Assembly (NCBI RefSeq): GCF_036405355.1
Contig: NZ_DASWXT010000068.1
Span: forward strand, 15,303-79,302
From: Daejeonella sp.
GTDB taxonomy: Bacteria > Bacteroidota > Bacteroidia > Sphingobacteriales > Sphingobacteriaceae
Direction: 5' to 3'
DNA: 64,000 nucleotides
Shown: in pieces, positions 1 through 64,000 of the stretch
How the letters are laid out: each line of letters starts with the position of its first letter
How positions within the stretch are numbered: the first letter of the stretch is position 1
The notes under the pieces: model-generated
What the model was told of the DNA's origin: nothing
The model's input: only the letters and a program-made list of their open reading frames with translations
The model's database searches: none
Position numbers and translations under genes: made by a program

Positions 1-1
1 G

Positions 2-973
2 GTTAATTTCTTTAATGGTACTGAGTATTAAGTTCCATTTCGTTGGCATCAAATTCTCTGGTGAAAGATTCAAATTAATATTAGTCCAGTCATTTACAGG
101 TTTTGATAAGCCATTGCTATTAAATAATGTTCCTAAACTTATATACCATCCATTATTGAACATATAATCACTTTCAAGTAAAATATTCAAAAGCCCCTTT
201 GAGTGCTGATTAGCTGCAAAATATTGGATCTCTCCTTTAAAACCTGCATCTCCAACATAGCCGGCCCATCCCGTTCCCAGGCTAAGATGATTCTTAAATA
301 TTCCACCAATAAACTGAATATCATAATTTCCTCTATTTACAGAATATTTAAAAGCAGCTATATTCCCTTGTTTTCTGCCAGTGTTTGCGTAAGCAATTTC
401 AATATTAGATGAATTATTAATTATATAACTGGCTCTTGCCCCATCAATACCTGCCCGTTCCTCATAATCGAAATCTAGAAAATTATAGGCATTGAAAATA
501 TCATTGGGATTCCAGGTTGTGGTAATTCCCCAGTTTATACGCTGCCTTCCTATTCGCACATTTAGGTTTTTATTCTGATAATCCATATTCAAGCGCTCGA
601 AATTACTGTGTAATACCATACTACTACTTAATTTCCAGTATCTCTGCATATTGATCAGTTCATTCACATTTCTTAAACTTTGAGCGAATGCAGGCACTTG
701 TTTTACATCATCACCCGAAAACAGACGGGTCCTTAACTCAGCAGTGGCAGTCAGATTATCTGAAATTAACCACTTCAAATTCAGCCGGTTGTGAACCATA
801 TTAGTTGCATCCCAATCCGAAAAATCCTTATCAGTTCGCAGTGTCTGAAGATCCTTAATATATCCATTGAACAGAAATTTTGTAGCATGTTCACTGGTTA
901 CAGTCGTACTATCCTGTCCAAAAACATGAGATGATAAAATAATAAACCCAATTAACTGAAAAAGCCTTTTCAT
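2..973 (-). CDS. Secreted hypothetical protein, probable outer-membrane beta-barrel partner of the ABC/LolA-like operon (partial; runs off window start)
   Basis: Translated by hand: ATG at 973, MKRLFQLIGFIILSSHVFGQ signal peptide, RIGRQRINWG...WNPNDIFN motif. Segments I translated (start and window-end parts) are open to base 2. Absent from the ORF track, probably because there is no stop in the window. Confidence 0.75.
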   Translation of the reverse strand, partial: MKRLFQLIGFIILSSHVFGQDSTTVTSEHATKFLFNGYIKDLQTLRTDKDFSDWDATNMVHNRLNLKWLISDNLTATAELRTRLFSGDDVKQVPAFAQSLRNVNELINMQRYWKLSSSMVLHSNFERLNMDYQNKNLNVRIGRQRINWGITTTWNPNDIFNAYNFLDFDYEERAGIDGARASYIINNSSNIEIAYANTGRKQGNIAAFKYSVNRGNYDIQFIGGIFKNHLSLGTGWAGYVGDAGFKGEIQYFAANQHSKGLLNILLESDYMFNNGWYISLGTLFNSNGLSKPVNDWTNINLNLSPENLMPTKWNLILSTIKEIN

Positions 974-1216
974 TAGTCTCCAGGTTGATTTTTTTTCGAC
1001 AATAAGCCCTTCCGGATTAAACTGGCCGGTGAGGCTTGCATGAACCCTTATCAATTTATTTTGGAAGTATAAGGTCAGCCTGCGGCATTAAGGCTTGTAC
1101 TAATTTCATTCCAAGTTTAAGAATCCGTGCTATTCAGAAGAATGAAAGACATCCTTCTGAGCATATTGCTAAATTATATTTAAGCATTTATTATAGTTCA
1201 TGAACAGTCAATGTTA

Positions 1217-1963
1217 TTAATTTTCAGATTTGTAATCATCTTTGTGGCTTGTTGACACCTCTGCAGTATCCTTCACTATTCTTCCGTCAACCAAAGTTAT
1301 AACCCTTCTCGCCCTATCAATAACCCGCTGATCATGCGTTGAAAAAAGGAAGGTAATATTTTCATCCTGGTTTAATCTGGCCATAATATCCAATAGATTG
1401 GATGCAGATTTGGTGTCAAGATTTGCAGTAGGCTCATCTGCAAGAATAAACTGGGGCTTGGAAGCCAATGCTCTCGCAACTGCTACTCTTTGTTGTTGGC
1501 CTCCGGATAACTTTGATGGTCTTTCATTCAGCTTTTCCATCATCTCTATCTGCAAAAAAAGCTGCTTTACCCTGGCTTCACGATCTTCCTTCTTTATTTT
1601 TTGAAGCTGCATAATAAACTCTACATTTTCTTTTGCGGTAAGTACAGGGATTAGATTAAACGACTGGAAAACGAAGCCAATATTTCTAAGTCTGAAGTCA
1701 ATCAGTTTATTAGCTGATAATTTAGTGATGTCCTGCCCATTGATATAAATACTCCCCTCATCAGGTTTATCCAGACCTCCTATCATATTTAGCAAAGTGG
1801 TTTTTCCTGAACCCGAAGGACCAACCAGGGCTGTAAACTCTCCTCTTTTCAGATGAAGGTGAACATTATTGACTGCATAAACAGGAATTGTATCTTTATT
1901 ATAAACCTTGCTGATATTATGGGCATCTATGACGGTATCCATGTCTGATTTTTTAAAGTTCAA
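1217..1963 (-). CDS. ABC transporter ATP-binding protein (LolD/MacB-type)
   Basis: Walker A GPSGSGKT, signature LSGGQQQRVA, ILADEPTANLD, H-loop STHD. Confidence 0.92.
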   Translation of the reverse strand: MNFKKSDMDTVIDAHNISKVYNKDTIPVYAVNNVHLHLKRGEFTALVGPSGSGKTTLLNMIGGLDKPDEGSIYINGQDITKLSANKLIDFRLRNIGFVFQSFNLIPVLTAKENVEFIMQLQKIKKEDREARVKQLFLQIEMMEKLNERPSKLSGGQQQRVAVARALASKPQFILADEPTANLDTKSASNLLDIMARLNQDENITFLFSTHDQRVIDRARRVITLVDGRIVKDTAEVSTSHKDDYKSEN

Positions 1964-1974
1964 TATAAAACCAA

Positions 1975-3189
1975 TTATCTTCTCAATGCTTCTACTGGTT
2001 GTAAACGCAAAGCCTTCAACGCCGGAAACAAACAGGATAGCAATGCTGTAAGAAATACAATTAAAAACACATCCAATATCTTATCAGCCGGAAACTCAGG
2101 AAAAATAATAGAACCGAATCCAAAACTGTTCATCATTTCATTGCCCATTCCGGACAGATCCAACCCTTTCTTTTGAAAGTAAGAAATAATGCCCCAGGCA
2201 GAAAAAATTCCGATTGGAGTACCTGCAAAAGTCAGAATAAAGGTTTCAAGAAGAACCAAAAAAAATATCTTAATCCGGTTTGTTCCTAAAGCCAGCATCA
2301 TCCCGATTTCCTTCGTTCGTTCAAGAATAGCCATCAGCATGGTGTTTACTATACCAAAGGCAAGTGCCAGCATGATAATAATCATGATGATATAGGAATA
2401 CTGATTAGTCGTTTTAACCAATAGGTTTGTCTCAGGAGAAACCTCCTGCCAGGTTTCAATTTTAAGATCAGGAAACTGTCTACTTAGCTGTTCCTTAAAT
2501 GCATCAAGATTCCCATCCTGCACAAGGATCAAAACAATTTCATGAAAAGATTGCCCGATATTAAGCATACTGTTCAGTGCTTTCATGGTGACATAAACAT
2601 TCCTTTCATCCAGCGGAGAATTGTCACTCCGGTAAATAGCGCATACGCGAAAGGCACCCGAAACTATTTCGCGGCTGGAATCGGTGAACGTCAGCACCAA
2701 TCTGGAACCTATTTTTAGTTTAAGTTTATCAGCAAGCTTCTTACCAATTATAATTTGATTTTTCTTCTCCTGATCAAAGACTTTCCCATCTATTATCTTT
2801 TTTCTGAGTTGAGATACAAGGTATTCCTGCACAGGAATAACTCCATTGATTTGTACACCAGCACTTCCACTGGCTGAGCTAAGCATACCTGTACTAATAC
2901 TTCTTGGGACAGCTAATTTAATCCCTGTAATGGAAATGAGACTTTTTAATACTTGCTGTCCGTTCTTTATGGTCAATTCAGGTTCATAATCATTTTTAAA
3001 TTCCGGATGATGCATTTGCAGGTGACCAACCTCTGCATCAATAACCGTGCGCACCCTGCTATCCATCATACCCTGATAGAGAGAAAGAATGGCAATTCCT
3101 GAGAATAAGCCAAGTGCAATGGATAGCATGATTACAATACTCCTGGTTTTATTGCGCCATATATTACGCCATGCCATTATCAATATCAT
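1975..3189 (-). CDS. FtsX/MacB-family ABC permease (LolE-like)
   Basis: AWRNIWRNKTRS N-terminus, periplasmic domain, NTMLMAILERTKEIGMMLALG motif, C-terminal PVEALR. Confidence 0.88.
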   Translation of the reverse strand: MILIMAWRNIWRNKTRSIVIMLSIALGLFSGIAILSLYQGMMDSRVRTVIDAEVGHLQMHHPEFKNDYEPELTIKNGQQVLKSLISITGIKLAVPRSISTGMLSSASGSAGVQINGVIPVQEYLVSQLRKKIIDGKVFDQEKKNQIIIGKKLADKLKLKIGSRLVLTFTDSSREIVSGAFRVCAIYRSDNSPLDERNVYVTMKALNSMLNIGQSFHEIVLILVQDGNLDAFKEQLSRQFPDLKIETWQEVSPETNLLVKTTNQYSYIIMIIIMLALAFGIVNTMLMAILERTKEIGMMLALGTNRIKIFFLVLLETFILTFAGTPIGIFSAWGIISYFQKKGLDLSGMGNEMMNSFGFGSIIFPEFPADKILDVFLIVFLTALLSCLFPALKALRLQPVEALRR

Positions 3190-3197
3190 ATATCCTC

Positions 3198-4415
3198 CTA
3201 TCTTTTCATTGAATTAACCGGATCCAGACGAATAATTTTAAATACAGGATATAAGGAAATTACAATACCGATAGCCAGTACAATCAGTCCCTGTTCCAGA
3301 AAGATGAAAAAATTAGTCGAGGTAGGAAATATGGCTTCAAAACCAAATTGCTCATATGCCTTTGCTGCATCGCCGCCCAACTTAACGGGATTTACTTTCA
3401 AATAATAAACTAGCGGAACGCTGAATAACAAACCCAGCACACATCCTGAAAATACAGTAAATACCGATTCGATAAGTAGAAGAATAATTAGTCTGGTCTT
3501 CTTCATACCAATAGCCACCAGCATGCCCAGTTCGAACTTCCGTTCCTCCATCATCATGAGTATAGTGCCAAAGATCCCGAAACAAATGAGCAGGTATAAA
3601 ATACCCAGGATATATTTTATATTCTCAGAATCTGTCTGAATATGCTGTTTGATATCGGGCATCATCTCCTCCCAGGTCATTACTTCAAAACTGTCGTTTA
3701 AATTTAGCCTTACCGATTCTGCACTTGAATTTAGATCTTCAGTATCCTTAAGAGACAGAATATAGGACGTAATGATATCATAGGCCTGAAACAGGTCCTG
3801 ACTTGCAGCCAGGGGCAAAAACAGAGTCTTGTCGTTCAGATCAGGTGAACCAAATCTCAAAATCCCTTTAACCGGGTATTTACCTGCAGCAGTAGCACCA
3901 TGATAGCCCTGTCCAAGCAGAACTATAGTATCATTAAGGTTTAATTTCAATCGGTTAGCGAGCCCTTCTGAAAGCAAGACGGCAAAATCATTACTTTTCA
4001 GATATTGGCCTTTGGTAAGCTTGCTTTTAAGTGAGGTTATCACATTCTCTTTGTCAGGGTTTATACCAACAACAAGGCAACCCTTGGTCAGTTCCCCGGA
4101 AGAGGCAAGTGCAAAAGATTCGAGTCGGCCTGTTACTGAACTGATATTGGAATACTTCAGAATTGTGGATTCTGTTTCTGCTGAAGATTCAAAGCTGTTA
4201 TCCAGAATCTGTTCATCCCAATAGCCTTTCTTATGAACCTGAACATAGCCGCTGTAAAAACTAACGACATTCTTGACCAGATTATTAAAAACACCCTCCT
4301 GCAGACTATTTGCCAGAACCGATAACATAACGGCAAAAAAAATGGCTGCCATCGTAATAAATGTACGGTTGCGATTTCGCCAGATATTTTTCCATGCCAA
4401 TCGGATCAACCACAT
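3198..4415 (-). CDS. FtsX/MacB-family ABC permease (second paralogue)
   Basis: AWKNIWRNRNRT, MMEERKFELGMLVAIG, C-terminal LDPVNSMK. Confidence 0.88.
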   Translation of the reverse strand: MWLIRLAWKNIWRNRNRTFITMAAIFFAVMLSVLANSLQEGVFNNLVKNVVSFYSGYVQVHKKGYWDEQILDNSFESSAETESTILKYSNISSVTGRLESFALASSGELTKGCLVVGINPDKENVITSLKSKLTKGQYLKSNDFAVLLSEGLANRLKLNLNDTIVLLGQGYHGATAAGKYPVKGILRFGSPDLNDKTLFLPLAASQDLFQAYDIITSYILSLKDTEDLNSSAESVRLNLNDSFEVMTWEEMMPDIKQHIQTDSENIKYILGILYLLICFGIFGTILMMMEERKFELGMLVAIGMKKTRLIILLLIESVFTVFSGCVLGLLFSVPLVYYLKVNPVKLGGDAAKAYEQFGFEAIFPTSTNFFIFLEQGLIVLAIGIVISLYPVFKIIRLDPVNSMKR

Positions 4416-4416
4416 A

Positions 4417-5160
4417 TTATTTCAGGGTTTTCATTTGCGCAACCGAAAAGAAATCTTCGGCAATGGGAATATTATATTCAACTTTTTCATAGATCATTTC
4501 TGTTTTTTGCCCCTTTTTGTCAGATGGAATCATTTCGAAGCGAGTGGGAATAATGCGGTCGTGCATCAATTTTATATCATAGCTGTTCATTGTGTTGATC
4601 AACTCCCCTTCTTCGTCATAAAAACGGCTATGAAGTTCAAGAAAATCCTTCTTATCTATACAGAGTATCACTTTGCTCCAGATAACTGCGGCTTCGGCTT
4701 TGGGAATCATCTGAATGATATAGCAGTTCCTTTCGCGGATCAGGGTATCCCCTATAACCTTGTGATTATAATCCTCAACTATGGACGATTCCCTGACCAG
4801 ATCATCATTAGTAAAATCAGTACCCATCCAACTTTGACTCATCATTGAAGGGGGAAGCTTAATGTTTCTCTCAAGGGTTGGCAGCCAGTTCCATACCTCT
4901 TTTTTCTTCTTAAGAAATGAAATTCCCTTATCCCTAATCGGTTCTTGAACAAGAATCATGGCCAGATCATTGCCCTTGAGCCATAATTTGCAATGCATTT
5001 CCCTTGTCCAGGTTGGACGGATAGTTTTAACTACTATCTCAGCCTTCAAGGTGTTGCCGCGCATTTTATCGTCAGCTTTTTTTACTATTTCGCGGGCGCT
5101 ATCTGCCTGAAAGACATATAAAATAAGGAAAACGAAACTATAGAAGGTGTGAATTATCAT
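4417..5160 (-). CDS. Outer-membrane lipoprotein-sorting (LolA-like) protein
   Basis: Signal peptide; MMSQSWMGTDFTNDDLV motif typical of LolA-like sorting proteins; operon context. Confidence 0.82.
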   Translation of the reverse strand: MIIHTFYSFVFLILYVFQADSAREIVKKADDKMRGNTLKAEIVVKTIRPTWTREMHCKLWLKGNDLAMILVQEPIRDKGISFLKKKKEVWNWLPTLERNIKLPPSMMSQSWMGTDFTNDDLVRESSIVEDYNHKVIGDTLIRERNCYIIQMIPKAEAAVIWSKVILCIDKKDFLELHSRFYDEEGELINTMNSYDIKLMHDRIIPTRFEMIPSDKKGQKTEMIYEKVEYNIPIAEDFFSVAQMKTLK

Positions 5161-5279
5161 TTCTTATGATTCTGATTATATTGATTATATGTTAAAATAT
5201 ATGCATTGTTATAATCATTAAGGAAATCTGGATCACCTTGCCAAAATCAGAAACAGGGAATTGTAATCAGTGCTCTTTA

Positions 5280-6266
5280 CTATGGTTTTTTGGCCTGATT
5301 ATTCCTTTCCTGCCTTCTAAAATAACCCCTCAATAGAAAACTGCTCTTAAGTGCTTCCATGTTTTGATTGAAACCATCAGTCCCCTTCCGGAGATTATCA
5401 ATGCTTGTGTTAAGGTTCTTTACCATTACAGAGTCCTTAAGAAATGCATTTGCAGGCCCTTTACCTGAATTTAAATCCTGCTGAATACCTTTTACAATAG
5501 TTCCAATATCATTGGTTAATCGATCTGCCTGGCTACCGACTTTATTCATTTTAAGAACAGCTTCATTGAGGTTATATGCAAACGCAGTATCTTTTAAAAG
5601 CATCCCTACAGAGCCTTTTCCAGCCTTCATATCAGCAATAATGGTGTGCAGATCATCAGCCATCATACCGGCCCTGGATGTAGTTAAACGAAGATTTGCT
5701 GCGGATTGGCGAATTTCGTTAGGGAGTGCGTCATCATTAAGTAATTCCCATAATGCAGTACTGCTATTGACCCGCTGCACTGTAATCTTTAATCCGGAAA
5801 CAATTTCTGAAATATCATTGTTTGTGTTTGACAATTTTTGGAGAATTGCATCGGTATCAATTGGTCTTTTAGAGAAAATAACATCCCCTTCCTGAGCAAG
5901 TTCGGCATGTTCCTTACCGGGAACGATATTGATAACCTTGTTACCGACAATACCATCAGTCCCGATCGAGGCAATCGCATCTTTACGAATAATATCCTGC
6001 ATTTCAGTATCAATCATCATAGAAACCTCAATTGTGGTATCATTAACAATTTTTATATTCTTAACTGTACCAGCCTGAATACCTGAATAACGAACATTAT
6101 TCCCGGGAATCAATCCCTGTACATTTTCAAATTTTGCTTTTAACAAGTAGGTAGAACCAAAAATGCTTTTATTTCTTCCGATCATAAAAAGCAGCAGGAT
6201 AAGAAAGGCCAGACCACTAAGTACAAAAACACCCAGTCTAACATTATTTACAATTTTTTTTGCCAT
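5280..6266 (-). CDS. mlaD: MlaD/MCE-family protein with long helical C-terminus
   Basis: N-terminal TM, F.NVQGL..GNNVRYSGIQAGTV MCE motif, IGTDGIVGNKVINI. Confidence 0.85.
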   Translation of the reverse strand: MAKKIVNNVRLGVFVLSGLAFLILLLFMIGRNKSIFGSTYLLKAKFENVQGLIPGNNVRYSGIQAGTVKNIKIVNDTTIEVSMMIDTEMQDIIRKDAIASIGTDGIVGNKVINIVPGKEHAELAQEGDVIFSKRPIDTDAILQKLSNTNNDISEIVSGLKITVQRVNSSTALWELLNDDALPNEIRQSAANLRLTTSRAGMMADDLHTIIADMKAGKGSVGMLLKDTAFAYNLNEAVLKMNKVGSQADRLTNDIGTIVKGIQQDLNSGKGPANAFLKDSVMVKNLNTSIDNLRKGTDGFNQNMEALKSSFLLRGYFRRQERNNQAKKP

Positions 6267-6272
6267 AAAAAT

Positions 6273-7031
6273 CTATTCAAAAAACAGTTTCACCTTTGGA
6301 TCAACTGATTGTGTTATTTCTTTATAAGTACCATTCGCATAACACATTCCATCAATCAGCATCACAACCCGGTCACTTGCCATACGAACACAATTCATAT
6401 CATGTGAAATAATCAATGATGTAGTTTTATACTTTTGCTGTATTTCTACCATCAGTTCGATGATTTCTTTACTTGTTATGGTATCCAATCCCGTTGTAGG
6501 TTCATCGTAAAGGATGATCTCCGGTTTTAAAATCAATGTTCTGGCCAGTGCGACTCTTTTCCTCATCCCACCTGATAATTCTACTGGCATCATATCAATG
6601 GTATGTGCAAGCCCAACATCTTCCAAAGCGCTAATAACCATTTTATCTACTTCTTTTTGGCTAATTTCCAGCCAGTGCCTTCGCAATGGAAATTCCAAAT
6701 TCTCCCTTACAGTCATTGAATCGTATAAGGCATTACTCTGAAAGAGAAAACCCACTTTCGCTCTGATCTGATCCAATTCGTCATGGTCCAGATCAGGAAT
6801 ATTATGACCAAAAACACGAATACTACCCTTATCAGGTTTTATCAATCCAATAATGCACTTAATGAGCACCGATTTTCCTGAACCCGATTTGCCTAAAACA
6901 ACCACACTTTCCCCCCTGACCAGTTCAAGATTAAAATCCTTCAAAACATGATTATCAGCAAAGGATTTATACAATCCTTTGATAATCATTACTTTGTTTG
7001 ATTTTATATCTAGTTTTAATTCAGAGTGCAT
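6273..7031 (-). CDS. mlaF: MlaF-like ABC ATPase
   Basis: GKSGSGKS, FQSNALYDSMTV, LSGGMRKRVALAR, YDEPTTGLD. Confidence 0.88.
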   Translation of the reverse strand: MHSELKLDIKSNKVMIIKGLYKSFADNHVLKDFNLELVRGESVVVLGKSGSGKSVLIKCIIGLIKPDKGSIRVFGHNIPDLDHDELDQIRAKVGFLFQSNALYDSMTVRENLEFPLRRHWLEISQKEVDKMVISALEDVGLAHTIDMMPVELSGGMRKRVALARTLILKPEIILYDEPTTGLDTITSKEIIELMVEIQQKYKTTSLIISHDMNCVRMASDRVVMLIDGMCYANGTYKEITQSVDPKVKLFFE

Positions 7032-7036
7032 ATTTA

Positions 7037-7804
7037 TTAATAACCCAAAATATCAGTAACCTGAACAGCCAACAGATCGATCACAAAAATGATTACAGAA
7101 GAAACGACTACTGCTGAATTAGCAGAACGTCCTACCCCCTCTGTACCCTTACTGCTGTTATATCCTTTGTAACATCCTATAATTCCTACAGCAAATCCAA
7201 AAAAGAAACTTTTTGTAAATGCAGGCAAAACATCACCAAATACCAGGTTATCAAAAACCTGTGTCCAATATAAAATGAAGCTTGTTTTTGAGTGAATATT
7301 AACTCCCAGATAGGCACCGTATAATGAAATTGCATCACCCAGCATAACCAGCACAGGAAGCATCAAAGTACAGGCTAAAACCCTGGTTGCAACAAGATAC
7401 TTGAAAGGATTGGTACCACTTACTTCCATTGCATCAATTTGTTCGGTAACCTTCATTGATCCAAGTTCAGCACCTATGCTGCTACCTATCTTTCCGGCGA
7501 ATATCAAGGCAGTAATTACGGGACCTACTTCCCGTACAACAGCAATTGCAACAATTGCAGGCAACTGGGCTTCCACACCATAATCTGCCATCGATGGCCT
7601 AAGCTGCATGGTTAAAACCAGCCCCATAATAAAAGCTGTAAGACCTATCAGTGGCAGTGATTTATAGCCAATTACATAACATTGCTTTAAAAATTCAGAA
7701 AATTCAAATGGCGGATTCAATCCATGCCTGAAAAAGCGCTGAGCAAATCTGAATAACTCACCATTCAGGGTTAAAAATGATTTTAAATCCGACTTTAATG
7801 ACAT
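7037..7804 (-). CDS. mlaE: MlaE-family permease
   Basis: REVGPVITAL..AGKIGSSIGAELGSMKVTEQIDAMEV hallmark. Confidence 0.92.
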   Translation of the reverse strand: MSLKSDLKSFLTLNGELFRFAQRFFRHGLNPPFEFSEFLKQCYVIGYKSLPLIGLTAFIMGLVLTMQLRPSMADYGVEAQLPAIVAIAVVREVGPVITALIFAGKIGSSIGAELGSMKVTEQIDAMEVSGTNPFKYLVATRVLACTLMLPVLVMLGDAISLYGAYLGVNIHSKTSFILYWTQVFDNLVFGDVLPAFTKSFFFGFAVGIIGCYKGYNSSKGTEGVGRSANSAVVVSSVIIFVIDLLAVQVTDILGY

Positions 7805-7866
7805 ACCATTTAATGATACAAAATACTTATTATTTACAAAACTAATTGATTGTGAAAATGATCTGC

Positions 7867-7880
7867 CTGACAGATGTCAA
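7867..7880. promoter_or_regulatory. Candidate Crp/Fnr-type box upstream of the mlaE operon
   Basis: CTGAC-AGAT-GTCAA inverted repeat about 60 bp upstream of mlaE; weaker CTGAC-TGAA-CTCAT nearby (about 7889-7902). Confidence 0.4.
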
Positions 7881-7950
7881 TTAAAAAACTGACTGAACTC
7901 ATATTTTTCATGAATTAGCCTTTGATTGTGTGTAATCACAAAGCCGGAAT

Positions 7951-8973
7951 CTATTTAACCTGATTCCCTTTAACCCTTTCTATGAGTGCTTTGGCGGTTT
8001 GAATGTTCCAGCCATCAAACCGGCCTCTTTGCACAACCAATTCATTATCTTCAGGATGCTGCAAATAATAATGAAAAACAAATTTTCCCTTCGGATTATA
8101 CCATCCTACAATCTGACCAAAACGCAAATCGTTAAAAACCAAACTATCTCCATGATGTTCAACGGTATAAAATTGTTTTGAAAAACGGATTAATTTATGG
8201 AGGTCAGGATGATCTATTACTGGCTTTAAGAGTGAGTCATTTCTTGGAAAATACTGAAATTCCATCGATTTGCTATTATCAAACAAAGAACGAAAACCAA
8301 CGTGATAGCCTTTGTTATCACCTGCTACCACATACCAAAGCCAGTTCTGTAAGGGAGCAGGCGTTGTAAAATACCGGGTATAGGAAATTTTCTTCTCCTC
8401 CAGAATCCTCCTGATATCATTATCTATTACCGCTTTATTAAACAGACAATAGATAAGGTATAAGGAAGACATTCCGATCCCAAACCTCCACCAAATTCTT
8501 TTTTGTTGATCTTTCCCAGCTTTTAAAAACAAGAGTGCTAAAAAAGCAATACCAGGCCAGATTGAAAAGAAAGGATCAGCTACATAAATTGCATTAAAAG
8601 ATATTCGCTTATGGCTAAATGGCTCGAACCATCCAACACCATAATTATTGAATGCATCAATGAAATCGTGAATAAACACCAGAGAAGTAAAGAACAGAAA
8701 CCACTTTAATAAACTAATATTATGGGGACGATGCCAGCGTTCAGCGAGCAATGCTAAAATTAGTCCGGATATTAAACAGAATAGAAATGAATGGGTAAAT
8801 CCGCGATGAGCCAGTAAATTAGATGAGGTATCCATCCAAAATGAGGCTAAAAAATCAATATCAGGGATACTCTGAGCCAGTGCCCCCCAAAGCATAGCCT
8901 TCCTCCCTAATTGTTTACCGGCAAAGGCTTCACCCATGCATGCACCGAGGGCAATATGAGTGATAGAATCCAT
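7951..8973 (-). CDS. Membrane metal-dependent hydrolase (YdjM-like)
   Basis: MDSITH, PDID, HRGFTHS, H.F.DAFN.YG motifs. Confidence 0.85.
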   Translation of the reverse strand: MDSITHIALGACMGEAFAGKQLGRKAMLWGALAQSIPDIDFLASFWMDTSSNLLAHRGFTHSFLFCLISGLILALLAERWHRPHNISLLKWFLFFTSLVFIHDFIDAFNNYGVGWFEPFSHKRISFNAIYVADPFFSIWPGIAFLALLFLKAGKDQQKRIWWRFGIGMSSLYLIYCLFNKAVIDNDIRRILEEKKISYTRYFTTPAPLQNWLWYVVAGDNKGYHVGFRSLFDNSKSMEFQYFPRNDSLLKPVIDHPDLHKLIRFSKQFYTVEHHGDSLVFNDLRFGQIVGWYNPKGKFVFHYYLQHPEDNELVVQRGRFDGWNIQTAKALIERVKGNQVK

Positions 8974-10004
8974 TAATTTGAAACTTTTATACTTACCGTG
9001 GTCCCTCCTTTGTCCTTACTTTCATCAGCAGCTTCCATAAATGCAATTATTTCCAATGTTTCTTCCTGATTCACAGGTGCTGTTCCTGTTTCAAAAAACA
9101 TGATAATTTGTTCAAGCAAAGGGTCGTAACCCTTAAATTCGCCTAAAGTAAGGTTTGCCTTTTCACCAAAAACGGTTCCTCCAAAATCACTTGCAGCTAC
9201 TTTCCCTCCATAATTATAATTGCCGTTGCGCGTACCTCTAAAACTTCCGAGTCTTCCATCTTCCCAAACACCCACCACAATATCAGTGTCTTTGGTATGT
9301 ATTCTGGTCACCTTTTTACAGCCTGTACCCATTATGGTAAATAATAGCTCGACACCATGAATACCATACCAAAATAAATCTGGATGTGTCTTTTCTATAA
9401 TTGCCGGACTAAAAGTTTCGGCTCCTAGCACTTTGCCAATTTTCCCAAGCTTAATTTCAGAAATACCTGTAATAAATCTTAAAGATGAAGAAGAAAACAC
9501 AGGCGTTTTGTATTGTTTCGCCGCAGCAAAAATTGCTTTTGCATCTGCCAGAGATGTGGCGATTGGTTTATCAATGAATACCGGTTTACCTGCTTTTAAT
9601 ACCTGTATAGCCTGGTCAAGATGTAAACGTCCGTCATTGGTTTCCAATAGAACTACATCTACTTTCTTTAACAGATCAGCAATAGAGGGAACAATCTCTA
9701 CTCCCATCTTTTTTACTTCTTCGGTATATCCCGGAATTCTTTCAACACTGGTAATGATGTCATTACTGCCTTTAGGATATGCAGCAACAATTTTATAGCC
9801 TTTATAAACGGCAGCGGCATCTGTGGCATTTAATGTTTTGGTAAATGCTACAGAATGTGAGGTATCTAAACCGATAATACCGACTCTTTTACCTGTTATA
9901 AGGGCTGATTTACCATAAAGTGAACTTATATTTCCATAAATACCTAAACCCGTACCAGCCAGAGCAGACATCTTTATAAAATTTCTCCGATTGTAAGTAC
10001 TCAT
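8973..10004 (-). CDS. Tat-exported Gfo/Idh/MocA oxidoreductase
   Basis: YNRRNFIK Tat motif; VGIIGLDTSH; VFIDKP; FWYGIHGVE. Confidence 0.85.
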   Translation of the reverse strand: MSTYNRRNFIKMSALAGTGLGIYGNISSLYGKSALITGKRVGIIGLDTSHSVAFTKTLNATDAAAVYKGYKIVAAYPKGSNDIITSVERIPGYTEEVKKMGVEIVPSIADLLKKVDVVLLETNDGRLHLDQAIQVLKAGKPVFIDKPIATSLADAKAIFAAAKQYKTPVFSSSSLRFITGISEIKLGKIGKVLGAETFSPAIIEKTHPDLFWYGIHGVELLFTIMGTGCKKVTRIHTKDTDIVVGVWEDGRLGSFRGTRNGNYNYGGKVAASDFGGTVFGEKANLTLGEFKGYDPLLEQIIMFFETGTAPVNQEETLEIIAFMEAADESKDKGGTTVSIKVSN

Positions 10005-10006
10005 AA

Positions 10007-10040
10007 GAATCTATATTAAGCTTGAATCTATATTAAGCTT
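10007..10040. repeat. Perfect 17-bp tandem duplication
   Basis: GAATCTATATTAAGCTT x2. Confidence 0.95.
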
Positions 10041-10075
10041 GTTTGTATACTATAGCTTCAAAGCAAGATAATAAA

Positions 10076-11428
10076 TTATAGTTTATCTCTGTTCTCATAA
10101 ACTTTCATGATCGCATTGACAACATCATCCATATCCTGTGTGCTGCCCAGTAAAGATGCAACTCCTTCAAGTACCACCATTTCCTCATTACAGACTAAAT
10201 CACAAACTGGCATTTGCATTTCTTCCTTGTAACGTTTAAGCCGGGCTGCTGAATACAATGCCTTGTATTCTCTTAATCCGATAATTTCGTCCACCCATGG
10301 CTCAACATGAAAACCTCTGGCAATGTATGGGCTCAGATTAATCCCTTCTGCAGATAGTGCTTTCAGAAATTTACTTCTGTCGGCATTGTTAAAATGCTCT
10401 TTCCGATAGCTCATTGCATATTTATAATAGCCGGAACTTTCGGTTCCAGGATACTTTTTTTGAGGAACCAGTCCGGGAAAACCCTTAAGCTTAGCATCCA
10501 GATAAGCTGCATTTGCATTACGCTTATCAAAACGCTCTCTGGCACCGGCAATCTGCCCCATCAGCACTGCACCTTCGAATTCATTCATACGGTATTTAGG
10601 TCCAATTGTCACATTAAAACCTTTACGATTGGTACCGTGATTCTGGACTGTATAACATCTGTCCATCAAAACCTCATCATTTCCAATGATCGCACCACCT
10701 TCTCCACAGGATATCTGCTTGCTGGCCTGAAAACTAAAACAGCCTAAATCACCAATGGTTCCCAATTGCTTACCCTGATATTTTGCAAAGTTTGCCTGAC
10801 AGGCATCCTCAATTACTTTCAGATTATGTTTTCTGGCAATAGCCATAATACGCTCCATATTGCAGGGCATACCCATAATATGAACGGGAATAATAGCTTT
10901 CGTGTTCTTATTAATCTTCTTTTCTATCTCATCAGGATCAAGCTGGAATGAATCTCTGTCCAGATCTACCAATACTGGTAAGGCCCGGCTCGTTAAAATA
11001 GCTGAAACCGTCCCGAAATCACTGTATGGTGAAGTAATGATCTCATCTCCGGGTCCAAAATCCATGGCCTCAACTGAAGTCGCGAGTGCCTGAGTTCCCG
11101 ATCCTGTTCCAATACAGAGCTTGGTACCCATCAAACGGGCATATTCCTTCTCAAAGGTGGCCACAGTTCCGGCAGGTGATTGAATGCGGCTCCAGATCCC
11201 ACTTTTGGTTGTTTTCACAACCGAGTCAATTAGTTTCTCATCGGCAATCATTGCAGGCCATTTAGGCCAGACCTTTATTCTTACCGGTGTTCCACCATGT
11301 ATAGCCAGTTTCCCGGTGTTTCGTGAGGTATTTCCAAAGGCAGGAATCACGTTGGAAAAAGCAGTTGCAACGGTAGTTGCCGTAACTGCAGTAATAAAAT
11401 TTCTTCTAGTTAAGTCGTTTAATTTCAT
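10076..11428 (-). CDS. Tat-exported DegT/DnrJ/EryC1/StrS PLP aminotransferase
   Basis: LTRRNFIT Tat motif; SGTQAL, VIEDACQA, CFSFQASKQISCGEGG (PLP lysine). Confidence 0.9.
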   Translation of the reverse strand: MKLNDLTRRNFITAVTATTVATAFSNVIPAFGNTSRNTGKLAIHGGTPVRIKVWPKWPAMIADEKLIDSVVKTTKSGIWSRIQSPAGTVATFEKEYARLMGTKLCIGTGSGTQALATSVEAMDFGPGDEIITSPYSDFGTVSAILTSRALPVLVDLDRDSFQLDPDEIEKKINKNTKAIIPVHIMGMPCNMERIMAIARKHNLKVIEDACQANFAKYQGKQLGTIGDLGCFSFQASKQISCGEGGAIIGNDEVLMDRCYTVQNHGTNRKGFNVTIGPKYRMNEFEGAVLMGQIAGARERFDKRNANAAYLDAKLKGFPGLVPQKKYPGTESSGYYKYAMSYRKEHFNNADRSKFLKALSAEGINLSPYIARGFHVEPWVDEIIGLREYKALYSAARLKRYKEEMQMPVCDLVCNEEMVVLEGVASLLGSTQDMDDVVNAIMKVYENRDKL

Positions 11429-11530
11429 ATAGTTAGATTTATCCAGATGTCTGGGATGAATATAATTTCAGAACTATTCTTCAACTCAAAATAGCTTTTA
11501 AGTTAAAATATATCCTAATATAAAAATATG

Positions 11531-11544
11531 CGTGTACGTAACCG
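11531..11544. promoter_or_regulatory. Operator copy 1 (putative LacI site)
   Basis: CGTGTACGTAACCG, upstream of DegT-1. Confidence 0.8.
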
Positions 11545-11575
11545 AATTTATTTACAAATTAGACAATAAAACAAA
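11543..11575 (-). promoter_or_regulatory. Candidate Bacteroidetes sigma70 promoter of DegT-1 operon
   Basis: Minus-strand -33 TTTG (11572-75), 21-bp spacer, -7 TAAATTCG (11543-50) overlapping the operator. Confidence 0.45.
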
Positions 11576-11587
11576 AAGGATCAGTAC

Positions 11588-12988
11588 TTATTCAGATTTT
11601 CCTGTTAACAGTTTATGTATTGCTTTCATTAAGATTCCTTCTGCCTCGGCAGTTACCCCAGAAGCCTGACCGGTTTCATAACCTCCCTGCGAATAAGCTA
11701 TCGCATTGCCAATATAACCAACAGCATAGTCGCCATATCCGGCAACAGCCACAAACAGATCCGGCCGCTCAGCTTTAGCAGCAAGCTGATACTCCACAAA
11801 AGGCTCACCCGGAAGATGCAGAATTCGTGCATTTCCGATACTTAGCAATGAAATATCAATCTTCTTCCCTGCTTCTAAGCGCTTTAACCAAACCAGCTTG
11901 GATAGATTATTGGATAAAAAAACTGAGGTTTGTGTTTTCATCGCTGCTTCCAGGTTCTCAATACCAGCTGCTGGCTTTAAGGCGACTGATTCAATACTCC
12001 ATTTCACAGAAGCCGGACTTACAGGATCACGTTTGGTATTATCCCAGGCGCGCTTCATCCCGTCTGCCAGTCGCTCAGCAAGGATTAGCCTGTTTTCCTT
12101 AGCACCGTCATTATATTTTCCGGCTGTTAAATTACCTCCGGCTCCATTAAAATGAATGTGCAGAGCATCAGGAACAGCCAGCTGACGCATAAAACGCGCA
12201 ATTCCGGGAAAATCTGGATTTGAAATACCGGTACGGTAATAACTTTGTGGATGAGAGGCATAATAACTAAGTACTGCTAATGGTTTGTCGTTATTCCAAA
12301 AACTGATCAGAGATACCATCGGATCAATTAGTCCTTCGGGAGCAGCACGAATAACAGAATCTTTTGTTGCTGAGGTGCGGGTATACTTAACTTTTCCATC
12401 AGGACCAAGAATCCGGCGGTTTGAAGCCACTTTATAAACCTCAGCCTGCCCGGTTCCGATATGAGTAAAAGGAACAGCGGTAACAATTGATTTACGAATA
12501 GCCTGACCCAGACGCTGGATCAGATCCCTTGCATAGCTACCTTCGAATGCCATCGTACTTAATCCGGCTGTTTTTAGCATATTCTCAGCACCAAAATCAG
12601 AGGTCGGCGCATCATGCTGGTGAATAGCATGTACTACCACTCTCGAAGGAATTGTACCCGCAGCTTCAGCCATAATGCGTTTAAATTCATCCTGACTATC
12701 ATTGGCAATACCAATCCAATCTACTGAGCACATTACAATCGGTTCACCTGCACCTAAGATCACAATACCTTTTGCCCTTAAACCCAGATCCCAGCTATTG
12801 ATCATCGGATCATAAGTTAAACTGCTGCCAACAGGTGGAGTTGCATCTACATCAAATGTTGCCAGTTTCAATTGACTCTGAACAGTATTTGGATAGAAAT
12901 CTGCTGCGAGAGCAGAAAAGGTACTATTCAATAAAAGTATATTGAAACAAAGAAGAAAAGTGTAAATGGACCTAAAGATAATTCTCAT
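11588..12988 (-). CDS. Secreted neutral-ceramidase-like (Zn amidase fold) protein
   Basis: Signal peptide; ATFDVDATP, AIHQHDAP, YASHPQ, LHLPGEPFVEYQ, YGDY..GYI...GGYE. Confidence 0.65.
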   Translation of the reverse strand: MRIIFRSIYTFLLCFNILLLNSTFSALAADFYPNTVQSQLKLATFDVDATPPVGSSLTYDPMINSWDLGLRAKGIVILGAGEPIVMCSVDWIGIANDSQDEFKRIMAEAAGTIPSRVVVHAIHQHDAPTSDFGAENMLKTAGLSTMAFEGSYARDLIQRLGQAIRKSIVTAVPFTHIGTGQAEVYKVASNRRILGPDGKVKYTRTSATKDSVIRAAPEGLIDPMVSLISFWNNDKPLAVLSYYASHPQSYYRTGISNPDFPGIARFMRQLAVPDALHIHFNGAGGNLTAGKYNDGAKENRLILAERLADGMKRAWDNTKRDPVSPASVKWSIESVALKPAAGIENLEAAMKTQTSVFLSNNLSKLVWLKRLEAGKKIDISLLSIGNARILHLPGEPFVEYQLAAKAERPDLFVAVAGYGDYAVGYIGNAIAYSQGGYETGQASGVTAEAEGILMKAIHKLLTGKSE

Positions 12989-13130
12989 AGTTTAATCTGT
13001 TTTTTGCATCAATTTTCCTGTTTATTAAAAAATCGATATGGCTATTGAATGATGAATATGCTGCAATTCGTGTTCTTCACTTGCCCTTCTACTCTGCCGC
13101 TGGTTTATTACTTATAGAGCTCAAAGAATT

Positions 13131-14192
13131 TTAATTTCTATAGAATGCACTATTCTCTTTCGTCAGAATATCAATAGGCATAAAATAAATCTTCTCTACG
13201 GGAGAAGAGAAAGCAAGGTGCTGATAGAGTGATATAAGTCCCCTGTAGCCCTGCTGCTTCGGTTTCTGACAAACTAAAAAGTCGATGATTCCTTTATCCA
13301 TGTACTCAATATTCTCCTTCAAAAAATCATATCCAATCAGAATCACATCCTTTTTTGAACTATCAATAAAATGAGCAACTTTAGAGACTCTGGAATTAGT
13401 TACAAAAACGATCCTGATATCATTATGTTCAGTAAAAATATTGCTCAAATACTTTTCAATTGATTTAAGATCGGTATCTCTTATATCAATTTTCAAAATA
13501 TTATCTGGCTTTTTATGCTTGTCAAAATAAGCCCTGAATCCTTCTTCCTTTTTTAAAAGATGATGATGATTATCGATCTCCCTAGAAATATTTACTATGA
13601 GTATTTTTTCACCGTTTTTAATCAGATAACTCACCAGGTGGGCAGCAAGATAGCCGCTGTGATACAGATTTGGACCGATATAACTCAGGCTACCTCCATT
13701 GGGAAGATCTGAATCAATCAGAACATAGGGAATATTTAATTGCCTGCATTTATCTGTAAACCTGACGGACTCTTCAATAAAAGAAGGTGCAAGTAAAATA
13801 CCATCGGGGTTACTTTCAAGAATAATCTTTGTTTGTTCAACAAAAGATTCAATCTTATTCTGATCGTAGAAATATTTATCAATGATAATTCCAAACTGCT
13901 TGATTTCTTTATCAGCCTGCTCTATTCCTTTCAATGGGGCATCCCAAAAACTGGTTTCCTTTGAAATCTCGGGTATCAGGGTAGCTAAACGAAGGATTTT
14001 TCTGGAGGCAAGCCTTTGCGCAAGCAGGTTAGGCTCATAATTTAATTCCTCAATTATGCCGAGAATCTTTTCCTTGGTTTGTTTGGATACCCCTTTTCTG
14101 TTATGAAGTACACGATCGACAGTAGCAATTGAAACATTAGCCCTTCTGGCAATTTCTTTTACTCCCGTAAGTTCATTAACTCGCTTTTTCAT
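13131..14192 (-). CDS. LacI-family transcriptional regulator
   Basis: HTH VKEIARRANVSIATVDRVLHNR, LNYEPN..A hinge, sugar-binding domain; start taken at MKKRV. Confidence 0.93.
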   Translation of the reverse strand: MKKRVNELTGVKEIARRANVSIATVDRVLHNRKGVSKQTKEKILGIIEELNYEPNLLAQRLASRKILRLATLIPEISKETSFWDAPLKGIEQADKEIKQFGIIIDKYFYDQNKIESFVEQTKIILESNPDGILLAPSFIEESVRFTDKCRQLNIPYVLIDSDLPNGGSLSYIGPNLYHSGYLAAHLVSYLIKNGEKILIVNISREIDNHHHLLKKEEGFRAYFDKHKKPDNILKIDIRDTDLKSIEKYLSNIFTEHNDIRIVFVTNSRVSKVAHFIDSSKKDVILIGYDFLKENIEYMDKGIIDFLVCQKPKQQGYRGLISLYQHLAFSSPVEKIYFMPIDILTKENSAFYRN

Positions 14193-14298
14193 AACAAATT
14201 TCAAAAATGTTTTTTAGTGTATCACTTACACAATAATAACTTTTATCCCCGGCTTTTCAAATCAAATTATTGGAAACATTTCATTTTATTAATATATT

Positions 14299-14312
14299 CG
14301 TTAACGTACCCG
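14299..14312. promoter_or_regulatory. Operator copy 2
   Basis: CGTTAACGTACCCG in the divergent gap between lacI and the 14369 gene. Confidence 0.75.
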
Positions 14313-14368
14313 TGAATCAGATATTAGAAATGTCAGCTTTTAAATCCAAACAAAAAATATTACCCGAT

Positions 14369-15931
14369 ATGAAAAACATATTGCTTATTTCCCTGGGGTT
14401 AACTATACCATTTGGAGTTTCCGGTGATAAGGTAAATTCAGAAATTAAAATGCACCCGGGTTTCAAGGCAGATTCGATAGAAATATCAAGAGCCAGGGCA
14501 GATATGCTGATCTCTAAACTTCCTAAAGCAGATCCATGGGATGCCAGACCGGATGGAAGTGCTTTGGCCTGGGGTGAAGCAGCTACACTTGAAACGCTCG
14601 TAGATATGTATGAAGCCACAGATGATCCTGCTTATCTGAAAGAAGCTGCACGCCGGGGCGACCGTATGCTGACACATCGTGATGATATTCGGGGTGTAAA
14701 TGATGGTTCCGGAAAAAGCCGGCCTGCATGGAGCATGGGGTTAAAATATGTTGTTGCAAAAGGAGCATTGCTGGATGCCACAGGAAAAATTGCGATCAGT
14801 ATACGCTCCACCCCTTCCTCAAACAATAATCTGACTATTATCGAGCTTATTCCTGACTCAAAATCAAATAGTTTCGGCTTAAAATTAAGCAACAGTTTTT
14901 TTAAGCGGACTGAAATATTTTCGAATCTGAGTATAAATCCTAATGATGAAAGATTCATTGAAAAAATAGTTAATGATCCATTTTCACCGTATTCGACACG
15001 TGCGGGAGATTTTTCTGATACTAAATCAAACCTGATCAGAGTTAAAGTCACTGGATCGACTGTACCTATTGCACAAAGTATAAGCTTAGAGCCTATAACA
15101 CTAGCCTATTCAGGCTACCTGGGTATAATTTATCACCCACTGCTCAGATTGGCCGAACTCGCAAGACAGAAAAGCGAATTAACTGAGCTGCGGCCCGCTG
15201 CTGAACGTTTTATAAAGGCGGCTGAAGAATCTTATCTTGATGCATCATCCCGCTTATGGCGAAATGGCCCAAATCAGGGTGAGGGTTATTATTTAACCTG
15301 TGAAAGAGGAGAATCATTTCCGGCTGACAATGTAGGACAACCTATCAATTTCCTGGGTATGCATACCAGCTCTCAACTTGCATTATATCGTTTAACCGGT
15401 AAAAAGGAATATCTTGAACGTTCTGAAAAGATGGCAAGACTACTGAAAAATCGTTTGCAGTATAATCAGGATTCAGATCTCTATGTATGGACCTACTGGT
15501 ATGAACCTATGACTACCATTGGATGGAAACCTGAAGATATGCTTTCTTCAAATGTTATGATCTATAAAGGTTCGCCAAATGTTGAGGACAGCTCACATGG
15601 AGTACTTGATATTGCTATGGTAACTGCTGCCAACCGTTCCGGAATAGTCTTTACAAAAGAGGATGTCATGAGATTTTCAAATACCCTGTTAAAAAATGTG
15701 ATCCTTCCCGACAGAAGCGGGATTCGAAGGGCAGTTGATGGCAAGGGTGGCGATCATGCAGCATACTTCCCTATTCTACATGGATGGCTGGAATTGGCGG
15801 CGTATAATCCGGAAGTATACCAGGAAATTCGCAGGACGTATTTGAACAGGTCTGAAGAAAATCTTGCCTTTACAGCCGAATTATTAAGATGGGAACGCAA
15901 AATGAAAGCAATTTCATCAGCTTCTAAATAA
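14369..15931 (+). CDS. Hypothetical (alpha/alpha)-toroid protein with inserted beta-domain
   Basis: Helical repeats LAWGEA...MYEATDDPAYL, LYRLTGKKEYL, VWTYW, EDSSHG. Start moved to ATG 14369 because the ORF-track start would place operator 2 inside the CDS. Confidence 0.65.
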   Translation: MKNILLISLGLTIPFGVSGDKVNSEIKMHPGFKADSIEISRARADMLISKLPKADPWDARPDGSALAWGEAATLETLVDMYEATDDPAYLKEAARRGDRMLTHRDDIRGVNDGSGKSRPAWSMGLKYVVAKGALLDATGKIAISIRSTPSSNNNLTIIELIPDSKSNSFGLKLSNSFFKRTEIFSNLSINPNDERFIEKIVNDPFSPYSTRAGDFSDTKSNLIRVKVTGSTVPIAQSISLEPITLAYSGYLGIIYHPLLRLAELARQKSELTELRPAAERFIKAAEESYLDASSRLWRNGPNQGEGYYLTCERGESFPADNVGQPINFLGMHTSSQLALYRLTGKKEYLERSEKMARLLKNRLQYNQDSDLYVWTYWYEPMTTIGWKPEDMLSSNVMIYKGSPNVEDSSHGVLDIAMVTAANRSGIVFTKEDVMRFSNTLLKNVILPDRSGIRRAVDGKGGDHAAYFPILHGWLELAAYNPEVYQEIRRTYLNRSEENLAFTAELLRWERKMKAISSASK

Positions 15932-15988
15932 CTCATGAATAGCTTTTAATTCAGAAAATTATTAATTTATATTTTATCATTGATAATT

Positions 15989-16897
15989 ATGGCTGCAAAA
16001 GATACATCAAGACGCGATTTTATTAAAAAAAGCTCACTGGGAGGACTGGGAACTGCATTGGGAATTGGAACAGTGATCCCTGCAATTGCAGAAGAGGGTC
16101 TGAATACATCTGAACATTCAATCAGTGATGAAAAGCTTCATGTTAAACCCAGATTTCATAACTGGATTGTGGATGAAGGTGAAGAATGGCTTGAGCTTAA
16201 TACCAAACAGGCAAACCTCGACTGGAATATTCCGGTTTCTCAATGTGCACTCGTTTTACTTGATGTATGGCAGCGACACTATCTGAAGGAACCCGAAGAA
16301 AGGGCAGAAAAGATTATCAATGAAAAATATATTCCTTTATTAAAAAGTTGCAGAGAATACGGAATGGAAGTAATCCATTGTCCATCGCCACAAGTCGCAA
16401 AAACACATCCAAACTGGGTCAAACTGATGACGGAAGCCGAACTAAAACCAGTTCCGGATAGCTGGCCACCTAAAGAATTTCGCAATTTAAGTGGCCCATA
16501 TAATGCTTACAGGCGTCCATTTACACCAAAAGAAGCAGAACGTAATGCACTCACACCACTGACCTTTCACCCCAGGGTTGTTCCGCTGAATAATGAGGCA
16601 GTTATTGCATACGGAGAGGAATTGCACCGCTATTGTAAACAAAAAGGTATACTGTTCCTGTTCTTTGCCGGTTTTAATACAAATGCTTGTCTTATCACCA
16701 GAGATTATGGTGTACTGCAAATGAATTATAGGGGATATCAGGTAAGTGTAATCCGTGATTGTACCACCGGAATGGAATCCAGAGAAACTCAGGCTGGTTT
16801 GTTACAAACCAATGGAGCCCTGCTTTTTTTTGAAATGTACGGTCAATACACAGTTACTTCAAACGAAATAATCACTGGATTTTCGAGAAAAGCTTAA
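15989..16897 (+). CDS. Tat-exported isochorismatase-family cysteine hydrolase
   Basis: TSRRDFIK Tat motif; ALVLLDVW, FAGFNTNAC, VIRDCT. Confidence 0.82.
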   Translation: MAAKDTSRRDFIKKSSLGGLGTALGIGTVIPAIAEEGLNTSEHSISDEKLHVKPRFHNWIVDEGEEWLELNTKQANLDWNIPVSQCALVLLDVWQRHYLKEPEERAEKIINEKYIPLLKSCREYGMEVIHCPSPQVAKTHPNWVKLMTEAELKPVPDSWPPKEFRNLSGPYNAYRRPFTPKEAERNALTPLTFHPRVVPLNNEAVIAYGEELHRYCKQKGILFLFFAGFNTNACLITRDYGVLQMNYRGYQVSVIRDCTTGMESRETQAGLLQTNGALLFFEMYGQYTVTSNEIITGFSRKA

Positions 16898-17014
16898 TTA
16901 TTTAGTTGCCAGCTATCTGTTGTCAGCAATATATTGGTTCATTGAAAATCAGATAATCAATTACTCTAAGTCAGTTACTTGTTTTAAGCTTTCTGCTTTT
17001 AGCTTAAGGAGCTC

Positions 17015-18019
17015 CTACTTCCAGTCCACCGGAAGTTTCAATGACCAAACATCATTAACTAATGGAGGTGTCATCCCTCCTGCTATCCATATTTTATCCT
17101 GAAAGATAAAGGCTGATTGTTCATGACGGCCTTTCCATACTTTTTCTGATTTAAACTCTTCCCAGGTAATTCCATCCTTGCTGCTCCAAACATCTGAATG
17201 ATTTTTATATGGATTATTTGACCATCCGGCCATCACCCATATCCGGTCACGATAGACGACTGATGAAAACCATAAGCGTTCATGCCAGGGAGCAGCACTG
17301 GTCAGTTTTGTCCAGTGAATACCATCTTCAGAGCTCCAGACATCATTTTTGGCATGATATTCAGGAACATAGTTTCCGCCTCCAAAAACGTAAATTTTAC
17401 CATTCAAAACGGCAGCCTGATGATATGCCCTGGGTGACCAGCCTGCATCTGCTGTAGCCAGTTTCCAGTCTCTTCCATTTGAAGAATACCATACATCATT
17501 TTTGAGACTGGTTTGATCCCCAAAATAATAGTTCTCAGTACCTCCAAGCAACCATAGTTTCCCCTTAAATTCTACTAAAGCAGAGGCTATTCTCGGTGAC
17601 CATGCTGCCTTATTTGTTTCAAGCTTCCAGTCAATCCCATTTTTTGAAGTCCATACCTTATTACTTGCTGAATGGCCCTTCAGACGTCCATTGTACCAGC
17701 CTCCCATCATAAACATTTTATTTTTGAATGTAATAGACATCGAGAGGTCGCTGTGTATCCATGGTGCTGAATTCGTATGATTTTTCCAGCTTTTACCATC
17801 AGAGGAACTCCAGACATCACGTGGTGGTGCTTCTTGCGAATTGAACCAGCCTCCAAATATCCATAGTTTGTTTTTGTATACCAGTTCTCCCTGTGAATCT
17901 CTGGCCTGCCATGCGGCATTTGGAGTTTCAAGAACCCAGTCCCCAATCCTTTCCTGCGCATGCACAAAGGGACATATATGAATAGAGGTTAAGAATAGTA
18001 ACAGATAAATAACTCTCAT
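17015..18019 (-). CDS. Secreted Kelch-repeat beta-propeller
   Basis: Six repeats of W..R..H...VF.GK.W..GG...NDVW.S.DG..W; signal peptide. Confidence 0.85.
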   Translation of the reverse strand: MRVIYLLLFLTSIHICPFVHAQERIGDWVLETPNAAWQARDSQGELVYKNKLWIFGGWFNSQEAPPRDVWSSSDGKSWKNHTNSAPWIHSDLSMSITFKNKMFMMGGWYNGRLKGHSASNKVWTSKNGIDWKLETNKAAWSPRIASALVEFKGKLWLLGGTENYYFGDQTSLKNDVWYSSNGRDWKLATADAGWSPRAYHQAAVLNGKIYVFGGGNYVPEYHAKNDVWSSEDGIHWTKLTSAAPWHERLWFSSVVYRDRIWVMAGWSNNPYKNHSDVWSSKDGITWEEFKSEKVWKGRHEQSAFIFQDKIWIAGGMTPPLVNDVWSLKLPVDWK

Positions 18020-18094
18020 AACATTGTGATTTTTAAAGAGCATTTTATATAAATAAATTATTTAAGTAATTAGTTATAATTATTTAATAAACAA

Positions 18095-18901
18095 TTATAT
18101 AGATAATATTTTTTTAGCATTTCCAGATCTCAGCATTTCCATAATTGTATCGTCAGCTTCACCCGGACTTAATGATTCTATTCGCAGCAATCCGGTAAGA
18201 TAATCCAGAATCGGGGAATGGGTACCAAATGCAAATTTATTGGATCCATAGTTTTTCAAAAAATCAGACATATTAGTTATGGTCCTTCCCGAAGTATCAA
18301 ATATTAAATCCGTATTCTTAATGAGTGCCAACTCCTCAGCATTAAGTGTTGCTGCATTGGCAAAGTTCAGAATCATATATTTCGCATCCGGAACGGCTTT
18401 TATTATTGGTAGAATATTTTTGAGATTCCATTCCCTGATCACATTATTCTTAAGATTTGAGATGTCAATCCAGGAACGCTGACGGCTATCGACCATCCTG
18501 AAATTAAAAGCAACAGGTAAACCAAAATCACGAACCCGTTTTACCAGCTCAATACATGCAGGATCAAGGATTTCAAAATCATGGTATTTAGGATAAATTC
18601 GGACTCCTTTAAACCCATATTTGCTGATACAAACATCCAGATCATCACGCCAGCCCGCATAAATGGGGTTGATAACTGCAAAGGGAATAAAACGATCCCG
18701 GAATTTTACTTTTGATCTGATCTCTTCGAATAATTCTTCGTTCGCCGACTGGGTATTTTTATAAAAAATCCCATTCAGATTACTGATTACAGAAATATCC
18801 ACACCAAATTTATTCATTCGTTCGTGCAGGGCATCACAGGTATTATACTTGAGCTGCATAAATGGCCAGTGACCAACGTATGCATTAATATCAATCAACA
18901 T
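18095..18901 (-). CDS. Amidohydrolase_2-like protein with degenerate metal site, no signal peptide
   Basis: IDINAYVGH in place of DxHxH; FKGVRIYP.YH; FAFGTHSP. Confidence 0.75.
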   Translation of the reverse strand: MLIDINAYVGHWPFMQLKYNTCDALHERMNKFGVDISVISNLNGIFYKNTQSANEELFEEIRSKVKFRDRFIPFAVINPIYAGWRDDLDVCISKYGFKGVRIYPKYHDFEILDPACIELVKRVRDFGLPVAFNFRMVDSRQRSWIDISNLKNNVIREWNLKNILPIIKAVPDAKYMILNFANAATLNAEELALIKNTDLIFDTSGRTITNMSDFLKNYGSNKFAFGTHSPILDYLTGLLRIESLSPGEADDTIMEMLRSGNAKKILSI

Positions 18902-19844
18902 TTCTTCCTGATTTTTTTAAAATGGTATTGTAATTATCAAAAAAGACCTTTTTCTTCTGATTTTCGGTGAGATTTGAAGCCAGGATTTTTCCAACGCTCT
19001 GGTAATAGCAATTATCTGATCCAAAGAAAAGGCGATCTTCTCCAAGGCATTTCACCGCAAAATCAATCATGTTCTCTGCATTATTGCTCCCTGAGGTATC
19101 CACATAAATATTGGGGTGTTTTGAAAACAATTTACAGGCATATTCCCAGTCGCCCCCTCCTCCAATATGAGCATACTGCAACATAGCCTCAGGATACCTC
19201 TTTGCTACTTCTACAAAATCTTCCGGAATCGAGGTATTTGGCCTGATACCGATATTATACTTCATTCTGTAACCACCCAGGCCAAGCTGAGCATATGCAT
19301 GCATATGAATTACCATCTTTAGATCAATCATCTTTTCTATGATTGGATAGAACAATGGATCGTTGATCTTTAACTGGGTATATACTTTTAATCCTACCAT
19401 ACCCAAATCAACACAGCGCTTTATCTCTTCCATTGACTCTTTCTGAAAGATAGCATTCAGTGTAAACTGTCCGATCAGACGGTCGGGGTATTGTTTCATG
19501 CATTTAAGCATTAAATCATTATAGGATCTGAATTCTTTGGGTGTTCCTTCCCCACTATAAGCAGGAAGTGAAATATACATCTTGTCTATTCCCAAACGGT
19601 CGGCGAAGAAAACATTCCCTTCAGGACCACCATCAAAGAGATGTGCATGCACATGAGAATCAAGCTTCCGGTATTTCATGACATCTTTCATCAGATTGTA
19701 AGGTGAGGCCGGATATTCTAAACTCAGGGTATCTTCTAAGTTAGCAGACCGGGGTATGCCCATGATCTGCCCTGACACAAAGAGTCCGGCAGCAGATAAT
19801 GCTGTTCTGCTAACAAATTTTCTGCGGTTTATATAGTTTGTCAT
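18891..19844 (-). CDS. Tat-exported amidohydrolase
   Basis: INRRKFVS Tat motif; LDSHVH, VGLK, IHMH, YAHIGGG, YVDTSGS, LFFGSD. Confidence 0.85.
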   Translation of the reverse strand: MTNYINRRKFVSRTALSAAGLFVSGQIMGIPRSANLEDTLSLEYPASPYNLMKDVMKYRKLDSHVHAHLFDGGPEGNVFFADRLGIDKMYISLPAYSGEGTPKEFRSYNDLMLKCMKQYPDRLIGQFTLNAIFQKESMEEIKRCVDLGMVGLKVYTQLKINDPLFYPIIEKMIDLKMVIHMHAYAQLGLGGYRMKYNIGIRPNTSIPEDFVEVAKRYPEAMLQYAHIGGGGDWEYACKLFSKHPNIYVDTSGSNNAENMIDFAVKCLGEDRLFFGSDNCYYQSVGKILASNLTENQKKKVFFDNYNTILKKSGRNVD

Positions 19845-19894
19845 ATTAGATTTTACAGAAATTACATTCAATAATCCAAGTTAAGATTTTTATA

Positions 19895-19908
19895 CGTTTA
19901 CGTACACG
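19895..19908. promoter_or_regulatory. Operator copy 3
   Basis: CGTTTACGTACACG in the divergent gap amidohydrolase/murQ. Confidence 0.8.
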
Positions 19909-20114
19909 TGTAACTGTCCTTTTTGCATAAATTAAATTACATAGTAAAGATTAAGCTCCATAGAAAACGAATAATTAATGTTTTTGGGGCAGTAACACAT
20001 TGTGGAGGATGCCATTTTAAGGACAAATGATGTTGACTGAAATATTCGTATTATTGACATTATAAACCAGAAACATAATCACAAAAGGGATATTGAAATA
20101 TCCTTAAAATAAAT

Positions 20115-20933
20115 ATGACAAGAATTACTGAAGAATCATCTAAGTACAGGCATTTGGAGAAGATGTCTGTGGAAGAACTTACATCAAACCTGAATAACGA
20201 AGACAAAACTGTTGCATTGGCCATTGAAAAGGCTTTGCCCGAACTGAATACCCTGATCAGTACAATTGTATCTAAGATTGAACATGGTGGAAGATTGTTT
20301 TATGTTGGGGCAGGTAGTGGAGGGCGCTTGTCAGTTCTTGACGTAATTGAACTGCCAACAACCTTTGGAGTTTCTCCAGATCTTTTTAATGTAATTCTTG
20401 CAGGAGGAAAGGAGCATCTGATAGAAGCTTTGGAAGAAAAGGAAGATGATATTAATGCTGCATGGCAAATGCTGCAAAATGAAAAAGTATCAGTAAAAGA
20501 TATTGTCATTGGCATTTCGGCCAGCGGTACTACTCCATTCGTATTGTCAGGCTTAAAAGAATGTAAAAAAAAGGGAATCACCACTGCCTGTATTGTAAGT
20601 AACCCGGGATCACCTATCGCAGCAGAGTCAGATATTCCCGTAGAAGTTATAACAGGGCCCGAATTTGTTACCGGAAGTACCAGAATGAAATGTGGGACAG
20701 CACAGAAAATGATCTTTGATATAATCAGTACGAGTACCATGATTAAACTTGGCCGTGTGCTGGACAATCAAATGGTTAATGTGAAGCTAATCAACGATAA
20801 AATTGTTGACAGAGCAGTAAAAATGCTTATGAAAAATACTGGAATTACAGTTTACAACGAAGCTAAACAGTTGCTTATAGAACAGGGCAGTGTAAGACAA
20901 GCATTAGATCATTTCAACCAGACTGGGAAATAA
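20115..20933 (+). CDS. murQ: N-acetylmuramic acid 6-phosphate etherase
   Basis: GAGSGGRL..LD..E.PTTFG, GISASGTTP, GPEFVTGSTRMKCGTAQKM. Confidence 0.85.
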   Translation: MTRITEESSKYRHLEKMSVEELTSNLNNEDKTVALAIEKALPELNTLISTIVSKIEHGGRLFYVGAGSGGRLSVLDVIELPTTFGVSPDLFNVILAGGKEHLIEALEEKEDDINAAWQMLQNEKVSVKDIVIGISASGTTPFVLSGLKECKKKGITTACIVSNPGSPIAAESDIPVEVITGPEFVTGSTRMKCGTAQKMIFDIISTSTMIKLGRVLDNQMVNVKLINDKIVDRAVKMLMKNTGITVYNEAKQLLIEQGSVRQALDHFNQTGK

Positions 20934-20964
20934 CATTAATCAGATAATTTTAGATTTAATCAAA

Positions 20965-23900
20965 TTACTTTAAGCGATATACATCCCCGTTCACTAAGAT
21001 TATTAGAGAGTTTGTCGAGCTTTTTTGATTGAAAATATTTGAAATTTCATCAGGGAACAGAATAGATTCTTGCGTATTTCCCAAATTCGAAAATTTAAAC
21101 AAATGCCCCTGAGCCGTTGCAGCAAGATAATGTGACTTGTTCTGGATTTGGTATCCCTCAACTTTCAAGACCCTGTCATTCAATGTTTTTCTGAAAATTG
21201 TATTCCCCTTATCATCCAGCACATAAAACTGGAAACCTTCGGTCCCGACAAGAATTTCAAGCTTTCCATCATTATTAAAATCGCCGTGGCGAATATCATT
21301 AACCTCCCCGCCTACATTGCTGTTCCAGTATTCCTTAATTTTTTTATCAAAACCGATCATTCTGATCTCGCTTTGCTTTGTTCCTAACAGAACTGCGGGC
21401 TTAAAAGTTTGAGATTCTTTATTCAATACATCGGCAATTTTCCAACCCGGTCCGCCCGTTTTTCCTGTGATCAGCTCATTATTCTTTATCAGTGTATAAT
21501 AGTAATACTCAAGTGCAAAAATACCCTCTTCCTTGCCATCAGCGTCCAGATCAGCATATTCCATATCCTCAATACCATAGTAATATAAGACCGTTCCGTT
21601 TTTTAATTTTCCATCCAGATCAAGTTCATAAATATACCTGTACTGAGTGCCAACCATGATTACAGGCGGTTGGTCTTTACCATTCTTGTATGCAATCCTG
21701 ACATTTGTTATTCCGATCAAATTGCCTTTATACTCACGATGTGACTGATCATCGGGGAATTTATAGTTCCACAATTCTTTTCCATTGATGTCCAGTGTAT
21801 GGACATACCAGTTCTCTGTTGCAATAAAAATAAGAGCCTTGTTACCAGCATATTGAAAACTCACTTCATTCACCCTCCCTTTGGCTGAAAATTCCCAAAG
21901 TTTATTTCCTTTTGAATCAATCGCATTCACATTTCCGTTTATTCCACCCAGTAAGATATCCTCAATATTATCCCCATTCAGATCAGCAGAAAATGAGCTG
22001 CTAACCCGCTCTTTCATCGAATATATTCTGTCGGAACTATTGACCCGTAAAGATTTGATTTGATTTTGGCTGATTAATGGCTTAATATCTGGTATGGAAA
22101 TAATTTGTTTCAAGATATGGCTTTGGAGATCAGCCTTCCACTCAATTTTTCCTGAATCAATTGCAGACTGTCTTAGGGTCTCCCCTGATTGTTTATACTT
22201 AATCTTGTCCTTCAATAAATCAAATGCTTTCCATTCACCACTTCTCTTATCCCATTTAAAAAAAACTGCTTCTTTAAAATTAAAATCCTGATTTCCAATC
22301 CTGATTTTTGTCACCGAGGCTGCAATAAGTTCATTATCCCCAATGAGATGAAATTTTCCATTACTGGAGAATACTGTACTATTTAATTCATCCTTAACTG
22401 CAAGCCATTTCTGATTCCCGGATTTTATTTCAAATGCATTTTTCCCAATATTAGCAGAATGAACAAACTCAGCATCTGAAGAATGGCTTGACAAAACGTT
22501 AATAAAACCGGCCTGATCGCCTTTCACGTACTCTTTTTCATTGATCACCTCGGTTAAAACAGTCTCATGATCGGCAAAAGGATAAGGATATACAGTTTTC
22601 CAGTATTTAATGAAATGCCCGTATATATCTTTAAGCCTTAGATCTGCCGGACTTAAACTCTGAAGCTGCATGCTAATTCCCTTTTGATTGACCAGAAATC
22701 TGTTCCTCTCTATTTTAGGACTACCCAATGATTGCCAGTGATTTTTAAGCAAAAAACTTCCGGCTTCATTAAACTTCAGATCATCAAAAATGATGAAGAA
22801 CTTCCCTTCAGGACTTATAATCGTGCGTTTCCAGTCCGCGCCGTTGTAGGCAGGCACAATACTGCTGCTAATTCCGGTTCCATCAAGGTCAGCAACCCAA
22901 TCCAGTTTTACCAATGGTGGCTTTTTCCCTTGTTTCCCATCCTTCACTATGACCAAACCTGAGTGATATTCAGGAGTATTCTGGATATAATCACGGTCAT
23001 TCAGAAACAATCTCCCTCTTGAACTATAGTTTAAGATTGCATTTCCATCCTGATGTCCGTGTTTGCCGGCAGAAAAACCATCCAGGATAAGGTAATTATC
23101 ATTTAATCCAAATCCTGATCTGAAGGCTAATTTATGAAAGGAGTCCTTTTGGTCGACATTAATCCTATCCTGCTTTTTATTCTTTTTATCCTCATTATCA
23201 GGATCTTTTTGAAATTCAGGAACATTATTATCCATCTGATTTATCAAATCATCATAAACTCCCTTCTCAATCTCCTGAGCCAGAACTTTAGGATATAAAG
23301 TGCCATCTGGTTGCTCAGGATTATTAAGCTTTACGATATACCGGTGGATTGGATAGATGAGATCGGGCATTTTCTGTCCGGTAAACGGACCGGTACGGGT
23401 CCTTGCCAACAGAAAATTATAAACAGGTTCATTATAATACCAGGATGCTGCATTCAATAACTGTGAGTGCCCCCATGAATATGCACTGCTCATCCCAAAC
23501 GGATAGGTATCACCCCCACCCGACAATGTTCCCATATTATCGATCATCATCGAATGCAGATCGGCACTTGGCCTAAGACTTAGGTTAATAAATTTCAAAT
23601 CACCTGAAAGCATTGCATAATCAATATTAGCAACCGGAAGATGCGCCAGATAATCGGAACCTTCATCAAGACTGATATAGGACGTATTTCCGGAAAAAAT
23701 CCGTTCTCCTCTATTTTTCCATTGAACAATTTCAGGCAAGCTATAATATTTTTCAAAGTACTGACAGGAACCAACCAATGACAGCGCAGGAAATATCTCG
23801 TGGTTCCAGCGAGGGCCAGATTCCGGAGCCTTTACCAGGTAATTATCCATGTAATTAGCCTTACACACCAGGTAAAGCGCTGAAAGGATCTGTGTACGGT

Positions 23901-24798
23901 CTGAATCTGAGAAAAATGGTGAAGCTTCAAGAACGGTCCAGTTCTGGAATATTTTTTCACCCTGAATCCACATATTCTTTCGCTCGTTCAACTGATAAAT
24001 CGCTTCAGAAGGATGTTGGTTTACAAATTGGGCAAAACCCTTCAATAAATCAGAGTAAACTTCACCGTACTTGGGATTCGCAGTAAGCTGAAAGTATTCT
24101 CCATATAACTTAATTCCGGCTAAAACATTTAACAAGGCTTCTACGGTAAGCTCATTATTTACCACAGGCTCCATTTTTGAAAGAATTTCATTCACAGATT
24201 TAATATTAGGTCTGAAATAAGAAATTGTTTCTTTAGGCAATTCCGATTCAAAAAGCCAGGGTATCTGGGCATTATTATTGGATTGTAAAAGTGTCTTTAA
24301 ACGATCCAGCCCAAGTTTAGCGCCTTCAATATCCGATGAGGATACCAGAATTGTGTTTCCCCCTAAGCCGAATGGATCGATTAATGTAAGTAACTGATAA
24401 CCGCCCTTCCCCGGATAAATCGCATCTGCATAAGATAAACGCAGACCATAAAGACGTGCCATTTGCTTATTGTTACCAAGATTTCCCAATATGATTGTAT
24501 TCCCGGACCATCCCTTAACAAACTTAATGGGATCTGGATGCCCGATTTCTGGGGTCTTTCCTGTCTTCTGCTTAATAAAACCCTGTAGTTCATCAGCGAG
24601 ATCCTTCCATGCCTGCTCTTCGGGCACAATGATTTTTATATCATTCAGACTTGTGGATCTTTGTAGGTTCCTTGGAGCAATAGTTTTTAAATGTGAGGAA
24701 TCAATTGAATGAATATCAGAAGATTCAGAACCATACATTTCTGTATTAAAATAACACAAAATGAGCATCAGCACTCCCCGGACAAAATATTTCAACAT
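20965..24798 (-). CDS. 1277-aa secreted multidomain protein: heparinase II/III-like core plus C-terminal FG-GAP/PQQ-like propeller
   Basis: Signal peptide; helical region with NHE; KHGHQDGNAILNY motif; DLNGD/DLDADG/DFNNDG repeats. Confidence 0.6.
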   Translation of the reverse strand: MLKYFVRGVLMLILCYFNTEMYGSESSDIHSIDSSHLKTIAPRNLQRSTSLNDIKIIVPEEQAWKDLADELQGFIKQKTGKTPEIGHPDPIKFVKGWSGNTIILGNLGNNKQMARLYGLRLSYADAIYPGKGGYQLLTLIDPFGLGGNTILVSSSDIEGAKLGLDRLKTLLQSNNNAQIPWLFESELPKETISYFRPNIKSVNEILSKMEPVVNNELTVEALLNVLAGIKLYGEYFQLTANPKYGEVYSDLLKGFAQFVNQHPSEAIYQLNERKNMWIQGEKIFQNWTVLEASPFFSDSDRTQILSALYLVCKANYMDNYLVKAPESGPRWNHEIFPALSLVGSCQYFEKYYSLPEIVQWKNRGERIFSGNTSYISLDEGSDYLAHLPVANIDYAMLSGDLKFINLSLRPSADLHSMMIDNMGTLSGGGDTYPFGMSSAYSWGHSQLLNAASWYYNEPVYNFLLARTRTGPFTGQKMPDLIYPIHRYIVKLNNPEQPDGTLYPKVLAQEIEKGVYDDLINQMDNNVPEFQKDPDNEDKKNKKQDRINVDQKDSFHKLAFRSGFGLNDNYLILDGFSAGKHGHQDGNAILNYSSRGRLFLNDRDYIQNTPEYHSGLVIVKDGKQGKKPPLVKLDWVADLDGTGISSSIVPAYNGADWKRTIISPEGKFFIIFDDLKFNEAGSFLLKNHWQSLGSPKIERNRFLVNQKGISMQLQSLSPADLRLKDIYGHFIKYWKTVYPYPFADHETVLTEVINEKEYVKGDQAGFINVLSSHSSDAEFVHSANIGKNAFEIKSGNQKWLAVKDELNSTVFSSNGKFHLIGDNELIAASVTKIRIGNQDFNFKEAVFFKWDKRSGEWKAFDLLKDKIKYKQSGETLRQSAIDSGKIEWKADLQSHILKQIISIPDIKPLISQNQIKSLRVNSSDRIYSMKERVSSSFSADLNGDNIEDILLGGINGNVNAIDSKGNKLWEFSAKGRVNEVSFQYAGNKALIFIATENWYVHTLDINGKELWNYKFPDDQSHREYKGNLIGITNVRIAYKNGKDQPPVIMVGTQYRYIYELDLDGKLKNGTVLYYYGIEDMEYADLDADGKEEGIFALEYYYYTLIKNNELITGKTGGPGWKIADVLNKESQTFKPAVLLGTKQSEIRMIGFDKKIKEYWNSNVGGEVNDIRHGDFNNDGKLEILVGTEGFQFYVLDDKGNTIFRKTLNDRVLKVEGYQIQNKSHYLAATAQGHLFKFSNLGNTQESILFPDEISNIFNQKSSTNSLIILVNGDVYRLK

Positions 24799-24862
24799 CC
24801 TGAATTTGATTATAAATAAATGATATTCAATTTATTACACTCTAAATATTAATTGTAACAAC

Positions 24863-26125
24863 TTAATCTTTCTTATCAAAGTAAAGATAGAACACCTCAG
24901 CCAGCTGTTTTCCAAGGAGTTCCCAATCCTTACCCATGGGTGCTTTATTCAGACCGGCTATCCATTCATAGTTCAGTTCATATACAAAAGCATCGATTCC
25001 ATATCGTTTGGCAAGTCCCTCACCAAATGAGCCCGGATTCTTTACATGAGATGGTCCTTCAGTAAACCAGGTATGTTTGTATAATAAAGTCTCAATTCTT
25101 TTCATATTTGATACATACTGGCTATTAATTTCAGAAGGAAGATTAACATGAATATTACCGCCCTGATCATTATGCAGATCGATCGCTATTTGAGGCTTCT
25201 TACCTTTACTGATCATCATTTCCAGCCAGCTCTCGAAAGCGTATTTCTCAGGAGTTAGAATCCGGTCTGCCGGACGATCCCACTCCCTGTTAAGGTCCTT
25301 ACCATTGGTATTGAAACGGGTTCTACCGCGTGCTACCCCATCTTTATTGGTCATTGGCATGATATACACACAATAACGCCTCAAAAAATGTGCAGATTCC
25401 TTCCCGAGCAGAGTGCGGATCAAACCCTGAACTACCCAGTTCCCACCGGGTTCCCAGGAATGAGCCCTTGCCCTGAGAAATACACTAAAGATGGCATCCG
25501 GATTTCCAATTCTGATTATTTCAAGAGGACGCCCTTCAGCTGTATTTCCCACCTTCATAATTTCGACCTGTGGCTTTCCCCTGATTTCAGTTAATAGTTT
25601 ATCCAGATCACTGATTCTATATGGCTCAACACTGGCCACATACATTTGATCACTTTTCATCGGAACTGTGAACTTTAAGCGATTTCCTGATATAAAGTCG
25701 GCCGGAATAACTGACCAGTTTTTACCGTCCTTTGAAATCAGACAGTTCGTTTTTTCAGATACAGGAACACCCTTTATCCCATTCCAAACATTCTCGAAAT
25801 TTTTCAGGATTATTGTTATTTCAGAACCTGAATCTGCCTCAAGTTTAAAATGCCAGTGCCCATTCGCGCGATTCGGGGATACGCGCTCATGGTCATAAAT
25901 AAGACTCACATTAACAATACCCATGGAATCAGTTTCCCAATCAAGTTGTGAAGCGTTTTCAAAATTTGTACTGATATATTTTAAACTGCTTTTCAGTGTA
26001 TCAAAAGGCTGAGAATGGGAATTACCCGATATATTAATCAGAGGAAATTCAGCAGCTGAACTATTTGGTACAGATATAAGCAGGGATAATCCGAACAATA
26101 AAAAAGCAATAATTTTGTTTCTCAT
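24863..26125 (-). CDS. Secreted M14 zinc carboxypeptidase-family protein
   Basis: ARAHSWE (HxxE), N.DG...G.TR.N..G.DLNR, IDLHN. Confidence 0.85.
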   Translation of the reverse strand: MRNKIIAFLLFGLSLLISVPNSSAAEFPLINISGNSHSQPFDTLKSSLKYISTNFENASQLDWETDSMGIVNVSLIYDHERVSPNRANGHWHFKLEADSGSEITIILKNFENVWNGIKGVPVSEKTNCLISKDGKNWSVIPADFISGNRLKFTVPMKSDQMYVASVEPYRISDLDKLLTEIRGKPQVEIMKVGNTAEGRPLEIIRIGNPDAIFSVFLRARAHSWEPGGNWVVQGLIRTLLGKESAHFLRRYCVYIMPMTNKDGVARGRTRFNTNGKDLNREWDRPADRILTPEKYAFESWLEMMISKGKKPQIAIDLHNDQGGNIHVNLPSEINSQYVSNMKRIETLLYKHTWFTEGPSHVKNPGSFGEGLAKRYGIDAFVYELNYEWIAGLNKAPMGKDWELLGKQLAEVFYLYFDKKD

Positions 26126-26177
26126 CTTAAAATTTATTTAGAATTCAGATTATCAGACATATATACTGCTTGATTTC

Positions 26178-27680
26178 TTAATAAACAGAGGAAGATTTCA
26201 ATTTATTCAGGGTGTAACATATCAGTTTATTGTTCAGCGAATCACCCGTTGAAGTTTTAATATCTCCCAAATTCAATTCATAAACGTAACCAGGCTTTAG
26301 GCTTGCCAGAGTCAGTGATACCTTCTTTCGATCATTAGAAATTTTGATATCGGTAACAGGAACATTTTGAATATCAAACTGATCAGAACCATATTTACTT
26401 TGGTACTTATAATAGTAGTGCCGAAACTTGAAATTTTCAGGATTTGTAGCAACCGATACATCCAGCGGCTCCGTAAAGGTCAGATCAAAGCCTTTTTCAG
26501 TCAGATTCATACTATAGATATCAGCAGGTGTTTTACCTGTAAAAACTATCCGTTGAATACCCTGGTCACCGAGCCATCCATGAGAGTTTTGACCAATCCA
26601 TAAACTGCCATCCGGGGCAAATACCAATCTGTTATTCCCTTTACGAAGGCCGTTTCCATCAAGAAAAGGAATACATGCACCTTGTAATTCACCCCCAACC
26701 CGCTCAAGCATTACTCTAACAATCCTTTCCTTATTCATCTCACCGATGATCAACTGTCCAGTGAAAGGGCCAAATTTACCTGAGGTATTATCGCAGACAG
26801 GCTGAGTTGGTGAGTTTGCAATAATACCATGCGGAAATAAGACAGCTCCTCTGGTTCGCATGCTATCCAAAACCGGTATTGGTAATAAAAATGGATTACC
26901 TCTATTCCACCCCTTTTGCCAAACCAGACTTCCGGGGTGACCATAAAACTTTCCTTCCTGTACGTGATGCAAGGGACTGGTACCAATCCAGTCACCCTGG
27001 TTATCAGTTGCAAACAGATTACCTTCAAGATCAAAACCAATTCCGTTTGGAGAACGGAAACCAGATGCAAAAGGTCGCAAAATACCATCCTTGCCTAACT
27101 TCATCATCCATCCACGATAAGGTAAATTCGAAAACATCTGCCCTTTACTGCCACTCTCACGACCAAGGGGATTGATTTGACCACGAACTTCAGCTCTGAT
27201 GTTTCCCCCGCCAGAAGAAGAATTCAGGGCGATAAACAGATTACCGTCCTTATCCTTAACCGGACCGTAGTTGAATTCATGGTAATTACCCGAAAGTCCG
27301 AAATCATCCGTAACCTTTTCATACAGATCCGCCACCCCATCCCCATCCGTATCTTTAACCCTTGTTAATTCGGGACGTTGCATTATTAATAATTCAGAAT
27401 TACTGACTACAAGAATCCCTAATGGATCATGCAGGCCTTCAGCGAACAATTTCCATTCTTTTGTTATGGTATTGTAGGTCATTACCTCTCCTCTGGTAAA
27501 ACACGCAACCAGGCGGCCATCGGGCAAAAATTCAACAGCACCGGTCTCACTTGTTAGTCCATCTGGCATTTTGATGGTTTCAACCCTGTAAGATTTATTT
27601 GTTATCTGGGCAAGAAGAGAGTCCAGGCAGGTAAAAACCAACAGTCCTGTCATGAAAATGGAAATCACTTTATACTTCAT
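26178..27680 (-). CDS. Secreted sorbosone/PQQ-dehydrogenase-like beta-propeller, no heme motif
   Basis: FAEGLH.PLG, D.DGDG.AD, NYHEF.YG, GFRSPNG, TDNQGDW; no CxxCH. Confidence 0.72.
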   Translation of the reverse strand: MKYKVISIFMTGLLVFTCLDSLLAQITNKSYRVETIKMPDGLTSETGAVEFLPDGRLVACFTRGEVMTYNTITKEWKLFAEGLHDPLGILVVSNSELLIMQRPELTRVKDTDGDGVADLYEKVTDDFGLSGNYHEFNYGPVKDKDGNLFIALNSSSGGGNIRAEVRGQINPLGRESGSKGQMFSNLPYRGWMMKLGKDGILRPFASGFRSPNGIGFDLEGNLFATDNQGDWIGTSPLHHVQEGKFYGHPGSLVWQKGWNRGNPFLLPIPVLDSMRTRGAVLFPHGIIANSPTQPVCDNTSGKFGPFTGQLIIGEMNKERIVRVMLERVGGELQGACIPFLDGNGLRKGNNRLVFAPDGSLWIGQNSHGWLGDQGIQRIVFTGKTPADIYSMNLTEKGFDLTFTEPLDVSVATNPENFKFRHYYYKYQSKYGSDQFDIQNVPVTDIKISNDRKKVSLTLASLKPGYVYELNLGDIKTSTGDSLNNKLICYTLNKLKSSSVY

Positions 27681-28825
27681 AACATTCCCCCTTCCTTCAT
27701 AGTCATTGTAATGCTGAACTTTCTGGCCTCTTTGGGTGTTAATCTTAAGCTATTCCCTTCCCATGACCCGGCTGAGGCCTTATATTTAACCCCATCAGAT
27801 TGATCGGTGTTGAACCATACAGTATTTTTAACATCCGGAATGCTAAAAGTCCTGATTAGTCCCTGGCCATCAACATTTGGTAGAATCAGCTCATAAACAT
27901 CAATTCCGTTTATTGTATAGTGAAATTCAGGATAGCGGTTAATGAGTTTATATCCTTTGTAATCTAATTTTGGAGTTTTGTTATCCGCACTAAATGATAA
28001 TGGAAAATCTGTTTTATCCCTAAAAAATACATTTCCAACAACTTTTGCTGATACATCGCCTTTACCTTTCCAAAGCTCAGAATTATCGAGGAAGCCACCA
28101 CTCCATGCAAAACGCAACTTACAGGTACCAGCATCCCAGCAGTAGGATAAATCACCAGGGAGACTAACTGCAATTGCCGCAGGACTCGCCCCATCAATAA
28201 AAACACGGTAAATATATGGTGATACGGGGGTGTAGGGATGTAATGTTTTGATTTTTACAGCCTGATCCTTGACCTGATGGTTAGTATGCTGAGTACCCGA
28301 CAAAGAATTATCTCCGGCTCTTCGGTTTGGAGGAATATTAGGATCATCCTTTAGTTCAGGCATTCGTCCATCTGAGCTAACATACATTGCACCAAACATG
28401 ATAAAGCCATGACCCGGAAGGGTACATACATAAGGGTACACTCCTTCCTGTTTAGGTGCTGTAAAACTCAGTGTTCTGAACTGATTGGGATTGACGACAG
28501 GGATTGACCACAAAACAGATGAGGAAATTGGAATATAGTCCAATTCCGGACCTTTTTGACCTAATTTAAGTGCCTCATTTACAACATCAAGCCTTGCTCC
28601 TGGCTTTGTGATGAGAAGATTATGACTCATGTCATCACTGTTACTGAAAATCAGGTTTAATTTTTCGCCTGGCTTAACATTAAACCTTACCAGATCGAAT
28701 TGAAGGCCAACTAGTACATCAATTTTTATGGTTCTTATTGTATCTGCATTATTCTGCGCATACAGTTGTACAATTGACAGAAGGGCCAGCATCAAGGAAA
28801 ATATCTTTTTATCAGACCTCATCAA
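27677..28825 (-). CDS. Azurin/auracyanin-like cupredoxin fused to a C-terminal beta domain
   Basis: Type-1 Cu ligands SHN...YVCTLPGHGFIM; signal peptide. Confidence 0.85.
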   Translation of the reverse strand: MMRSDKKIFSLMLALLSIVQLYAQNNADTIRTIKIDVLVGLQFDLVRFNVKPGEKLNLIFSNSDDMSHNLLITKPGARLDVVNEALKLGQKGPELDYIPISSSVLWSIPVVNPNQFRTLSFTAPKQEGVYPYVCTLPGHGFIMFGAMYVSSDGRMPELKDDPNIPPNRRAGDNSLSGTQHTNHQVKDQAVKIKTLHPYTPVSPYIYRVFIDGASPAAIAVSLPGDLSYCWDAGTCKLRFAWSGGFLDNSELWKGKGDVSAKVVGNVFFRDKTDFPLSFSADNKTPKLDYKGYKLINRYPEFHYTINGIDVYELILPNVDGQGLIRTFSIPDVKNTVWFNTDQSDGVKYKASAGSWEGNSLRLTPKEARKFSITMTMKEGGML

Positions 28826-28848
28826 TGCAAAAATTACAATGTTATAAA

Positions 28849-30222
28849 TTAAAACATGGACTGATAATGATCTGAGGGATCAAAAATCCCCCCGCTTCTC
28901 TCATAAAAATCAGGACTCAATTCAAAAACCCCTTTGTTTGGGACCATCCAGGAAGCGTGTGCAGCAGGATGGTAATTAACCATATTTTTCCAGTTAACAT
29001 AATTCATATCCCCGTTAGTTTCCATCATACCCATATTTATTACAGGAAATGGTGCAAGATGGGCTGCCAGATTTTTGTTCCAGTCAATTAAGATAGGATT
29101 CACAGTTAAATCAGCACACATACATGGAACATTTCTTTCTGCGGCAAGTTTGGCAATCTTTATCGACAGACTGAGTGTTTTTGCAATACCTTTCAGTACC
29201 ATGACCTTATATCCCTGATCAAGGCGTTTTATTGCAGATTGTTCATCATGTACACTTTCATCTGCGCCGATTCTGAGGTCGATATCTGCGACACTTTCTT
29301 CATTATTTTCATTCAAAGGCTCTTCAATCAGCAGAATCTGATCGAAGGCACCGATCTTACGAGCATGATCAAGATATTTTAAAAGAGTTTCCTTTTTCTC
29401 ATACCGGGCATTTGCATCTATCGTATAAATCAATTTACCATTTTCGGTCTGGTTGGTCCGAAGATCTTTAAGGGTTTCATGGATCAGGCTTAATCTGTTA
29501 ATATCAGCTTCAATCATCTCCGACTGAGTACCGGGTGCACCTGATTTGATTTTAAAAACAAAATATCCTTGTTTTGCAGCATTTTTCAAATCCTCCATAG
29601 GCATGCCATAGGGTATTTGATACATGATGGCAATTTTTTTATTCCTATGGGATAAAGCCTTTTTATACTGCTCAGGAATCATATCCTCAAAACTGCTAAA
29701 TTTATTTTCAGCAGCATAGGTAAGCCAGGCAGCATTATCCACACCAACCAGAGCGTTATAGACAAAATTGATGTTCAGATCGTGTTTTGCTGTAATTATT
29801 TTCCCATCTTGAATAACAGCCGGCAAAATTTTATCAAGCAATTCAGGAGGTGTTCTGAATGGAGTTTTTTTGACGTGTTCAAGAGCTTTGTTAACCAGGT
29901 TGTACATCATTGCATTCCCTTCAGTTTCTGACTGGCGCGGAAATAAATCCGAATCTCCATACAGAACACTCTGTGTCGCTAAACCTATCCTGGAGATACC
30001 TGAATCAGATTGCATTCTGGAGGCTACCTGCCATAATTCAGTTAAATATCCTCCCTTAAATCCGAAAGGACGAATAAGCTTTTCTCTTTCAAAGCCCGAC
30101 TGCGTCCTGACAATATTAATCATTTTTAAAGCAGCGGAATCAGCAGCATAAAGGTCAGTGAGATTCATAGAACTTAAGGCAGCTAAAGCGCCGGCACTTT
30201 TAACAAATCTTCTTCTGTCCAT
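28849..30222 (-). CDS. Tat-exported enolase-superfamily (mandelate racemase/MLE-like) enzyme
   Basis: MDRRRFVK; FKIKSG, IDAN, IEEP, ADES. Confidence 0.82.
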   Translation of the reverse strand: MDRRRFVKSAGALAALSSMNLTDLYAADSAALKMINIVRTQSGFEREKLIRPFGFKGGYLTELWQVASRMQSDSGISRIGLATQSVLYGDSDLFPRQSETEGNAMMYNLVNKALEHVKKTPFRTPPELLDKILPAVIQDGKIITAKHDLNINFVYNALVGVDNAAWLTYAAENKFSSFEDMIPEQYKKALSHRNKKIAIMYQIPYGMPMEDLKNAAKQGYFVFKIKSGAPGTQSEMIEADINRLSLIHETLKDLRTNQTENGKLIYTIDANARYEKKETLLKYLDHARKIGAFDQILLIEEPLNENNEESVADIDLRIGADESVHDEQSAIKRLDQGYKVMVLKGIAKTLSLSIKIAKLAAERNVPCMCADLTVNPILIDWNKNLAAHLAPFPVINMGMMETNGDMNYVNWKNMVNYHPAAHASWMVPNKGVFELSPDFYERSGGIFDPSDHYQSMF

Positions 30223-30257
30223 CTTGAAAGTTATAAAATTAGTTAATAAGGGAATAG

Positions 30258-31331
30258 CTATTTAGATAGAAATTCTGCAAGCAGAAGTTCTTTAACAAAC
30301 TGGTCATCAATAAGATGAGGATAAGATTTACACACCCGATCAATTTCTTCCATCTGTCCTGGTGATAATTCTTCCTTAGGATTCAGACACCAGCGGCCTT
30401 CCAGTAAACCCTGTCTTCGTAAAACCTCATGAATACCAGGAATGCATCCGTGAAAATTATTTGCAGGATCGAAGATTGCAGCATTCATATCTGTCACCTC
30501 AATTCCTTTGGTTAGTAATTCCGCAATACCCTTATTGCCATTGGCTTTACAGGCCTTTATTTCTTCAAGCAATTTAACAGCTGCCCTTGTCCATACGGCC
30601 CAATGGCCAAGCAAGCCACCAACAAACTCCTTTTCAACCCTTTTACCGTTTATTGCGAAACTGTATTTCGTCAACAGATCAGGTATGATATTATCATCAT
30701 TACCTGTGTACAGATCGATTTCATTGCATCTTGAGGATGCGCACACGGCTCTGACTACGTCGAGAGTCTGATAACGGTTAAATGCAGCTACTTTAATTGC
30801 CTCTATATTTTTTATTTCAGCAAACTCCTGCCAGAATTCATATGTAAAGATACGTCCACCAACCGAAGGCTGAAGGTAAAATCCAATAACAGGCATAACA
30901 GCCGCCACATCGCGAACACGCTGAAGAATGGCTTTCTCGGTCCATGATTGGAGTCCGCCCATACTGAGTAACCCTAGATCAAAACCATATTTCAATGCTG
31001 TTTCTGCTTCCTTAACTGCCTGTGCAGTTGGTCCGCAAATTCCTGCAATCTTAATAAATGGTCTACCCGGTTTTGAAGCATCGATCTCATCTGAGACAAC
31101 CCTCAAAACGGTTTCAAATAGGTTAATTTCCGGATCCCTGATCTCAAATTGTGTTGAATGCACTGCAACAGCAAGGCCTCCGGCCCCTGTAGCAACATAA
31201 TATCTGGCAAGTCCTCTCTGACGAGCTTCATCAAACTGCCGGGAAGAGTTTAAAGCCAATGGAATTGCTGGTAGAACTGTTCCACTTTGCAGTAAACTTT
31301 TAAGCGCCGGATCTAATGTTTTGGTTGACAT
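30258..31331 (-). CDS. Dihydrodipicolinate synthase-like (class I aldolase) protein
   Basis: AVAVHSTQF, GFYLQP, AIKVAAF (Schiff-base Lys), YTGNDD. Confidence 0.8.
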   Translation of the reverse strand: MSTKTLDPALKSLLQSGTVLPAIPLALNSSRQFDEARQRGLARYYVATGAGGLAVAVHSTQFEIRDPEINLFETVLRVVSDEIDASKPGRPFIKIAGICGPTAQAVKEAETALKYGFDLGLLSMGGLQSWTEKAILQRVRDVAAVMPVIGFYLQPSVGGRIFTYEFWQEFAEIKNIEAIKVAAFNRYQTLDVVRAVCASSRCNEIDLYTGNDDNIIPDLLTKYSFAINGKRVEKEFVGGLLGHWAVWTRAAVKLLEEIKACKANGNKGIAELLTKGIEVTDMNAAIFDPANNFHGCIPGIHEVLRRQGLLEGRWCLNPKEELSPGQMEEIDRVCKSYPHLIDDQFVKELLLAEFLSK

Positions 31332-31362
31332 ATTTTAATCAATTTATCTTAAAAAAATCTAT

Positions 31363-32379
31363 TTAAAACTGACCTTTTCTTTCCTGGAAATGAGTAGGCT
31401 TATTAATCATTTTTCCCCCACCCTGAAGCCACGCTACAGTCATTTCAATCATATCTCGGACTGTTACTCTTGGATAGCCAAATAACTTGTGCGCTTTGGA
31501 TGCGTTACTTAATAATGCATTGGGTTGAGGATCATTCACAAATAATGGCTCCTTATTCATTAAAAGTCCAAACTGCTCTGCAACCCATTTAACTGATAAA
31601 GTCTCCGGACCGGTAACATTAAGAATATTTGCCGGAACTTCACAATGCAGTAAAGAACGAATGGCAATCTCATTCGCATCACCCTGCCAGATCACATTCA
31701 CACTACCGGTTGTAAGGTCAATGGCCCTTCCTTCATTTACAGACTTTGCAATCTCCAGCAAAACGCCGTAACGAAGATCAATAGCATAATTTAAACGATA
31801 AATCAAGGTTGGAATCTGGTATCTTTCAGAGAAATACTGAAAGATACGTTCTCTGCCTAAACATGACTGACCATATTCACCTACTGGCGCCGGAACATGA
31901 TCTTCAGAAAGACCGCCTGAGCCGATTGGCGTGAAGGGATAAACATTTCCTGTAGAAAAGGCAACTATACGTGAATCTTTATATCGTTCAGCAACACGGC
32001 CGGGCAGATAAGAATTCATAGCCCATGTAAAAGGTTCTTTTCCAGTAGTTCCGAATTTGGTACCTGCAAGGTAAATTATATTTGGTGCATCAGGTAAAGC
32101 AGCAAGGTCCTTTTCATTCAACAGATCGGCAGATATCGTTTCAATACCATCTGCTTCAAGTTCTTCACGAGTACCTGCTTCAGAAAATCGTGAAATTCCA
32201 ATAATTTTTTTGTCGATTCCCGCCTGAGTTATAGCTCTGCGAGCCAGTTTTGCCATACTCGGCCCCATTTTCCCACCAACACCCAACAAAATTATGTCCC
32301 CATCGATCTTTGCGATATCGTTGATCAAAGCATCTGTTGGCTTTAATAATTCTTGTTCTAATACTTCTAAATCAGTCAT
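31363..32379 (-). CDS. NAD-dependent epimerase/dehydratase (atypical extended SDR)
   Basis: LGVGGKMG, FSTGNVY, YGQSC in place of YxxxK. Confidence 0.8.
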   Translation of the reverse strand: MTDLEVLEQELLKPTDALINDIAKIDGDIILLGVGGKMGPSMAKLARRAITQAGIDKKIIGISRFSEAGTREELEADGIETISADLLNEKDLAALPDAPNIIYLAGTKFGTTGKEPFTWAMNSYLPGRVAERYKDSRIVAFSTGNVYPFTPIGSGGLSEDHVPAPVGEYGQSCLGRERIFQYFSERYQIPTLIYRLNYAIDLRYGVLLEIAKSVNEGRAIDLTTGSVNVIWQGDANEIAIRSLLHCEVPANILNVTGPETLSVKWVAEQFGLLMNKEPLFVNDPQPNALLSNASKAHKLFGYPRVTVRDMIEMTVAWLQGGGKMINKPTHFQERKGQF

Positions 32380-32551
32380 TTTTAATCTTAATTATATAAC
32401 AATTCATTAACACGATCATCTTACAGGATGATGATCAGGCAAAAAAATCTATGTTCCAGCCAGTGCTGAAAAATACAAAACTATTTTTGTAACCTATATT
32501 CTATCTCAACAAAGCCCTGCAGCTCGATTAAACCCTGTTATTATTCTAAAT

Positions 32552-33955
32552 TTACTTTTTTAAAGCCATTTCTGCTGCTTTTGTAGTTGTGTAATACTTA
32601 GCAAGCATATTTGGCACCTCCCAGGCTGGAAGTTCTGCTCCTTTTAAATAAGTCAGGTAATTTTTTACAACTTCAGCAAAATGTTCTTCATGAGGCACTT
32701 TAAGCATTTCAGGTATAATCAACTCCCATTCTTTGCCAGCTTTCTTCACAGCAAGACCAGGATATAAAGCTTGCAACCTTCCTATTGCATCCATTAATTG
32801 TTTTTCAGAATTTGGTCCTGAATTCAGTAATTCAAGATAAACTACCGGCTTATAGTTTTGCTCTTTACCCTGTCTAATTAAGATATTGGCTTTAGTTCCC
32901 CTCATTTTGGCAAAATGTGTATCTCCAGATCCCTCAGGTGCTTCATAATTCCATTTTATCCCAACACGTGCATGAACACCTTTAATTGTATAATTCATTT
33001 CACCGTTTGACATTACATTCAAAATGCCATTTTTGATGTATTTCTGAAGGTAATCAGGGAACTGGTCCTTTTTAGTTGATTTCTGAAACTGTTCCAGGTT
33101 GAGCTGTGTAGGCCACTCCTTTGCTGAAAGCATATTGATATCCTTCTTATAATCAAGGACTACATCAGGAAAACATTCCCATTGAATAAGGTCCACCATG
33201 TGTGTGGTAATATCAACCAGTCCGCGACCCTCCTGTTCCACATCAAAGAACCATGCGGGTCTTACCAGGGGCTTACCTGATACATTCTTATAAAAATGGT
33301 GAACACTTTCCTGCATTACTGCCGGATTATCAGGAGTGCCCTTTTCCAATGAGCCAAAAAATGCTGTATCCTGACTTAATGCACGCTGAAGAACATAGTA
33401 AATATTGTAGCGTTCTGTCATGATATCGTACAAAACAACGTTTTTCTCCTTTGCTTTTGCAAAGGCACTTTCAAGTGACCTGAACCCATCCTGATCAATT
33501 GCCAATGGCTTATCAGCAAGTACATTCATTCCTGAATCAATTGCCCGACTGATATAATTCGTCTTTAATTTATTGTTACCAGAAATAATGACCACATTTC
33601 CCGCCTTCTCACTGAACATTTTTTCAAGATAATCAGGACCACGGTAAATTTCATGTTTCCATGATGTCGGATTCTCCTCCCTTGAATTATAACTATCAAC
33701 CAGTTTCATGTGATTATCTAATTCTGATCCTTCTGGAGCATAGATGTGAACTACTGAATCAATCTCATCATACATTGATTTTTGCAGTAAGGCAGCATGG
33801 AAATGACCGGGGTCAAGAGTGATAATGCGAATTTTCTCATCTTTCATATCACCATTAGGCTGTTTATTGCCACAACTGCTACCTGTGAGCAAAATAGCTG
33901 TTCCAAACATCAGGAATGTATTCCTGACAAATGAGAATGTCTGTTTATTCTTCAT
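32552..33955 (-). CDS. Gfo/Idh/MocA-like oxidoreductase lipoprotein with long C-terminal domain
   Basis: Lipobox LTGSSC; LDPGHFHA, VLADKP, DIMTERY, DITTH. Confidence 0.78.
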   Translation of the reverse strand: MKNKQTFSFVRNTFLMFGTAILLTGSSCGNKQPNGDMKDEKIRIITLDPGHFHAALLQKSMYDEIDSVVHIYAPEGSELDNHMKLVDSYNSREENPTSWKHEIYRGPDYLEKMFSEKAGNVVIISGNNKLKTNYISRAIDSGMNVLADKPLAIDQDGFRSLESAFAKAKEKNVVLYDIMTERYNIYYVLQRALSQDTAFFGSLEKGTPDNPAVMQESVHHFYKNVSGKPLVRPAWFFDVEQEGRGLVDITTHMVDLIQWECFPDVVLDYKKDINMLSAKEWPTQLNLEQFQKSTKKDQFPDYLQKYIKNGILNVMSNGEMNYTIKGVHARVGIKWNYEAPEGSGDTHFAKMRGTKANILIRQGKEQNYKPVVYLELLNSGPNSEKQLMDAIGRLQALYPGLAVKKAGKEWELIIPEMLKVPHEEHFAEVVKNYLTYLKGAELPAWEVPNMLAKYYTTTKAAEMALKK

Positions 33956-33981
33956 AAATCCAATTTTAATGTTCAATGTTC

Positions 33982-34665
33982 TTATAATTCCCTTATTTGA
34001 ATATTCTTAAAGTAAGCCTTATTACCATGATCCTGAAGTCCTATCTTGCCATCCGGGGATAATCCATAATCCGGGTATTCCTTCCACTTACCTTCAGATC
34101 TAAGCTTATGCCATGCCTTGGTCCATGCTTTGAATTTAACAATCCGGATGCCGTTTAGCCAATGTTCTACACGCCCATTATTAAAGATAATCCGGGAAGT
34201 ATTCCATTCCCCTACCGGTTTAAGTATCTTATTTTCACTTGGAGAATACATTGCATAATCGGCACCAGCCTTTTGTGAATCTTCCAGTTTAGCAGGAAAA
34301 TTTACGTCATCAATAATCTGATATTCAGGTGAGGTCTCGATTGCCCTTTTGTACTTTGGATCTTCCACAATATGGTAGAAAACACCACTATTGCTCCCTT
34401 TGTCAACTTTCCATTCCCATCTTAGTTCAAAATTCCGGAATGAGCGATCGGTGATAATATCTCCTGATCCACTGGGACCTTTGGCTCCTAAACATACCAG
34501 TGAGCCATTTTCTATCTTCCAGTTTTTAATTTCTTTGGTGCTGTTAAAGTGGTGCCAGCCATTCAGACTTTTCCCATCAAAAAGACTGATCCATCCCTTC
34601 CCGGGATCAGCAATAGAAGTGTAAGTGATAAAAATAAGGGCCAAAAGCAACTGGATTCTCTTCAT
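33982..34665 (-). CDS. DUF1080 (3-keto-glycoside hydrolase-like) protein
   Basis: WISLFDGKSL.GW, NSGVFY, EYQIID, GEWN, IGLQDHG. Confidence 0.9.
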   Translation of the reverse strand: MKRIQLLLALIFITYTSIADPGKGWISLFDGKSLNGWHHFNSTKEIKNWKIENGSLVCLGAKGPSGSGDIITDRSFRNFELRWEWKVDKGSNSGVFYHIVEDPKYKRAIETSPEYQIIDDVNFPAKLEDSQKAGADYAMYSPSENKILKPVGEWNTSRIIFNNGRVEHWLNGIRIVKFKAWTKAWHKLRSEGKWKEYPDYGLSPDGKIGLQDHGNKAYFKNIQIREL

Positions 34666-34674
34666 AAAATTTTC

Positions 34675-34688
34675 CGTTTACGTACACG
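34675..34688. promoter_or_regulatory. Operator copy 4
   Basis: CGTTTACGTACACG, 9 bp upstream of the DUF1080 ATG. Confidence 0.8.
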
Positions 34689-34799
34689 TAAATATAGTAG
34701 ATTTCATTTTGAATTCTAAATAGAGCGATAGATAGTGTCGGTAAGAAATAAAATATGAAACCAGAGCGATGCGGAATTGCTATCAAATATCTTTTCACA

Positions 34800-34821
34800 T
34801 TCCCTATTCCCTATTTCCCTA
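34800..34821 (-). repeat. Short heptamer array starting at a stop codon
   Basis: Minus strand TAGGGAAA-TAGGGAA-TAGGGAA; first TAG is the stop of the 34819 gene. Confidence 0.8.
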
Positions 34822-36192
34822 CTTACCATTTCTAATCAGACCGTTCTTCTCTGAAAGTTTAATTACTTCATTTAAGATCCTTGTTTCGATACCTACCTGC
34901 CACTTGGAAGGCAGACCATAAACGGTGTGAGATTCACCTTCATAAGAACCTTCTTTTAGCACCAGTGATGAAGGAACATAGGCCATAACATCGTTTGAAT
35001 ATCCATATACAAATGCATCAGCGCCCAGCATTTGTTTAATTTTTATAGAATATTCAATCAGAAGTTCACCTCCAAGACTTACAATGGGCTGATCTCCTAT
35101 CGACCATACCTGAACAGGATATGGGTAAGATGTTATTAATTTTTCTCCTGATCTGATCTTACCCCTCATACGTTCGGCCCATCTCTTTTGGTAGGGAACT
35201 GTAGTAGAGCTTATGAATTTTGTATATTCTGCCTCAGTTGGAGGAGTTGCCAGCGGAAGGTCCAATTCTGAGTAACTTGTAATCAATCCTGAAGGCAATT
35301 TCCTCATATCTTCTTCCAGTACCCGCTCAACTGCTGCAGCCAGTTCCTTTCCATATTGCTTAGCCAAAGGGACAGTATGTCTTGGTAAAGGATTCTGATC
35401 AGCACCTGCACTTTGAAAAAACATTGCAGTGGCGCCGGGATAAGCTTTTTCTAGCTCAATCTGTGTAAATCCGGGATAATCACCCGACCAATCATAACCA
35501 CTTAAGACTGTTGGATGACAGGCATATCCAAAAGCAATTGCTTTAATATCTCCTTTTGCATTCAAAACCTTGATTACCGGTACTGCATAATCATTGGGGC
35601 CCTGCAGTTCAGTAAGCTGGGTAAGTAAATTTGCTACATTGTTCCGGCGGTTCACCTGAAATCGAACAACCCCATTCTGAGAATAAAGCCCTGCTGGTTC
35701 AAGATTCTTTAGAGCCTCTCCTACCATAGTTACTACCTGATCCTCCAGTATTTTGGTGTATTGTTTAATACTTTCTATTTGCTGATTATCAAGGACGTAA
35801 ATATCCATGAGCGCATCCCCAATTACAGGCCCTGAGTGCGTATGGGAACTGTTCAACAAAATCTGAGCACGATCTAATCCATATTTTGATTTTATCCGGT
35901 CTCTGATCCGGTCAGATACATCTTTAGGGAAACCCAAAAGATCAGAACTGATCATTACAGCCTTATTTCCTTTTGAATCTTCGAGAGCCAGAGCCTTTGC
36001 CCATATCGGATGCAAAGTGCCTTCTGATGAATGGGTACGGGAAGCAAAACCGGCCATAGGCATTGCCATCTTAGGGGTAATATCGGCTTTGCCAACACCA
36101 GCTTTCCATTCAAGGCCAGGAGTATGCTGCGCCTGAACCGGATTTATGAAGGCCACGATGATTAAAAGCAGATTAAAGATTGAAATTTTCAT
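34819..36192 (-). CDS. Secreted neutral/alkaline ceramidase-family amidase
   Basis: AGVGKADITP, LSSSHTHSGP-like SSHTHSGP, YACHPT, GELLIEY, GYSND...Y.P...GSYE. Confidence 0.8.
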   Translation of the reverse strand: MKISIFNLLLIIVAFINPVQAQHTPGLEWKAGVGKADITPKMAMPMAGFASRTHSSEGTLHPIWAKALALEDSKGNKAVMISSDLLGFPKDVSDRIRDRIKSKYGLDRAQILLNSSHTHSGPVIGDALMDIYVLDNQQIESIKQYTKILEDQVVTMVGEALKNLEPAGLYSQNGVVRFQVNRRNNVANLLTQLTELQGPNDYAVPVIKVLNAKGDIKAIAFGYACHPTVLSGYDWSGDYPGFTQIELEKAYPGATAMFFQSAGADQNPLPRHTVPLAKQYGKELAAAVERVLEEDMRKLPSGLITSYSELDLPLATPPTEAEYTKFISSTTVPYQKRWAERMRGKIRSGEKLITSYPYPVQVWSIGDQPIVSLGGELLIEYSIKIKQMLGADAFVYGYSNDVMAYVPSSLVLKEGSYEGESHTVYGLPSKWQVGIETRILNEVIKLSEKNGLIRNGK

Positions 36193-36236
36193 TCTGAAGG
36201 TTTTAAGATATTTAAGTTTGAATAATTTATAGATGC

Positions 36237-37235
36237 TTATGAAAGTTTGAATAATTTTTGGGCATTCTCAAACAGGATTTTCCTTTCGATCGCTTTATTT
36301 GGAGCTAATTTACGGATAGCAGGTATGATATTAGCCCCAAGACAGGATTTTCCGGTACCCGATGAGTCAGAGCAGTCACTTCCAAAAAGTAATTTATCCT
36401 GATGACGTTCTAAAAATCCGCGGGCATGATCTTCATCTCTGGTCAGCGATCCTAATCCGGAACCTGCTGAAAAATCACCGAACATATTTGGATATTCTGT
36501 AAGCAGGCGATCTGTAAGTCCGCCCCTGGTGACATTACCTTTTGGATAAAGAATATTCTGATCGATGTGATTCTTATCTATATCAGCCCACCAGGTTTGT
36601 GCATGACCAATAAAATTCACTTTTGGGTATTTCTTCAGCATAGTGTGAAAACGTTCAATGCCTCTGTTATACATATTATACTGCCAATGCATCAGAACGG
36701 GAACATTATAAGACTGAGCCAGTTCATAAATATTTTGCATCGCCGGAGAATCGCAATCGAGTCCGAATTTGAGTTCCCCGATAACAGGAGCACCAAGCTT
36801 CAGATATTTTTCAATTTCCTGTACTGCACCCGGCATATCCGGAACTTCATTTGCACCGAAAATAAACTCATCAGAATGAGCTTTTGCAAATTGATAGCAT
36901 ATTTCATTACCAGTGGCTTTAGCCTGCAGTCCGTTGCTATAACCATAATAGGTTGAGCCATAACTAAGCGGACGACCTGCAGGCAATAGAATTGTTTTAG
37001 TCACTCCCATTGCACGCTGATGAGGTATCAGCAAATCATTTGATCTTCCACTGTAATCTGTATGCTGGTGTATATCAATAATTGGCTCTGCAGCATTTCT
37101 AAGATCCAAAACTGCATTCTGATCCAGAGTATTTGCAATCAAGGAAGGAACAAATCCCATAGTTAGGGCAGCACCAAGTCCTACCATTGAATTTTTGATA
37201 ATAAATTCTCGTCTTGAATATTCTTTTTTAAGCAT
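36237..37235 (-). CDS. Tat-exported amidohydrolase
   Basis: YSRREFII; IDIHQH, IGELKF, LMHW, IGHAQ, LFGSD. Confidence 0.85.
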   Translation of the reverse strand: MLKKEYSRREFIIKNSMVGLGAALTMGFVPSLIANTLDQNAVLDLRNAAEPIIDIHQHTDYSGRSNDLLIPHQRAMGVTKTILLPAGRPLSYGSTYYGYSNGLQAKATGNEICYQFAKAHSDEFIFGANEVPDMPGAVQEIEKYLKLGAPVIGELKFGLDCDSPAMQNIYELAQSYNVPVLMHWQYNMYNRGIERFHTMLKKYPKVNFIGHAQTWWADIDKNHIDQNILYPKGNVTRGGLTDRLLTEYPNMFGDFSAGSGLGSLTRDEDHARGFLERHQDKLLFGSDCSDSSGTGKSCLGANIIPAIRKLAPNKAIERKILFENAQKLFKLS

Positions 37236-37252
37236 TCCGGAAGCTGATTAAA

Positions 37253-38338
37253 TTATTTAAATTCAGTATATCTGGGTGTATGGCCCAGTATTTTATCAAT
37301 AAAAGCATAGGCTTCTTTACGGCTTTCGAGAGGAAAATCGTGTTCATCGTCAGGGTAGCGTACCTGCAGTTTATCTAATGAATTGAGGTTCCGGTATATC
37401 GGCTCTACCAATGCAATTCCTGCCTGAACACCTTTATAATCAAAATTGGCATCCCTGCTTGGAGAAACTGAAAAGAATGCCCTTGGAGCTATTGCTGCAA
37501 TCATAAGATTAAAGTCAAAAGGAACCTTTTTATTTTCCAGATTATACTTTGTTCTTAACAATGGCATATAGCGGGTTTGAGCCCAGGGACCAAGTCTTCC
37601 ACCATACTTCTTTTCAGCCTCGGCTCCAATATTGTAAAAATCAAGTTGTGTCCATCCGCAACTGCTAACAGCAACTTTTATGCGCTCATCCATTGCAGCC
37701 AGGAATATAGAATTATGTCCACCAAGAGAATGTCCTAACACACCAATATTTTCTGCATCCACATCAGCCCGGCTTTGAAGCAAATCAATACAACGCATGT
37801 GATTAAAAATACCTTTCATTGTACCTGATTTATAACGATCCGTATCAAAATTATAATCTTCAGTATCACCAAAGCTTGGGAAATCAGGAGCAATTACAAT
37901 ATATCCCCGCTGAGCAAGTTCCCTAGCATGGGAGCGGTTAGCTTTATTTCCCTGTCCATCAACAGCCTTTCTACCTAAAGGGTCAGTCTCATGTAAAACC
38001 AGCATTGCCGGTAATTTTTGGGGAGTACCGGTCTGTTCCGGAACATACAGATATAAAGGAAGAACCTCATTGTTTTCCACTGTGAAAAGTATATTATACC
38101 GAATGAAACCAGATTCCTTAACACTGTCAATAACCTGAATATCAGAACGTTTTATAGCAGTTCTCTTAGGTAAATTACCCATTACCTTTTGCATATTCTC
38201 TAATACTTCCTTTCTGTATTTTTGATGATCCCCCTGAACAGTATTTTCCTGAGCAATTGCTAAGGCAGGAAAAAGTAAAAAGAGAATGATAAAAATTGGT
38301 CTTGTACCTGCAATTTGACGGCTTTTCGGCTTTATCAT
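37253..38338 (-). CDS. Secreted alpha/beta hydrolase (esterase)
   Basis: GHSLGG nucleophile elbow, D and H (HDFP) of the triad. Confidence 0.85.
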   Translation of the reverse strand: MIKPKSRQIAGTRPIFIILFLLFPALAIAQENTVQGDHQKYRKEVLENMQKVMGNLPKRTAIKRSDIQVIDSVKESGFIRYNILFTVENNEVLPLYLYVPEQTGTPQKLPAMLVLHETDPLGRKAVDGQGNKANRSHARELAQRGYIVIAPDFPSFGDTEDYNFDTDRYKSGTMKGIFNHMRCIDLLQSRADVDAENIGVLGHSLGGHNSIFLAAMDERIKVAVSSCGWTQLDFYNIGAEAEKKYGGRLGPWAQTRYMPLLRTKYNLENKKVPFDFNLMIAAIAPRAFFSVSPSRDANFDYKGVQAGIALVEPIYRNLNSLDKLQVRYPDDEHDFPLESRKEAYAFIDKILGHTPRYTEFK

Positions 38339-38387
38339 GGGATGGGAATATTTTTAATAAATATATAATCAAAAAATCAAAAACGAA

Positions 38388-39488
38388 TTACTTTACAGGT
38401 GCATAAAGTGGTGTATGTCCAAGAGTTCTATCTAAAAAGCCATAAACCTCTTTGCGATTTTCAACCGGAAAATCATGACCAGCATCCGGATAACGTACCT
38501 GTAACAAATCCGCTGCTACCAAACTATAGTAAACTTTTTCAGCCAGTGAAATACCTGCTCTCACACCATTTACATCAAAGTTTGCATCCTTGAGAGGTGA
38601 TACAGAGAAAAATGCTCGTGGAGCAATAGCTGTTATAATATCATCAAAATTGAAGGGTATCAGTTTCGCATCCAGTTTATATTTTGTGCGTATAAGCGGC
38701 ATGTACCTTGTTTGTGCCCAGGGACCAAGTCTGCCACCATATTTTTTTGATCCTTCATCACCTATATTATAATATTCAAACTGGGTCCAGCCACTGCTCG
38801 ATACTGCAACCTTTAATCGGGTATCAAAAGCGGCAACAAACATTGCGTTATGTCCACCAAGAGAATGACCTATGACACCGATATTTTCAGAATCAACATC
38901 TGCTCTGCTCTGCAGCAGATCAATACAACGCATATGATTAAATATTGCCTGCATCGTGGCTGATTCATATCTGTCGGTATCAAAATTATGATCCTTCAGA
39001 TCACCAAAACTTGGGTAATCAGGGGCAATAACAACATAGCCGCGTTCTGCAAGTTCACGGGCATGTGCCCGGTTTGGTAGTGGACCCTGACCATCTACAA
39101 CACCTTTTCCGAGTACACTTGTTCCATGCAAAACAAGCATAGCGGGGATTCTTTGAATACTACCTCTTTGTTTTGGCACATAGAGGTAAACAGGTAATCG
39201 TTCATTTACTGCGACTGCGAAACTTAGTGTATACCGGGTAAATCTATCCTCCTTTACACTGTCAATGATCTTAATATCAAAGTCAGGTAAATTTGAACGA
39301 TCAGGAAGTTTACCCATCACTTTTTCCATACGCAGTAAGATCTGCTGCCTTTTCTTTTCATGAGAAGCAGAACTTTTAACTGGCAGATCCCTTATTTCAT
39401 TTACATAATTCAATTCCTGCCAAATATGAGTAGGCAAAAAATTATAAGTTAAAAACAGGATCAAAAGAAATTTTGAGATCAAAGTCAT
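38388..39488 (-). CDS. Secreted alpha/beta hydrolase, paralogue of 37253 gene
   Basis: GHSLGG, HDFP. Start moved to MTLISK (39488) because the track start lies inside the terminator. Confidence 0.85.
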   Translation of the reverse strand: MTLISKFLLILFLTYNFLPTHIWQELNYVNEIRDLPVKSSASHEKKRQQILLRMEKVMGKLPDRSNLPDFDIKIIDSVKEDRFTRYTLSFAVAVNERLPVYLYVPKQRGSIQRIPAMLVLHGTSVLGKGVVDGQGPLPNRAHARELAERGYVVIAPDYPSFGDLKDHNFDTDRYESATMQAIFNHMRCIDLLQSRADVDSENIGVIGHSLGGHNAMFVAAFDTRLKVAVSSSGWTQFEYYNIGDEGSKKYGGRLGPWAQTRYMPLIRTKYKLDAKLIPFNFDDIITAIAPRAFFSVSPLKDANFDVNGVRAGISLAEKVYYSLVAADLLQVRYPDAGHDFPVENRKEVYGFLDRTLGHTPLYAPVK

Positions 39489-39519
39489 ATCCTCTGATTT
39501 TAAATTTTCGGAATATACT

Positions 39520-39562
39520 ATAAAAATAAAAGGACTAACCCGCATTTACGGATTAATCCTTT
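39520..39562 (-). terminator. Rho-independent terminator after susC-susD-lipoprotein
   Basis: AAAGGATTAATCCG-TAAATG-CGGGTTAGTCCTTT followed by TATTTTTA. Confidence 0.75.
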
Positions 39563-39580
39563 TATCTGATTTAAATCAAA

Positions 39581-40654
39581 TTAAGGAGTTATTGTAATTG
39601 TAATCTCCTTGGTAACAACTTTTTGCTGATCTATATTACCATTAGCCGCAACGAAGGTGGCTTTGTAGGTACCGGCCTTTGCATAGGCATAACGGTATTC
39701 TGTTAAAACAGGATTGGTTAAACCTTTGATAGCTGTTGACCAATCGGGGCCAAGATCAACCTTATCAATACTTATAGCTTTACTAACAGCCCAATGCTCA
39801 CTTTCCGGATCATTATACGGACTTGCCGGATCAAATGGCACAAAAGGCTTAAAGACTGCAGTCGGCTGATATGCCGGATCCAGGGGATCATAGATTGGAT
39901 TTTTAGGATCAAAGATCGGATTTGCAGCATCAAATTGGGGCAGACTTGCATTCAAATAGGTGTTCGCCTGAAGTGTCAATCTTGTCGCAGTAATGGAGGA
40001 TAAAGCTGGAGCTTTATCTTTTAAATCATCAACAATTCTGAAGCCCGCACCCGCCTGATCTGCAATAGTTAATGCCAGAGTATTATCAAGCAATTTCTTA
40101 CTGTTCAAAGTAAAAGTCTGAATGAACCACTGACGGGCAATACCATTGGTAGCCTGTTTCTTGGTATTATAGCGAAAAGCGAAATATATTGGCTTTCCAG
40201 CTACAATAAGATCAGATACATCAACTGTACCTGAAGCAAGAAAAGCTGTAGAAGTACCAAGTTTGAATCTGTTGGTTATGTCCACCCAGGTCGCGGCCTT
40301 CAATTTTGCCACACTGCTGTAATCACCATTGAAATTTGTGGAAGCCAGAAGCGAAAGTTGATTAGCCTGAGTTCCCAATTGAACACTGCTTGTAAAGGCA
40401 AGTGTTGCACCTGCTCCTGCTACGTCAGCTACTCTGCCTGTTCTCGAAGCATAATCTTTCAAGAGTTCTCCTGAATAAAAGGATATTGTTTGTGCCTCAC
40501 CTCCTGTAATTAAAAACTTAACAGATTCACCAGCTTTATAGGTAGTTTTTTCGGCAGTTACATCAAAAGATGGTGCATCTGCCTCAATTGTTGGTTTTTC
40601 ACAGGACGCCATTATGAGTGCCGCAGCGAGGATACTATATATTTTTAGTTTCAT
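39581..40654 (-). CDS. SusD-associated surface lipoprotein (DUF5017-like)
   Basis: Lipobox IMASC; FYSGE, STNFNGDY, HWAVS, C-terminal PKD-like Y.YAKAGTYKATF. Confidence 0.72.
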   Translation of the reverse strand: MKLKIYSILAAALIMASCEKPTIEADAPSFDVTAEKTTYKAGESVKFLITGGEAQTISFYSGELLKDYASRTGRVADVAGAGATLAFTSSVQLGTQANQLSLLASTNFNGDYSSVAKLKAATWVDITNRFKLGTSTAFLASGTVDVSDLIVAGKPIYFAFRYNTKKQATNGIARQWFIQTFTLNSKKLLDNTLALTIADQAGAGFRIVDDLKDKAPALSSITATRLTLQANTYLNASLPQFDAANPIFDPKNPIYDPLDPAYQPTAVFKPFVPFDPASPYNDPESEHWAVSKAISIDKVDLGPDWSTAIKGLTNPVLTEYRYAYAKAGTYKATFVAANGNIDQQKVVTKEITITITP

Positions 40655-40674
40655 AATTTTTATTTTAAATTAAA

Positions 40675-42498
40675 TTATTCCCAACCCGGATTTTGAGTCA
40701 TTTTTAAGTTTGAAGACATTTCATTGATTGGAATTGGCATCAAAAGATCACGTGAACTCACATTCGAATAGTATTTAACAAAGAATTGTCCCGGACTTTG
40801 CTGCTGTAATTTATTACCCATATCCTGATGAACTTTCAGGAATATTCCCCAGCGAAGCAAATCAGCTTTCCTTAGATTTTCAAAGTTAAATTCTCTCATT
40901 CTTTCATCCTGAATTGCTTCTAAGAATGCTTCTTTAGAGGCCGGGTTAATATTACCGTCAGTTGCTTTATTTATTGTTGCTATTGCAGTTGCACCTGAAC
41001 CACCTCCACCGGTGATAGTAATAGTAGGAACAGAAGAATATTCCCCCTCATTAAAGAAAGTAATACCCAATTGATCGCGATCAAGTATAATTTCAGTTAC
41101 TTTGCCTCCCGAAACAGTAGCCTTTGCTGTTGCACCGCCATTACCACTAAATGTCACTGTTGGAGCAGATGTATAGCCTGAACCTCCATTTGTTACTGCA
41201 ATCGTTTTGATACCGGTAGACCAGGCTCTTCTTCTAACCTTGTTGAACGCTTCCACAGCATCAGCAGTCGGACCTTTTAATTCATTTTCAGCTTCTGCAT
41301 ACATTAATAGAACATCAGAATATCTTAACAGAACCATATTTTGAGGTGTTCTTGTAGGAGCTTTAGGAAGTAAAGTTTCGTATTCCCTTCTCCATTTAGC
41401 AGGCTTCATTAGATTTTTGGCATTATCATTAACTGGCAATAATGCCAGGCTTTTACTTCCATTAGTGCTGGAGATTGTATAAGTAAAATGAGCAATGCTA
41501 AACCATTTACGATTATCACCAGGTTCAAATTTATCATAAAGTTCAGAAGTGATATTCATATAAGCATCCGCTCTTCCTGTAGCAGAATTAACATTGGACG
41601 CTGGTCCATTGATCCAGCCAATATTTCCGGTTTCAACATACTGATCAGTGAGGTTTCCAAAAAATTCAACTTCCCAGATGCTTTCCTTGATATCATATTT
41701 ATCACCGGCCAGCTTCATAAAAATGTCTGGATAACTTGGGTTTAAAGAGTGGCCTGCTTCTGCATCATCTATAACCATTTTGGCCCATTTACTTGCTTCT
41801 GCATATCTGGTTTTGTCTTTAACCGGTTCACCGGCCATATGCAAGTTAACTCTTGCTAAAAGACCACGAACAGCTGATTTACTGATTGCTCCGCCAAAAC
41901 CAAGAGTTTTGATACTCGGAACAAGTTTTTCAGCAGCTTCCATATCTTTAATGATCTGCAAATAAACATCTTTAGCACTTGCTCTTGTATCATCAACATC
42001 AACTACAGAAGTTGTAGGTTCAAGCTTCAATGGAACACCACCAAAGTATTGCACCAAAGTAAAGTAATAATACCCTCTCAAGAATAAGCACTCCCCTCTG
42101 ATCGCATCACGCTTTTCTTGTGCTATTGCCGTATTCTTGTCCACATTTTTAATCAAAACATTAGCCTTATTAATCCCTGACCAAAGATTATTCCATAAAC
42201 CTGCATTGTATTGATCTGCAGAAGAGTAGAAATAATTCCATGGACCTGTTGTCAACGTAGCTCTGTTCATATAACCTTCATCAGCAGTCCATGCAAGCAG
42301 ATAACTTGCATAAGTACCATGTAAACCACCGGCACCCAGGTGATCGTAGACGCCGGCACGGGCGAATTGTAACTGGGCTTCAGTCTGATAATAATTATCC
42401 GGATTCAGGAAATCCGTTGGTTCTGTCGCCAGATATTTCTTACAAGAGCCTAAACTCATTAAGAATAGTGTTGCGAGTATATAGTGTTTAATTTTCAT
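40675..42498 (-). CDS. RagB/SusD nutrient-binding lipoprotein
   Basis: Lipobox LGSC; [48 protein letters not shown]; start at MKIKH. Confidence 0.93.
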
Positions 42499-42517
42499 TT
42501 TCTTTAAATTAATTTCG

Positions 42518-45500
42518 TTAAAATCCTGCTTTAATACCAAAGGCAATTGTTGGTGATCTTGGATATGATGAATAGTCAAAACCCGGCGTTAAGGTATTAT
42601 TTCGGGTAGAAACTTCCGGATCCATTCCTGAATAGTTTGTCCATGTAATCAGGTTCTGGGCAGAAACATTAACACTTAAATTACTCAGATATGCAGTCTT
42701 AATTAATTTTGCAGGTAAATTATAATTTAATGAAACCGTTTTCATACGCAGGAAGGAACCATCCTCTACTACTCTGGAAGAGTGGAAACCAATTGGACCT
42801 TGTCCGCGGGTACGATAATTTTCATTTGTTGGATTGGTAGGCGACCAGCGGTTTGAATAACTTGCAAACTGGTTTATATTCGCCCAGCCGTTACTGTTAC
42901 CTTCCATAATCAGCCTGTTGGCATTATAGATATCATTACCATAAGACCATTGGAAGAACACATTCAGATTGAACGCCTTATAAGTGAAATTATTTGAGAA
43001 ACCACCAGTATGAATTGGTTGACCCCTTCCGATGAAAGTTAGATCAGCATCATTCATGATCCCATCACCATTCATATCCCTGTATCTGATATCACCCGGC
43101 TGAATTGTATTACGAACAGCTCCGTTGGTAGCTATTGAAGGCTTCAGTAGATAAACACCTGGTGAAGGATTATCAAAATCTTCATACTGATAGTTCCCTT
43201 CCCAAATAAAGCCGATCATCATACCAGCTGGCTTACCAACTTCAGCAACGTACAATGGCTTATTAAACTGAGATACGTATGTAGAATTACTGTTCAGTGA
43301 ACGCTGACCACGTGTTAGTTCCATTACCTTGTTTCTGTTGAAACTGATATTGAAATTACTTTCCCACATGAAGTTCTTTGACTGAACGTTTACAGTGTTC
43401 AAGGTTAATTCCAGACCATCATTTCTTAACTTACCAATATTTTTAACAGCAGAGGTAAATCCGGTAGATGGAGGCAAAATAGCGTTAAGCAACAAATCTT
43501 CTGTTGTTTTACGATATAAATCAACCTCAAATGTGATCCTGTCTTTTAGAATCCCAATTTCATAACCTAAATCAATAGTGTTGACTTTTTCCCACTGCAG
43601 ATCAGGATTACCAACCGCTGAGACATAGTTTGAAGCAATTGGGGTTGAATTATTAAATGAATAACCATTGATATTTTGATCCAAACGTGCATACGTAGCA
43701 AAATCATTAACCCGGTTATTACCATTACTACCATAACTGGTTCTCAGCTTGGACGTTGAAATGCCAGGAAAGGTTTTAGCAAAAAAGCCTTCTTTATGCA
43801 TATTCCACGCTAATGCCGCTCCAGGGAAATATCCCCAGTGGTTGATGAACTTGGAGGAACCATCTGCTCTGAAGGTACCGGTAACAATATATTTGGATTT
43901 ATAGTTATAGTCTAAACGGCCGGCATAAGATGCCATAGTATTTCGGCTTGAATATGAGTCCTGATTATAAGCCAGACCTTCATCCAATCCATCCATCCCA
44001 AGATTCTCATTTGGCAATAACCTGCCACCATAAGACTTCCCATTTGAATTACTACTGTTAATAGCAAATAAGCCGAGTCCTGTTATAGTGTGATCCTTTT
44101 TAAATGTTTTCTTGTAATTCAGGGTTGTTTCATTAGAGAAACTATTTGAAAAAATATTACTGATCGAACCATTAACCCCATTTACATTATTCGGGCTGGA
44201 TCCTCCCTGTGCCGTTTTCGAATTGTAGAAACGTTCAAGTGTTAATTTATTATGACGGATACCAGCAGTTGACTTTAAGACCAGATCTTTATTGATATCA
44301 TAACTGATATAACCGTTTCCTTCAACCAGGTTAGTGATGTTGTATGAGTGCTGATTCTGAAGATCAATAAATGGGTTAACCCTAAAATCTGAAGCATTCA
44401 AGGCTTCATCATCAACTAAATCTGTCAGAAGGTTATCATTTGGATTAGGCGTTATCGGACGGTATAACCATGTTCTTGCTAGTGCAAAAGCAGTTGGGTT
44501 ACCCGATGTCACTGCACCCTCACTGATAATCTGACCGTTTTGCTTAATACCACTGTAATTAGCCGTAATTCCTGCTTTAATCTTATTGCTGATTGTTTGG
44601 TCAACTGTTACCCTTCCAGAATAGCGATTGAAACCAGTATTTATAATAGAACCAGCCTGATCGAATAAAGAACCTGATATAGAATATTTAGTCTGCTCAG
44701 TACCTCCTCTTAATGCAAGATTATAATTCTGAATTGTTCCTTGTCTCAAAACATAATCCTGAAAATTGATCCCTTCAACTCCTCTGTAATCTTCAAGTGT
44801 TTTACCATTTGCAAAAAATGCCCTTGTAGTCGCAGAATTCGGGTTTAATTCATCCTGATATTTGATAAACTCGTATGGACTCATTAATTCCATAGGAGTT
44901 GGAACAGATTGAATACCATATGAACTGGAGAAGTTTACAGTTGGTTTGCCTACCTTTCCACGCTTTGTCTGAATCAAAATTACTCCGTTTGCTGCCCTTG
45001 ATCCGTAGATCGCAGTTGAAGAAGCATCCTTTAATATGGTCATTGATTCGATTTCCTCAGGATTGATAGATCCAGGATCCGGATCTTCTACCGGAAATCC
45101 ATCAATAACGTATAAAGGAGATGTACTTTGAGTTAAAGAACCCGCACCCCTGATCACAATATTGATACCACCACCCGGCTGACCATCAGCTGCGTTAACC
45201 TTAACACCGGCCACACGACCCGCTAAAGCCTCAGCAAATGTTCCAACAGGAGCTTTCATCATTTCATCCATTGGAACAACTCCAACAGATCCTGTAAGAT
45301 CGGGTTTCGCAACAGTACCATAACCAATGACAACTACTTCACTTAGGGAAGAGCTTGAGACAAGCATAGTTACATCGATTGTGGTTCGGTTACCCACAAC
45401 AAGTTCTCTGGTTTCCATTCCAAGAAATGCAAATACAAGTGTTTCAGTACTTGCAGCCTGGATGCTGTATTTTCCATTTGCCAGAGTTGTGGTACCTCTG

Positions 45501-45679
45501 GTTGAACCCTTAACCCGTACTGTCACTCCGGGTAATGGCTGTCCAGCTTCGAAAACTGTACCAGTTATAGTTTTTAATTGCTGGGAAAAAACCTGCTCAG
45601 AAAAACTGAGGAAAAGCATCAGCAGCATTACTACCCCTACTCCGGAGGGATAATACCTTTGTTTTTTAAACTTCATCAT
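42518..45679 (-). CDS. SusC/RagA TonB-dependent transporter
   Basis: [58 protein letters not shown]. Confidence 0.96.
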
Positions 45680-45735
45680 GTAAATTTTTAGCATAGTTTA
45701 TAATTAATAGTAAATAAATAGGCAGGTGAGCAATA

Positions 45736-45749
45736 CGGGTGCGTACCCG
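45736..45749. promoter_or_regulatory. Operator copy 5
   Basis: CGGGTGCGTACCCG (extended palindrome TACGGGT-GCGT-ACCCGTA) upstream of susC. Confidence 0.8.
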
Positions 45750-45959
45750 TATGTAAAAAAATTAAAAAAAAAATGCATTCTTAATCATAAAAAATAAAAG
45801 GCAAGAGTTAAAATAGTTAGTTTAACATGTCAAAAAATCACTTTGACGGCATTTATTTATATTGATCTGTGGCAAATTATATAAAAAGCGACGAATACAG
45901 AAAGTTAAAATATTTTAAAATATACATTTCTGATGCTGCAACAAGAGAAAACTATCATT

Positions 45960-45973
45960 CGGTTACGTACACT
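45960..45973. promoter_or_regulatory. Operator copy 6
   Basis: CGGTTACGTACACT, second site upstream of susC. Confidence 0.7.
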
Positions 45974-46032
45974 AATATATAAATAATTGTAAAAATTAAA
46001 AATTTATTTAGCTCAATTTGCAGAAATTAAAC

Positions 46033-47385
46033 TTAAGACTTATTAAAAGGATCAGCGATTTTTATAAGATCGGTTCGTGTGAAATCATTTTCTGTGACCC
46101 TTGCAAGTGCGTAAACTTCACCCCTCTGCCCTACAGCAATAGAATTTACATACAATGGGCGATCCCCATTGGGATAAAAGATTGGGCCATGATCCTGATA
46201 TATTCCCTCTGGTATATTATAAGTTACCAAATGCAGATTTTCAAGGCCTTTTGCTGCACCTTTAGCAATCTCAGTTTGACCTGTGACACGCTTTCCGTCA
46301 ATATATACAGGACCGCCTGTCAGGTAATAAATAGTCTTACCATCGGGTCCAAGTTGAAAGCCAAGATAGCCATAACTAAACTGATCGAACATACCGCTTT
46401 TAGCTGAAGGCTCTGAAGTAATACGTCTGACAAGCTCTATTTTAGATTTTTTAGGATCGAACTTAAATAAATATCCTGAATTCCCATGAACTCCATAGGC
46501 TAAACCCTCAGGTTTATACCAGAAAACTTTTCTCCAGTTATAACCCATACTTCCAGGTCTGGTTGGATCGTATTTACCAAAATAATCAAGCCTGAGGTTT
46601 ACGTTTTCAAGTTTATTGATGCGCCCTTCTTCAGGGTTATAGCTAAAAATATCACCCTCTGAAGTAGAAAAATGTACAGTTCCATCAGAAGGGTCTACCA
46701 CAAGAGAACGGCATAATGAACGAAAATCATCACCTGGTTCCCCTCCTTCACCATTTCCTGATGTACGACCCAGGTCTTTTAATTCATTTTTTTCAATATC
46801 ATAATGTATAAAATTACCTTTGGGCCAGGAAATACCAAAAATATGTCCACGGTCACGATCCATTGTCATCGAAACCATACCTTCTCCATTAGGTACCAAA
46901 GCAAGGTTTTCGAACTCTCTTGTTTGCATGTCATAAGAAAGAATATGTCCACCCGGGTATAATTTATACCCGGAAGGAGGATTAACCGGAAGCCGGTCCA
47001 TTCCATTGATTAGTTCATAATAACCTACATGAGTTGAGAAGTAAAGCTTCCCATTCCTTTCAAAGAACCTTGCATGACTTTTCCCCTGCGGAATGAACAT
47101 CTGATCTTTTTCGCCACAGATTTCAGTAAGATCTCCAAGAAACTCTGTCTTATCAGTCCTGGGATTATACAGGTACATTTTACCTCCAACATGGATCTGG
47201 TCTGATGATAATATATAATAAATATTCCCATCACTTGCAGCTGATAATGCATTGTAAGTATCATGGGCCTCTTGAAATCCCGAATTATAAGTAGTGGCGG
47301 TAAGATGATTTACTTCATCCGTTTCATTAATATAAGTTTCAGCTTTTAATTGATTCAATTCAACAATTCCGTCTAATTTGTCCAT
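46033..47385 (-). CDS. Hypothetical beta-propeller protein, no clear signal peptide
   Basis: Repeated short-strand blades (MYLYNP, LSYDM, HYDI, FSYNP, FKFDP, VTYNI). Confidence 0.65.
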   Translation of the reverse strand: MDKLDGIVELNQLKAETYINETDEVNHLTATTYNSGFQEAHDTYNALSAASDGNIYYILSSDQIHVGGKMYLYNPRTDKTEFLGDLTEICGEKDQMFIPQGKSHARFFERNGKLYFSTHVGYYELINGMDRLPVNPPSGYKLYPGGHILSYDMQTREFENLALVPNGEGMVSMTMDRDRGHIFGISWPKGNFIHYDIEKNELKDLGRTSGNGEGGEPGDDFRSLCRSLVVDPSDGTVHFSTSEGDIFSYNPEEGRINKLENVNLRLDYFGKYDPTRPGSMGYNWRKVFWYKPEGLAYGVHGNSGYLFKFDPKKSKIELVRRITSEPSAKSGMFDQFSYGYLGFQLGPDGKTIYYLTGGPVYIDGKRVTGQTEIAKGAAKGLENLHLVTYNIPEGIYQDHGPIFYPNGDRPLYVNSIAVGQRGEVYALARVTENDFTRTDLIKIADPFNKS

Positions 47386-47448
47386 GCAATATTATTTTGT
47401 ATCAAAATATTCCCAACAAGACCATTGGCCTATATGCTTTTTAATTTT

Positions 47449-48837
47449 TTATTTTTCCAATGATTTTTTTACTGATTCTGCACTAGCCTGTATCTTGCTG
47501 ATTGCATTAGCAATTGAATCCATGTCTTCCCTGCTGCCAAGAAGAAGGTTCTGAGTAAACCATACCATTTCTGTACATAAAAGATCATTCTCAGGGCACT
47601 GATTTCGCTCCATATATTTATCATAATCGAGCATATCCTTATGGTACATCCTTTTAAAATTCTTTGATGCGAAAGCTTCTTTAAGAAATTCCTGCTTGTT
47701 CAAAGGAGTATAACCACCAGAACAAGGCACTCCTTCTGCACGCAAAGCCTGTAAAAATGAATTTCTGGATAAACCTTTAAAGTCCTCTTTCTTATATCTG
47801 AATGAAAACAAATGGAATGAAACCCGGGTTGCACAATCATATAATTTATAAGGAACAATCCCGGGAATATCCTTAATCTTTGACTTCAAATACTTCGCAT
47901 TCTCTTCACGTACAGTCGTTTGTGCATCAAGTCTTTGCAGCTGAGCTAAACCAATAGCAGCCTGATATTCAGTAATACGAACCTTGGTGCCAATCCTTAT
48001 GCTCCCTGCATTAAAAGTTCCTACCGCAGTACCAAAGGGTAAGCCAAGATTCTGAAAAGAAACACAGCGGTCCATAAAGGCTCCGTCATTACTAATAATT
48101 GCACCACCTTCACCAATTGGAATATTTTTTGAGTTTTGAAAACTAAAACAACCCGCATTGCCGATTGTTCCAACTTTTTGGTTATTGACCTCAGTTAATG
48201 GAGCCTGGCAGGCATCTTCAACCACAAACAGATTGTGCTTTTTTGCAATTTCCATTATTCTTGGCATATCTGCTGGCATTCCTAAAATATGGACCGGCAA
48301 AATTGCTTTTGTACGTGGTGTTATCTTTGCTTCTATTTTTGCAGGATCAATCTGATATGTTTCCGGATCAATATCCACAAATACCGGCATAGCTCCATTC
48401 ATAAGAATAGCCTGCACGGTTGATATAAATGTATATGGCGGAACAAGTACTTCATCACCGCCTTTAATATCCAGTTGATTCAACGCCACAATCAAAGCAT
48501 TGGTTCCATTGTTAACAACCAAACAACGCTTAGCACCATTGACATTTGCCCAGGCGGCTTCAAACTCGTTGACTACTCCCGCACGCGACCAAACACCGCT
48601 TCTCAGGACTTCAAGAACGCGCTTTTCATCCGTTTCTGGTACCCAGATAGGCCATTTGATCCATTTGGCTTTATCCCATGCTGAAGGGCCGCCTAAAATC
48701 GCTGGTCTCGCTGCATTGTTTAAATCCCCTGCTAGCAGAGAAGGTGTCATACCCATCGTCAGCACAGCTCCCACTCCAGCCAGAGAGCTCTGCTTTAAAA
48801 ACTTACGTCTCGATGAATCAGTATTCTTATTTTTCAT
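47449..48837 (-). CDS. Second Tat-exported DegT-family PLP aminotransferase
   Basis: SSRRKFLK; NGTNAL, VVEDACQA, CFSFQNSKNIPIGEGG. Confidence 0.9.
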   Translation of the reverse strand: MKNKNTDSSRRKFLKQSSLAGVGAVLTMGMTPSLLAGDLNNAARPAILGGPSAWDKAKWIKWPIWVPETDEKRVLEVLRSGVWSRAGVVNEFEAAWANVNGAKRCLVVNNGTNALIVALNQLDIKGGDEVLVPPYTFISTVQAILMNGAMPVFVDIDPETYQIDPAKIEAKITPRTKAILPVHILGMPADMPRIMEIAKKHNLFVVEDACQAPLTEVNNQKVGTIGNAGCFSFQNSKNIPIGEGGAIISNDGAFMDRCVSFQNLGLPFGTAVGTFNAGSIRIGTKVRITEYQAAIGLAQLQRLDAQTTVREENAKYLKSKIKDIPGIVPYKLYDCATRVSFHLFSFRYKKEDFKGLSRNSFLQALRAEGVPCSGGYTPLNKQEFLKEAFASKNFKRMYHKDMLDYDKYMERNQCPENDLLCTEMVWFTQNLLLGSREDMDSIANAISKIQASAESVKKSLEK

Positions 48838-48986
48838 GGCTATTTTATTTCAATTCAATTTTTTGGCTTTGATATAAGGTTTCAGCTATAGTTTATTATA
48901 ACAAGAGTGATTCACATAATACCTGTCAGGAATCCTCCTGCTTTAATACCGGTCTGCTAGGTCGAAAAGATTTAGGCGTACATTAA

Positions 48987-49000
48987 CGTTTACGTACCCG
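48987..49000. promoter_or_regulatory. Operator copy 7
   Basis: CGTTTACGTACCCG upstream of DegT-2. Confidence 0.8.
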
Positions 49001-49079
49001 AATATATAAATTATTTTTATTAAAACAATAGTTCACAGGGAGAATTATCAAGATAAATGTGAGTTAAAATGGAAATTAT

Positions 49080-50282
49080 TTACCTGATCACAACCCCAAT
49101 CATATCAATAGAAATTCCCGCCTCAGCCTTTCCGACATCCTTTACCATAGCTTTCGAGGCGGCTGGCGGACGAAGCGGATCATAATATTTAGGACGAATT
49201 TCATTTAATTTAGCACTATGAGCATCATTGCTAACATAATAGGTTGCTTTTACAAGATGCCTGAAATCACTGCCCGTATTTTTCAATATGGTACCCATTA
49301 GATTGAAGACAGATGCCAATTCAGAATCAGCATTACCGGAAATTTGTCCGTATAATCCTGATATATAAACCTTTTGACCATAGTTAATCCGGGTAACTTT
49401 ACAGTAAACGGGTGAAGCTGTCATTCCGGGAGGAGTAATAAAATCAAGCTGCTGATTTGATTTAGATGCTGTATTGGGAGATGAAGCAATTAATTCTATT
49501 TCAATTACCGGATCTTTACTTGTCCATTCAACATTGACCATGGGTGGTATAGTACCCCCCTTAAAAAATTTGGCAAACTCCTCCTCTACTATTTTAAGGT
49601 CAGACATTGGCCTGACGAAGGATTTAATCTGAACAATATCCTTTTTCTCTAATCCCAATGAAACAAGAGTAGTCTGAAGCTGCTCCAGGGTTCCGCGTGT
49701 TGCTTCTGCAAGTTCACCTTTAACCGCCTGACCTGAAACATAAACAACAGGACCTGCAGGTAAAATTGACGCCCGGGCGACAGCCGGAGCTGAGGATAAA
49801 TTCCCGGGCATAAAATAACTAACACTCTTTGTATTGATTTTAGCTGTAACTGCAATTGCGTCCATTGAAATCAAAGCGTCGGTATGAGAAAGATCCCCGG
49901 CAACAAAACTCAGAGCAGGACACTTCCCTGATTTAAACCGCTTATATATCTGCTCCTGAACTGTAGAGATCAGACTTGAATTCCTGATATAGATATTAAG
50001 TTTAACGATCTGATCTGGTTTTGACCCAGCCTGTTTCAAAGCAGAAATAATATTTAAAAAAACCTGGTTGGTCTGCGCATTGATATCACCAGATCCAACA
50101 ATACTGCCTGATCTATCCACAGGCAGGAATTGTGTGGTATGAACTAGCGGAACATCATCAACAACTACTGCATCCGAAGCTCCCGGAAAATTCGCAGATC
50201 CTGAATATTGAATGTGTTGCCCTTTCTGAGCAAAACCGGAATAACCCAGAAATAAGAAAAAAATGCAGATCAGAGCTTTCAT
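49080..50282 (-). CDS. Secreted protein of three fused RidA/YjgF/L-PSP domains
   Basis: Signal peptide; three repeats (IVKLNIY; VYVSGQ...IVQIKSF...VIEIE; VYISG...LVKATYY). Confidence 0.85.
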   Translation of the reverse strand: MKALICIFFLFLGYSGFAQKGQHIQYSGSANFPGASDAVVVDDVPLVHTTQFLPVDRSGSIVGSGDINAQTNQVFLNIISALKQAGSKPDQIVKLNIYIRNSSLISTVQEQIYKRFKSGKCPALSFVAGDLSHTDALISMDAIAVTAKINTKSVSYFMPGNLSSAPAVARASILPAGPVVYVSGQAVKGELAEATRGTLEQLQTTLVSLGLEKKDIVQIKSFVRPMSDLKIVEEEFAKFFKGGTIPPMVNVEWTSKDPVIEIELIASSPNTASKSNQQLDFITPPGMTASPVYCKVTRINYGQKVYISGLYGQISGNADSELASVFNLMGTILKNTGSDFRHLVKATYYVSNDAHSAKLNEIRPKYYDPLRPPAASKAMVKDVGKAEAGISIDMIGVVIR

Positions 50283-50290
50283 GTTTAGAT

Positions 50291-50311
50291 GTCAGTTGTC
50301 AGTTGTCTGTT
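50291..50311. repeat. Heptamer repeat x3 upstream of RidA start
   Basis: GTCAGTT GTCAGTT GTCTGTT. Confidence 0.7.
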
Positions 50312-50417
50312 GCCAGAAATATCCTGCTATATTTAAAATGAACACGTAACTTCATTATTCTTTATTCATTGTTCCAGGAAATTATTTTCAAGAAGCAGGT
50401 ACTAGTCTTAATGACCA

Positions 50418-50495
50418 TTCCCTATTTCCTATTTCCTATTTCCTATTTCCTATTTCCTATTCCCTATTCCCTATTTCCTATTCCCTATTCCCCTA
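50418..50495 (-). repeat. Heptamer SSR (TAGGRAA) x10 beginning at the HiPIP stop codon
   Basis: Ten TT(T/C)CCTA units at 50418-50487 plus an 8-nt unit containing the TAG stop. Confidence 0.95.
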
Positions 50496-50876
50496 ACTAT
50501 TAACCGGTGCCCAATAAGCACAATATCCCTCAGAGCGAACTGGCCCTTTAAACAACATACAACCACCGCAAGGCTTATCCTTCGCCGGCGGAAGGTAAAG
50601 TGCGCAATTACTGCAATGGCTATCCGGTATTGGTGTTTTGTTTACATATGCAAGCTTTTTACGTTTTGCAACTTCTTCGGCACTTACTCCTGTTAGGTCA
50701 TCGCAAGGATTTTTTTGTGCTGGCTGTGGAGTTTTGGGCTGCTGATTCGAATCCCCTTCTTTAGCCATGCTGCTAACTGAACTGCCGGCAACCAATATTC
50801 CTGTTCCTATTGCAACTGAACCAGCAAGTATATACTTACCAATGAACCTTCTTCTTGAATACTTTTGTTCTTCCAT
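50493..50876 (-). CDS. Tat-exported high-potential iron-sulfur protein (HiPIP)
   Basis: YSRRRFIG; CSNC...C..C.LFKG.V..EGYCAYW. Confidence 0.88.
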   Translation of the reverse strand: MEEQKYSRRRFIGKYILAGSVAIGTGILVAGSSVSSMAKEGDSNQQPKTPQPAQKNPCDDLTGVSAEEVAKRKKLAYVNKTPIPDSHCSNCALYLPPAKDKPCGGCMLFKGPVRSEGYCAYWAPVNS

Positions 50877-50917
50877 CTTTCTATTATTTACCGGTCAATT
50901 TAAAATTCAGTATATCC

Positions 50918-53020
50918 TTAATTTTTTCTAAGCAATTGAAATCCTGCTTTCACTTCCTCCATTGAGCCTGTATTTAATTGTCCTGCAAGCTCTTTTGTAG
51001 ACTCATTTTTATTTAATCCTGCTTTAAGCCCTTTTAAGGCAGCTAGCTGGACATTTGCTCCGGATAATGCTCCGGATGAAAGTGTATTCAAATACGCTGA
51101 ATACTGTTCCTTATTATATCTGGCAGCAATAATATTTGACAAATCCTGAATAAAGCTGAGTTTCCAGCTTTCTTCACTGCTGAAGAATGTATTATCCTTC
51201 ATCAGTGAATTTAAAATTTCAACTGACGAACCTGCTTCAGAGCTTATAACTGCACTCCTGAACCAATCATTCTGTCCGTATTTTCTGATCACCTCAGCTA
51301 AAGCCTCAATCACCTTCTTTCCTTTAAACTGTCCCAGACTAAGTGCAGCTTGCATGGCAACCCGCTTAGATGGGTCATTAACCATTGGAATTAACAGTTT
51401 AACGGTTTTTGGATATCTTTCTGCAAGTATAATGCCATTTTCCCTAACACCAGGCTCAGAATCCAGCAGGGACTTTTTAACGATCTTTTCAGTAAGTGCA
51501 TTCAAACCTTCGAGCACGTAAAGTGCATGTAGTCTTGTTCTTGCATCCTGACTATTAGAAAACAATGAAATCACAGCAGGAATAACAGTTTTATCCTGAC
51601 GTTCAAGCAGCAAACGCTGGGCATTACTGCGATACCAGCCGTTCTTGTGCGACAGATAATCGACCAATTGAAGTCCGGTAGCGTTCTTCAAATCTACTTT
51701 TACTCCCTGGTATGTGCCATTTTCAGGCAGGAGTCGATAAATCCTACCCATATCACTACCCGCCATAAAATCCATTTCAGCTTTAAGATCATCGGGAATT
51801 GAAACCGGTGTTTCGATATGCTGTCTGTAATAATCAAGAATATATAAGTATCCGTCAGGGCCAACAGAGAATGTTACCGGTCGGAACCAGGTGTCAGTGG
51901 AATAAATAAATTCTCTGTTCTTTTCGGATTCGGCACGTTTTGCAACCAGAACCGGACTTGTTTCACTTGGACTTAAAATATCTCTGTGAATCAGACTACC
52001 GGAAACATCCGTTGTAAAAATATTGCCATAAAATTCCTGTGGCAGGGCATCACCATTATAAATAGTACCTCCGGATGCGCCTGTAAAGTGATCTTCTGCC
52101 CATTCTATCCGATTAAGATTCGCTTCTTTGAACATCCTGTTTCTACGGGCACTTCTTTCAGATCTCCAGTAAGCCGGCGGGATTTCCTGAAACATGATCT
52201 CTTCATGATCTGTTATAGTTACATTAAACTTACTGCTTGGCATGAATGCATGTCTGTGAGTATATCTCCAGGGAATTACTGCCTGCTGTAAGTGTATTGA
52301 ATTCTCTGTAAAGAAACGATGTCCCCAGTCGTCAATAGTTTGTCCGAACTGTCCCGGACCAGTCTCAAGTTCAAAAACATCACGGTCCAATCTGAAACGA
52401 AAATCTGCTCCTCTAACCTCAACAGGCGTCGCATCTGGCGATTTACTATAAATCACTTTACCACTCTGACCACGATTATTTGCATAAATCCAGTTATCGA
52501 TCCCCAATTTCAAACTGGTAACCTGAGCCTCAGAGTTATTCTGAAAAAATCCTGAGAACAAAATTTCCCTGATATCTGATTTTCCATCCCCATTGGTATC
52601 CTTCAGATAAAGAATATTGGGAGCGGCAGTCACGATAAGTCCGCCTTTCCATGGCAGCATACTGGTTGCTTCGGTTACATTTTCAGCAAATATGATCGAC
52701 TGATCAATTTTACCATCACCATCAGTATCTTTCAGTATCCGGATACGGCCATGACCCTTACCAGGTTCAACCTCATACGGATAATCAGGCATTTCAATCA
52801 CATAGGCATTTCCCTGTTCGTCAAATTCAAGTGATACCGGGTCAAAAACATGAGGTTCTGATGCAAATAAGGAAACTTTATAGCCTTTAGCCACATTAAG
52901 TTTCTTCATTGACTCCTCCGGACTTAATGGCCCGGGATAACGCTGAGCCATGCTGTTTCCTGCTAATAAAATAAATGGTAATAATAATATGGCTGAGCGG
53001 CCACTGAAATTAGTCTTCAT
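50918..53020 (-). CDS. PVC-type membrane-bound dehydrogenase-like protein (propeller + HEAT repeats) lacking the cytochrome c domain
   Basis: LFASEP...DPV...FDE.G, DTDGDGKID, GQFG..IDDWGHRF, WFRPV...GPDG.LYI.D.YR..IE; HEAT repeats; no CxxCH. Confidence 0.85.
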   Translation of the reverse strand: MKTNFSGRSAILLLPFILLAGNSMAQRYPGPLSPEESMKKLNVAKGYKVSLFASEPHVFDPVSLEFDEQGNAYVIEMPDYPYEVEPGKGHGRIRILKDTDGDGKIDQSIIFAENVTEATSMLPWKGGLIVTAAPNILYLKDTNGDGKSDIREILFSGFFQNNSEAQVTSLKLGIDNWIYANNRGQSGKVIYSKSPDATPVEVRGADFRFRLDRDVFELETGPGQFGQTIDDWGHRFFTENSIHLQQAVIPWRYTHRHAFMPSSKFNVTITDHEEIMFQEIPPAYWRSERSARRNRMFKEANLNRIEWAEDHFTGASGGTIYNGDALPQEFYGNIFTTDVSGSLIHRDILSPSETSPVLVAKRAESEKNREFIYSTDTWFRPVTFSVGPDGYLYILDYYRQHIETPVSIPDDLKAEMDFMAGSDMGRIYRLLPENGTYQGVKVDLKNATGLQLVDYLSHKNGWYRSNAQRLLLERQDKTVIPAVISLFSNSQDARTRLHALYVLEGLNALTEKIVKKSLLDSEPGVRENGIILAERYPKTVKLLIPMVNDPSKRVAMQAALSLGQFKGKKVIEALAEVIRKYGQNDWFRSAVISSEAGSSVEILNSLMKDNTFFSSEESWKLSFIQDLSNIIAARYNKEQYSAYLNTLSSGALSGANVQLAALKGLKAGLNKNESTKELAGQLNTGSMEEVKAGFQLLRKN

Positions 53021-53192
53021 TCCCTGCTTGATTATATATGATCTGGTAATTTTTCACATCCTCTTTCCTGATCAGATTGAGAAAGGTTGTTGTTTAAATA
53101 ATTATTCATCTTAATATTCTGATTTATGTCAAAATATTGCCCCTCATTTACAAGAGTACGTATTTATTAAAAAAAAACATCCCTGGTACCGA

Positions 53193-53200
53193 CAAATTTA
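53193..53200 (-). promoter_or_regulatory. Bacteroidetes -7 box
   Basis: TAAATTTG on minus strand, 5 bp from operator 8. Confidence 0.5.
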
Positions 53201-53205
53201 CATAA

Positions 53206-53219
53206 CGGTAACGTACCCG
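53206..53219. promoter_or_regulatory. Operator copy 8
   Basis: CGGTAACGTACCCG upstream of the dehydrogenase-HiPIP operon. Confidence 0.8.
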
Positions 53220-53326
53220 AAAATTAAATATAAAATCTTAATATCCAAATTTTATTTACTTCTATCACGTAAAAACTATTTGCTTTCTTATAAAAAGAAC
53301 AAGCAGATTCCATTTGACTATAAAAA

Positions 53327-55822
53327 TCATTGAATGGATTTACTGAACACAGTATAACGCACTGGTTGTGAATATTCATTATGAGGAAAGGTATAGAAAC
53401 GGATCTTTCCGTCATTATCCATAGAAAAACCCGGATCATTTTCCAATTGAACAATATTTCCCGAAACATTTCTGGCCGGAAAGTACAAACTGGATCCATC
53501 CGGGAAATCCAGGCGAATATGGGTGACATCAGGTTGAGCAGAATCCAATTCAAGATTATGCTTTCCTCCTGAGTTTTCGGTTCCTTTTAATATGCCCGAC
53601 TTTGCTCTCCCCTTCGCATATTTCCAACCGGCACTCGAAATAAGACTAATTTCATTCCCATTCAGACTAATCCTGTCCTGAATATTTTTACCATTCAATT
53701 CATAATCTATAAGATAGCTATCACCATCTGCACGGACTGATTTTATCCATGGTTTGCCTAGAAAAGGTTCGTGAATGGCAACAAAACTCGATTTGCTACC
53801 GGTATGTCTTTGCATAATTCCAAGGCGCATAAAATTATCAAGTTTATTATCATCCTCAGCGGCGAGTCTGACCGATGGGGCACGAAAACTGAATATCTCA
53901 GCATCTTTTTGGGGTATATGATGAGTGCGCAGCCCAGAATTTTGATAATTCCAGGTTGCTGTCCATGGTTTGCTTGTTATCCCAGCCTTAATATCTTTCA
54001 TATAGGAATAAGCATGGATTTTTTTTCCGATAATATCTGAATCATACTGGTTCATGGGTATAGCAGTCCCTCCCCACTCAGGTACCAGTGTTTTAACAGC
54101 CCGATCCAATGAAATACTGGTTACCAGTTTTCCCTCTTCTTCGCACATGCCATGCAGAAACCAGTCATGTGTCTCCCCTCCTTCCACATCAAAACGGTCA
54201 ATCACATAGTCCTTGCCTTCAGCCGCATGAACAAATATCAGCCTTCTCCTGTATTGGGTGGCCGTAGAATAAGCCGGAGACGCATCAAGATCAATAACCT
54301 TAACCTGAGGATTCTGATCATCATAATACATGAGCCGGCCTGTTACAGGTTTTAATAAAGTTCCCTGGTCCTGGGCTTTCTGATCTATAACAACGGTATT
54401 GTGTGATGCTGTATGTAATGTCCATCCGCGATACTTGGAATGTGTATAACCGATATCTGAAAGCAGCTCAGAACCATTTGCAAACAAGATTATGGAAGCA
54501 TTGTCATAATGCGAATGCCCGTAATTACCACTCCAGTTTACATTGAGCATGGTTTGATCCTTTCCGGTACCGGCAGCTAAAGCTGCATTCCCGAGCGATG
54601 GCCATAGGCGCGAAACAGCAAAACCTTCAGTTTTTACGGGTTTAGCTCTGTTAGCCCAGGTATCATTAAGAGGGAGTTTATGACCATTTGGAAATACTGC
54701 CTGCAGGCTGACATTTAAAGCACTTTTATAAAAAGGCATTGCATTAGTCAGATCAAGATTTTCAAAACGCTCCCCCTTCCAGTCCGCAGGATCTGTATAA
54801 CCCCTGGCTGCTTGAGCAACGCTCTCCAGTCCTCCAATCGTCTGGTCATGATAAGAAACAGTCCCCTCTTTCCACCAGCCATCCGCAAAAAACCCGAGTT
54901 TTAAAAATTCCCTGAAGCGATTCACTCCATCGTGAACAATGTCGGGCCTGTTAAGTATCCGACCCACTCTCACCATATCTCTGTACATACCGGGCGACAT
55001 ATTGGTATAAATTTCAGGGTTAGCCGCGGTAAACTCATAACCCAAAATCAACAGATCTTTTACGATTCTTTGGTCTGTGTCCTTACCTATTTGTGAATCC
55101 ATTCTGTTCCAGTCATAAGCCCCTTTCTGCAAATTTTCATACGCTATGGCAATCTGTACCGGAATATCCCCATAAGCCCACCAGTTCCATTTGGCCCCCC
55201 GGTAAGGAACGAGCCCTTCATAAGGCCATTTCTGATTTGCAGGAAAAAACTTCTTGGGAGCACTTGGATAATCGTATCGTATTGCATAATCAGGGAATAA
55301 CTGTGCAAAACGACCCGCAATCATTGCCGCCCTGTCGCCATAAGCAGGATCTTTTGTCTGGGACCATATCTGAGACAATTGTACCGCCATTTGCTGAATC
55401 CATTTCCAGCGATCAAACCAGGCATGTGCCTCATAGAAATATTGAGTACCCTTGGCGTCCTGAAAATAACGGTAAACCTGTTTTGCGCCACTTGGTGCTA
55501 TGATTACTTTTTCGCCATTATGGGGATATTTTTCATTTGGGAAAGTCATGCTGCAGAACTTACATTTTACCTGATCCCCCATTCCAGGCTCCCAGTTCAA
55601 TATTCCCATCTCCTGGGCGCCTCCCTTACAATTCGGGCAACCGATAAAGAAAATACCTGATCCGGGTGGCACCATATTCTTCACATCAGTCAGAGACATT
55701 TTCATCAAAGGTTCAACTGATGCAATTTGAGCTTCTATATTTTCAGATTTCTGCTGTCCATAAACAAATGCGGGCATAAGAAATGCAAGATATAGGAATG
55801 CTATAAATAATTTATTAATCAT
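53327..55822 (-). CDS. Secreted heparinase II/III-family lyase-like protein with N-terminal CxxC-CxxC module
   Basis: WWKEGTVSYH, GHSHYD...I.LF...ELLSDIGY, W...T.SHNTVVID; CPNC and CKFC. Confidence 0.8.
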   Translation of the reverse strand: MINKLFIAFLYLAFLMPAFVYGQQKSENIEAQIASVEPLMKMSLTDVKNMVPPGSGIFFIGCPNCKGGAQEMGILNWEPGMGDQVKCKFCSMTFPNEKYPHNGEKVIIAPSGAKQVYRYFQDAKGTQYFYEAHAWFDRWKWIQQMAVQLSQIWSQTKDPAYGDRAAMIAGRFAQLFPDYAIRYDYPSAPKKFFPANQKWPYEGLVPYRGAKWNWWAYGDIPVQIAIAYENLQKGAYDWNRMDSQIGKDTDQRIVKDLLILGYEFTAANPEIYTNMSPGMYRDMVRVGRILNRPDIVHDGVNRFREFLKLGFFADGWWKEGTVSYHDQTIGGLESVAQAARGYTDPADWKGERFENLDLTNAMPFYKSALNVSLQAVFPNGHKLPLNDTWANRAKPVKTEGFAVSRLWPSLGNAALAAGTGKDQTMLNVNWSGNYGHSHYDNASIILFANGSELLSDIGYTHSKYRGWTLHTASHNTVVIDQKAQDQGTLLKPVTGRLMYYDDQNPQVKVIDLDASPAYSTATQYRRRLIFVHAAEGKDYVIDRFDVEGGETHDWFLHGMCEEEGKLVTSISLDRAVKTLVPEWGGTAIPMNQYDSDIIGKKIHAYSYMKDIKAGITSKPWTATWNYQNSGLRTHHIPQKDAEIFSFRAPSVRLAAEDDNKLDNFMRLGIMQRHTGSKSSFVAIHEPFLGKPWIKSVRADGDSYLIDYELNGKNIQDRISLNGNEISLISSAGWKYAKGRAKSGILKGTENSGGKHNLELDSAQPDVTHIRLDFPDGSSLYFPARNVSGNIVQLENDPGFSMDNDGKIRFYTFPHNEYSQPVRYTVFSKSIQ

Positions 55823-55854
55823 GATCGGCCATTTATGTTGAGATTGATAAGAAT

Positions 55855-55868
55855 CGTGTACGTACCCG
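55855..55868. promoter_or_regulatory. Operator copy 9
   Basis: CGTGTACGTACCCG upstream of the heparinase-like gene. Confidence 0.8.
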
Positions 55869-56006
55869 AATATAACTATAAAATTATAGAGTTTTAAATC
55901 CGATCAATAAAATATTAAGCAAAATTGAATGATTTCATTTCATTTAAAAAAAATACCTCCAAATAAACTGAGGAACAATGATTTAGATAAAAATAAAAAA
56001 AAATCA

Positions 56007-56033
56007 AAATCCATCTTCTGCTGCACTTCGTAA
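56007..56033 (+). promoter_or_regulatory. Candidate ECF-sigma promoter of the fasciclin gene
   Basis: AAATCC-N16-CGTA about 25 bp before the ATG. Confidence 0.35.
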
Positions 56034-56057
56034 TTCAGGCCAAATAACAAAAGACAA

Positions 56058-56609
56058 ATGAAAAAAATAATAATTCTGGCTGTTGCATTAGTAGCTTCTG
56101 CAATGAGCACAACTGGTTTTGCACAAGGAACCAAAATGGTAGGTGGTGCTGAGATGTACCCAAGTAAAGACATTGTAGACAATGCGGTAAACTCAAAAGA
56201 CCATACCACATTAGTGGCAGCGGTAAAAGCCGCCGGACTTGTAGAAACATTGAAAAGTGATGGTCCGTTTACAGTGTTTGCTCCAACAAATGATGCCTTC
56301 AACAAACTGCCGGAAGGAACAGTTGGTACACTTGTTAAGCCTGAAAACAAGGCTATGCTTACAAAAATTCTTACCTATCATGTTGTTTCAGGCAAATTTT
56401 CTGCAGGAGATGTTGTAAAAGCAATCAAAGCAGGCAAAGGAACTGCAGTATTTACAACTGTAAGCGGTGGAAAATTATCTGCGATGATGAATGGTAAAAA
56501 TGTAGTGTTAAAAGATGAGAATGGTGGCACTGCTACAGTAACCATTGCTGATGTTAATCAAAAGAATGGAGTTATTCATGTTATTGACTCTGTAGTTTTA
56601 CCTAAGTAA
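56058..56609 (+). CDS. Secreted fasciclin (FAS1) domain protein
   Basis: [16 protein letters not shown]...[30 protein letters not shown]. Confidence 0.95.
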
Positions 56610-56628
56610 ATAATCAGCTAAATGTCAA

Positions 56629-56663
56629 AATATCCCCGGAATATATCCGGGGTTATTGTTTTT
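56629..56663 (+). terminator. Terminator after fasciclin
   Basis: CCCCGGA-ATATA-TCCGGGG hairpin followed by TTATTGTTTTT. Confidence 0.65.
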
Positions 56664-56664
56664 A

Positions 56665-56672
56665 TATATTTG
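56665..56672 (+). promoter_or_regulatory. Bacteroidetes -7 box for ECF sigma operon
   Basis: TATATTTG about 40 bp before the TTG start. Confidence 0.5.
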
Positions 56673-56711
56673 TCATAACAGCTTGAAAACTGTGGTGAAC
56701 ATATTCAAACA

Positions 56712-57263
56712 TTGAGCCCTAGAACAAAAATATCCTTATCTGAAGATGAATTAGTGATGGCTCTCCGTAATAAGGAAAAAGCCGGAGCTGAAGCTTTGTA
56801 TGATATGTACTCCTCTTCTCTCTACGGTATAATTTTTAGAATTGTTCAGCACGAAGAAATCGCAGAAGATTTGCTTCAGGACACCTTTGTAAGAATCTGG
56901 AACTCCTTTTCTTCTTATGATGCCTCTAAGGGAAGGTTATTCACCTGGATGGTTAATATTGCACGAAATATTTCAATTGACAAAACCCGTTCAAAAGATT
57001 TTCGTAACAGTTCGAAAACCGAAGACATAGAAAATAACGTATTATCTTTAGAAATGCGGGCTGATAATACTTTGAATCCTGAAACTATGGGATTGAAAGA
57101 ACTTGTTGCTAAATTGAAGCCCGAACAGAAAATAATTCTTGACATGGTTTATTTCCGGGGATTTACTCATGCAGAGGTCTCGGAAGAACTTGAAATTCCA
57201 TTAGGAACAGTCAAAACCAGGTTAAGAAATGCGATAATCAGTTTAAGAAAGGTATTTAACTAA
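56712..57263 (+). CDS. ECF sigma factor (SigK-like)
   Basis: AEDLLQDTF..IW, FTWM..IARN..ID, YF.G.TH.E....L.IPLGTVKTR; TTG start. Confidence 0.92.
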   Translation: MSPRTKISLSEDELVMALRNKEKAGAEALYDMYSSSLYGIIFRIVQHEEIAEDLLQDTFVRIWNSFSSYDASKGRLFTWMVNIARNISIDKTRSKDFRNSSKTEDIENNVLSLEMRADNTLNPETMGLKELVAKLKPEQKIILDMVYFRGFTHAEVSEELEIPLGTVKTRLRNAIISLRKVFN

Positions 57264-58073
57264 GTGGAAAACCTCAAATCATATTTGGAAAGCGGTATCC
57301 TTGAACAATATGTTCTTGGTGATTTAAGCATTGAAGAGAGGCTTGAAGTAGAAAAAAACGCCCTTAAATATCCTGAGATCAAAGCAGAACTGATTGAAAT
57401 TGAATCTGCTCTTTTAAGTTATGCTATCTCAAATGCAATTGAACCTTCAACAGCATTACGTAATAAAGTATTAAATTCCCTCGAAATAGCCGAAGCTGAA
57501 ATACACCCTCTATATCCTGCATCATCAAAACCGGGACAATTTTATAAATATGCATTCGCTGCATCTCTCGCCCTGCTTTTCCTTAGCGTTGTTTTACTGA
57601 TTAATCTGAATAGTAAACTCAACGATTCATATACCCAGATTGCTGTGCTGCAATCCGGAAATCAGCGCTTTTCAAATCAGGTCAATTATATTGATGAAGA
57701 ATTAAGGGATACCCGTAATGCATTACACTTTTATCAAAACCAGGCTGCCTATAAACTTGTGACATTAAAAGGCTCAGCTAAAGCTCCGGCAGCAAGTATG
57801 CTGGTTGCCTTCAATCCTGATGAAGAAGAAGTCATGATTGATCTTTCTTCCCTCAAAATGCCATCCAACGATAAAGAACACCAATATCAGCTATGGGCAA
57901 TGGTAGATGGTAAACCGGTAGATCTTGGAGTATTCGACGCCGAGGGCGACAGTACCGGCATGAAAAAAATGAAGTCAGTTAAAAATGCACAGGCTTTTGC
58001 AGTCACCCTCGAACTCCGCGGTGGCAGTGCCAATCCAACCATGGATCAAATGATGGTTATCGGTAGTATTTGA
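57264..58073 (+). CDS. RskA-like anti-sigma factor
   Basis: Y..SGILE.YVLG.L, TM helix, YQLWAM..GKPVDLGVF, AFAVTLE..GGS..PT; GTG start. Confidence 0.9.
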   Translation: MENLKSYLESGILEQYVLGDLSIEERLEVEKNALKYPEIKAELIEIESALLSYAISNAIEPSTALRNKVLNSLEIAEAEIHPLYPASSKPGQFYKYAFAASLALLFLSVVLLINLNSKLNDSYTQIAVLQSGNQRFSNQVNYIDEELRDTRNALHFYQNQAAYKLVTLKGSAKAPAASMLVAFNPDEEEVMIDLSSLKMPSNDKEHQYQLWAMVDGKPVDLGVFDAEGDSTGMKKMKSVKNAQAFAVTLELRGGSANPTMDQMMVIGSI

Positions 58074-58129
58074 TGAGGTGGGAGGTATTAGGCATTAGGT
58101 GTTAGGTATTAGGTGTTAGGTCTTAGGTA
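58074..58129 (+). repeat. Heptamer array right after the anti-sigma stop
   Basis: TGAGGTG GGAGGTA then TTAGGYN x6. Confidence 0.88.
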
Positions 58130-58316
58130 ATAGTGCCACTATTTCTTTTAAAATTGCAGATAATTACCTGAGGCTTTAGGAAGAATCTAACACGATCATT
58201 TACTCCCTTATTCTTATCACTTTTTTTATTTTTAAAGTAAATGTTTATATTTACTTAAACGAAAATCCTCCCTCCAAACTTACATTCCCCAATACAAGAT
58301 TTCTTCATATTCTGTT

Positions 58317-58493
58317 CGAATCCGGGCTATGATTTGTTCGACTCTGGTTCGTAAAAGAACTGGGATGTATCCGAGAAGGATCCGGGATGCTTTCGGTATT
58401 TTCCCGAAGCCTTCCCGGAACTGTCTCGGAACTGTCCCAGAACTGGTACGAAGAAAATACGAACAATTCCCCCAGGGTTCCCGAGTGAAACCG
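58317..58493. repeat. Degenerate 11-bp-period array (phased CG dinucleotides)
   Basis: CG at 58317, 58339, 58350, 58372, 58383, 58394, 58405, 58416, 58427, 58449, 58460, 58482; TG/CA/CC at the in-phase gaps 58361, 58438, 58471. Confidence 0.85.
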
Positions 58494-58723
58494 GGTTAAT
58501 TAAGTTTCGGAATTATTGAAAGGATAATATTTCTTAAAAGTTAAATAGCTTCAAGAGATTTCGAAGACCAGGAGAAAAACCTGATTAGCTAATTCCCACT
58601 ATATTATGATCAGGAAAACTATATGAAACTATGATTTATTGGGCAGAAATGCAAATGAATTATATTAATTCTCATTTATACTGATTCTGCATACCCCTAT
58701 TCAGAACCTAAACTTGCAACAGC

Positions 58724-58800
58724 AAAAAAAAGGGCCGAATAACTAGTATTCGACCCTACATCTACCTATGAAAAACATGCCCTTTGGGGGGCACTTATTT
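58724..58800 (-). ncRNA. Candidate small RNA
   Basis: 5' hairpin GTGCCC..GGGCAT, single-stranded GTTTTTCATAGGTAGATGTA, terminator GGGTCGAATA-CTAGT-TATTCGGCCC-T8, no minus-strand CDS feeding it; 5' end uncertain. Confidence 0.45.
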
Positions 58801-58975
58801 AAGACAATTTATATGCCATTTAGCAATCAATGCCAAATGCTTAAAATGAATGAATTAACGGGAATGGAATTCCCAGATTGAAGAGAATATACCCCAATAT
58901 GTAGATATATTTCCCCGCTATGGTATTTTTTTTAATTTTAAATTAAGAGCTGTTTGCATTTGATATTTTCAAAAT

Positions 58976-59012
58976 AAAAGAGGACAGACAGGTTCTGAAC
59001 CTGATCTGCTCT
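58976..59012 (-). terminator. Probable terminator after DHFR-like gene
   Basis: Imperfect hairpin CAGATCAGGTT..AACCTG-TCTG followed by CCTCTTTT. Confidence 0.45.
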
Positions 59013-59024
59013 AAAACCAAATGC

Positions 59025-59558
59025 TTAATTATCAATACTGTATCGCAGAGATACCAAACCAGTCTCATAAGCTTTGGATTCCAGCAGAGTAATTTTAGTA
59101 TGACTTTCCTTTTCACGGAAAAGAGCTTTACCACTACCAAGCAGTATAGGGTGTACTGACAGCCATAATTCGTCTACCAATCCTTCTTTAAAAAGTGCAT
59201 CTGTGAGCGATGCACCGCCAAAAAGCCAGATATCCTTACCTGACTGTTCTTTTATTTTTCGCGCTTCTGTCATACTATCTTCGGATATAAGCACAGCACC
59301 TTCCTTTACTGATTTAAGTGTTCTGGAGAATACATATTCCTTCATGACCGGCATGCCGGGTATAGATTCTCCATTATTACTATCGGCGTGCTTCTGCGCT
59401 ATTTCGTAGCTTTTACGGCCAATGAAGATAGAATCCACACGGGTAAAGAATTCATTCAAACCATAGTCCTGGTCTGTAAAACACCAGTCGTATTCACCAT
59501 TTGGCCCTTCAATATATCCATCTAAAGTTATGGCCAGTCCCAATATAAGTTTTCGCAT
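59025..59558 (-). CDS. Dihydrofolate reductase-like (RibD C-terminal) protein
   Basis: MRKLIL....TLDGYI.GPNG, IFIGRKSY, IWLFGG..L, PILLG.GK.LF. Confidence 0.88.
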   Translation of the reverse strand: MRKLILGLAITLDGYIEGPNGEYDWCFTDQDYGLNEFFTRVDSIFIGRKSYEIAQKHADSNNGESIPGMPVMKEYVFSRTLKSVKEGAVLISEDSMTEARKIKEQSGKDIWLFGGASLTDALFKEGLVDELWLSVHPILLGSGKALFREKESHTKITLLESKAYETGLVSLRYSIDN

Positions 59559-59624
59559 ATTTTTTATGTTTTTGTCAGGCAAAATTGAAAAGATCCAGTC
59601 ATTCCAAATTGTACAAAACGGACA

Positions 59625-60407
59625 TCAATATAAAATATGTGAGGCGAGAGCAACCTGCCCTGGCGTATGTCCTGTAAAGAACTTGTAATCCCGGTTAAAA
59701 TGCGCCTGATCGTAATAAGCACTTTCATAAGCTACCTCGGTTAAAGAAAGTAAAGGATACTTTTTCAGGTGATCAAGCGATCTGATAAACCTGCAGACAC
59801 GCAGGAATTCCTTTGGCGACAAACCTACAATTTGCTGAAATTTTCTTGAAAGATGGCGTTGGCTAATGCCGGTATCGCTACTGAGCTGGCTTACATGAAT
59901 GTGTCCAGCTGAACGCCGGATCTTCTCCAAACAATGGGCTATCTGCTGATCATGTTCATTTCGTGTCAATTCCTGCAAGAGATACTTCTGTACAATAGCT
60001 GAACGTTCATTATGACTAAAGGCATCAGCCAGCTTGCTCTCTATCTCTCCCGCCATACTATTCCATAAATCAGACAACACTAAAATTCTGTCGGCTAACA
60101 AATGCATCGGTAAATTAAAAAATCTGTATGCTGCTCCGGGATAAAAACAAATGGCTATGCAACCAGCGCCTTTGCGCATCTGCACATCCGAATAACGGCT
60201 CATCCGGGAGGTTACAATGCTCCTATCATATAATTCATTTCCAATAATAGCAAGAGGTGTACTGGTGTAGTTCAGAAATAACTCAACACAAGTATCAGGT
60301 AAAACACGGATATGGTTAGTATCAGTGCCATTATCGCAGTCCATTGTGCATATCAGTTTTACGTAGGACTGCAACTCTGGAAGAACTTCAAACTGCTGAA
60401 TTAACAT
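59625..60407 (-). CDS. AraC-family transcriptional regulator
   Basis: RVLPD.CVEL N-domain; S.RHLSRKF...VGLSPK, YYDQAHF.RDYK.FTG.TP. Confidence 0.9.
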   Translation of the reverse strand: MLIQQFEVLPELQSYVKLICTMDCDNGTDTNHIRVLPDTCVELFLNYTSTPLAIIGNELYDRSIVTSRMSRYSDVQMRKGAGCIAICFYPGAAYRFFNLPMHLLADRILVLSDLWNSMAGEIESKLADAFSHNERSAIVQKYLLQELTRNEHDQQIAHCLEKIRRSAGHIHVSQLSSDTGISQRHLSRKFQQIVGLSPKEFLRVCRFIRSLDHLKKYPLLSLTEVAYESAYYDQAHFNRDYKFFTGHTPGQVALASHILY

Positions 60408-60530
60408 ATAAATAAATATAGCTTATGTCAATAAATTGCGGGCTAATTTTGATAAATAGAATCGTGCAAAGATTCTTTAGATAATCTATTGAGAAAATTT
60501 TGTTCCAGGGATGTGTAAATAAAAAAAGAA

Positions 60531-60596
60531 CCACAAACCTCCCGATAACAATCAGGAACTCTAAGCATCCCAATTACCATCGGGGTAGCAATAACC
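60531..60596 (-). pseudogene. Truncated, highly decayed tRNA-His copy (copy 3) with two palindrome insertions
   Basis: + strand CCACAAACC [TCCCGATAACAATCAGGA] ACTCTAAGCA [TCCCAATTACCATCGGGG] TAGCAATAACC aligns to the 5' half of the tRNA. Confidence 0.75.
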
Positions 60597-60597
60597 T

Positions 60598-60627
60598 AAA
60601 AAAGCCTTAGTTTTAACTAAGACCTTT
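60598..60627 (-). terminator. Hairpin/terminator after tRNA copy 2
   Basis: AAAGGTCTTAGT-TAAA-ACTAAGGCTTTT, T-run. Confidence 0.65.
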
Positions 60628-60634
60628 CTATTAA

Positions 60635-60752
60635 GGGTGGCTGATGGGGCTCGTCCCGATAGCTATCGGGACCACGACCCTTGGCACCACAAACCTCCCG
60701 ATAATTATCGCGAAATCTCACCATCCCTATAACTATCTGAAGAGCTACAGCC
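60635..60752 (-). pseudogene. Near full-length tRNA-His copy (copy 2) with three 18-bp palindrome insertions
   Basis: Collinear with the tRNA; inserts at 60654-60671, 60696-60713, 60724-60741. Confidence 0.92.
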
Positions 60753-60769
60753 TTAAAAATTCTTGGAAC

Positions 60770-60801
60770 AAAAAAAAAGCAGCTCATTTCTGAACTGCTT
60801 T
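60770..60801 (-). terminator. Terminator after tRNA-His
   Basis: AAAGCAGTTCA-GAAA-TGAGCTGCTTT-T run. Confidence 0.85.
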
Positions 60802-60809
60802 CCAAATCG

Positions 60810-60884
60810 GGTGGCTGATGGGGCTCGAACCCACGACCCTCGGCACCACAAACCAATACTCTAACCAACTGAGCTACAGCCACC
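60810..60884 (-). tRNA. tRNA-His (GTG), CCA not encoded
   Basis: G-1, acceptor GTGGCTG/CAGCCAC, D-arm GCTC..GAGT, loop TTGTGGT, T-loop TTCGAGC, C discriminator. Confidence 0.95.
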
Positions 60885-60896
60885 GTTTTATTTCTG

Positions 60897-60927
60897 CAAA
60901 ACTAAGCATTTCGGGAGATATTGCAAA
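60897..60927 (-). promoter_or_regulatory. Bacteroidetes sigma70 promoter of tRNA-His
   Basis: -33 TTTG (60924-27), 19-bp spacer, -7 TAGTTTTG (60897-904). Confidence 0.75.
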
Positions 60928-61108
60928 TTTTTTATATTAAATTTCAATACTGATAATCAGCATGATGGTGTTCCAGAACAGCTTTAAGCTCAGTTTAGCC
61001 CTAATCTAAACATGAGGTTCCTGTCATATTTAGAACATTATATTCTGAGCTTATACATTTAGCCTTCTTAAGTATTAAATTTGTATACAGCCTCTTAAAA
61101 GACATGTT

Positions 61109-63208
61109 ATGGAAAAAGAAGAATTGATTGAACTTCAGGTAAGCGGTATGCATTGCAATAACTGTGCGTTATCAGTCCATAAATTACTTGAAAAAAAGGG
61201 GCTGCAGGATATCTATGTTGATTTTGCGAACGATGAGGTAAAATTCAAAACCAGTAACCCTTCAGAAACTCCACTAATTATCAAGGATATCGAAGGTTTA
61301 GGTTATAAGGTAAGTGAGGAAAGTATCCCTATTCAGGAAAAATTCTTCGAAAAAGTGGAGAACAAATTCTATTTCAGCCTCATTTTTACTATTCCCCTCT
61401 TCTCACATATGTTTCTGCCTTTTCATTGGCTTCACAACCCTTTGGTTCAGTTAGGCTTATGTATTCCGGTTTATATTTTAGGATGTATTCATTTCGGCAA
61501 AAGTGCTTTCAATTCATTAAAGAATGGAATCCCAAATATGGATGTACTGATTTTTATCGGTTCGAGTGCAGCTTTTATTTATAGTTTGTATGGGACAGTT
61601 CAGAATTTGGGTCCTGATTTTTTGTTTTATGAGACTGCAGCAACCATTATTACCCTGGTGCTATTAGGAAATGTTTTAGAAAAGAGGTCTGTAACACAAA
61701 CCACATCAGCTGTAAGAGATCTGATGAAATTTCAGGAAGCAAAGGCAAATAAACTGCTCAATGGAGAAATAATAACAATAAACTCACAGGAAGTAGTCCC
61801 GGGGGATACACTGGTCATCAATTCAGGTGATAAAATTCCTGTGGATGGGGAAATCATCTGGGGTGAAGCCTCGGTTAATGAATCGATGCTTACCGGCGAG
61901 AGTCTGCCGGTAGAGAAGTCGAAATACGACAAGGTAATCGGTGGTACTTTGATTGAGAAGGGCAGCATCCACATCCTGGTAACTAAAACCGGAAAACATA
62001 CTATTTTATCCCAGATCATTGATCTGATGAAAAAGGCACAGTCGGCAAAACCGCCAATTCAGAAGCTTGGAGATCAGGTAGCTGCGATATTTGTGCCTGT
62101 AGTAGTTGGTATTGCTGTTCTAACTTTTGTTTTGGCCTATTATTCCTTCGATCTCAGCTTTCAAAAATCTATGCTGAATGCAATTGCTGTTCTGGTTATA
62201 TCCTGCCCCTGTGCTATGGGTTTAGCCACACCTACTGCAGTGATGGTTGGATTGGGCAGGGCGGCTAAAAATGGCATTCTAATCAAGGGTGGAAATACGC
62301 TTGAGGAGATAGCGAAGTTAAAATATATGGTCTTTGATAAAACAGGGACTCTCACAACCGGAAACTTCAAAATCAAAAAGATCGAGAGTATAAAGATTTC
62401 TCAGAAGAAAGCCGAATCGATTATTTATGGTATTGAGGCTTATTCAAATCATCCCATTGCACGATCCCTGGTTTCAGAACTTAGTGCAGGGAATCCTGAA
62501 AAAATAATATTCACGAAAGTATCAGAAGAAAAGGGCCTCGGAATGAGCGGAACTGATTCAGAGGGTAATACCTATCAATTCGGATCGAGACAAATCTTAA
62601 ATCCGGAAGAAGAACAGGGAAATTTTAGCCTTTTCCTTAAAATGAATGGAAGCCTCCTTGCGAAAATTGAAATTGAGGATGAAATTAAACCGGATGCACT
62701 GAAACTGATCGGCACCCTGAAATCTATGGGTATTCAGCCGGTTTTACTGAGCGGTGATCTGAAAAAGAAATGTGAAGATCTGGCTGCTATTTTAGGTATA
62801 GAGGAGGTATATGCCGAAACTCAGCCACATCAAAAGCTTGAGATCATTGAAAGGATTAAAAAAAGAGGTAAAACGGCAATGGTGGGCGATGGAATAAATG
62901 ATGGTCCCGCCTTAACCACTTCTGACGTCGGAATTTCAATGAGTGATTCCAGTCAGATCGCGATCCAGTCTGCTGAAGTGGTCCTGTTAAAGAATGAGCT
63001 CGGAGTTATCGATCAAATGTTAAGAATCGGGAAACATACCCTCTTAACGATTAAACAAAATCTGTTCTGGGCATTTTTCTACAATGTCGTGGCGATACCC
63101 GTAGCGGCATTTGGTTTTCTTAACCCAATGGTTGGAGCCTTAACAATGGCTTTTTCTGATGTCATTGTGATCGGTAATTCTATCCGCTTAAAAACTAAAT
63201 CACTATAA
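61109..63208 (+). CDS. copA: P1B-type heavy-metal (Cu+) ATPase
   Basis: GMHCNNC HMA, TGES, CPCAMGLATP, DKTGTLT, GDGINDG, YN..AIP, M..S. Confidence 0.88.
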   Translation: MEKEELIELQVSGMHCNNCALSVHKLLEKKGLQDIYVDFANDEVKFKTSNPSETPLIIKDIEGLGYKVSEESIPIQEKFFEKVENKFYFSLIFTIPLFSHMFLPFHWLHNPLVQLGLCIPVYILGCIHFGKSAFNSLKNGIPNMDVLIFIGSSAAFIYSLYGTVQNLGPDFLFYETAATIITLVLLGNVLEKRSVTQTTSAVRDLMKFQEAKANKLLNGEIITINSQEVVPGDTLVINSGDKIPVDGEIIWGEASVNESMLTGESLPVEKSKYDKVIGGTLIEKGSIHILVTKTGKHTILSQIIDLMKKAQSAKPPIQKLGDQVAAIFVPVVVGIAVLTFVLAYYSFDLSFQKSMLNAIAVLVISCPCAMGLATPTAVMVGLGRAAKNGILIKGGNTLEEIAKLKYMVFDKTGTLTTGNFKIKKIESIKISQKKAESIIYGIEAYSNHPIARSLVSELSAGNPEKIIFTKVSEEKGLGMSGTDSEGNTYQFGSRQILNPEEEQGNFSLFLKMNGSLLAKIEIEDEIKPDALKLIGTLKSMGIQPVLLSGDLKKKCEDLAAILGIEEVYAETQPHQKLEIIERIKKRGKTAMVGDGINDGPALTTSDVGISMSDSSQIAIQSAEVVLLKNELGVIDQMLRIGKHTLLTIKQNLFWAFFYNVVAIPVAAFGFLNPMVGALTMAFSDVIVIGNSIRLKTKSL

Positions 63209-63230
63209 TTGCGCCTTAAAAGCATTTTTA

Positions 63231-63698
63231 ATGATCAATATTTATACTGACGGTGCATCGAGCGGGAATCCTGGTCCAGGAGGATTTGGAGTAATACTTC
63301 ATTCAGGCAAGCATTATAAAGAAATTTCGGAGGGCTATCGAAAAACAACCAATAACCGCATGGAATTGCTCGCCGTAATCACCGGACTGGAAAGTATCAA
63401 AAATCCGGGCCAGGAGATTATGATCTATTCAGATTCTAAATATATTATCGACTCTGTTGAGAAAAAATGGGTATTTAACTGGGTCAGGACCAATTTTAAG
63501 GATAAGAAAAACAAGGACCTCTGGCTGAGATTTCTGGAAGTATACAAACAACATAAAATTCGTTTTACCTGGGTAAAAGGGCATAACGGGCATCCGGAGA
63601 ATGAACGATGCGATGAACTGGCAGTTCAGGCTTCAAAACAAAAAAATCTTCTTATTGATACTTACTTTGAGAAAGAAGAGCTGAAACTCAATCTTTAA
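63231..63698 (+). CDS. rnhA: Ribonuclease HI
   Basis: [40 protein letters not shown]. Confidence 0.96.
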
Positions 63699-64000
63699 TC
63701 AATCCCTCCCACTATACCCAATTTCTCCATTGTTGCTTCTGCTTTCTCATCAGGGGTTTCTCGGGAAAATTTATGCATTAATTCCTCTGCCTTCAGTACC
63801 ATATTCTTTGACCCTATAAAAATCGCAGATCGCTGATGCAAAGAAGTAACATCTTTATCGAGTATTCTATTGAATCCGTCGGTTGCCCGGCCACCGGCCT
63901 GTTCAATTATAAATGCCATTGGATTACATTCATAAACCAGACGAAGTTTACCATTTGGAGCTCCTGATGTGGTAGGATAAATAAATATTCCGCCTTTGAT
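63695..64000 (-). CDS. fbp: Class 1 fructose-1,6-bisphosphatase, 3' part (runs off window end)
   Basis: IKGGIFIYP....[27 protein letters not shown]. Confidence 0.93.

Follow-up and report, generated by a model that had tools for sequence, protein, structure and literature searches.

The DNA considered here, a 64-kb stretch that I will call the window, comes from a Daejeonella-like bacterium of soil and freshwater and contains a 48-kb locus for nutrient uptake. A 14-bp palindrome recurs in the gaps of that locus, and the question it raises is which protein, if any, reads it. I will argue, from sequence comparisons, that the nine palindromes are very probably operators, on promoters of the locus, of the dimeric repressor of the LacI/GalR family whose gene lies at 13131-14192. 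The sites and the genes behind them are shown in Table 1.

The word CGKKTACGTACMCG, with up to two mismatches allowed, is matched nine times in the window, as against 0.41 expected by chance; none of 100 shuffles equalled that count, and the nine are exactly those listed in the first-pass annotation. There are no others at this tolerance, and when three mismatches are tolerated, the extra matches are scattered and no further full-motif site appears in the window. A palindromic weight matrix derived from the nine sites gives a cleanly bimodal distribution of scores: the sites themselves reach 23.2-28.5 bits, and the runner-up in the 64 kb, in coding DNA at 4432, reaches 13.1 bits. Annotated genes make up 89.3% of the window, yet every one of the nine sites falls between genes (P = 1.8e-9), which bears out their assignment to gaps upstream of operon starts. 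The matrix scan likewise agrees that the Mla/Lol flank and the fasciclin/ECF-sigma/copA flank contain no site, nor was any found in about 18 kb past the window ends.

Table 1. Candidate operators, associated promoter boxes, and the genes and putative operons of the locus. L numbers denote loci of other genomes in which an operator is kept.
Feature	Position	Strand	Sequence	Context	Kept in
lacI	13131-14192	-		LacI/GalR-family regulator, 353 aa; sole transcription factor inside the locus	
Operator 1	11531-11544	-	CGGTTACGTACACG	DegT_1 start codon 102 nt on	5' of DegT_1 in L011-L018, L023, L029, L031, L033, L053, L061
Operator 1 -7-like box	11543-11550	-	TAAATTCG	shares operator bases 1-2	
Operator 2	14299-14312	+	CGTTAACGTACCCG	56 nt to unk520 start, 106 nt to divergent lacI start	same arrangement in all orthologous loci; 107 to 337 bp to lacI
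Operator 2 -7-like box	14293-14300	+	TATATTCG	directed at unk520-Isochor	
Operator 3	19895-19908	.	CGTTTACGTACACG	divergent gap; Amidohyd_a 50 nt, MurQ-like SIS gene 206 nt	equivalent divergent gap of other genomes, including rearranged SIS/cupredoxin gaps (L029-L031)
Operator 4	34675-34688	-	CGTGTACGTAAACG	9 nt 5' of 3-keto-disaccharide-hydrolase-like gene	
Operator 4 -7-like box	34689-34696	-	TATATTTA	abuts operator	
Operator 5	45736-45749	-	CGGGTACGCACCCG	SusC 41 nt on	L091, L092, L094, L095 (identical variant sequence)
Operator 6	45960-45973	-	AGTGTACGTAACCG	SusC 265 nt on	L091, L092, L094; missing from L095
Operator 6 -7-like box	45972-45979	-	TATATTAG		
Operator 7	48987-49000	-	CGGGTACGTAAACG	DegT_2 149 nt on	L091-L093, L095, L096
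Operator 7 -7-like box	48999-49006	-	TATATTCG		
Operator 8	53206-53219	-	CGGGTACGTTACCG	DUF7133/HEAT (PVC-type haem-binding) gene 185 nt on	L092, L093, L170
Operator 8 box	53219-53226	-	TAATTTTC	shares operator base 1	
Operator 9	55855-55868	-	CGGGTACGTACACG	heparinase II/III-like gene 32 nt on	L092, L093, L170
Operator 9 -7-like box	55867-55874	-	TATATTCG		
Putative operon, operator 1	7951-11428	-		DegT_1 (Tat-signal aminotransferase), GFO_1 (Tat-signal oxidoreductase), YdjM; from Pfam, Tat motifs, and short or overlapping gene junctions	
unk466	11588-12988	-		directly downstream of lacI; distant paralogue of ceramidase-like protein (E 7e-8)	
Putative operon, operator 2	14369-16897	+		unk520, isochorismatase-like hydrolase (Tat signal)	
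Putative operon, operator 3	17015-19844	-		two Amidohydro_2 proteins, Kelch-repeat protein	
MurQ-family SIS etherase-like gene	20115-20933	+		divergent from operator 3; NCBIfam NF003915, 320 bits, above cutoff	
Putative nine-gene operon, operator 4	20965-34665	-		3-keto-disaccharide-hydrolase-like, GFO/Oxidoreduct_C, epimerase, DHDPS-like, enolase-superfamily, cupredoxin/DUF6797, DUF7133, M14 peptidase, 1277-aa FG-GAP protein; from Pfam and gaps	
Putative seven-gene operon, operators 5 and 6	34819-45694	-		SusC, SusD, DUF5017, two CE15-like alpha/beta hydrolases, Amidohydro_2, ceramidase-like protein; from Pfam and gaps	
Putative operon, operator 7	46033-48837	-		DegT_2 (Tat-signal aminotransferase), unk450	
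Putative operon, operator 8	49080-53020	-		DUF7133/HEAT PVC-type haem protein, HiPIP, triple-RidA protein	
Heparinase II/III-like gene, operator 9	53327-55822	-		single gene; Pfam Hepar_II_III_C	

The form of the sites is that of a dimer's target. The consensus is CGKKTAC-GTAMMCG (the hyphen marks the centre of the central CG), and the two half-sites are equally conserved, C1 G2 ... C13 G14 occurring in 17-18 of the 18 strand-symmetrised half-sites. An even palindrome with equal halves around a central CG is what typifies operators of the LacI family, in line with the first-pass annotation; 1173 of 1303 motifs are of this form (PMC4052901).

At seven of the nine sites, the first one or two operator bases overlap or abut the -7 box of the Bacteroidota sigma-A promoter (TAnnTT-CG). 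A good fused box is missing at operators 3 and 5, the latter having a weak one (TACATACG) in unchanged register; the promoter served by operator 3 is therefore uncertain. Since the -7 box occupies -12 to -5 (PMC9723704), the operator should span roughly -6 to +8, and a protein bound to it would lie over the transcription start. Nearly all orthologous sites have TAnnTTCG fused in the same register and directed at the downstream gene. Five sites of the window lie directly 3' of a stop codon and also upstream of the next gene.

Nineteen genome loci with LacI orthologues (73-99% identity) contain 52 non-redundant sites, none within genes. The sites lie 5' of orthologous operon heads and travel with the promoters upon rearrangement: where GFO_1 follows lacI, a site is always found 5' of GFO_1, and in D. 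lutea a site lies between the SIS and cupredoxin genes. Relatives known from metagenomes (L091-L096) retain sites 5-9. In MAFFT alignments, the -7 box plus operator is the sole conserved island of otherwise diverged upstream regions, and the motif adjoins the LacI orthologue in every well-covered Daejeonella-clade locus. A natural experiment is provided by L034, where DegT_1 has been deleted and its operator has decayed, central CG included. Operators are missing or mutated at the centre in some close relatives with lacI intact (L015, L016, L020, L034), and Rhabdobacter roseus, with a 72%-identical LacI beside orthologous genes, has no site within 10 kb on either side.

The motif is almost absent from about 1.6 Mb of other Bacteroidota DNA. 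Unrelated loci (0.89 Mb) yielded four matches, three of them in the 120 bp before the gene of a LacI homologue with 36-41% identity, and metagenome loci anchored on DegT (0.72 Mb) yielded two, one of them at the SusC promoter of an orthologous operon (L113). In L114, a gene for a 55%-identical LacI is followed by TACTTTTG-GGGTACGTGAACG ahead of a Tat-signal gene, and more distant LacI homologues that share the recognition helix each have a similar palindrome right next to the gene that encodes them.

The embedded protein combines the Pfam LacI HTH (E 3e-17) and Peripla_BP_4 (E 2e-37) domains, with the hinge NLLAQRL and the recognition helix SIATVDRVLHNR, in which the TVDRV reported earlier is indeed present. 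All LacI homologues examined, down to 35% identity, have in common a nearly invariant S[ITV][AG]TVDRV[LI]HNR, and since this helix belongs to the whole Bacteroidota LacI subfamily, it does not by itself single out the embedded LacI. Of the solved structures, the nearest is 3gbv, from a putative regulator of the LacI family. I also considered autoregulation through site 2, which does lie beside lacI, in the lacI/unk520 divergent gap, as first claimed. The site belongs, however, to the unk520 operon and not visibly to lacI: its box points to unk520, and genomes without unk520 have no site 5' of lacI, so autoregulation is not supported. The orthologous loci show no conserved operator of lacI's own, whereas 72% of LacI-family regulators have one.

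The sites might be real operators read by a protein encoded elsewhere, either a LacI-subfamily paralogue or an unrelated dimeric factor, with the embedded LacI serving different or overlapping targets. A recognition helix (TVDRV.HNR) common to paralogues means that another member of the subfamily could bind or cross-talk. Pedobacter paralogues of about 60% identity occur in unrelated loci with a half-similar site (CGTGTACGATAACT), L041 has two such paralogues 8 kb apart, and some relatives have lost operators while keeping lacI. I nevertheless consider another binder unlikely: however the genomes are rearranged, the motif stays with the LacI orthologue, adjoining it in the well-covered loci, distant homologues each have their own palindrome, and the locus encodes no second regulator. 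Presumably it is the embedded LacI, not a paralogue, that binds the nine sites. Whether it represses there is a separate matter. CcpA and FruR are among the few LacI-family activators and act from upstream positions, and activation or a mixed mode would suit operators 3 and 5, with no clear fusion to a -7 box, and operator 6, at its distance from SusC. Against this, the seven operators that overlap or abut the -7 box and predicted start occupy the classical position of a repressor, and local regulators of the LacI family repress in the great majority of cases (PMC4052901); anything other than plain repression is very unlikely, and repression is the probable effect.

Two further readings dispense with a repressor. 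The motif could be an alternative-sigma promoter element, for instance of the ECF sigma whose gene (56712-57263) adjoins the locus. CGT is frequent in ECF -10 regions, and the ECF sigma/anti-sigma pair flanks the locus in L092, L093 and L170 as well. A flavobacterial -10 motif containing CGT is also known (PMC9723704). Symmetric conservation of half-sites fits a dimer, however, and not an asymmetric -35/-10 promoter; the sites carry a fused TAnnTT box of sigma-A type, and motif and LacI homologues co-occur where no nearby ECF sigma gene was noted, all of which renders such an element highly improbable. The chance that the palindrome is non-regulatory (a restriction-modification or methylase target, a REP-like or mobile repeat, or a terminator hairpin) seems close to negligible. 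TACGTA and GTAC, both within the motif, are palindromic words of restriction type, and five of the sites directly follow a stop codon, both of which speak for this reading. Yet TACGTA occurs 11 times in the window against about 21 expected; seven occurrences are intergenic, and these all fall within operators (seven of the nine), so that outside the sites the word shows neither enrichment nor avoidance. The sites are 14 bp long, confined to intergenic promoters, and move with those promoters upon rearrangement; no extended repeat was found around them, no T-tract follows them, terminator scans are at chance level, and a palindrome lacking a loop could form only a short stem.

The LacI-regulon reading has precedents in the predicted Bacteroides regulons of KdgR (BT0487), UxaR (BT0824), UxuR (BT1434) and UxmR (BT3613) (Ravcheev et al. 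2013, PMC3878776) and in LacI-family regulons generally (Ravcheev et al. 2014, PMC4052901). Shared with these are a LacI HTH coupled to a sensor domain that resembles periplasmic binding proteins, operators 5' of catabolic operons, outside coding DNA, that are even palindromes centred on CG, a regulator gene embedded among its targets, and the same comparative-genomics logic. The Bacteroides examples concern uronate catabolism, and the Daejeonella locus is also uronate-flavoured (lyase-like, CE15-like esterases, enolase-superfamily, DHDPS-like). It departs from the family norm in its 14-bp operator core (as against 16-22 nt), in the lack of a conserved autoregulatory site, and in its predicted reach of about eight operons and 30 genes, where 69% of the family's regulators have one or two operons under their control. 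Its predicted targets are a SusC/SusD locus of exported enzymes, most of them uncharacterised, and not a cytoplasmic pathway for monosaccharides.

Another comparable system is that of AusR, the GntR/FadR-family repressor of the alginate utilisation system of Zobellia galactanivorans (PMC7641319). It too is encoded within a Bacteroidota polysaccharide utilisation locus, with one operator copied on several promoters of the system, many copies overlapping the -7 box (TAnnTTTG), and a model in which the repressor is released by an oligomer or intermediate that enzymes present at basal level produce. AusR differs in protein family, in recognising TKGTN2-3ACMA pairs and not a single CG-centred 14-mer, and in having an operator on its own promoter; its binding and effectors were shown experimentally, whereas the Daejeonella system is predicted from sequence.

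In E. coli LacI and PurR and Bacillus CcpA, the HTH enters the major groove and a hinge-helix leucine is inserted at the central CG step. The Daejeonella protein has the same fold and recognition logic, keeps the hinge, and matches CcpA structures 1rzr, 1zvv and 3oqm, with similarity only at a level of 15-20 bits per domain (E ~1e-15). It has no C-terminal tetramerisation helix, so looping in the style of LacI is not expected; a fixed loop between operators 5 and 6 is also unlikely, since their start-to-start spacing varies (224, 234 and 117 bp). Its sensor domain has its best solved relative in 3gbv (effector domain only; E 3e-49, residues 61-352), whose depositors' name gives no function and no clue to the inducer.

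Symmetry of the LacI type, promoter-only placement, fusion to the -7 box, conservation at orthologous operons, and palindromes linked to homologues together lend good in silico support to the proposed LacI regulon of about eight transcription units, whose boundaries are putative. LacI bound at an operator would block RNA polymerase at the transcription start, so that without inducer eight promoter regions would be shut. Between them they would drive about 30 genes, which encode SusC/SusD, a protein resembling lyases, enzymes of esterase-like and amidase-like type, aminotransferases and oxidoreductases with predicted Tat export, and a small redox chain. Basal levels of the enzymes would turn imported substrate into a pathway intermediate, the presumed inducer, which would bind the periplasmic-binding-protein-like domain and cause LacI to leave all operators at once.

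The claim that the regulon spans the whole locus is supported for the eight operons with sites, with a caveat for unk466: the gap before it (12989-13130) has no matrix match, and it lacks an operator of its own in the Daejeonella genome studied. In other genomes, unk466 is a member of the operator-controlled GFO_1 operon. No operator lies in the 172-bp gap at 32379-32552 inside the operator 4 operon, nor in the 210-bp gap at 50282-50493 of the operator 8 operon, which holds a heptamer array. The SIS etherase-like gene is possibly co-regulated through operator 3, which in L029-L031 is only about 40 nt away from it.

What the regulon contains is more unusual than the regulatory device, itself an ordinary kind of switch. 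The SusC/SusD locus has no glycoside hydrolase, and the heparinase II/III-like protein is only weakly similar to PL17 alginate lyases; there are many enzymes predicted to be Tat-exported, aminotransferases among them, as well as redox proteins and amidases of ceramidase-like type. DegT, the ceramidase-like gene, unk450 and unk466, which form the core, are found together in distant loci irrespective of the motif, which supports a single functional system. If the LacI-regulon reading is true, the operators tie about 30 mostly uncharacterised genes into that one system.

A search of the 64-kb window for CGKKTACGTACMCG, allowing up to two mismatches, finds nine matches, at exactly the positions where the first-pass annotation had placed a 14-bp palindrome. 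Shuffled sequence gives a mean of 0.41 matches (maximum 4). When three mismatches are permitted in the same window, scattered matches are added but no further complete site. On a strand-symmetrised weight matrix derived from the nine sites, these score 23.2 to 28.5 bits, while the runner-up in the window, which lies in coding DNA, reaches 13.1 bits, so that the nine are cleanly set apart from background. All are intergenic, although annotated genes occupy 89.3% of the window (P = 1.8e-9). Pattern search, shuffles, matrix and intergenic location thus confirm the palindromes, which are listed below with the other features considered.

Positions of the predicted operators and of other features in the window; operators are given by their first nucleotide and the head of the adjoining operon
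Feature	Position	Strand	Gene or remark	Distance to start codon (nt)
Operator 1	11531		DegT_1	102
Operator 2	14299		unk520	56
Operator 3	19895		Amidohyd_a (SIS on the other side of the gap)	50
Operator 4	34675		3-keto-disaccharide-hydrolase-like	9
Operator 5	45736		SusC	41
Operator 6	45960		SusC	265
Operator 7	48987		DegT_2	149
Operator 8	53206		DUF7133/HEAT PVC-type haem gene	185
Operator 9	55855		heparinase II/III-like gene	32
Runner-up matrix match	4432		coding DNA	
Locus	7951-55822	nearly every gene minus		
Tandem duplication	10007-10041		DegT_1-GFO_1 gap	
unk466	11588-12988		466 aa, no Pfam match	
lacI	13131-14192	minus	353 aa	
Heptamer array	34800-34832		AGGGAAT-like, overlaps stop of ceramidase-like gene	
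Neutral-ceramidase-like gene	34819-36192			
CE15-like pair	37253-39545		tandem paralogues	
Heptamer array	50417-50489		(AGGAAAT)x10, 4 nt after HiPIP stop	
Heptamer array	58083-58133		(AGGTATT)x7, 10 nt after anti-sigma stop	
Degenerate direct repeats	60530-60883		two pairs	
tRNA-His	60809-60883	minus	AraC-copA gap	

The consensus, CGKKTAC-GTAMMCG, is an even palindrome whose halves are equally conserved and whose central CG is present in all nine sites. Conservation is confined to a core of 14 nt, beyond which the bases are AT-biased and without symmetry. The motifs of LacI-family regulators are even palindromes, usually of 16 to 22 nt, and 1173 of 1303 have CG at the centre (PMC4052901). The window motif agrees with that family in symmetry, in its central CG and in its confinement to non-coding DNA, and differs from it in its shorter core. 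That the sites belong to a longer repeat or to a mobile element was considered and rejected: all that they share is the operator and AT-rich promoter DNA, over 29 to 48 nt at 72-86% identity.

A promoter element recognized by an ECF sigma factor would consist of asymmetric -35 and -10 parts at a fixed spacing and would lack dyad symmetry; here both halves are conserved symmetrically, and the motif is fused to a -7 box of the sigma-A type. The target of a restriction-modification system or a methylase would be a short motif, found across coding and non-coding DNA or else globally avoided. The palindrome, by contrast, is 14 bp long and exclusively intergenic. The hexamer TACGTA shows no general enrichment in the window (11 copies, where base composition predicts about 21), and the seven of these copies that are intergenic each lie inside one of seven of the nine sites. 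An operator of the LacI type fits these properties.

The only transcription factor inside the locus is the LacI/GalR-family product of lacI. It has the domain plan of an N-terminal LacI-type helix-turn-helix and a type-I periplasmic-binding-protein-like effector domain (PF00356, E 3e-17, residues 16-59; PF13407, E 2e-37), and its relatives in PDB are LacI-family regulators and CcpA, the closest structure, 3gbv, having no assigned function. The protein carries the helix SIATVDRVLHNR and the hinge NLLAQRL. The TVDRV recognition helix, offered earlier as a mark of this regulator, is indeed there, but it characterizes the whole subfamily and is not unique to this protein. Paralogous members may therefore cross-talk at the operators.

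The placement of the sites was also as first described: every operator lies in the gap ahead of an operon head. LacI-family sites fall within 30 to 140 bp of the start codon in more than 75% of cases and within coding sequence in fewer than 1% (PMC4052901). Five of the nine distances in the window fall in that range, the others differing in that they imply long leaders (149-265 nt) or, once, a leader of 9 nt. Seven operators are directly preceded, read towards the downstream gene, by TA(A/T)ATT or a near variant. Together with the first CG of the operator this sequence becomes TAnnTTCG, a 5/6 match to the Bacteroidota sigma-A -7 box, TAnnTTTG. Counted from the start site, that box extends from -12 to -5 (PMC9723704), so the operator would span about -6 to +8, where a bound repressor classically acts by steric hindrance. 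In other genomes, nearly all the orthologous sites have the identical fusion and register and face the same downstream gene. Operators 3 and 5 have no good fused -7 box; they may act as roadblocks, lie between the -33 and -7 elements, or serve a weak second promoter. Scans for sigma-70 promoters and intrinsic terminators around the sites gave counts at shuffle level, so the boundaries of the transcription units are inferred. A search of sequencing runs for evidence of transcription starts returned only DNA metagenomes and a single RNA run with 5% of the words, which were of no use for mapping starts.

Site 2 had been noted as lying next to the divergent promoter of lacI. The site lies 106 nt upstream of lacI, yet its fused -7 box faces the divergent neighbour unk520, and its distance to lacI ranges from 107 to 337 bp between genomes. 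In D. lutea (L029) and Daejeonella JGW-45 (L033), where unk520 does not adjoin lacI, no site is found upstream of lacI, and in a third such genome (L030) the site sits at the promoter of the isochorismatase-like gene. The direction of the box, the variable distance and the genomes lacking unk520 at this place leave autoregulation unsupported. Autoregulation is common in the family (72% of regulators) without defining it (PMC4052901). The gene directly downstream of lacI, unk466, has no operator in the window genome. Looping between operators 5 and 6 was rejected as well, because close relatives space them differently (224, 234 or 117 bp from start to start) or lack the second site, and because LacI has no tetramerisation tail.

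The window (G+C about 39%) comes from an uncultured Daejeonella-like lineage of Sphingobacteriaceae. A soil-metagenome contig in ENA is 99.75% identical to it over 13 kb, 'Sphingobacteriales bacterium 16-39-50' is about 90% identical in DNA, and the LacI orthologues of named Daejeonella species are 75-85% identical. A scan with the LacI protein, one genome per species, gave 79 loci with up to 10 kb on each side. Well-covered loci in the Daejeonella clade (LacI 73-99% identical) contain 2 to 5 matrix sites. The 52 non-redundant sites around lacI orthologues are all upstream of orthologues of the operon heads in the window, and none is inside a gene. Regulator and operators are present also in cultured strains (Daejeonella rubra DSM 24536, D. 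lutea DSM 22385 and Daejeonella sp. H1SJ63).

When gene order changes, the operators follow the promoters. The oxidoreductase gene GFO_1 stands directly after lacI in D. rubra, D. lutea and others and is preceded by an operator; in the window it is internal to the DegT_1 operon and has none. Where the cupredoxin-DUF7133 genes lie opposite the SIS gene, an operator lies in between. The 71-bp gap between DegT_1 and GFO_1, the apparent point of relocation of GFO_1 relative to other Daejeonella genomes, contains a perfect 17-nt tandem duplication (GAATCTATATTAAGCTT, 2.1 copies).

A second scan, of metagenomes with DegT_2 as anchor, found operators 5 to 9 kept in relatives at 84-96% identity. Upstream regions of genomes with 63-89% protein identity, once aligned, have a single conserved island, the -7 box plus the operator. 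Across all genomes the sites amount to 81 distinct contexts and 23 different 14-mers; their consensus is CGKKTACGTAMMCG. The exceptions are four close relatives (L015, L016, L020 and L034) that keep lacI and have individual operators lost or mutated at the centre, the CG having become CA or CC in L015 and L016; in L034, DegT_1 is deleted and its operator has decayed, central CG included. L020 and L034 are lake-metagenome Daejeonella MAGs that lack DegT_1, unk520, the isochorismatase-like gene, Amidohyd_a/Amidohyd_b and the Kelch gene, while their lacI is still 89-93% identical and operators are lost or decayed. This looks like erosion of pathway and regulon in streamlined freshwater lineages.

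The background frequency of the motif was taken from about 1.6 Mb of fetched Bacteroidota loci plus about 18 kb of extra flank, with matches counted at 17 bits or more. Four matches occur in the other Bacteroidota loci (0.89 Mb), three of them no more than 120 bp upstream of a LacI homologue of 36-41% identity; such sites are CGTGTACGAACACG in Draconibacterium and CGTTAACGTACACG in Balneolaceae. Further LacI homologues are flanked by weaker palindromes of the same type, and in one metagenome contig the gene for a LacI of 55% identity is directly followed by TACTTTTG-GGGTACGTGAACG, ahead of a gene with a Tat signal. The DegT-anchored loci of distant organisms (0.72 Mb) have two matches, one of which belongs to L113, where two sites 31 bp apart occupy the SusC promoter of an orthologous operon. 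All these LacI homologues have the recognition helix S[ITV][AG]TVDRV[LI]HNR. Judged from these neighbourhoods, the motif appears to go with LacI and not with the target genes. Rhabdobacter roseus, which has orthologous genes and a LacI of 72% identity, shows no site within 10 kb on either side and is uninformative, because the promoters of its single long operon lie out of range.

Pedobacter homologues, about 60% identical, were rejected as orthologues, since they belong to a different locus, in which only the half-like site CGTGTACGATAACT is conserved. It is found about 90-130 bp upstream of a gene for 639-732 aa (L036:1798, L041:1795, L047:7554), and L041 has a second LacI paralogue with CGTTCACGTGCACG beside it. 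This suggests that paralogous regulators may use a family of related operators.

The operators enclose a locus with an adjacent SusC-like TonB-dependent transporter (1058 aa; Plug and CarboxypepD_reg domains) and SusD-like lipoprotein (634 aa; SusD_RagB and SusD-like_3), the pair by which polysaccharide utilization loci (PULs) are recognized, alongside a DUF5017 lipoprotein. A PUL would also be expected to have linked carbohydrate-active enzymes suited to a glycan substrate. Pfam places none of the approximately 35 proteins of the locus in a glycoside hydrolase family. The only matches to carbohydrate enzymes are a weak Hepar_II_III_C / PL17-like match in the heparinase II/III-like protein, two CE15-like alpha/beta hydrolases and the 3-keto-disaccharide-hydrolase-like protein. 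The remainder includes two DegT-family aminotransferases, Gfo/Idh/MocA oxidoreductases, four Amidohydro_2 proteins (Amidohyd_a, Amidohyd_b and Amidohyd_c among them), an isochorismatase-like protein, enolase-superfamily, DHDPS-like and epimerase proteins, a secreted triple-RidA protein, HiPIP, cupredoxin and PVC-type haem proteins, an M14 peptidase, a Kelch protein, a MurQ-family etherase-like gene and a 1277-aa FG-GAP protein. Twin-arginine signals are found on eight proteins, including both aminotransferases, and Sec signals on most others. The flanks have unrelated functions: Lol/Mla transport to the left and fasciclin, ECF sigma/anti-sigma, AraC, tRNA-His, copA and RNase H to the right.

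There are two neutral-ceramidase-like proteins, one recognized by pairwise comparison only: unk466 is 20% identical to its annotated counterpart over 382 aligned positions (E 7e-8), which makes it a distant paralogue and gives the locus two amidase-like proteins of the ceramidase type. Both recur beside DegT genes in distant metagenome loci. Another protein, unk450, is not a paralogue of unk466, and its single-sequence AlphaFold model (pLDDT 41) is too poor for a structure search. NCBIfam gives names to just two of the unknown proteins, the MurQ-like etherase and the PVC-type haem protein. Sequence searches of PDB had no match for unk450 and the FG-GAP protein; the lyase-like protein showed weak similarity to PL17 and no more. 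The CE15-like paralogues share a 300-nt stretch of 67% DNA identity, offset by 1135 nt. Elsewhere in the window, three heptamer arrays begin at or just past stop codons, on the strand that codes for the preceding gene. Ahead of tRNA-His are degenerate direct repeats in two pairs (79 and 57 nt, 72-75% identical); they may include decayed tRNA copies, since one copy overlaps the 3' part of the tRNA and its partner lies 174 nt upstream.

With about 30 genes and eight promoter regions, the predicted regulon is large for the family, in which about 31% of regulators control one operon and 38% two (PMC4052901). A 'global' LacI regulon has been defined as more than 15 genes in at least seven operons and several pathways (Ravcheev 2014, PMC4052901). 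The size is reached here, and all targets known from the window form one contiguous locus. That contiguity, and the co-occurrence of core genes elsewhere, argue for one pathway, which would make this a very large local regulon. Of about 17 distant metagenome loci whose DegT is at least about 55% identical, 12-14 combine DegT, ceramidase-like and unk450 genes, with unk466 in fewer; quite apart from the operators, this recurring core is evidence in favour of one functional module. The earlier proposal of one LacI regulon across the locus is very probably right in its essentials, given the conservation and placement of the sites and their association with LacI.

A LacI dimer at each 14-bp operator would occlude the -7 box and start site at the eight promoters. 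Substrate taken up and processed at a basal level would yield an intermediate that enters the sensor domain and frees the repressor, turning on the whole locus. AusR, a GntR-family regulator of the Zobellia alginate system, offers an experimentally supported parallel for such release, and its operators likewise overlap -7 boxes at several promoters (PMC7641319). As to the substrate, the closest similarity of DegT_2 is to glutamine:scyllo-inosose and 2-deoxy-scyllo-inosose aminotransferases, enzymes that act on free, not nucleotide-linked, substrates; GFO_1 weakly resembles inositol 2-dehydrogenase; and known LacI-family regulators of Bacteroides control uronate pathways (PMC3878776). A reasonable guess, and no more, is periplasmic processing of a glycoconjugate with amino and/or uronate groups, or of a compound of the aminocyclitol type. 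With an aminotransferase in the periplasm, the source of the amino-acceptor co-substrate becomes a question. A literature search found nothing relevant on this set of genes, or on DegT aminotransferases of the periplasm in loci of this kind.

A more specific picture is speculative, and I consider it less likely than not. The operators might delimit an undescribed, Bacteroidota-wide catabolic system, SusC/SusD-fed, largely periplasmic and without a glycoside hydrolase. It would combine scyllo-inosose-type Tat-exported PLP aminotransferases, Gfo/Idh/MocA oxidoreductases, two neutral-ceramidase-like amidases, a secreted triple-RidA deaminase and a HiPIP/cupredoxin/PVC-haem redox chain. Such a system would take apart a glycoconjugate with amino and uronate groups, or a compound of the aminocyclitol type, through oxidation, transamination and the cleavage of amides or esters, without glycosidic hydrolysis, and one of the intermediates would be the inducer of LacI.

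A LacI-type repressor with a CG-centred palindrome on the promoter is a textbook device; the interest lies in the large uncharacterized locus that it marks. Promoter-level regulation of nutrient-uptake loci has been little studied in Sphingobacteriia, and the window adds a clear example there of an operator fused to the -7 box. The operators give a sequence-level definition of which of some 35 neighbouring, mostly unannotated genes belong together, and LacI or an operator reporter would provide, through the inducer, an experimental handle on the substrate of the locus.

Follow-up and report, generated by a model that had tools for sequence, protein, structure and literature searches.

The locus raises the question of what a DUF7133/'PVC-type CxxCH' protein does once its cytochrome c domain is gone, and whether the HiPIP encoded directly behind it has taken the place of that domain. 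Proteins of this type are very numerous, 20 copies having been reported in one planctomycete genome (PMC7397252), and are without an established function. We analyzed a stretch of 64,000 nucleotides of Daejeonella sp. DNA (the window) in which a protein of this family ends before the heme domain and is followed on the same strand by a HiPIP gene. The reading that we favor, and consider reasonably probable, is that the 700-aa protein acts in the periplasm as a redox enzyme for which the HiPIP replaced the lost cytochrome c domain as one-electron partner, the pair being coregulated with a polysaccharide-utilization locus (PUL). The pair and its parts are as follows.

50918..53020, minus strand: DUF7133 propeller and HEAT solenoid protein, 700 aa, without a cytochrome c domain (Pfam, NCBIfam, AF2 model)
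52946..53020, minus strand: predicted Sec signal peptide of the 700-aa protein, residues 1–25, ending in NSMA and cleaved before Q (sequence reading)
51722..52924, minus strand: beta-propeller domain, residues 33–433, with two DxDGDGxxD loops (Pfam PF23500; all-beta in the model; Foldseek)
50924..51676, minus strand: HEAT-repeat alpha-solenoid, residues 449–699 (Pfam; helical solenoid in the model)
50877..50917, minus strand: intergenic gap between the DUF7133 and HiPIP genes, 41 bp, no coding remnant (tblastn; sequence reading)
50493..50876, minus strand: HiPIP precursor, 127 aa (Pfam HIPIP; match to PDB 3H31; orthologue alignment)
50763..50876, minus strand: Tat signal peptide of the HiPIP, residues 1–38, with S7-R-R-R-F11 and predicted cleavage after S-M-A38 (sequence reading)
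50496..50708, minus strand: HiPIP core, residues 57–127 (alignment to 3H31)
50417..50489, no strand: tandem repeat of the heptanucleotide ATTTCCT (10.4 copies), starting immediately 3' of the stop codon of the HiPIP gene (sequence)

Pfam assigned residues 33–433 of the 700-aa protein to DUF7133 (PF23500; E 3e-115, 386 bits against a cut-off of 27) and residues 520–592 to HEAT_2 (PF13646; E 9e-13), and the protein matched TIGR02604 of NCBIfam with 271 bits (cut-off 122). Its AF2 model had a pLDDT of 94.5 and a pTM of 0.92. The first-pass annotation had described a propeller and HEAT protein that ends without CxxCH, and this was borne out: the whole sequence contains no CxxCH and no cysteine whatever. 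Alignment to the long homologues showed that the protein stops after the HEAT region, ∼300 aa short of their end. The same annotation had found no frameshifted remnant in the 41-bp gap, which runs from the TAA stop codon of the 700-aa ORF (50918–50920) to the HiPIP ATG at 50876. When the last ∼300 aa of two long homologues served as tblastn queries, the result agreed with this: no part of the window showed a remnant of the lost C-terminus (best E 0.2). Because the C-terminal CxxCH domain is missing and has left no remnant in the window, the name 'PVC-type heme-binding CxxCH' is a misnomer for the short clade. Comparison of N-termini showed a lipobox cysteine at the signal-peptide cleavage position in many DUF7133 orthologues.

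Judged by its sequence, the 127-aa protein is a genuine HiPIP with a Tat signal, as had been proposed. It scored 28.3 bits with Pfam HIPIP (PF01355), above the cut-off of 22, and its closest solved relative, PDB 3H31, matched over the whole core with an E of 9e-20; we assign this structure to the respiratory HiPIP from Rhodothermus marinus. A hydrophobic stretch follows the twin-arginine motif. In an alignment of 16 orthologues (A3), little or no variation was seen at R8, R9, and F11, and none at any of the six cysteines. The predicted cluster ligands, C88-x2-C91-x14-C106-x12-C119, align with cysteines of 3H31, and their spacing suggests that C106 and not C103 is the ligand. C58 and C103 are likely a disulfide pair; they are absent together in the HiPIP of one locus (L014). 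Many members of this HiPIP subfamily are Tat lipoproteins by sequence. The tandem repeat behind the gene differs in length between metatranscriptome contigs.

A search of the whole library returned 13,271 cluster representatives of DUF7133/'PVC-type CxxCH' proteins at E<=1e-3. Consistent with the earlier statement on a C-terminal CxxCH domain in many homologues, 113 proteins among the 150 best cluster representatives carried the motif, as did 110 of the 115 with a length of 900 aa or more. By Pfam, the long relatives consist of DUF7133, HEAT_2, and Cytochrom_C, and they carry one CxxCH per protein, 119–135 aa (about 121 aa) from the C-terminus.

The best 80 genomic loci of homologues were surveyed with flanks of 9–10 kb. 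A HiPIP was found near none of the 46 long forms, and a same-strand HiPIP lay downstream of 24 of the 29 complete short forms. Three of these 29 could not be judged, since they lie at contig ends with too little downstream sequence, so that a HiPIP accompanies 24 of 26 judgeable short forms. The remaining two were a protein of Dyadobacter sp. CY323 (L022), which is a true exception in that no HiPIP gene adjoins that of the short enzyme, and a Bryobacterales protein of 692 aa (L064). The latter was rejected as a counter-example because residues 749–823 of a long homologue align downstream of it in another reading frame, and it is thus a long form disrupted by a frameshift. In the reverse survey, which started from the HiPIP in an independent metagenomic collection, a CxxCH-less DUF7133 gene lay upstream in 62 of the 65 loci for which 600 bp or more of upstream sequence was available; one HiPIP locus (L145) has no DUF7133 enzyme within 6 kb. 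Short homologues that commonly occur without a HiPIP were found in neither direction. Across Sphingobacteriia, Cytophagia, Chitinophagia, and Saprospiria, the HiPIP is the sole invariant neighbor, and all others vary.

The anticorrelation between a fused CxxCH and a neighboring HiPIP, for which the first-pass annotation had proposed such a survey of homologues, held in both searches, but it traces to a single clade and a single event. In an NJ tree, all short forms group in a single clade of Bacteroidota that branches from within the long forms, indicating that the swap took place once, long ago, and has been kept since, and is not a repeated anticorrelation. The linkage that stems from this event shows conserved synteny, not repeated convergence. 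Even so, the clade in which the heme domain gave way to a HiPIP is strong independent evidence for one-electron redox chemistry in the DUF7133 family. We found no prior description of a DUF7133-HiPIP pair in the literature on DUF7133, TIGR02604, or HiPIPs in polysaccharide-utilization loci.

The pair is embedded in a PUL that contains SusC/SusD and lyase-like genes. The features that bear on its regulation and neighborhood are listed here.

53206..53219, no strand: 14-bp palindromic operator CGGTAACGTACCCG, eighth of nine in the window (site count against chance)
53327..55822, minus strand: heparinase II/III-like protein, 831 aa, upstream of the DUF7133 gene (domain search)
55855-55868: operator belonging to the heparinase II/III-like gene
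13131..14204: LacI-family regulator gene
49080..50282, minus strand: secreted protein, 400 aa, with three RidA/L-PSP domains, next gene downstream of the HiPIP (Pfam/NCBIfam, locus comparison)

The window contains 9 sites with the palindrome CGKKWACGTAMMCG, versus 0.09 expected by chance. The eighth of them lies 186 bp upstream of the DUF7133 ATG at 53020, which upheld the earlier assignment of the pair to this operator. Freshwater metatranscriptome contigs bridge the 41-bp junction between the two genes. Between 48.8 and 56 kb, counts of sigma-70 promoters and intrinsic terminators were at shuffle level and thus carried no information; Bacteroidota promoters differ from the sigma-70 model used. 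The RidA/L-PSP gene is kept downstream of the HiPIP in Sphingobacteriaceae-type loci only.

The window holds another CxxCH-less propeller with a candidate carrier beside it.

27677..28825, minus strand: azurin-type cupredoxin (C-x4-H-x3-M) and DUF6797 protein, 382 aa (domain/motif)
26178..27680, minus strand: DUF7133-like propeller, 500 aa, without cytochrome c (domain search)

These two genes overlap by 4 bp, and a cupredoxin/DUF7133-like pair comes after the RidA gene in two Pedobacter loci (L001 and L009, the latter from Pedobacter heparinus). The overlap of a cupredoxin gene with that of a CxxCH-less propeller suggests that the redox partner is modular in the DUF7133 family. No c-type cytochrome gene was found within the 64-kb window.

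What the propeller itself does is less firmly indicated, and 'dehydrogenase' and 'sugar oxidation' are unproven as descriptions of the 700-aa protein. The former proved to be an annotation name only. A propeller-only profile (A4) matched nothing among PDB sequences at E<=10 and thus offered no known enzyme as a guide to catalytic residues; Pfam GSDH gave no match to the 700-aa protein at E<=0.01. Foldseek comparison of the AF2 model with the PDB returned generic propellers (lactonase-like, PQQ glucose dehydrogenase, sialidase), the best being six-bladed, with TM-scores normalized by target length of 0.46–0.64. Because these matches are generic, the fold does not settle the chemistry. No redox cofactor site was identified in the propeller, and a comparison of the net charge of the HEAT or propeller domain with that of the HiPIP core in 28 orthologous pairs gave no consistent docking pattern.

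In the mechanism that we propose, the propeller would be the catalytic domain, mounted on a HEAT-repeat scaffold. The ancestor of the Bacteroidota clade lost the C-terminal ∼300 aa, comprising extra helical repeats and a mono-heme cytochrome c domain, and a [4Fe-4S] HiPIP with a gene of its own, which is exported by Tat and in many cases is a lipoprotein, would have become the one-electron partner. The two genes, which are probably co-transcribed, would be co-regulated with the surrounding PUL through the LacI-type operator. Most likely, a glycan-derived substrate would be oxidized at the propeller, and the electrons would go singly to the HiPIP, which may in turn reduce a terminal oxidase, the role of its counterpart in R. 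marinus. The first-pass annotation had cast the Fe-S protein as a replacement electron acceptor in a sugar-oxidation module. Comparative genomics strongly supports its first part, in that a separate HiPIP stands where the fused heme domain of the relatives stands. What the data show is the loss of the domain, its single origin, the close linkage of the genes in both directions, the HiPIP signature, the export signals of both proteins, and the shared operator; that the two proteins interact, which way the electrons flow, and which cofactor and (sugar) substrate the propeller uses are what we infer. A more specific version, which we offer only tentatively, is that the pair may form a 'PUL-to-oxidase' shunt in aerobic Bacteroidota, in which a propeller oxidoreductase, with a cofactor that does not depend on cysteine, would oxidize in the periplasm a breakdown product of glycans containing uronates or amino sugars, and a dedicated HiPIP, as a protein or lipoprotein, would pass the electrons directly to a terminal oxidase without use of the quinone pool; the cupredoxin-paired paralogue would then be a second wire.

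Gene linkage is silent on direction, and the HiPIP could instead be an electron donor to the propeller. The latter would then be a reductase or depend on O2, for example with a metal centre that is primed by one electron to cleave glycans oxidatively, and the cytochrome c domain would likewise have been a donor before its loss. Reduced HiPIP would be at hand for this purpose, since the R. marinus HiPIP is reduced by ACIII (PMC5928083), and neither Foldseek nor the PDB profile search fixes a propeller chemistry that would conflict with it. We found no oxygenase-like motif in the 700-aa protein, however, and it has no cysteine. HiPIP potentials are high, about +50 to +450 mV, and high-potential HiPIPs are poor reductants except for O2-linked or copper centres. 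In addition, cytochrome c domains fused C-terminally to periplasmic propeller enzymes are typically sites of electron exit, and a donor role for the HiPIP is in our judgment unlikely. Alternatively, the propeller might be a non-redox glycoside hydrolase or lyase, with the HiPIP, like the cytochrome c of the relatives, in a non-catalytic role or merely co-regulated. The only assayed family member, Lac161_ORF7, a protein with TIGR02604, HEAT, and cytochrome c domains, was reported as a beta-galactosidase that hydrolyses lactose with a Km of 1.8 mM (PMC5342196), and the DUF7133/TIGR02604 family has been treated as putative glycoside hydrolases (PMC7397252). The sialidase propellers among the Foldseek matches and the SusC/SusD and lyase-like genes of the PUL point the same way. 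Nevertheless, a hydrolase has no need of a fused heme domain, yet 110 of 115 long representatives keep one, and no need of a replacement carrier, yet one is adjacent across four Bacteroidota classes while other neighbors change. Lac161_ORF7 is probably a distant relative at most, and an oxidation-elimination route could also look like net hydrolysis. We regard a non-redox hydrolase or lyase as improbable.

The HiPIP might also serve as a general respiratory shuttle from ACIII to an oxidase, as in R. marinus, with its gene adjoining DUF7133 by chance of position. Its nearest solved relative, 3H31, which we take as the R. marinus respiratory HiPIP, is consistent with such a role, and so are two R. 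marinus-like HiPIP genes on short contigs that have no DUF7133 gene beside them within the visible sequence; a search with the 67-aa 3H31 core gave only 3 distant matches, all on contigs of <2 kb. Chance position is difficult to reconcile with a HiPIP subfamily that lies directly behind the short enzyme in 62 of 65 loci. Moreover, a PUL-specific LacI-type operator over the pair does not fit a housekeeping carrier, and no respiratory-complex genes were found near the pair. We consider this explanation highly improbable.

If the HiPIP is indeed the one-electron partner of a periplasmic redox enzyme, the biology of HiPIPs would widen from phototrophs, iron and sulfur oxidizers, and the R. marinus chain to polysaccharide utilization, and glycan degradation in common soil and freshwater Bacteroidota would be linked directly to aerobic respiration. 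Because the enzyme is free of heme and cysteine and its partner is visible optically and by EPR, the DUF7133/HiPIP pair provides a simpler two-protein system in which to search for substrate and cofactor.

Among known proteins, the closest to the enzyme are the long 'PVC-type heme-binding CxxCH' proteins of ∼1000 aa, which are abundant in Planctomycetota, Verrucomicrobiota, Acidobacteriota, and Bacteroidota and homologous to the 700-aa protein over residues ∼15–675 with 36–47% identity. Unlike them, the 700-aa protein lacks the last ∼300 aa and the CxxCH domain and has a separate HiPIP gene behind it. The 3H31 HiPIP shares its cysteine pattern with the HiPIP of the window, including an extra N-terminal cysteine and a CGGC pair; a difference is that genes of the window's subfamily come immediately after that of a DUF7133 enzyme in a PUL regulon. 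The first-pass annotation had regarded HiPIPs as known mainly from phototrophs and iron oxidizers, but a heterotroph precedent exists in the aerobic respiration of R. marinus, where the HiPIP is the soluble carrier of the ACIII/caa3 chain (PMC5928083), although no link to ACIII was seen at the window's locus.

That a HiPIP and a cytochrome c can be interchangeable partners within one periplasmic oxidoreductase family has a precedent in the thiosulfate dehydrogenase TsdA, which is paired with a HiPIP in A. vinosum, whereas C. jejuni uses a mono-heme cytochrome c (PMC6879331). Unlike DUF7133, TsdA is a di-heme enzyme of sulfur compounds with an unrelated fold and chemistry, and no swap from a fused to a separate domain is documented for it. 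Lac161_ORF7 (GenBank AGW45552), of metagenomic origin, belongs to the same domain family as the 700-aa protein but has a cytochrome c domain, comes from Verrucomicrobia, and has a reported activity that is hydrolytic. The structures 1C9U and 7CDY/7CGZ of PQQ-dependent soluble glucose/aldose dehydrogenases (sGDH) gave Foldseek E values of 1e-6 to 2e-4 and target-normalized TM-scores of 0.46–0.58, a level that the luciferin-regenerating enzyme, which is non-redox, exceeds. Both sGDH and the 700-aa protein are periplasmic, and the structural match is of the six-bladed-propeller type, whereas no sequence relation is detectable (no GSDH, no PDB sequence match). Methylamine dehydrogenase is a periplasmic, propeller-containing enzyme with TTQ on a separate small subunit and a co-encoded dedicated carrier, amicyanin. 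Its carrier, unlike that of the HiPIP pair, is a cupredoxin, and there is no homology, but in their arrangement methylamine dehydrogenase and amicyanin parallel the two pairs of the window, that with the HiPIP as well as that with the cupredoxin.

Domain matches, the intergenic gap, the HiPIP hit, a remnant search and the palindrome count all agreed, confirming in every particular the first-pass observation of a cytochrome-less propeller protein followed by a HiPIP. By its nearest protein hits, which bear these names, the window belongs to a Pedobacter/Daejeonella-like member of the Sphingobacteriaceae. The features at this site are:

50918..53020, minus strand: 700-aa propeller protein (DUF7133 + HEAT_2, TIGR02604)
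50493..50876, minus strand: HiPIP, 127 aa (Pfam HIPIP, PDB 3H31 alignment)
50417-50489: heptanucleotide tandem repeat ATTTCCT x 10.4, immediately after the HiPIP stop codon

The 700-aa protein carries a Sec-type signal peptide, DUF7133 at residues 33-433 (Pfam, E 3e-115) and HEAT_2 at residues 520-592, and passes the NCBIfam TIGR02604 model (product name 'PVC-type heme-binding CxxCH protein'). It has zero cysteines, hence no CxxCH, and CxxCH was found in none of the real genes of the window. The 41-bp gap between its stop codon and the HiPIP ATG holds no frameshifted remnant, and a tblastn search that used the last ~300 aa of two long homologues as queries detected no cytochrome c remnant throughout the 64-kb window. 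Because cysteine is absent, heme c, Fe-S clusters and any Cys-requiring cofactor or cross-link are excluded for this protein; judged from its composition, any cofactor must be non-covalently bound or a metal.

The AlphaFold2 model (pLDDT 94.5, pTM 0.92) is a beta-propeller followed by an alpha-solenoid. Foldseek against the PDB returned six-bladed propellers, including luciferin-regenerating enzyme (E 1e-7), glucose dehydrogenase (7CDY/7CGZ, E 1e-6) and PQQ-sGDH (1C9U, E 2e-4), with sialidases ranking lower. Target-length-normalised TM-scores were just 0.46-0.64, and a propeller-only profile had zero matches to PDB sequences at E<=10; 'dehydrogenase' is therefore only an inherited name. The redox case rests on the protein's partners, not its fold.

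The HiPIP has an N-terminal twin-arginine motif (S-R-R-R-F), scores 28.3 bits against the Pfam threshold of 22, and aligns over its whole core to 3H31 (E 9e-20), which we take to be the R. marinus HiPIP. The predicted ligands, on the basis of spacing, are C88, C91, C106 and C119; C58 and C103 correspond to the extra Cys pair of the 3H31 protein. The HiPIP of survey locus L014 (14036-14416) retains all four predicted ligands and lacks the equivalents of both C58 and C103 (the first Cys of CGGC), a covariation consistent with a disulfide between them. Many HiPIP orthologues have a lipobox Cys after the Tat signal, as do many enzyme orthologues after the Sec signal, and thus both would be tethered in the same compartment. 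Freshwater metatranscriptome contigs cross the 41-bp junction (X4, 50542-51187; X2, 50791-50926), consistent with co-transcription of enzyme and HiPIP, with DNA carry-over another possible source. At the ATTTCCT repeat, which resembles a stretch at 34781-34822, metatranscriptome and metagenome contigs showed length variants and many unrelated loose ends; the repeat is therefore widespread or variable.

A homologue search run without a word index yielded 13,271 cluster representatives for the 700-aa protein at E<=1e-3. As the first-pass annotation had stated, many homologues carry CxxCH: 113 of the best 150 representatives, and 110/115 of those of at least 900 aa. Among the same 150, the five closest (47-51% identity, 701-713 aa) lack it, and most other CxxCH-less entries look like fragments, since they stop mid-repeat or have frameshift-like tails. 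One representative, P0274 (998 aa), combines DUF7133 and HEAT but has no CxxCH; its C-terminus (…FGTHFPLFYPES…), judged by eye only, is amidohydrolase-like and may be a third kind of cytochrome-domain replacement.

We then surveyed the best 80 loci (one genome per species, 10-kb flanks), searching every ORF with an HMM made from the HiPIP matches. Forty-six were long forms of 930-1260 aa, each with one CxxCH 119-135 aa from the C-terminus, and 0/46 had a HiPIP gene in these flanks. Complete, short, CxxCH-less forms numbered 29, and 24 of them were followed by a same-strand HiPIP (22 directly adjacent, 2 with one gene between), so that the pairing is the rule among short homologues. Five lacked it. 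For L063, L019 and L021 the available downstream sequence was limited to 79 bp, 2.0 kb and 1.3 kb; L022 (Dyadobacter sp. CY323) is a true exception, with no HiPIP in 10 kb downstream. L064, the only non-Bacteroidota short case, was ruled out as a counter-example, being a frameshifted long form. In L073 the DUF7133 gene is frameshifted and the HiPIP still follows.

In the reverse direction, 16 diverse HiPIP orthologues were aligned and used to scan metagenome contigs, and loci with 600 bp or more of upstream sequence were counted. A same-strand upstream CxxCH-less DUF7133 homologue was present in 62/65, with one or two genes between in 5 of the 62: the intervening gene is ThuA-like in L116 and L124, and L106 has two. 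Separately, L113 is probably of the ThuA-like type. L145 is a real exception. Given this linkage, the HiPIP subfamily appears to serve this enzyme specifically and not to be a general carrier.

In a neighbour-joining tree built from the region common to both forms, all short forms (Sphingobacteriia, Cytophagia, Chitinophagia, Saprospiria) fell into one clade that sits within the long forms, its nearest neighbours being Acidobacteriota. The proposed anticorrelation of CxxCH and HiPIP thus holds as a count (24/29 short, 0/46 long), but on this tree it goes back to one ancient event whose outcome was retained. Repeated convergence would weigh more, yet this is strong evidence for function, because the HiPIP is the only constant neighbour while heparinase-like, RidA, DegT, ceramidase-like, CE15-like, amidohydrolase and ThuA-like genes vary. 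Across Bacteroidota classes, accessory families recur beside the pair (L011-L031, L106, L116, L124): neutral-ceramidase-like, CE15 glucuronoyl-esterase-like, Amidohydro_2, heparinase II/III and ThuA-like, the last in some loci between enzyme and HiPIP. The window holds all except ThuA-like (regions 34819-36192, 36237-37235 and 37253-39545).

The surrounding locus contains:

11531, 14299, 19895, 34675, 45736, 45960, 48987, 53206, 55855: palindrome CGKKWACGTAMMCG, 14 bp each
13131..14204, minus strand: LacI-family regulator
47449-48837, minus strand: DegT/DnrJ-type PLP enzyme, twin-arginine signal RRKFLK
10076-11428, minus strand: DegT/DnrJ-type PLP enzyme, twin-arginine signal TRRNFI
49080-50282, minus strand: secreted protein with three RidA (imine/enamine deaminase) domains
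46033-47385, minus strand: 450-aa ORF without Pfam match
14270-15931, plus strand: 553-aa ORF without Pfam match
11588-12988, minus strand: 466-aa ORF without Pfam match
60809-60883, minus strand: tRNA-His, within 60530-60883

The nine palindromes are all intergenic (0.09 expected), and the eighth, the operator assigned to this pair, precedes the 700-aa gene by 186 bp. Together with the LacI-family regulator they appear to unite glycan-degradation operons over ~45 kb as a single regulon. The genes of the locus (SusC/SusD, a heparinase II/III-like protein, CE15-like esterases, a DUF1080 3-keto-disaccharide hydrolase, Gfo/Idh/MocA enzymes, the two Tat-signal DegT enzymes and the triple-RidA protein) fit a uronate- or amino-sugar-containing glycan. 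DegT/DnrJ-type PLP and RidA families are normally cytoplasmic, and a periplasmic role is unusual; the export signals here suggest periplasmic amino-sugar transamination or deamination. In many loci, distant ones (L015, L030, L048, L124) among them, the 450-aa ORF keeps its synteny with the DegT gene. Two or three degenerate, tRNA-fragment-like direct repeats (~57-79 nt) precede tRNA-His.

A second pair lies in the window:

26178..27680, minus strand: 500-aa DUF7133-like propeller without cytochrome c
26178-28825, minus strand: the pair, with a 382-aa azurin-type cupredoxin + DUF6797 protein

The two genes overlap by 4 bp, and the N-terminal domain of the 382-aa protein shows the C-x4-H-x3-M ligand pattern of azurins. 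The pair recurs in Pedobacter loci L001 and L009, directly after the HiPIP-RidA genes and before four Amidohydro_2 genes. Among DUF7133-family relatives, the propeller thus comes with a fused heme c domain, a cupredoxin or a HiPIP, as would be expected of a protein that depends on a one-electron partner but can exchange one kind for another.

The reading with the best support runs in three steps: the propeller would oxidise a glycan-derived substrate, electrons would exit singly to the HiPIP as substitute for the lost heme domain, and the HiPIP would reduce a terminal oxidase. Gene linkage alone is also compatible with the HiPIP as electron donor, a direction we consider unlikely. Slightly less probable again is that the propeller is a hydrolase: beta-galactosidase activity was reported once for a cytochrome-bearing member (PMC5342196) and the assignment was taken up by others (PMC7397252), but it leaves unexplained a one-electron carrier fused or adjacent almost everywhere. 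That the HiPIP is a general respiratory shuttle is very improbable, being at odds with both the 62/65 linkage and the PUL-type operator.

Full-text literature searches found no description of the enzyme-HiPIP pairing or of DUF7133 function. The enzyme family is known but uncharacterised and the carrier family is known; their conserved combination is new. The comparative evidence is unusually clean and offers a tractable entry into a very large orphan family. For oxidation via HiPIP, a respiratory example is R. marinus, whose ACIII/caa3 aerobic chain uses a HiPIP as carrier (PMC5928083). In the TsdA family, HiPIP and mono-heme cytochrome c are likewise alternative natural partners (PMC6879331), comparable to the HiPIP that would replace the heme domain here.

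Follow-up and report, generated by a model that had tools for sequence, protein, structure and literature searches.

Introduction

REP/REPIN elements are imperfect palindromes of 20-40 nt, tagged on one side with GTAG or CGTC, and the gene of their Y1/HUH nuclease, RAYT, is flanked by the repeats. Another example of very short inserts is the SDR of Nostoc and related cyanobacteria, which Elhai et al. (2008, Genome Res 18:1484; cited in PMC4390886) are said to have described as sequences of 21-27 nt, partly hairpin-forming, that insert precisely and also nest within other repeats; to our knowledge, these sequences have no known enzyme, and no association with duplicated tRNA genes or with GIY-YIG genes has been reported. 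Multiply interrupted tRNA genes are found in archaea, where up to three BHB introns occupy non-canonical positions in the D, anticodon and T regions and are spliced out of the transcript; these introns appear to have been transposed between sites, and bacteria lack the splicing endonuclease. Among the GIY-YIG enzymes, SegB of phage T4 is an endonuclease encoded within a tRNA cluster, whose recognition site includes the TpsiC stem-loop motif (PMC2330249), and SegB (phage T4/T6) drives the tandem segmental amplification of a tRNA-segB unit (PMC13096335). A role in DNA repair is predicted for the Slx1/UPF0213 family, which is described as vertically inherited, with the selfish GIY-YIG enzymes derived from the other, UvrC-like lineage (PMC1564403).

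Here, an array beside a tRNA-His gene is described from a 64,000-nt stretch of Daejeonella sp. DNA that was analysed as a whole (hereafter the window). Comparison with related loci suggests that this array is probably the ORF-less relic of a Bacteroidota-specific family of tiny selfish cassettes located beside tRNA or tmRNA genes.

A tRNA-His gene followed by two interrupted copies

The only tRNA called by ARAGORN in the 64-kb window is an intact tRNA-His(GTG) at 60809-60883 on the minus strand, which scores 59 bits against the Rfam tRNA model and is the sole functional copy. The initial annotation had recognised this tRNA but had read it on the plus strand, the string that it gave being the reverse complement of the gene. 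About 12 nt upstream lies TTAGTTTTGCA (60895-60905, minus strand), a candidate Bacteroidota -7 promoter element of the TAnnTTTG type that was read from the sequence; this motif is also conserved in the related locus L128, and in alignment A2 (see below) it is found ahead of the tRNA or its fragment. Its match to the published Bacteroidetes promoter consensus leads us to infer a putative promoter. The array as a whole is flanked by genes for an AraC-family regulator and a P-type ATPase.

Two further copies of the tRNA lie 3' (downstream) of the intact gene in the same orientation. Copy 2 (60635-60752, minus strand), delimited by repeat search and by comparison with L128, is a pseudo-tRNA-His that covers tRNA positions 3-76, without the first two acceptor base pairs, and contains three palindromes; the tRNA blocks that it keeps are identical to the gene at 11/14, 8/10, 23/24 and 19/19 nt in the alignment, and the same blocks were recovered by the repeat search. 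Copy 3 (60531-60596, minus strand), delimited by alignment, is a decayed 5' half of tRNA-His, from the D arm to the anticodon, with two degraded palindromes, and shares 75% identity with copy 2 across 79 nt in the repeat search. A terminator scan found two hairpins in the array. Terminator A (60774-60803, minus strand), a hairpin with a T-run, follows directly upon the intact tRNA and is missing in L128; together with 21 nt, it makes up everything that separates the intact tRNA from copy 2. Terminator B (60597-60630, minus strand), by comparison with L128 the ancestral terminator of tRNA-His, now lies 3' of copy 2.

Five 18-bp palindromes interrupt copies 2 and 3, each in place of 3 nt, and all are related to the perfect palindrome TCCCGATAGCTATCGGGA (hereafter P). 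In copy 2, a repeat search and the alignment with L128 place the perfect P at the boundary between the T stem and loop, where it replaces GTT (G53-T55; 60654-60671); a variant with three mismatches, TCCCGATAATTATCGCGA, replaces ATT at tRNA positions 26-28 (60696-60713), and TCCCTATAACTATCTGAA, with four mismatches counted by eye, replaces AGT in the D-loop (60724-60741). The degraded palindromes of copy 3 occupy the same two positions as in copy 2: TCCCGATAACAATCAGGA, with three mismatches, replaces ATT (60540-60557), and TCCCAATTACCATCGGGG, with five mismatches counted by eye, replaces AGT in the D-loop (60568-60585). At up to three mismatches, P occurs three times against 0.02 expected from shuffled sequence, with no others in the 64 kb. 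Judged by their mismatches (0 to 5), the five copies differ in age, and the copy at 60654-60671 would be the youngest insertion, because it is perfect.

The RNA of copy 2 is predicted to fold with three extra hairpins (z = -2.7); two metatranscriptomes of a study in which the organism occurs yielded nothing for the locus. Neither copy 2 nor copy 3 is called as a tRNA by ARAGORN or the Rfam tRNA model, and the true tRNA is the sole match of the array locus to Rfam at E <= 10. When the palindromes were cut out of all loci and ARAGORN was rerun, no tRNA call came back: loop nucleotides are missing where P has taken their place, and the copies themselves are truncated. Much of the initial annotation thus stands: its positions for both copies, the exchange of each triplet for an 18-mer in copy 2, the more degraded inserts at two shared positions in the 5'-half copy 3, separate terminator hairpins for the tRNA and copy 2, and insertion into the T arm, the D/anticodon junction and the D-loop.

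The same annotation had recommended a comparison of empty and filled sites. The relatives L128, L129 and L131 carry a single tRNA-His without copies and without P, and thus represent the empty site; the L128 ATPase is 83% identical in amino acids to that of the window. The region upstream of the L128 tRNA-His is orthologous to the region upstream of the intact tRNA in the window, and the hairpin that follows the single L128 tRNA-His is nearly identical to terminator B after copy 2. Therefore, the window represents a derived tandem duplication, in which copy 2, as judged from the aligned sequences, sits at the ancestral 3' position. Such presence/absence polymorphism at the same site among related genomes is characteristic of homing endonuclease genes of the SegB type.

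The palindrome across Bacteroidota

The pattern TCCCGATANNTATCGGGA, which describes P, was found at no fewer than 120 genome loci, and Bacteroidota account for 78/80 titles among the matches listed; the central dinucleotide is GC in 90/131 copies. About half of the palindrome matches in IMG/VR correspond to a single conserved phage site, with TA at its center. The combined pattern AGCTC-N(0,1)-P, which represents P within the D-loop of an incomplete tRNA copy, has 21 specified bases, for which about 0.3 chance matches were estimated in the genome collection; it recovered at least 120 further loci, again mostly from Bacteroidota (79/80 titles among the matches listed). Tandem D-arms without P, used as a control over the whole genome collection, gave 89 loci, with Bacteroidota in 12/80 titles among the matches listed.

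An intact tRNA lies on the same strand, 18-520 nt downstream of the P-bearing fragment, in 44/60 AGCTC-N(0,1)-P loci, and eleven isotypes are represented. In alignment A2, the order is promoter, tRNA nt 1-13, P, GGT(T)AGAGC, spacer and intact tRNA. The junctions of P fall into three types, CTCA[P]GGT, CTC[P]GGT and CTC[P]TGG, which points to repeated independent insertion. Reading by eye of the insertion junctions in more than 30 loci showed that 3-4 nt of the spare tRNA copy are replaced by P; between filled and intact copies there is no target-site duplication, which separates P from MITE and IS elements. The P-bearing tRNA fragments differ in extent between loci. Between L340 and L383, which are orthologous, the spacer has diverged but P and the fragment remain conserved. 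In P, the sequence itself is conserved and not just its pairing.

Approximately 90% of P copies lie outside tRNA-like DNA, in loci of about 8 kb without a subfamily-A GIY-YIG gene detectable by tblastn (see below), and P can therefore spread or persist without an adjacent nuclease gene. These other sites include the tips of terminator-like hairpins, other repeats and the interior of another P, and here again 3 nt are replaced. Two candidate rules were rejected. Target-site duplication or stem extension exceeds the level in shuffled flank pairs, yet it is found in 3-8% of copies and is no general rule for the flanks of P; likewise, pairs of P copies 1-4 kb apart do not behave as the ends of composite transposons, as the ORFs between them are ordinary genes. 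Direct repeats at the flanks of P (24% versus 6%) are better explained if P lies within tandem or low-complexity repeats that were there beforehand.

A small GIY-YIG nuclease gene in related loci

When loci were collected by P, those in which fragment and tRNA are about 325 nt apart were found to have a 94-96-aa GIY-YIG ORF in between (L358, L387, L064 and L354; Pfam PF01541, E = 1e-13), and L349 holds a remnant of such an ORF. The ORF of about 94 aa in related loci matches Pfam PF01541 with E = 1e-9 to 1e-15 (cutoff 22.6 bits), which places it in the GIY-YIG superfamily; its existing annotation is the generic 'GIY-YIG nuclease family protein'. The association also holds in the reverse direction, since in 7/7 homologues picked by protein sequence alone P lies no more than 100 nt away and a tRNA is adjacent. 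Of 80 metagenome loci selected with the alignment of one nuclease subfamily (subfamily A), 54 contain the exact P core within 600 nt, compared with 1/169 control loci, despite a roughly sixfold greater length of the latter; of the 26/80 loci in which the exact core is missing, some are cut short where the contig stops, and others may have a variant instead. A tRNA or tmRNA gene is present in 59/80 of the protein-selected loci, always on the strand of the ORF. Where both could be placed, P and the intact tRNA lie on opposite sides of the ORF, so the cassette has the order intact tRNA, ORF and P-bearing tRNA fragment.

Several of these loci resemble the window closely. L380 has the layout of the window with the ORF added: a tRNA-Asn and its terminator are followed by the GIY-YIG ORF and by a full-length pseudo-tRNA with three hairpins, located in the D-loop, the anticodon stem and the T arm. 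In the 3'-side cassettes L534, L535, L541 and L558, P lies in the T or variable region and the terminators are duplicated; L380, L534, L541 and L558 share with the window the combination of a tRNA and a copy in the same orientation, and tandem amplification comparable to that driven by SegB is seen in L558 and L379. A second GIY-YIG subfamily shows the same architecture with other hairpins, CCGAGRC..GYCTCGG and TGCCGAC..GTCGGCA, whose stems show compensatory changes. Examples of subfamily-A proteins are P0011 of Tamlana agarivorans and P0119 of Flavobacterium aquidurense.

The nuclease has the invariant residues Y5, Y16, G18, R26, H30 and E64. Its structure model (pLDDT 95.6) consists of a single domain with two short helices, 94 aa in total and nearest to Slx1/UPF0213, and in fold it best matches UPF0213 BH0048, the nuclease domain of Slx1 and the catalytic domain of I-TevI. 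On the basis of this model and the invariant catalytic residues, the nuclease looks active. A tblastn search against cultured phages and plasmids gave no match, and no close relative was found in IMG/VR. The window itself contains no GIY-YIG ORF, according to tblastn of the 64 kb with one subfamily-A query and to the list of ORFs beside the array. Thus, a small nuclease gene of the kind that the initial annotation had suggested looking for lies between the tRNA and the P-bearing copy in related loci but not in the window.

Rfam searches of six related loci at the gathering threshold matched the true tRNAs alone and left the P fragments unmatched. A literature search that included the exact sequence found no description of P or of P-bearing tRNA fragments. 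The P-marked family of nuclease cassettes beside tRNA genes, widespread in Bacteroidota, is apparently undescribed.

Probable origin of the array and alternative readings

A complete cassette would comprise, in one orientation, an intact tRNA, the gene for the Slx1/UPF0213-like GIY-YIG protein of about 94 aa and, beyond this gene, a partial or complete tRNA duplicate in which P replaces 3-4 nt in the D-loop, the T arm, the variable region or position 26-28. The window has the nearby tRNA copy in the same orientation and the replacement of nucleotides by P, at five sites, but not the ORF; it is called a relic rather than a complete member because no GIY-YIG ORF lies between the tRNA and the P-bearing copy. 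The proposal in the initial annotation that a tRNA unit was serially duplicated and hit by a tiny mobile hairpin is borne out by the empty relatives and by the replacement of 3-4 nt by the same 18-mer across Bacteroidota. Its further suggestion of a relic integration hotspot finds support through the related loci, although for a window without the nuclease ORF the word relic applies by analogy.

In the lineage of the window, tandem duplication of the tRNA-His unit would have come first. The spare copy would then have gained three palindromes at separate times, two of them old and one recent, because perfect, and a second duplication, of part of the spare copy, would have produced copy 3; the nuclease gene was presumably lost from the locus or never fixed there. 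By analogy with SegB, the nuclease may cut tRNA-gene DNA at conserved loop motifs, and repair of the break would copy the cassette and generate tandem duplications. The palindromes would destroy the loop motifs in the spare copy and break up its homology with the true gene into stretches of at most 24 nt (11, 10, 24 and 19 nt in copy 2), which could stabilise the arrangement against recombinational loss. P may also spread alone to other hairpin tips and thus behave as a miniature mobile element. Against this cassette origin count the missing nuclease ORF of the window, the roughly 90% of P copies outside tRNA-like DNA and the 26/80 nuclease loci without an exact P core. Further points against it are these: we know of no transposition chemistry that fits the replacement of 3-4 nt without target-site duplication, the intact tRNA beside the cassette survives although it retains the presumed recognition motifs, and the 94-aa protein lacks the separate DNA-binding domain that marks classical GIY-YIG homing endonucleases of the UvrC lineage.

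More tentatively, and with our own judgment leaning against it, P and the 94-aa Slx1-like protein could form a new class of mobile element, in which the nuclease recognises its cognate hairpin and inserts it in place of 3-4 nt. If so, insertion of P by the nuclease into loop-forming DNA such as tRNA genes would produce both the tRNA-side cassettes and thousands of solo hairpins across the phylum, and the element would be a GIY-YIG counterpart of REP/RAYT with a chemistry unlike that of known transposases.

It is rather unlikely, to our mind, that P is an autonomous miniature palindrome that a host or unlinked enzyme inserts into dispensable hairpin-forming DNA, with the tRNA-His copies as an ordinary tandem duplication that was hit at least three times and the GIY-YIG genes as mere neighbors in the same niche. 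The many P copies far from tRNA or GIY-YIG genes (at hairpin tips, in repeats and within other P copies), the missing nuclease gene of the window and the unequal ages of its five copies (0 to 5 mismatches) would suit such an origin. However, it does not account for the presence of P within 600 nt in 54/80 nuclease loci versus 1/169 controls, for its position across the ORF from the intact tRNA wherever both were placed, or for the different hairpin carried by a different nuclease subfamily. Moreover, partial tRNA duplicates without P are rare, which would be unexpected if duplication and insertion were independent.

There is a small chance that the P-bearing fragments are functional RNAs, i.e., tRNA-mimicking leaders or trailers whose protein-binding hairpin regulates the processing, stability or transcription of the tRNA or the ORF. 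The 5'-side fragments lie between the TAnnTTTG motif and the tRNA and are therefore expected to be transcribed as leaders; conservation of P and the fragment in L340/L383 despite the diverged spacer and the stable predicted fold of copy 2 (z = -2.7) point the same way. Against this role speak the absence of the element in the relatives nearest to the window organism and its sporadic distribution, the visible decay of copies 2 and 3, fragment extents that vary by locus, the conservation of P in sequence beyond pairing and the lack of a matching Rfam family.

That the duplicates are attL/attR remnants of an integrase island or phage at tRNA-His, or palindromes of the REP/RAYT or IS200/IS605 type, is very improbable. 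tRNA genes are classical integration sites, L140 does carry a separate duplicate of the tRNA-His 3' end, and REPs are short extragenic palindromes as well. Nevertheless, there is no integrase gene nearby and no integrase- or transposase-sized ORF adjoins the array, and the duplication is not limited to the 3' end of the tRNA, the end that integrases duplicate; copy 3, like most of the fragments in other loci, comes from the 5' part. In addition, P lies inside the repeated segment and not at its edge, has no GTAG or CGTC tag, is confined to a single locus in the 64 kb, and replaces nucleotides upon insertion instead of duplicating them.

The probability of an assembly artefact or a chance similarity, which the initial annotation had held out as grounds for doubt, is negligible: several Logan contigs do end within the tRNA, as a repeat would predict, but the independent Logan assembly L121 is identical to the window locus at 710/710 nt, contigs from four separate studies span the array with 0-2 differences, the pattern far exceeds the shuffled expectation, and the same architecture is found in hundreds of unrelated genomes.

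Seen as a cassette family with relics such as the window array, these loci define a phylum-wide feature of Bacteroidota, namely hairpin-disrupted tRNA or tmRNA fragments beside intact genes. Annotation with current tools misses it, since there is no matching Rfam family, tRNA finders skip fragments and the label of the ORF is generic. It also has practical consequences: at tRNA genes with P arrays, short-read assemblies break, and such an array can pass for a tRNA pseudogene or an integration scar. The pairing of a 94-aa protein with an 18-bp palindrome would represent a new chemistry of DNA manipulation if the protein proves to insert or target P.

Comparison with known systems

The archaeal interrupted tRNAs are spliced to a working tRNA, whereas the copies in the window are truncated and decayed, and removal of the inserts restores no detectable tRNA. 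The SDR and P are alike as tiny, precise inserts that also occur nested, and they differ in phylum and sequence. The likeness to REP/RAYT goes further: in both cases copies of a short palindrome are scattered through the genome and also flank a small nuclease gene, and palindrome families pair with enzyme subfamilies. Unlike REPs, the perfect 18-mer P begins with TCCC and carries neither tag, and its linked enzyme is a GIY-YIG rather than an HUH nuclease; P is also conserved phylum-wide rather than species-wide, apparently has few copies per genome, goes together with fragments of tRNA genes and takes the place of 3-4 nt.

SegB resembles the linked nuclease in being encoded by a free-standing GIY-YIG gene among tRNA genes, in promoting the inheritance of itself and of flanking tRNA DNA, and in tandem amplification; the cassettes would thus offer a natural chromosomal case of nuclease-associated tandem tRNA-gene duplication, parallel to SegB amplification in phages. 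SegB differs as a phage protein of the homing-endonuclease/UvrC lineage with a DNA-binding region and has no associated palindrome or hairpin-disrupted tRNA copies, whereas here a 94-aa Slx1/UPF0213-like domain is encoded on Bacteroidota chromosomes. The best match in both sequence and fold is with the Slx1-like/UPF0213 proteins themselves (PDB 1ZG2, 1YWL; PMC1564403), with which the linked nuclease shares a minimal GIY-YIG domain without the C-terminal Asn and the conserved catalytic Tyr, Tyr, Arg, His and Glu. In contrast to the rest of this branch, supposedly housekeeping and vertically inherited, the P-linked members behave genomically like a selfish element, and the Slx1/UPF0213 branch of GIY-YIG enzymes is thereby linked to selfish behavior.

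The tRNA-His array

ARAGORN places the sole tRNA of the 64 kb, an intact tRNA-His(GTG) at 60809-60883 (Rfam, 59 bits), on the minus strand, which corrects the plus-strand assignment of the initial annotation. Along the minus strand, a candidate promoter motif of the TAnnTTTG type 5' of the gene is followed by the tRNA, terminator A (60803-60774), an interrupted copy (copy 2, 60752-60635), terminator B (60630-60597) and a shorter copy (copy 3, 60596-60531). Both hairpins were recovered in a terminator scan, in agreement with the proposal that the tRNA and copy 2 each have their own. Copy 2 keeps four tRNA blocks (11/14, 8/10, 23/24 and 19/19 nt identical, in line with a repeat search) separated by three 18-mers. 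Each displaces precisely 3 nt of tRNA: the D-loop has lost AGT, positions 26-28 ATT and the T stem-loop boundary GTT. Only the 5' half of the tRNA survives in copy 3, where two 18-mers interrupt it in the D-loop and at positions 26-28. The annotated order, tRNA-His and then two interrupted tandem copies, is thus upheld. Copies 2 and 3 align over 79 nt at 75% identity, a stretch that takes in ~12 nt upstream of the pseudo-tRNA, so copy 3 arose by duplication of a copy that had been interrupted before. A perfect palindrome, TCCCGATAGCTATCGGGA (hereafter P), occupies the T arm of copy 2; the other four 18-mers depart from it at 3-5 positions (partly judged by eye), and the insertions therefore differ in date.

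Neither chance nor misassembly accounts for the array: P has three matches at up to three mismatches in the window against 0.02 expected, with none elsewhere in the 64 kb at that threshold, and the array is reproduced over 710/710 nt in an independent assembly and covered by contigs of four studies with 0-2 differences. A single contig of a different sample agrees with the window over 60567-60687 and diverges leftward, representing a strain variant without the distal half of copy 3.

The window derives from an uncultured bacterium of the family Sphingobacteriaceae. The copper ATPase adjoining the array is 83% identical to its counterpart in the MAG CANKAT01 (L128; L-numbers denote loci from other genomes and metagenomes), and the placement of tRNA-His beside the ATPase is conserved in Bacteroidota. 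A tRNA-His gene directly upstream of, and divergent from, a copper/heavy-metal P-type ATPase, as in the window at 60809-63208, was seen at ~25 Bacteroidota loci of several orders (L128-L168). The comparison of empty and filled sites that the annotation had called for yielded empty ones: at L128, L129 and the Mucilaginibacter locus L131, tRNA-His is present once, has one terminator and lacks the palindrome. Since the region 5' of the intact tRNA in the window matches the L128 promoter region, and terminator B, after copy 2, matches the L128 terminator, the window represents a derived tandem duplication in which the copy at the ancestral 3' position was inactivated.

Distribution of P

When one genome per species was scanned with the pattern TCCCGATANNTATCGGGA, at least 120 loci matched; 78 of 80 titles among the matches listed are Bacteroidota, of many orders. 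The centre of P is GC in 90 of 131 copies, and T is rare just before it and A just after. Most copies are solitary, and their settings vary: tips of terminator-like hairpins, low-complexity 'word' repeats, other repeat families and P itself. At ~10% of loci, P lies within a partial tRNA copy beside an intact tRNA of like kind. Many solitary copies sit in odd intergenic 'word' repeats, e.g., tcaagttcaagttcaag or gattagtgattagtg (L054, L079, L026, L115), which account for most flanking direct repeats. Where P is nested in P (L302, L312, L033, L293), the outer copy loses 3 nt (CTA or GAT), the replacement rule also seen in tRNA fragments. P also occurs within reading frames, where it reads ..PIAIG.., for instance in a lipoprotein signal peptide (L032:3694) and, at L380, in the C-terminal tail of the nuclease; L070:3632 is another such copy. 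Because 18 nt take the place of 3, the frame is kept. About half of the IMG/VR matches come from one phage family, at an intergenic AAAAAA-TCCCGATATATATCGGGA-TTAATT with TA at the centre (L208, L209, L211-L214); these were rejected as independent insertions, being an orthologous terminator-like site conserved in that family.

P within tRNA and tmRNA fragments

The fragment pattern AGCTC-N(0,1)-P, with 21 specified bases and ~0.3 chance matches estimated for the collection, was found at at least 120 loci (Bacteroidota in 79 of 80 titles among the matches listed). When ARAGORN was applied to 60 of these, 44 had an intact same-strand tRNA 18-520 nt downstream of the fragment, of eleven isotypes in all; 3 had another arrangement and 13 lacked a tRNA call, at least 6 of them at contig ends. 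In an alignment of 26 loci, the promoter motif precedes nt 1-13 of the tRNA; P follows, then GGT(T)AGAGC with a variable stretch of tRNA, a spacer and the intact tRNA. The duplicated segment varies in extent, sometimes including the leader or promoter, and P replaces GTT, AGT or AGTT/AGCT (junctions read by eye); three junction types at one hotspot argue for independent insertions. A control search of the whole collection, all phyla included, for P-free tandem D-arms spaced 8-38 nt apart found only 89 loci, with Bacteroidota in 12 of 80 titles among those listed. This rarity indicates that partial 5' tRNA duplicates in Bacteroidota nearly always bear P.

Tandem arrays of 2-4 P units also occur, L379:3859-4044 comprising four perfect 54-nt units. 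Additional amplified loci are L584 (nine P copies ~50 nt apart), L603 and L040 (at least seven tandem 62-nt units), and at L558:880-1016 the whole unit is amplified, a second ORF start following the fragment. The cassette, i.e., intact gene, nuclease ORF and P-bearing fragment in one orientation, is likewise found upstream of tmRNA (ssrA) genes (L598, L599, L609, L616, L623); at L616, the tmRNA 5' end recurs as a 35-nt copy with P in place of AGT, and L598 and L599 have a second P within the called tmRNA gene. In a Vicingus MAG (L140:300-680, minus strand), a 5' P-fragment occupies the tRNA-His leader, and a separate copy of the last ~18 nt of the tRNA, ~100 nt downstream, resembles an integrase att scar.

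Linkage to a GIY-YIG nuclease

Gaps of at least ~325 nt between fragment and tRNA contain an ORF of 94-96 aa in the tRNA orientation that encodes a GIY-YIG domain (PF01541; L064, L358, L387, L354), or a decayed remnant of it (L349). Conversely, for all seven homologues picked on protein similarity alone, P lies no more than 100 nt from the ORF, and a tRNA adjoins. When 80 metagenome loci were chosen by the protein and taken with 600 nt on either side of the ORF, 54 contained an exact CCCGATANNTATCGGG, versus 1 of 169 controls that are ~6x longer, the exception being L140, itself a tRNA-His fragment. An intact tRNA (54) or tmRNA (5) is present at 59 of the 80, always on the ORF strand. Two mirror layouts occur, with P on the ORF flank opposite the intact gene in both: P-fragment, ORF and tRNA, with P ~40-60 nt before the start codon; or tRNA (usually with its terminator), ORF and P-fragment, with P ~10-50 nt after the stop codon. 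In cases of the latter (L541, L534, L535, L558), the terminator is present twice, and P interrupts either the T arm or the variable region. L380 consists of tRNA-Asn, terminator, GIY-YIG ORF and a pseudo-tRNA of full length that three hairpins interrupt: P is in the D-loop, and the anticodon stem and T arm each hold a P-like TCCCG...CGGGA hairpin. It is the closest analogue of the window, which has the same layout without the ORF. The suggestion to look for small nucleases beside such arrays is borne out at related loci; in the window itself, no GIY-YIG ORF is present between tRNA-His and copy 2.

A second GIY-YIG subfamily (L139; homologues P0121-P0194) is arranged in the same way beside tRNA-His, -Ser and -Gly, with other hairpins, CCGAGRC..GYCTCGG and TGCCGAC..GTCGGCA or GATGCTGAC..GTCAGCATC, whose stems carry compensatory changes; L039 and L380 hold more variants. 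This co-variation of hairpin and subfamily argues that each hairpin is specifically tied to its own nuclease. L542 has two tandem genes of this subfamily, each with a tRNA 3' fragment behind it, and the subfamily's hairpin is in the final fragment.

Y5, Y16, G18, R26, H30 and E64 are invariant in both subfamilies. The AlphaFold model is confident (pLDDT 95.6), and its top structural matches are UPF0213 BH0048, the Slx1 nuclease domain (probability 1.0, rmsd 2.3-3.0 Å, ~68 residues) and the I-TevI catalytic domain; the top PDB sequence matches are two UPF0213 proteins. By these matches the protein is a GIY-YIG domain of minimal, Slx1-like type to which two short helices are added; it has no separate DNA-binding domain. 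The family comprises 284 clusters (50% identity) at E <= 1e-10, and searches of cultured phages and plasmids gave no hit.

Proposed mechanism

The architecture, the empty sites, the 3-4-nt replacement rule, the statistical association among P, the tRNA fragment and the GIY-YIG gene, and the co-variation of hairpin with subfamily are established by these comparisons. The window array very likely belongs to the same P/tRNA-fragment class. That it is the relic of a nuclease cassette is likely, a reading rated below class membership because the ORF is missing. The nuclease would cut tRNA-gene DNA at conserved loop motifs, as T4 SegB does, and repair of the break could spread the cassette and generate tandem duplications, as with SegB in T6; tandem amplification of this kind is visible in L558 and L379. 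The hairpins would inactivate the spare copy and leave it with only short stretches of homology to the real gene, which may guard the arrangement against deletion by recombination. The intact tRNA beside the cassette is spared. Possibly, the nuclease itself inserts P.

Comparison with known systems

No published account of P or of the tRNA/GIY-YIG/hairpin architecture was found in the freely accessible literature. The nearest functional precedent is SegB, which targets the TpsiC motif of tRNA genes in T4 (PMC2330249) and generates tandem duplications in T6 (PMC13096335). SegB shares with the present system the GIY-YIG fold, a tRNA cluster, recognition of a tRNA motif and segmental amplification, but it is of another GIY-YIG lineage, phage-borne and without hairpins. 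In organisation, the nearest precedent is REP/RAYT, a palindrome flanking a nuclease gene, which differs from P/GIY-YIG in enzyme fold and insertion signature. The SDRs of cyanobacteria share this small size and precision, yet are orphan elements. Finally, prokaryotic Slx1-like proteins have been regarded as putative repair enzymes that are vertically inherited (PMC1564403); selfish behaviour, if true, would be new for them.

Follow-up and report, generated by a model that had tools for sequence, protein, structure and literature searches.

What could place an 18-nt palindrome three times within the remains of a single tRNA gene, at the cost of three bases on each occasion? The question arises from a 701-nt spacer in the window, the 64,000-nt stretch of Daejeonella sp. 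DNA that was analysed. Pfam identifies the gene on one side of it as a member of the AraC family (59625-60407, minus strand) and that on the other as a heavy-metal P-type ATPase (61109-63208, plus strand). One real tRNA gene resides in this spacer, a tRNA-His(GTG) at 60809-60883 on the minus strand (ARAGORN; Rfam RF00005, 59 bits), with an encoded G-1 at 60884 and a terminator-like hairpin and T-run directly 3′ of it (60774-60803, minus strand). A sequence-only reading of the same DNA had recognized a repeated unit, and its "copy 2" is real and corresponds to this intact tRNA-His(GTG), although the identity of the unit as a tRNA was missed. The intact gene serves here as the "empty-site" reference for two further copies, B and C, both of which lie downstream of it on the same strand.

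Dead copies of tRNA-His and their palindromes

Copy B (60635-60752, minus strand) is a near full-length tRNA-His pseudogene that aligns with the intact gene from position 3 through the 3′ end and then for ~11 nt more, the first 2 nt being missing. The two sequences differ in three places, each of which is an 18-nt palindrome in place of 3 nt. On the tRNA strand, the D-loop has lost AGT, positions 26-28 have lost ATT, and positions 53-55 in the T-arm have lost GTT. On the plus strand these triplets read ACT, AAT, and AAC, precisely the exchanges that the sequence-only reading had given. The palindrome in the T-loop (60654-60671) is a perfect one, TCCCGATAGCTATCGGGA, and this 18-nt sequence, which encodes nothing, is the element that we designate P. 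Its counterparts at positions 26-28 (60696-60713, TCCCGATAATTATCGCGA) and in the D-loop (60724-60741, TCCCTATAACTATCTGAA) score 15/18 and 14/18, respectively. As DNA, the T-loop copy has a hairpin energy of -5.9 kcal/mol, and the D-loop copy has lost its hairpin (0 kcal/mol).

Behind copy B lies a terminator-like hairpin (60597-60630, minus strand) that in relatives sits after the intact tRNA-His. It is followed by copy C (60528-60596, minus strand), the 5′ half of a copy-B-like pseudogene, which ends after the anticodon. Decayed versions of P occupy the D-loop of copy C (60568-60585, TCCCAATTACCATCGGGG, 13/18) and its positions 26-28 (60540-60557, TCCCGATAACAATCAGGA, 15/18). The coordinates and identity counts given earlier for all five palindromes, which begin at 60654, 60696, 60724, 60540, and 60568, are right. 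All copies were placed by pairwise and manual alignment; MAFFT alignment of the three tRNA copies put the insertions wrongly.

Matches to P with at most three mismatches number three in the window, all at the tRNA-His locus, against a shuffle expectation of 0.02, and none of 100 window shuffles reached three. The locus is 100% identical across independent assemblies of several sequencing runs and one JGI metagenome, and thus is not an assembly artefact. RNA runs contain the tRNA-His part of the locus only, which has no bearing on transcription of the dead copies. Copy B is not called as a tRNA by ARAGORN or Rfam, and its predicted minimum-energy fold is not a cloverleaf but one in which the P copies pair with each other. 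Substitutions in the dead copies break stems without compensation. The region from 60528 to 60752 is best described as a graveyard of tRNA-His duplicates behind a working tRNA-His gene. P would have no function at this locus, its copies residing behind a terminator and decaying, and because the target of insertion is a tRNA-His pseudogene, there is no translation here.

Close homologues of the ATPase place the organism among Pedobacter/Daejeonella-like Sphingobacteriaceae, and the syntenic locus was compared in relatives whose ATPases are 97% to 80% identical to that of the window. All of the relatives fetched have kept the intact tRNA-His, either identical or 1 nt different. A single pseudogene with all three palindromes, to which copy C is orthologous, is present in L128, with a fourth palindrome behind it. 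L135 has the D-loop (P1) and T-loop (P3) palindromes and an empty middle site, GAGT-ATT-AGTTTGTGG, and L136 has the middle palindrome (P2) together with a decayed D-loop palindrome, its T-loop site being without P. The middle palindrome of L131 is shifted 4 nt in the 3′ direction, and its T-loop P is interrupted by a ~300-nt insert, ~100-400 nt downstream of tRNA-His. With inverted repeats at its ends (CCTATCGTGTGGACACAT...) and GC-rich hairpins inside, this insert resembles a MITE nested in P. Two pseudogene fragments are found in L129 and the first palindrome only in L132; L133/L134 and L137/L138 have tRNA-His and no pseudogene. These different subsets of insertions show sequential gain in an old, decaying tRNA-His duplicate, and bear out the earlier proposal that the levels of decay reflect different ages.

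The hairpin behind the L128 pseudogene is the same as that behind the intact tRNA-His in the window (60774-60803). Relative to L128 and L129, the terminator hairpins at 60597-60630 and 60774-60803 are swapped, which implies recombination between the gene and a dead copy. The order A - terminator 2 - B - terminator 1 - C observed in the window represents a rearranged descendant of the old duplicate.

Elsewhere in the window, a conserved element at 58722-58795 (minus strand) is common to L135 and L137, whose ATPases are 89% and 80% identical to that of the window. It reads ATG TTT TTC ATA GGT AGA TGT AGG GTC GAA TAC TAG, after which come a GC-rich hairpin and a T-run. This element, which has no Rfam match, has the appearance of a leader peptide of 11 codons combined with an attenuator or terminator.

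Dispersal, footprint, and in-frame insertions of P

A genome scan using the exact arms TCCCGATANNTATCGGGA and one genome per species returned at least 120 loci. Bacteroidota account for 78 of the 80 listed record titles, both exceptions having non-consensus centres, and the taxa among the matches listed comprise Flavobacteriales, Chitinophagales, Cytophagales, Sphingobacteriales, Saprospiraceae, and environmental Bacteroidales. Genome, viral, and metagenome scans recovered more than 300 copies of P in unrelated contexts, with the exact 18-mer present in 46 viral contig stretches. The sites have unrelated flanks and different neighbouring genes. The sequence-only reading had proposed a dispersed insertional micro-element with further copies elsewhere, and such copies do occur in other genomes. 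Among the matches listed, 115 of 133 exact P sites (~86%) fall outside stop-to-stop ORFs of at least 450 nt, which make up 80% of the sequence surveyed for these 133 sites, and the free central dinucleotide of P is GC in 90 of 131 sites. Variant arms preserve the dyad (GCCC..GGGC, CCCC..GGGG, TTCC..GGAA, TACC..GGTA, and ACCC..GGGT). Copies cluster locally, with three in one 75-nt pseudogene and as many as seven in 8 kb, and some cap terminator-like stems (L082, L118). Searches of the window and 16 P-bearing loci against Rfam 15 gave only tRNA matches, with no family covering P, and searching the literature by the literal sequence of P and by topic found no description of it.

The surroundings of P show some regularities. 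In the genome-scan sites listed (L008-L127), the base preceding P is T in just 5 of 131 and the base following it is A in just 8 of 131; 37% of sites have G..T or A..C as their flank pair, compared with ~12% expected. A 62-nt unit containing P is repeated seven times in a Cytophagales MAG (L047, 2171-2560), as is a 122-nt unit, twice, in a viral contig (L164, 362-501). The Mu-like phage contig IMGVR_UViG_3300009870_000707 (L166/L169/L171) includes a structural module (L169) whose short intergenic spacers consist of a heptamer array, P, and an inverted array. A form recurring in phages, ATCC-P-CTATCGGGAT, corresponds to P with an extra half-P (L166/L169/L171, L144, L170). Tandem heptamer or octamer arrays in the intergenic spacers of the window itself are without P, namely ATTTCCT x10 (50417-50489), AGGTATT x7 (58083-58133), TGTCAGT x4 (50290-50316), TTCATTA x3 (50351-50374), and TTCCCTAT x4 (34799-34832); similar arrays flank P in other genomes and phages.

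Four independent kinds of before-and-after comparison agree on the footprint left by P: tRNA D-loops, tandem arrays, copies of P nested in P, and orthologous empty sites. A metagenome scan with the pattern GCTC-N0-2-P-N0-2-GGT yielded at least 97 unique sites in many different tRNAs, and 60 of the listed sites, which have an uninterrupted tRNA on the same contig, were used for counting. The D-loop has lost 3 nt in 43 of these 60, 4 nt in 16, and 2 nt in one. Arrays of 7-8-mers regain their phase when 3 nt are added back in the five cleanest cases (L018, L027, L033, L038, L066), and other array cases give 4-6 nt lost; these counts come from a relaxed test, a strict periodicity test retaining 3 arrays only. 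In all five P-in-P nests (L039, L040, L090, L112, L175), removing the inner copy and restoring 3 nt makes the outer copy whole, with the limitation that the mismatched-flank null of the nested-P scan is not clean, half-P flanks being recurrent. Finally, the orthologous empty sites that the sequence-only reading had called for show the same 3-for-18 exchange, with the loss of ATT evident from the L135 pseudogene and that of TGA from a serine dehydratase gene.

Reconstructed insertions have no target-site duplication, and reading their junctions disclosed neither a target consensus nor microhomology. Duplication of the flanks across P is not in excess outside tRNA contexts. The comparisons show that P arrives as a fixed 18-nt unit, with the loss of 3, and sometimes 4, target bases. 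The frame-preserving rule claimed earlier, 18 nt for 3 nt (+15), holds in those 43 D-loops, the nests, the cleanest arrays, and the empty sites, but it is the mode and not a law, as about one quarter of D-loop events are +14. We also considered whether the target triplet survives as the centre of the hairpin; this fits AGT and ATT at the present locus, does not fit GTT, and fails elsewhere. To our knowledge, no transposition chemistry removes exactly 3 target bases.

One reading frame of P contains TAG, and the other two read PDSYR(D/E) and PIAIG on either strand. Because a gain of 15 nt keeps the frame and two of the three frames of P are open, insertions in tolerant protein loops persist as pentapeptides. 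Among the matches listed, 18 of 133 genome-scan sites place P within a long ORF. Six P-bearing ORFs have a Pfam domain match on both sides of the element, representing RNase HII (L020), EPSP synthase (L027), a response-regulator receiver domain, serine dehydratase alpha, the GlnRS anticodon-binding domain (L066), and a pyridine nucleotide-disulphide oxidoreductase (dihydrolipoamide-dehydrogenase-like). For serine dehydratase, a 98%-identical orthologue preserves the empty site TTTTTG-TGA-TGGCAAC corresponding to the filled TTTTTG-P-TGGCAAC, a difference of +15 nt and +5 aa, and the linker accordingly reads FC-DGNNTDK when empty and FC-PDSYR-DGNSTDK when filled. This linker has 7 residues in 53 of 115 close homologues and 12 residues in 44, the longer form starting with PDSYR in variously decayed states; one homologue carries PDSYR two residues further on, representing an independent insertion. 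The earlier suggestion that such palindromes add short peptides to proteins thus holds for real enzymes, in which PDSYR or PIAIG is found in frame, and does not extend to this window, where none is translated. Additional sequence sits beside P in some of these ORFs. L020 has a second GC hairpin, and both L027 and L066 have a heptamer array, from which it follows that array-plus-P blocks of up to ~21 residues can be accommodated in frame inside enzymes.

tRNA genes as targets and the putative mechanism

Among the matches listed, tRNA-like sequence accounts for ~5% of genome-scan P sites. The P-bearing fragment always has an intact copy of the same tRNA next to it, and P is found inside tRNA sequence in redundant copies only. 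For each of the 60 D-loop pairs, the intact gene lies downstream of the fragment and on the same strand, the median separation being 85 nt. Fragments of the 3′ part show the opposite order, with the intact gene upstream in 15 of 16 cases, and several of them have P or a related hairpin in the T-loop. This polarity of fragment and gene follows from the geometry of tandem partial duplication. The start of the 5′ fragment precedes tRNA position +1 by 0-9 nt in 51 of 62 pairs, and its end lies ~7 nt past GGT, near position 26. A set of 45 tRNAs not picked for P contained five 5′ fragments, all with a P-like or other TCC...GGA hairpin, and no element-free 5′ fragment. Such regular limits, combined with a constant hairpin, are not predicted by a simple hit on a pre-existing duplicate. 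The limits show no relation to promoter-box distance, which led us to reject the transcription start as their origin. A duplication that always accompanies P insertion was likewise rejected, since none is seen outside tRNA contexts.

The positions struck within tRNAs are the D-loop, position 26, the anticodon arm, the variable loop, and the T-loop, all of which are unpaired or hairpin positions of the cloverleaf, and in several fragments the whole 17-nt anticodon arm has been swapped for a 16-19-nt P-like hairpin (L044, L231, L187, L189, L215). This choice of targets points to action on a folded single strand. P also lands on the tips of other hairpins, on P itself, and in heptamer arrays.

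Two or three successive units of psi-tRNA plus P precede the intact tRNA in L213, L254, and L295. Further TCC...GGA palindromes occur at tRNA loop positions (TCCGCCAGTTGGCGGA, TCCCGCTGAGGCGGGA, TCCCGCTTTAGGCGGGA, TCCCGACTAAAAGTCGGGA, and TCCCGAGACTTCGGGA; also CCTGCCTGCCGG...), and psi-tRNA fragments with palindromes of this kind are found in L084, L262, L222, L187, L242, L256, and L062. Within what looks like a set of TCC...GGA palindromes, P seems to be the most frequent.

We consider it likely that tRNA-His duplicates have been hit repeatedly by P, a dispersed 18-nt micro-element moved in trans by a cut-and-join activity. The hypothetical enzyme would work on transiently single-stranded, folded nucleic acid, with DNA at replication forks or transcription bubbles as the most likely substrate. 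As the sequence-only reading had stated, the window holds no mobilising enzyme, there being no transposase, integrase, or HUH domain among its 45 ORFs. The 10 ORFs scanned from the P-rich Mu-like phage contig, drawn from two of its three loci, with the third (L171) left out but for one ORF, include Mu-like structural genes only and no transposase-like domain. One Y1_Tnp (IS200-type) gene is present in 2.1 Mb of P-bearing loci, and its ends are without P. A RAYT-like phmmer match in L018 was given no confirmation by Pfam. Because the exact loss of 3 nt without duplication matches no chemistry known to us, the enzyme behind P would probably be new. Against this reading, the perfect conservation of 18 nt across the phylum might also point to a host protein that binds P.

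A more specific proposal, which we advance tentatively, is that an unknown Bacteroidota system recognises the unpaired junctions of single strands folded as a cloverleaf, cuts them, and puts a hairpin, either P or one of its TCC...GGA relatives, in place of 3 nt or a whole arm, the same event yielding the tandem tRNA quarter-fragment that spans positions 1 to ~26. If true, such a cut-and-join system would amount to a new chemistry, at the DNA or RNA level, directed against tRNA genes, as well as a steady supply of pentapeptide insertions in proteins.

An enzyme-free alternative we regard as rather doubtful. A nascent strand might stall at a hairpin, copy P elsewhere by template switching or short-patch gene conversion, return, and skip a few bases, with the same slippage producing the local partial duplications of tRNAs. 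Targets that are hairpin loops, hairpin feet, or slippage-prone heptamer arrays would be expected under this scheme, as would the local clustering of P (three per 75-nt pseudogene, up to seven per 8 kb), the exchange of whole anticodon arms for P-like hairpins of the same size, and the tandem arrangement of P-bearing tRNA fragments with the intact gene. Template switching should, however, leave ragged junctions and microhomology, whereas what is found are exact 18-nt units, a 3-nt loss, and unrelated contexts; the junctions as read have no microhomology or target consensus, and no excess of flank duplication across P accompanies insertions outside tRNA contexts.

Transfer through RNA appears less plausible still and is in our judgement improbable. 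Here the P hairpin would be joined or copied, as RNA, into abundant folded RNAs, which would then be reverse-transcribed and recombined into the gene, a route that has reportedly been proposed for cyanobacterial small dispersed repeats. It accommodates the strong over-representation of tRNAs, the most abundant folded RNAs, as targets (~5% of P sites), a left boundary of tRNA fragments that coincides with the mature 5′ end whatever the promoter distance, and the coincidence of struck positions with unpaired positions of the cloverleaf. Yet many targets are intergenic arrays and sites past terminators, non-palindromic centre variants are oriented without bias with respect to the tRNA sense strand (12 versus 10), no reverse transcriptase is linked to P, and the transcription start that would be expected does not match the fragment limits.

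Selection of P as a useful cis element is very improbable. As the operator of a conserved dimeric regulator, as a terminator, or as an RNA-stabilising hairpin, P would in this window control the AraC-like gene or the metal ATPase gene. Its perfect dyad symmetry, the strong conservation of 14-18 nt across the phylum, its mostly intergenic location, and the terminator-like stems capped by some copies (L082, L118) would all suit such a role. Operators are not expected, however, to occur three times in a tRNA pseudogene, to nest in themselves, to reside in heptamer arrays, or to lie in frame within enzymes. Genes beside P differ between sites, the copies at this locus decay without compensation, and L133 and L137 share the flanking genes and lack P altogether. 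That copy B is a working structured RNA, in the form of a tRNA-like molecule whose arms are extended or of a tRNA interrupted by three small introns, can be given next to no credence: each P is placed where a cloverleaf arm could be extended or flanked, and archaeal tRNA genes may have several short introns, but taking P out leaves the tRNA 3 nt short each time, the acceptor stem is without its first 2 nt, the predicted fold pairs P copies in place of a cloverleaf, stem-breaking substitutions are uncompensated, neither ARAGORN nor Rfam calls a tRNA, the copy sits behind a terminator-like hairpin, and relatives have different subsets and deletions. Varied contexts, uncompensated decay, and the absence of a cloverleaf fold thus make the regulatory and functional-RNA readings very unlikely.

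Repeated insertion of P, moved in trans, remains the reading that we favour. If mobile, P, with its 18 nt, would rank with the smallest mobile DNA units known. It accounts for a recurrent annotation puzzle in Bacteroidota, that of tRNA fragments beside tRNA genes, and for part of the heptamer-plus-hairpin intergenic DNA of Bacteroidota and phages. It also represents a traceable way for proteins to gain five-residue loops, as in the +5 linker of 44 of 115 serine dehydratase homologues, and a ready marker of recent insertion events in metagenomes.

Comparison with known palindromic and mobile repeats

Archaeal-type tRNA introns have a bulge-helix-bulge motif at their junctions, and their precise removal restores the tRNA. 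Excision of P, in contrast, leaves the tRNA 3 nt short per site, and the tRNA-His concerned, in which G-1 is encoded, is of bacterial type. MITEs carry terminal inverted repeats, generate a target-site duplication of fixed length, and measure tens to hundreds of bp, whereas P has 18 nt and its target loses 3-4 nt with no duplication. Rickettsia palindromic elements are roughly 100-150 bp long, lie in frame, add tens of residues, and are confined to Rickettsia. P is like them in being palindromic and in adding a peptide through in-frame insertion; it differs in adding 5 residues, in its occurrence outside Rickettsia, in being mainly intergenic, and in targeting tRNA loops. The Rickettsia elements have been mentioned as palindromic repeats inserted in protein genes (PMC3733652).

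REPs are defined by a GTAG or CGTC tetranucleotide at one foot of a 20-40-nt imperfect palindrome and are sometimes located inside genes (PMC3733652). P shares with REPs and REPINs the properties of being short, extragenic (115 of 133 exact sites outside long ORFs, among the matches listed), hairpin-forming, multi-copy, and non-coding. The term "REP-like" applied to it by the sequence-only reading is consequently apt in the loose sense of a short extragenic hairpin repeat, but not in the strict one, as P is a perfect 18-nt palindrome with no GTAG/CGTC tag. It occurs mainly as single copies, whereas REPINs are inverted doublets, and no flanking RAYT (Y1 HUH) gene was seen in the 45 window ORFs or in 2.1 Mb of P-bearing loci. 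The taxonomic ranges differ as well, with P present in many orders and the Bacteroidetes RAYT subclass 2.6 in ~2.5% of sampled species (PMC6006769).

Palindromic repeats also inhabit organelles. Palindromic selfish repeats have been described in Volvox mitochondrial and plastid DNA (PMC2670323), and palindromic repeats in fungal mitochondria (PMC7218506). The organelle repeats are similar to P in that they are short, multiply in non-coding DNA, and have no known enzyme, and are unlike it in their sequences and in belonging to organelle genomes. We know of no fixed 3-for-18 rule for repeats of this kind.

In its behaviour, P most closely resembles the small dispersed repeats SDR1-8 of heterocyst-forming cyanobacteria, reportedly described by Elhai et al. 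in 2008. These are said to be very short dispersed hairpins of 21-27 nt, with variants that are symmetric or compensated, and to be found within tandem heptamer arrays, self-nested, confined to one coherent taxon, and reportedly without an encoded enzyme or a known mechanism. With the SDRs as so defined, P has in common a hairpin of less than 30 nt with symmetric variants, residence in heptamer arrays, self-nesting, and restriction to one taxon; it differs from them in phylum, in its unrelated sequence, and in being shorter (18 nt versus 21-27 nt). For the SDRs, we know of no 3-nt target loss, tRNA-loop targeting with tandem fragments, in-frame pentapeptides, or presence in phages. We file P among the very small mobile palindromic repeats, with traits of its own in the 3-for-18 footprint, the targeting of tRNA loops with regular fragments, and the pentapeptides that it contributes to proteins.
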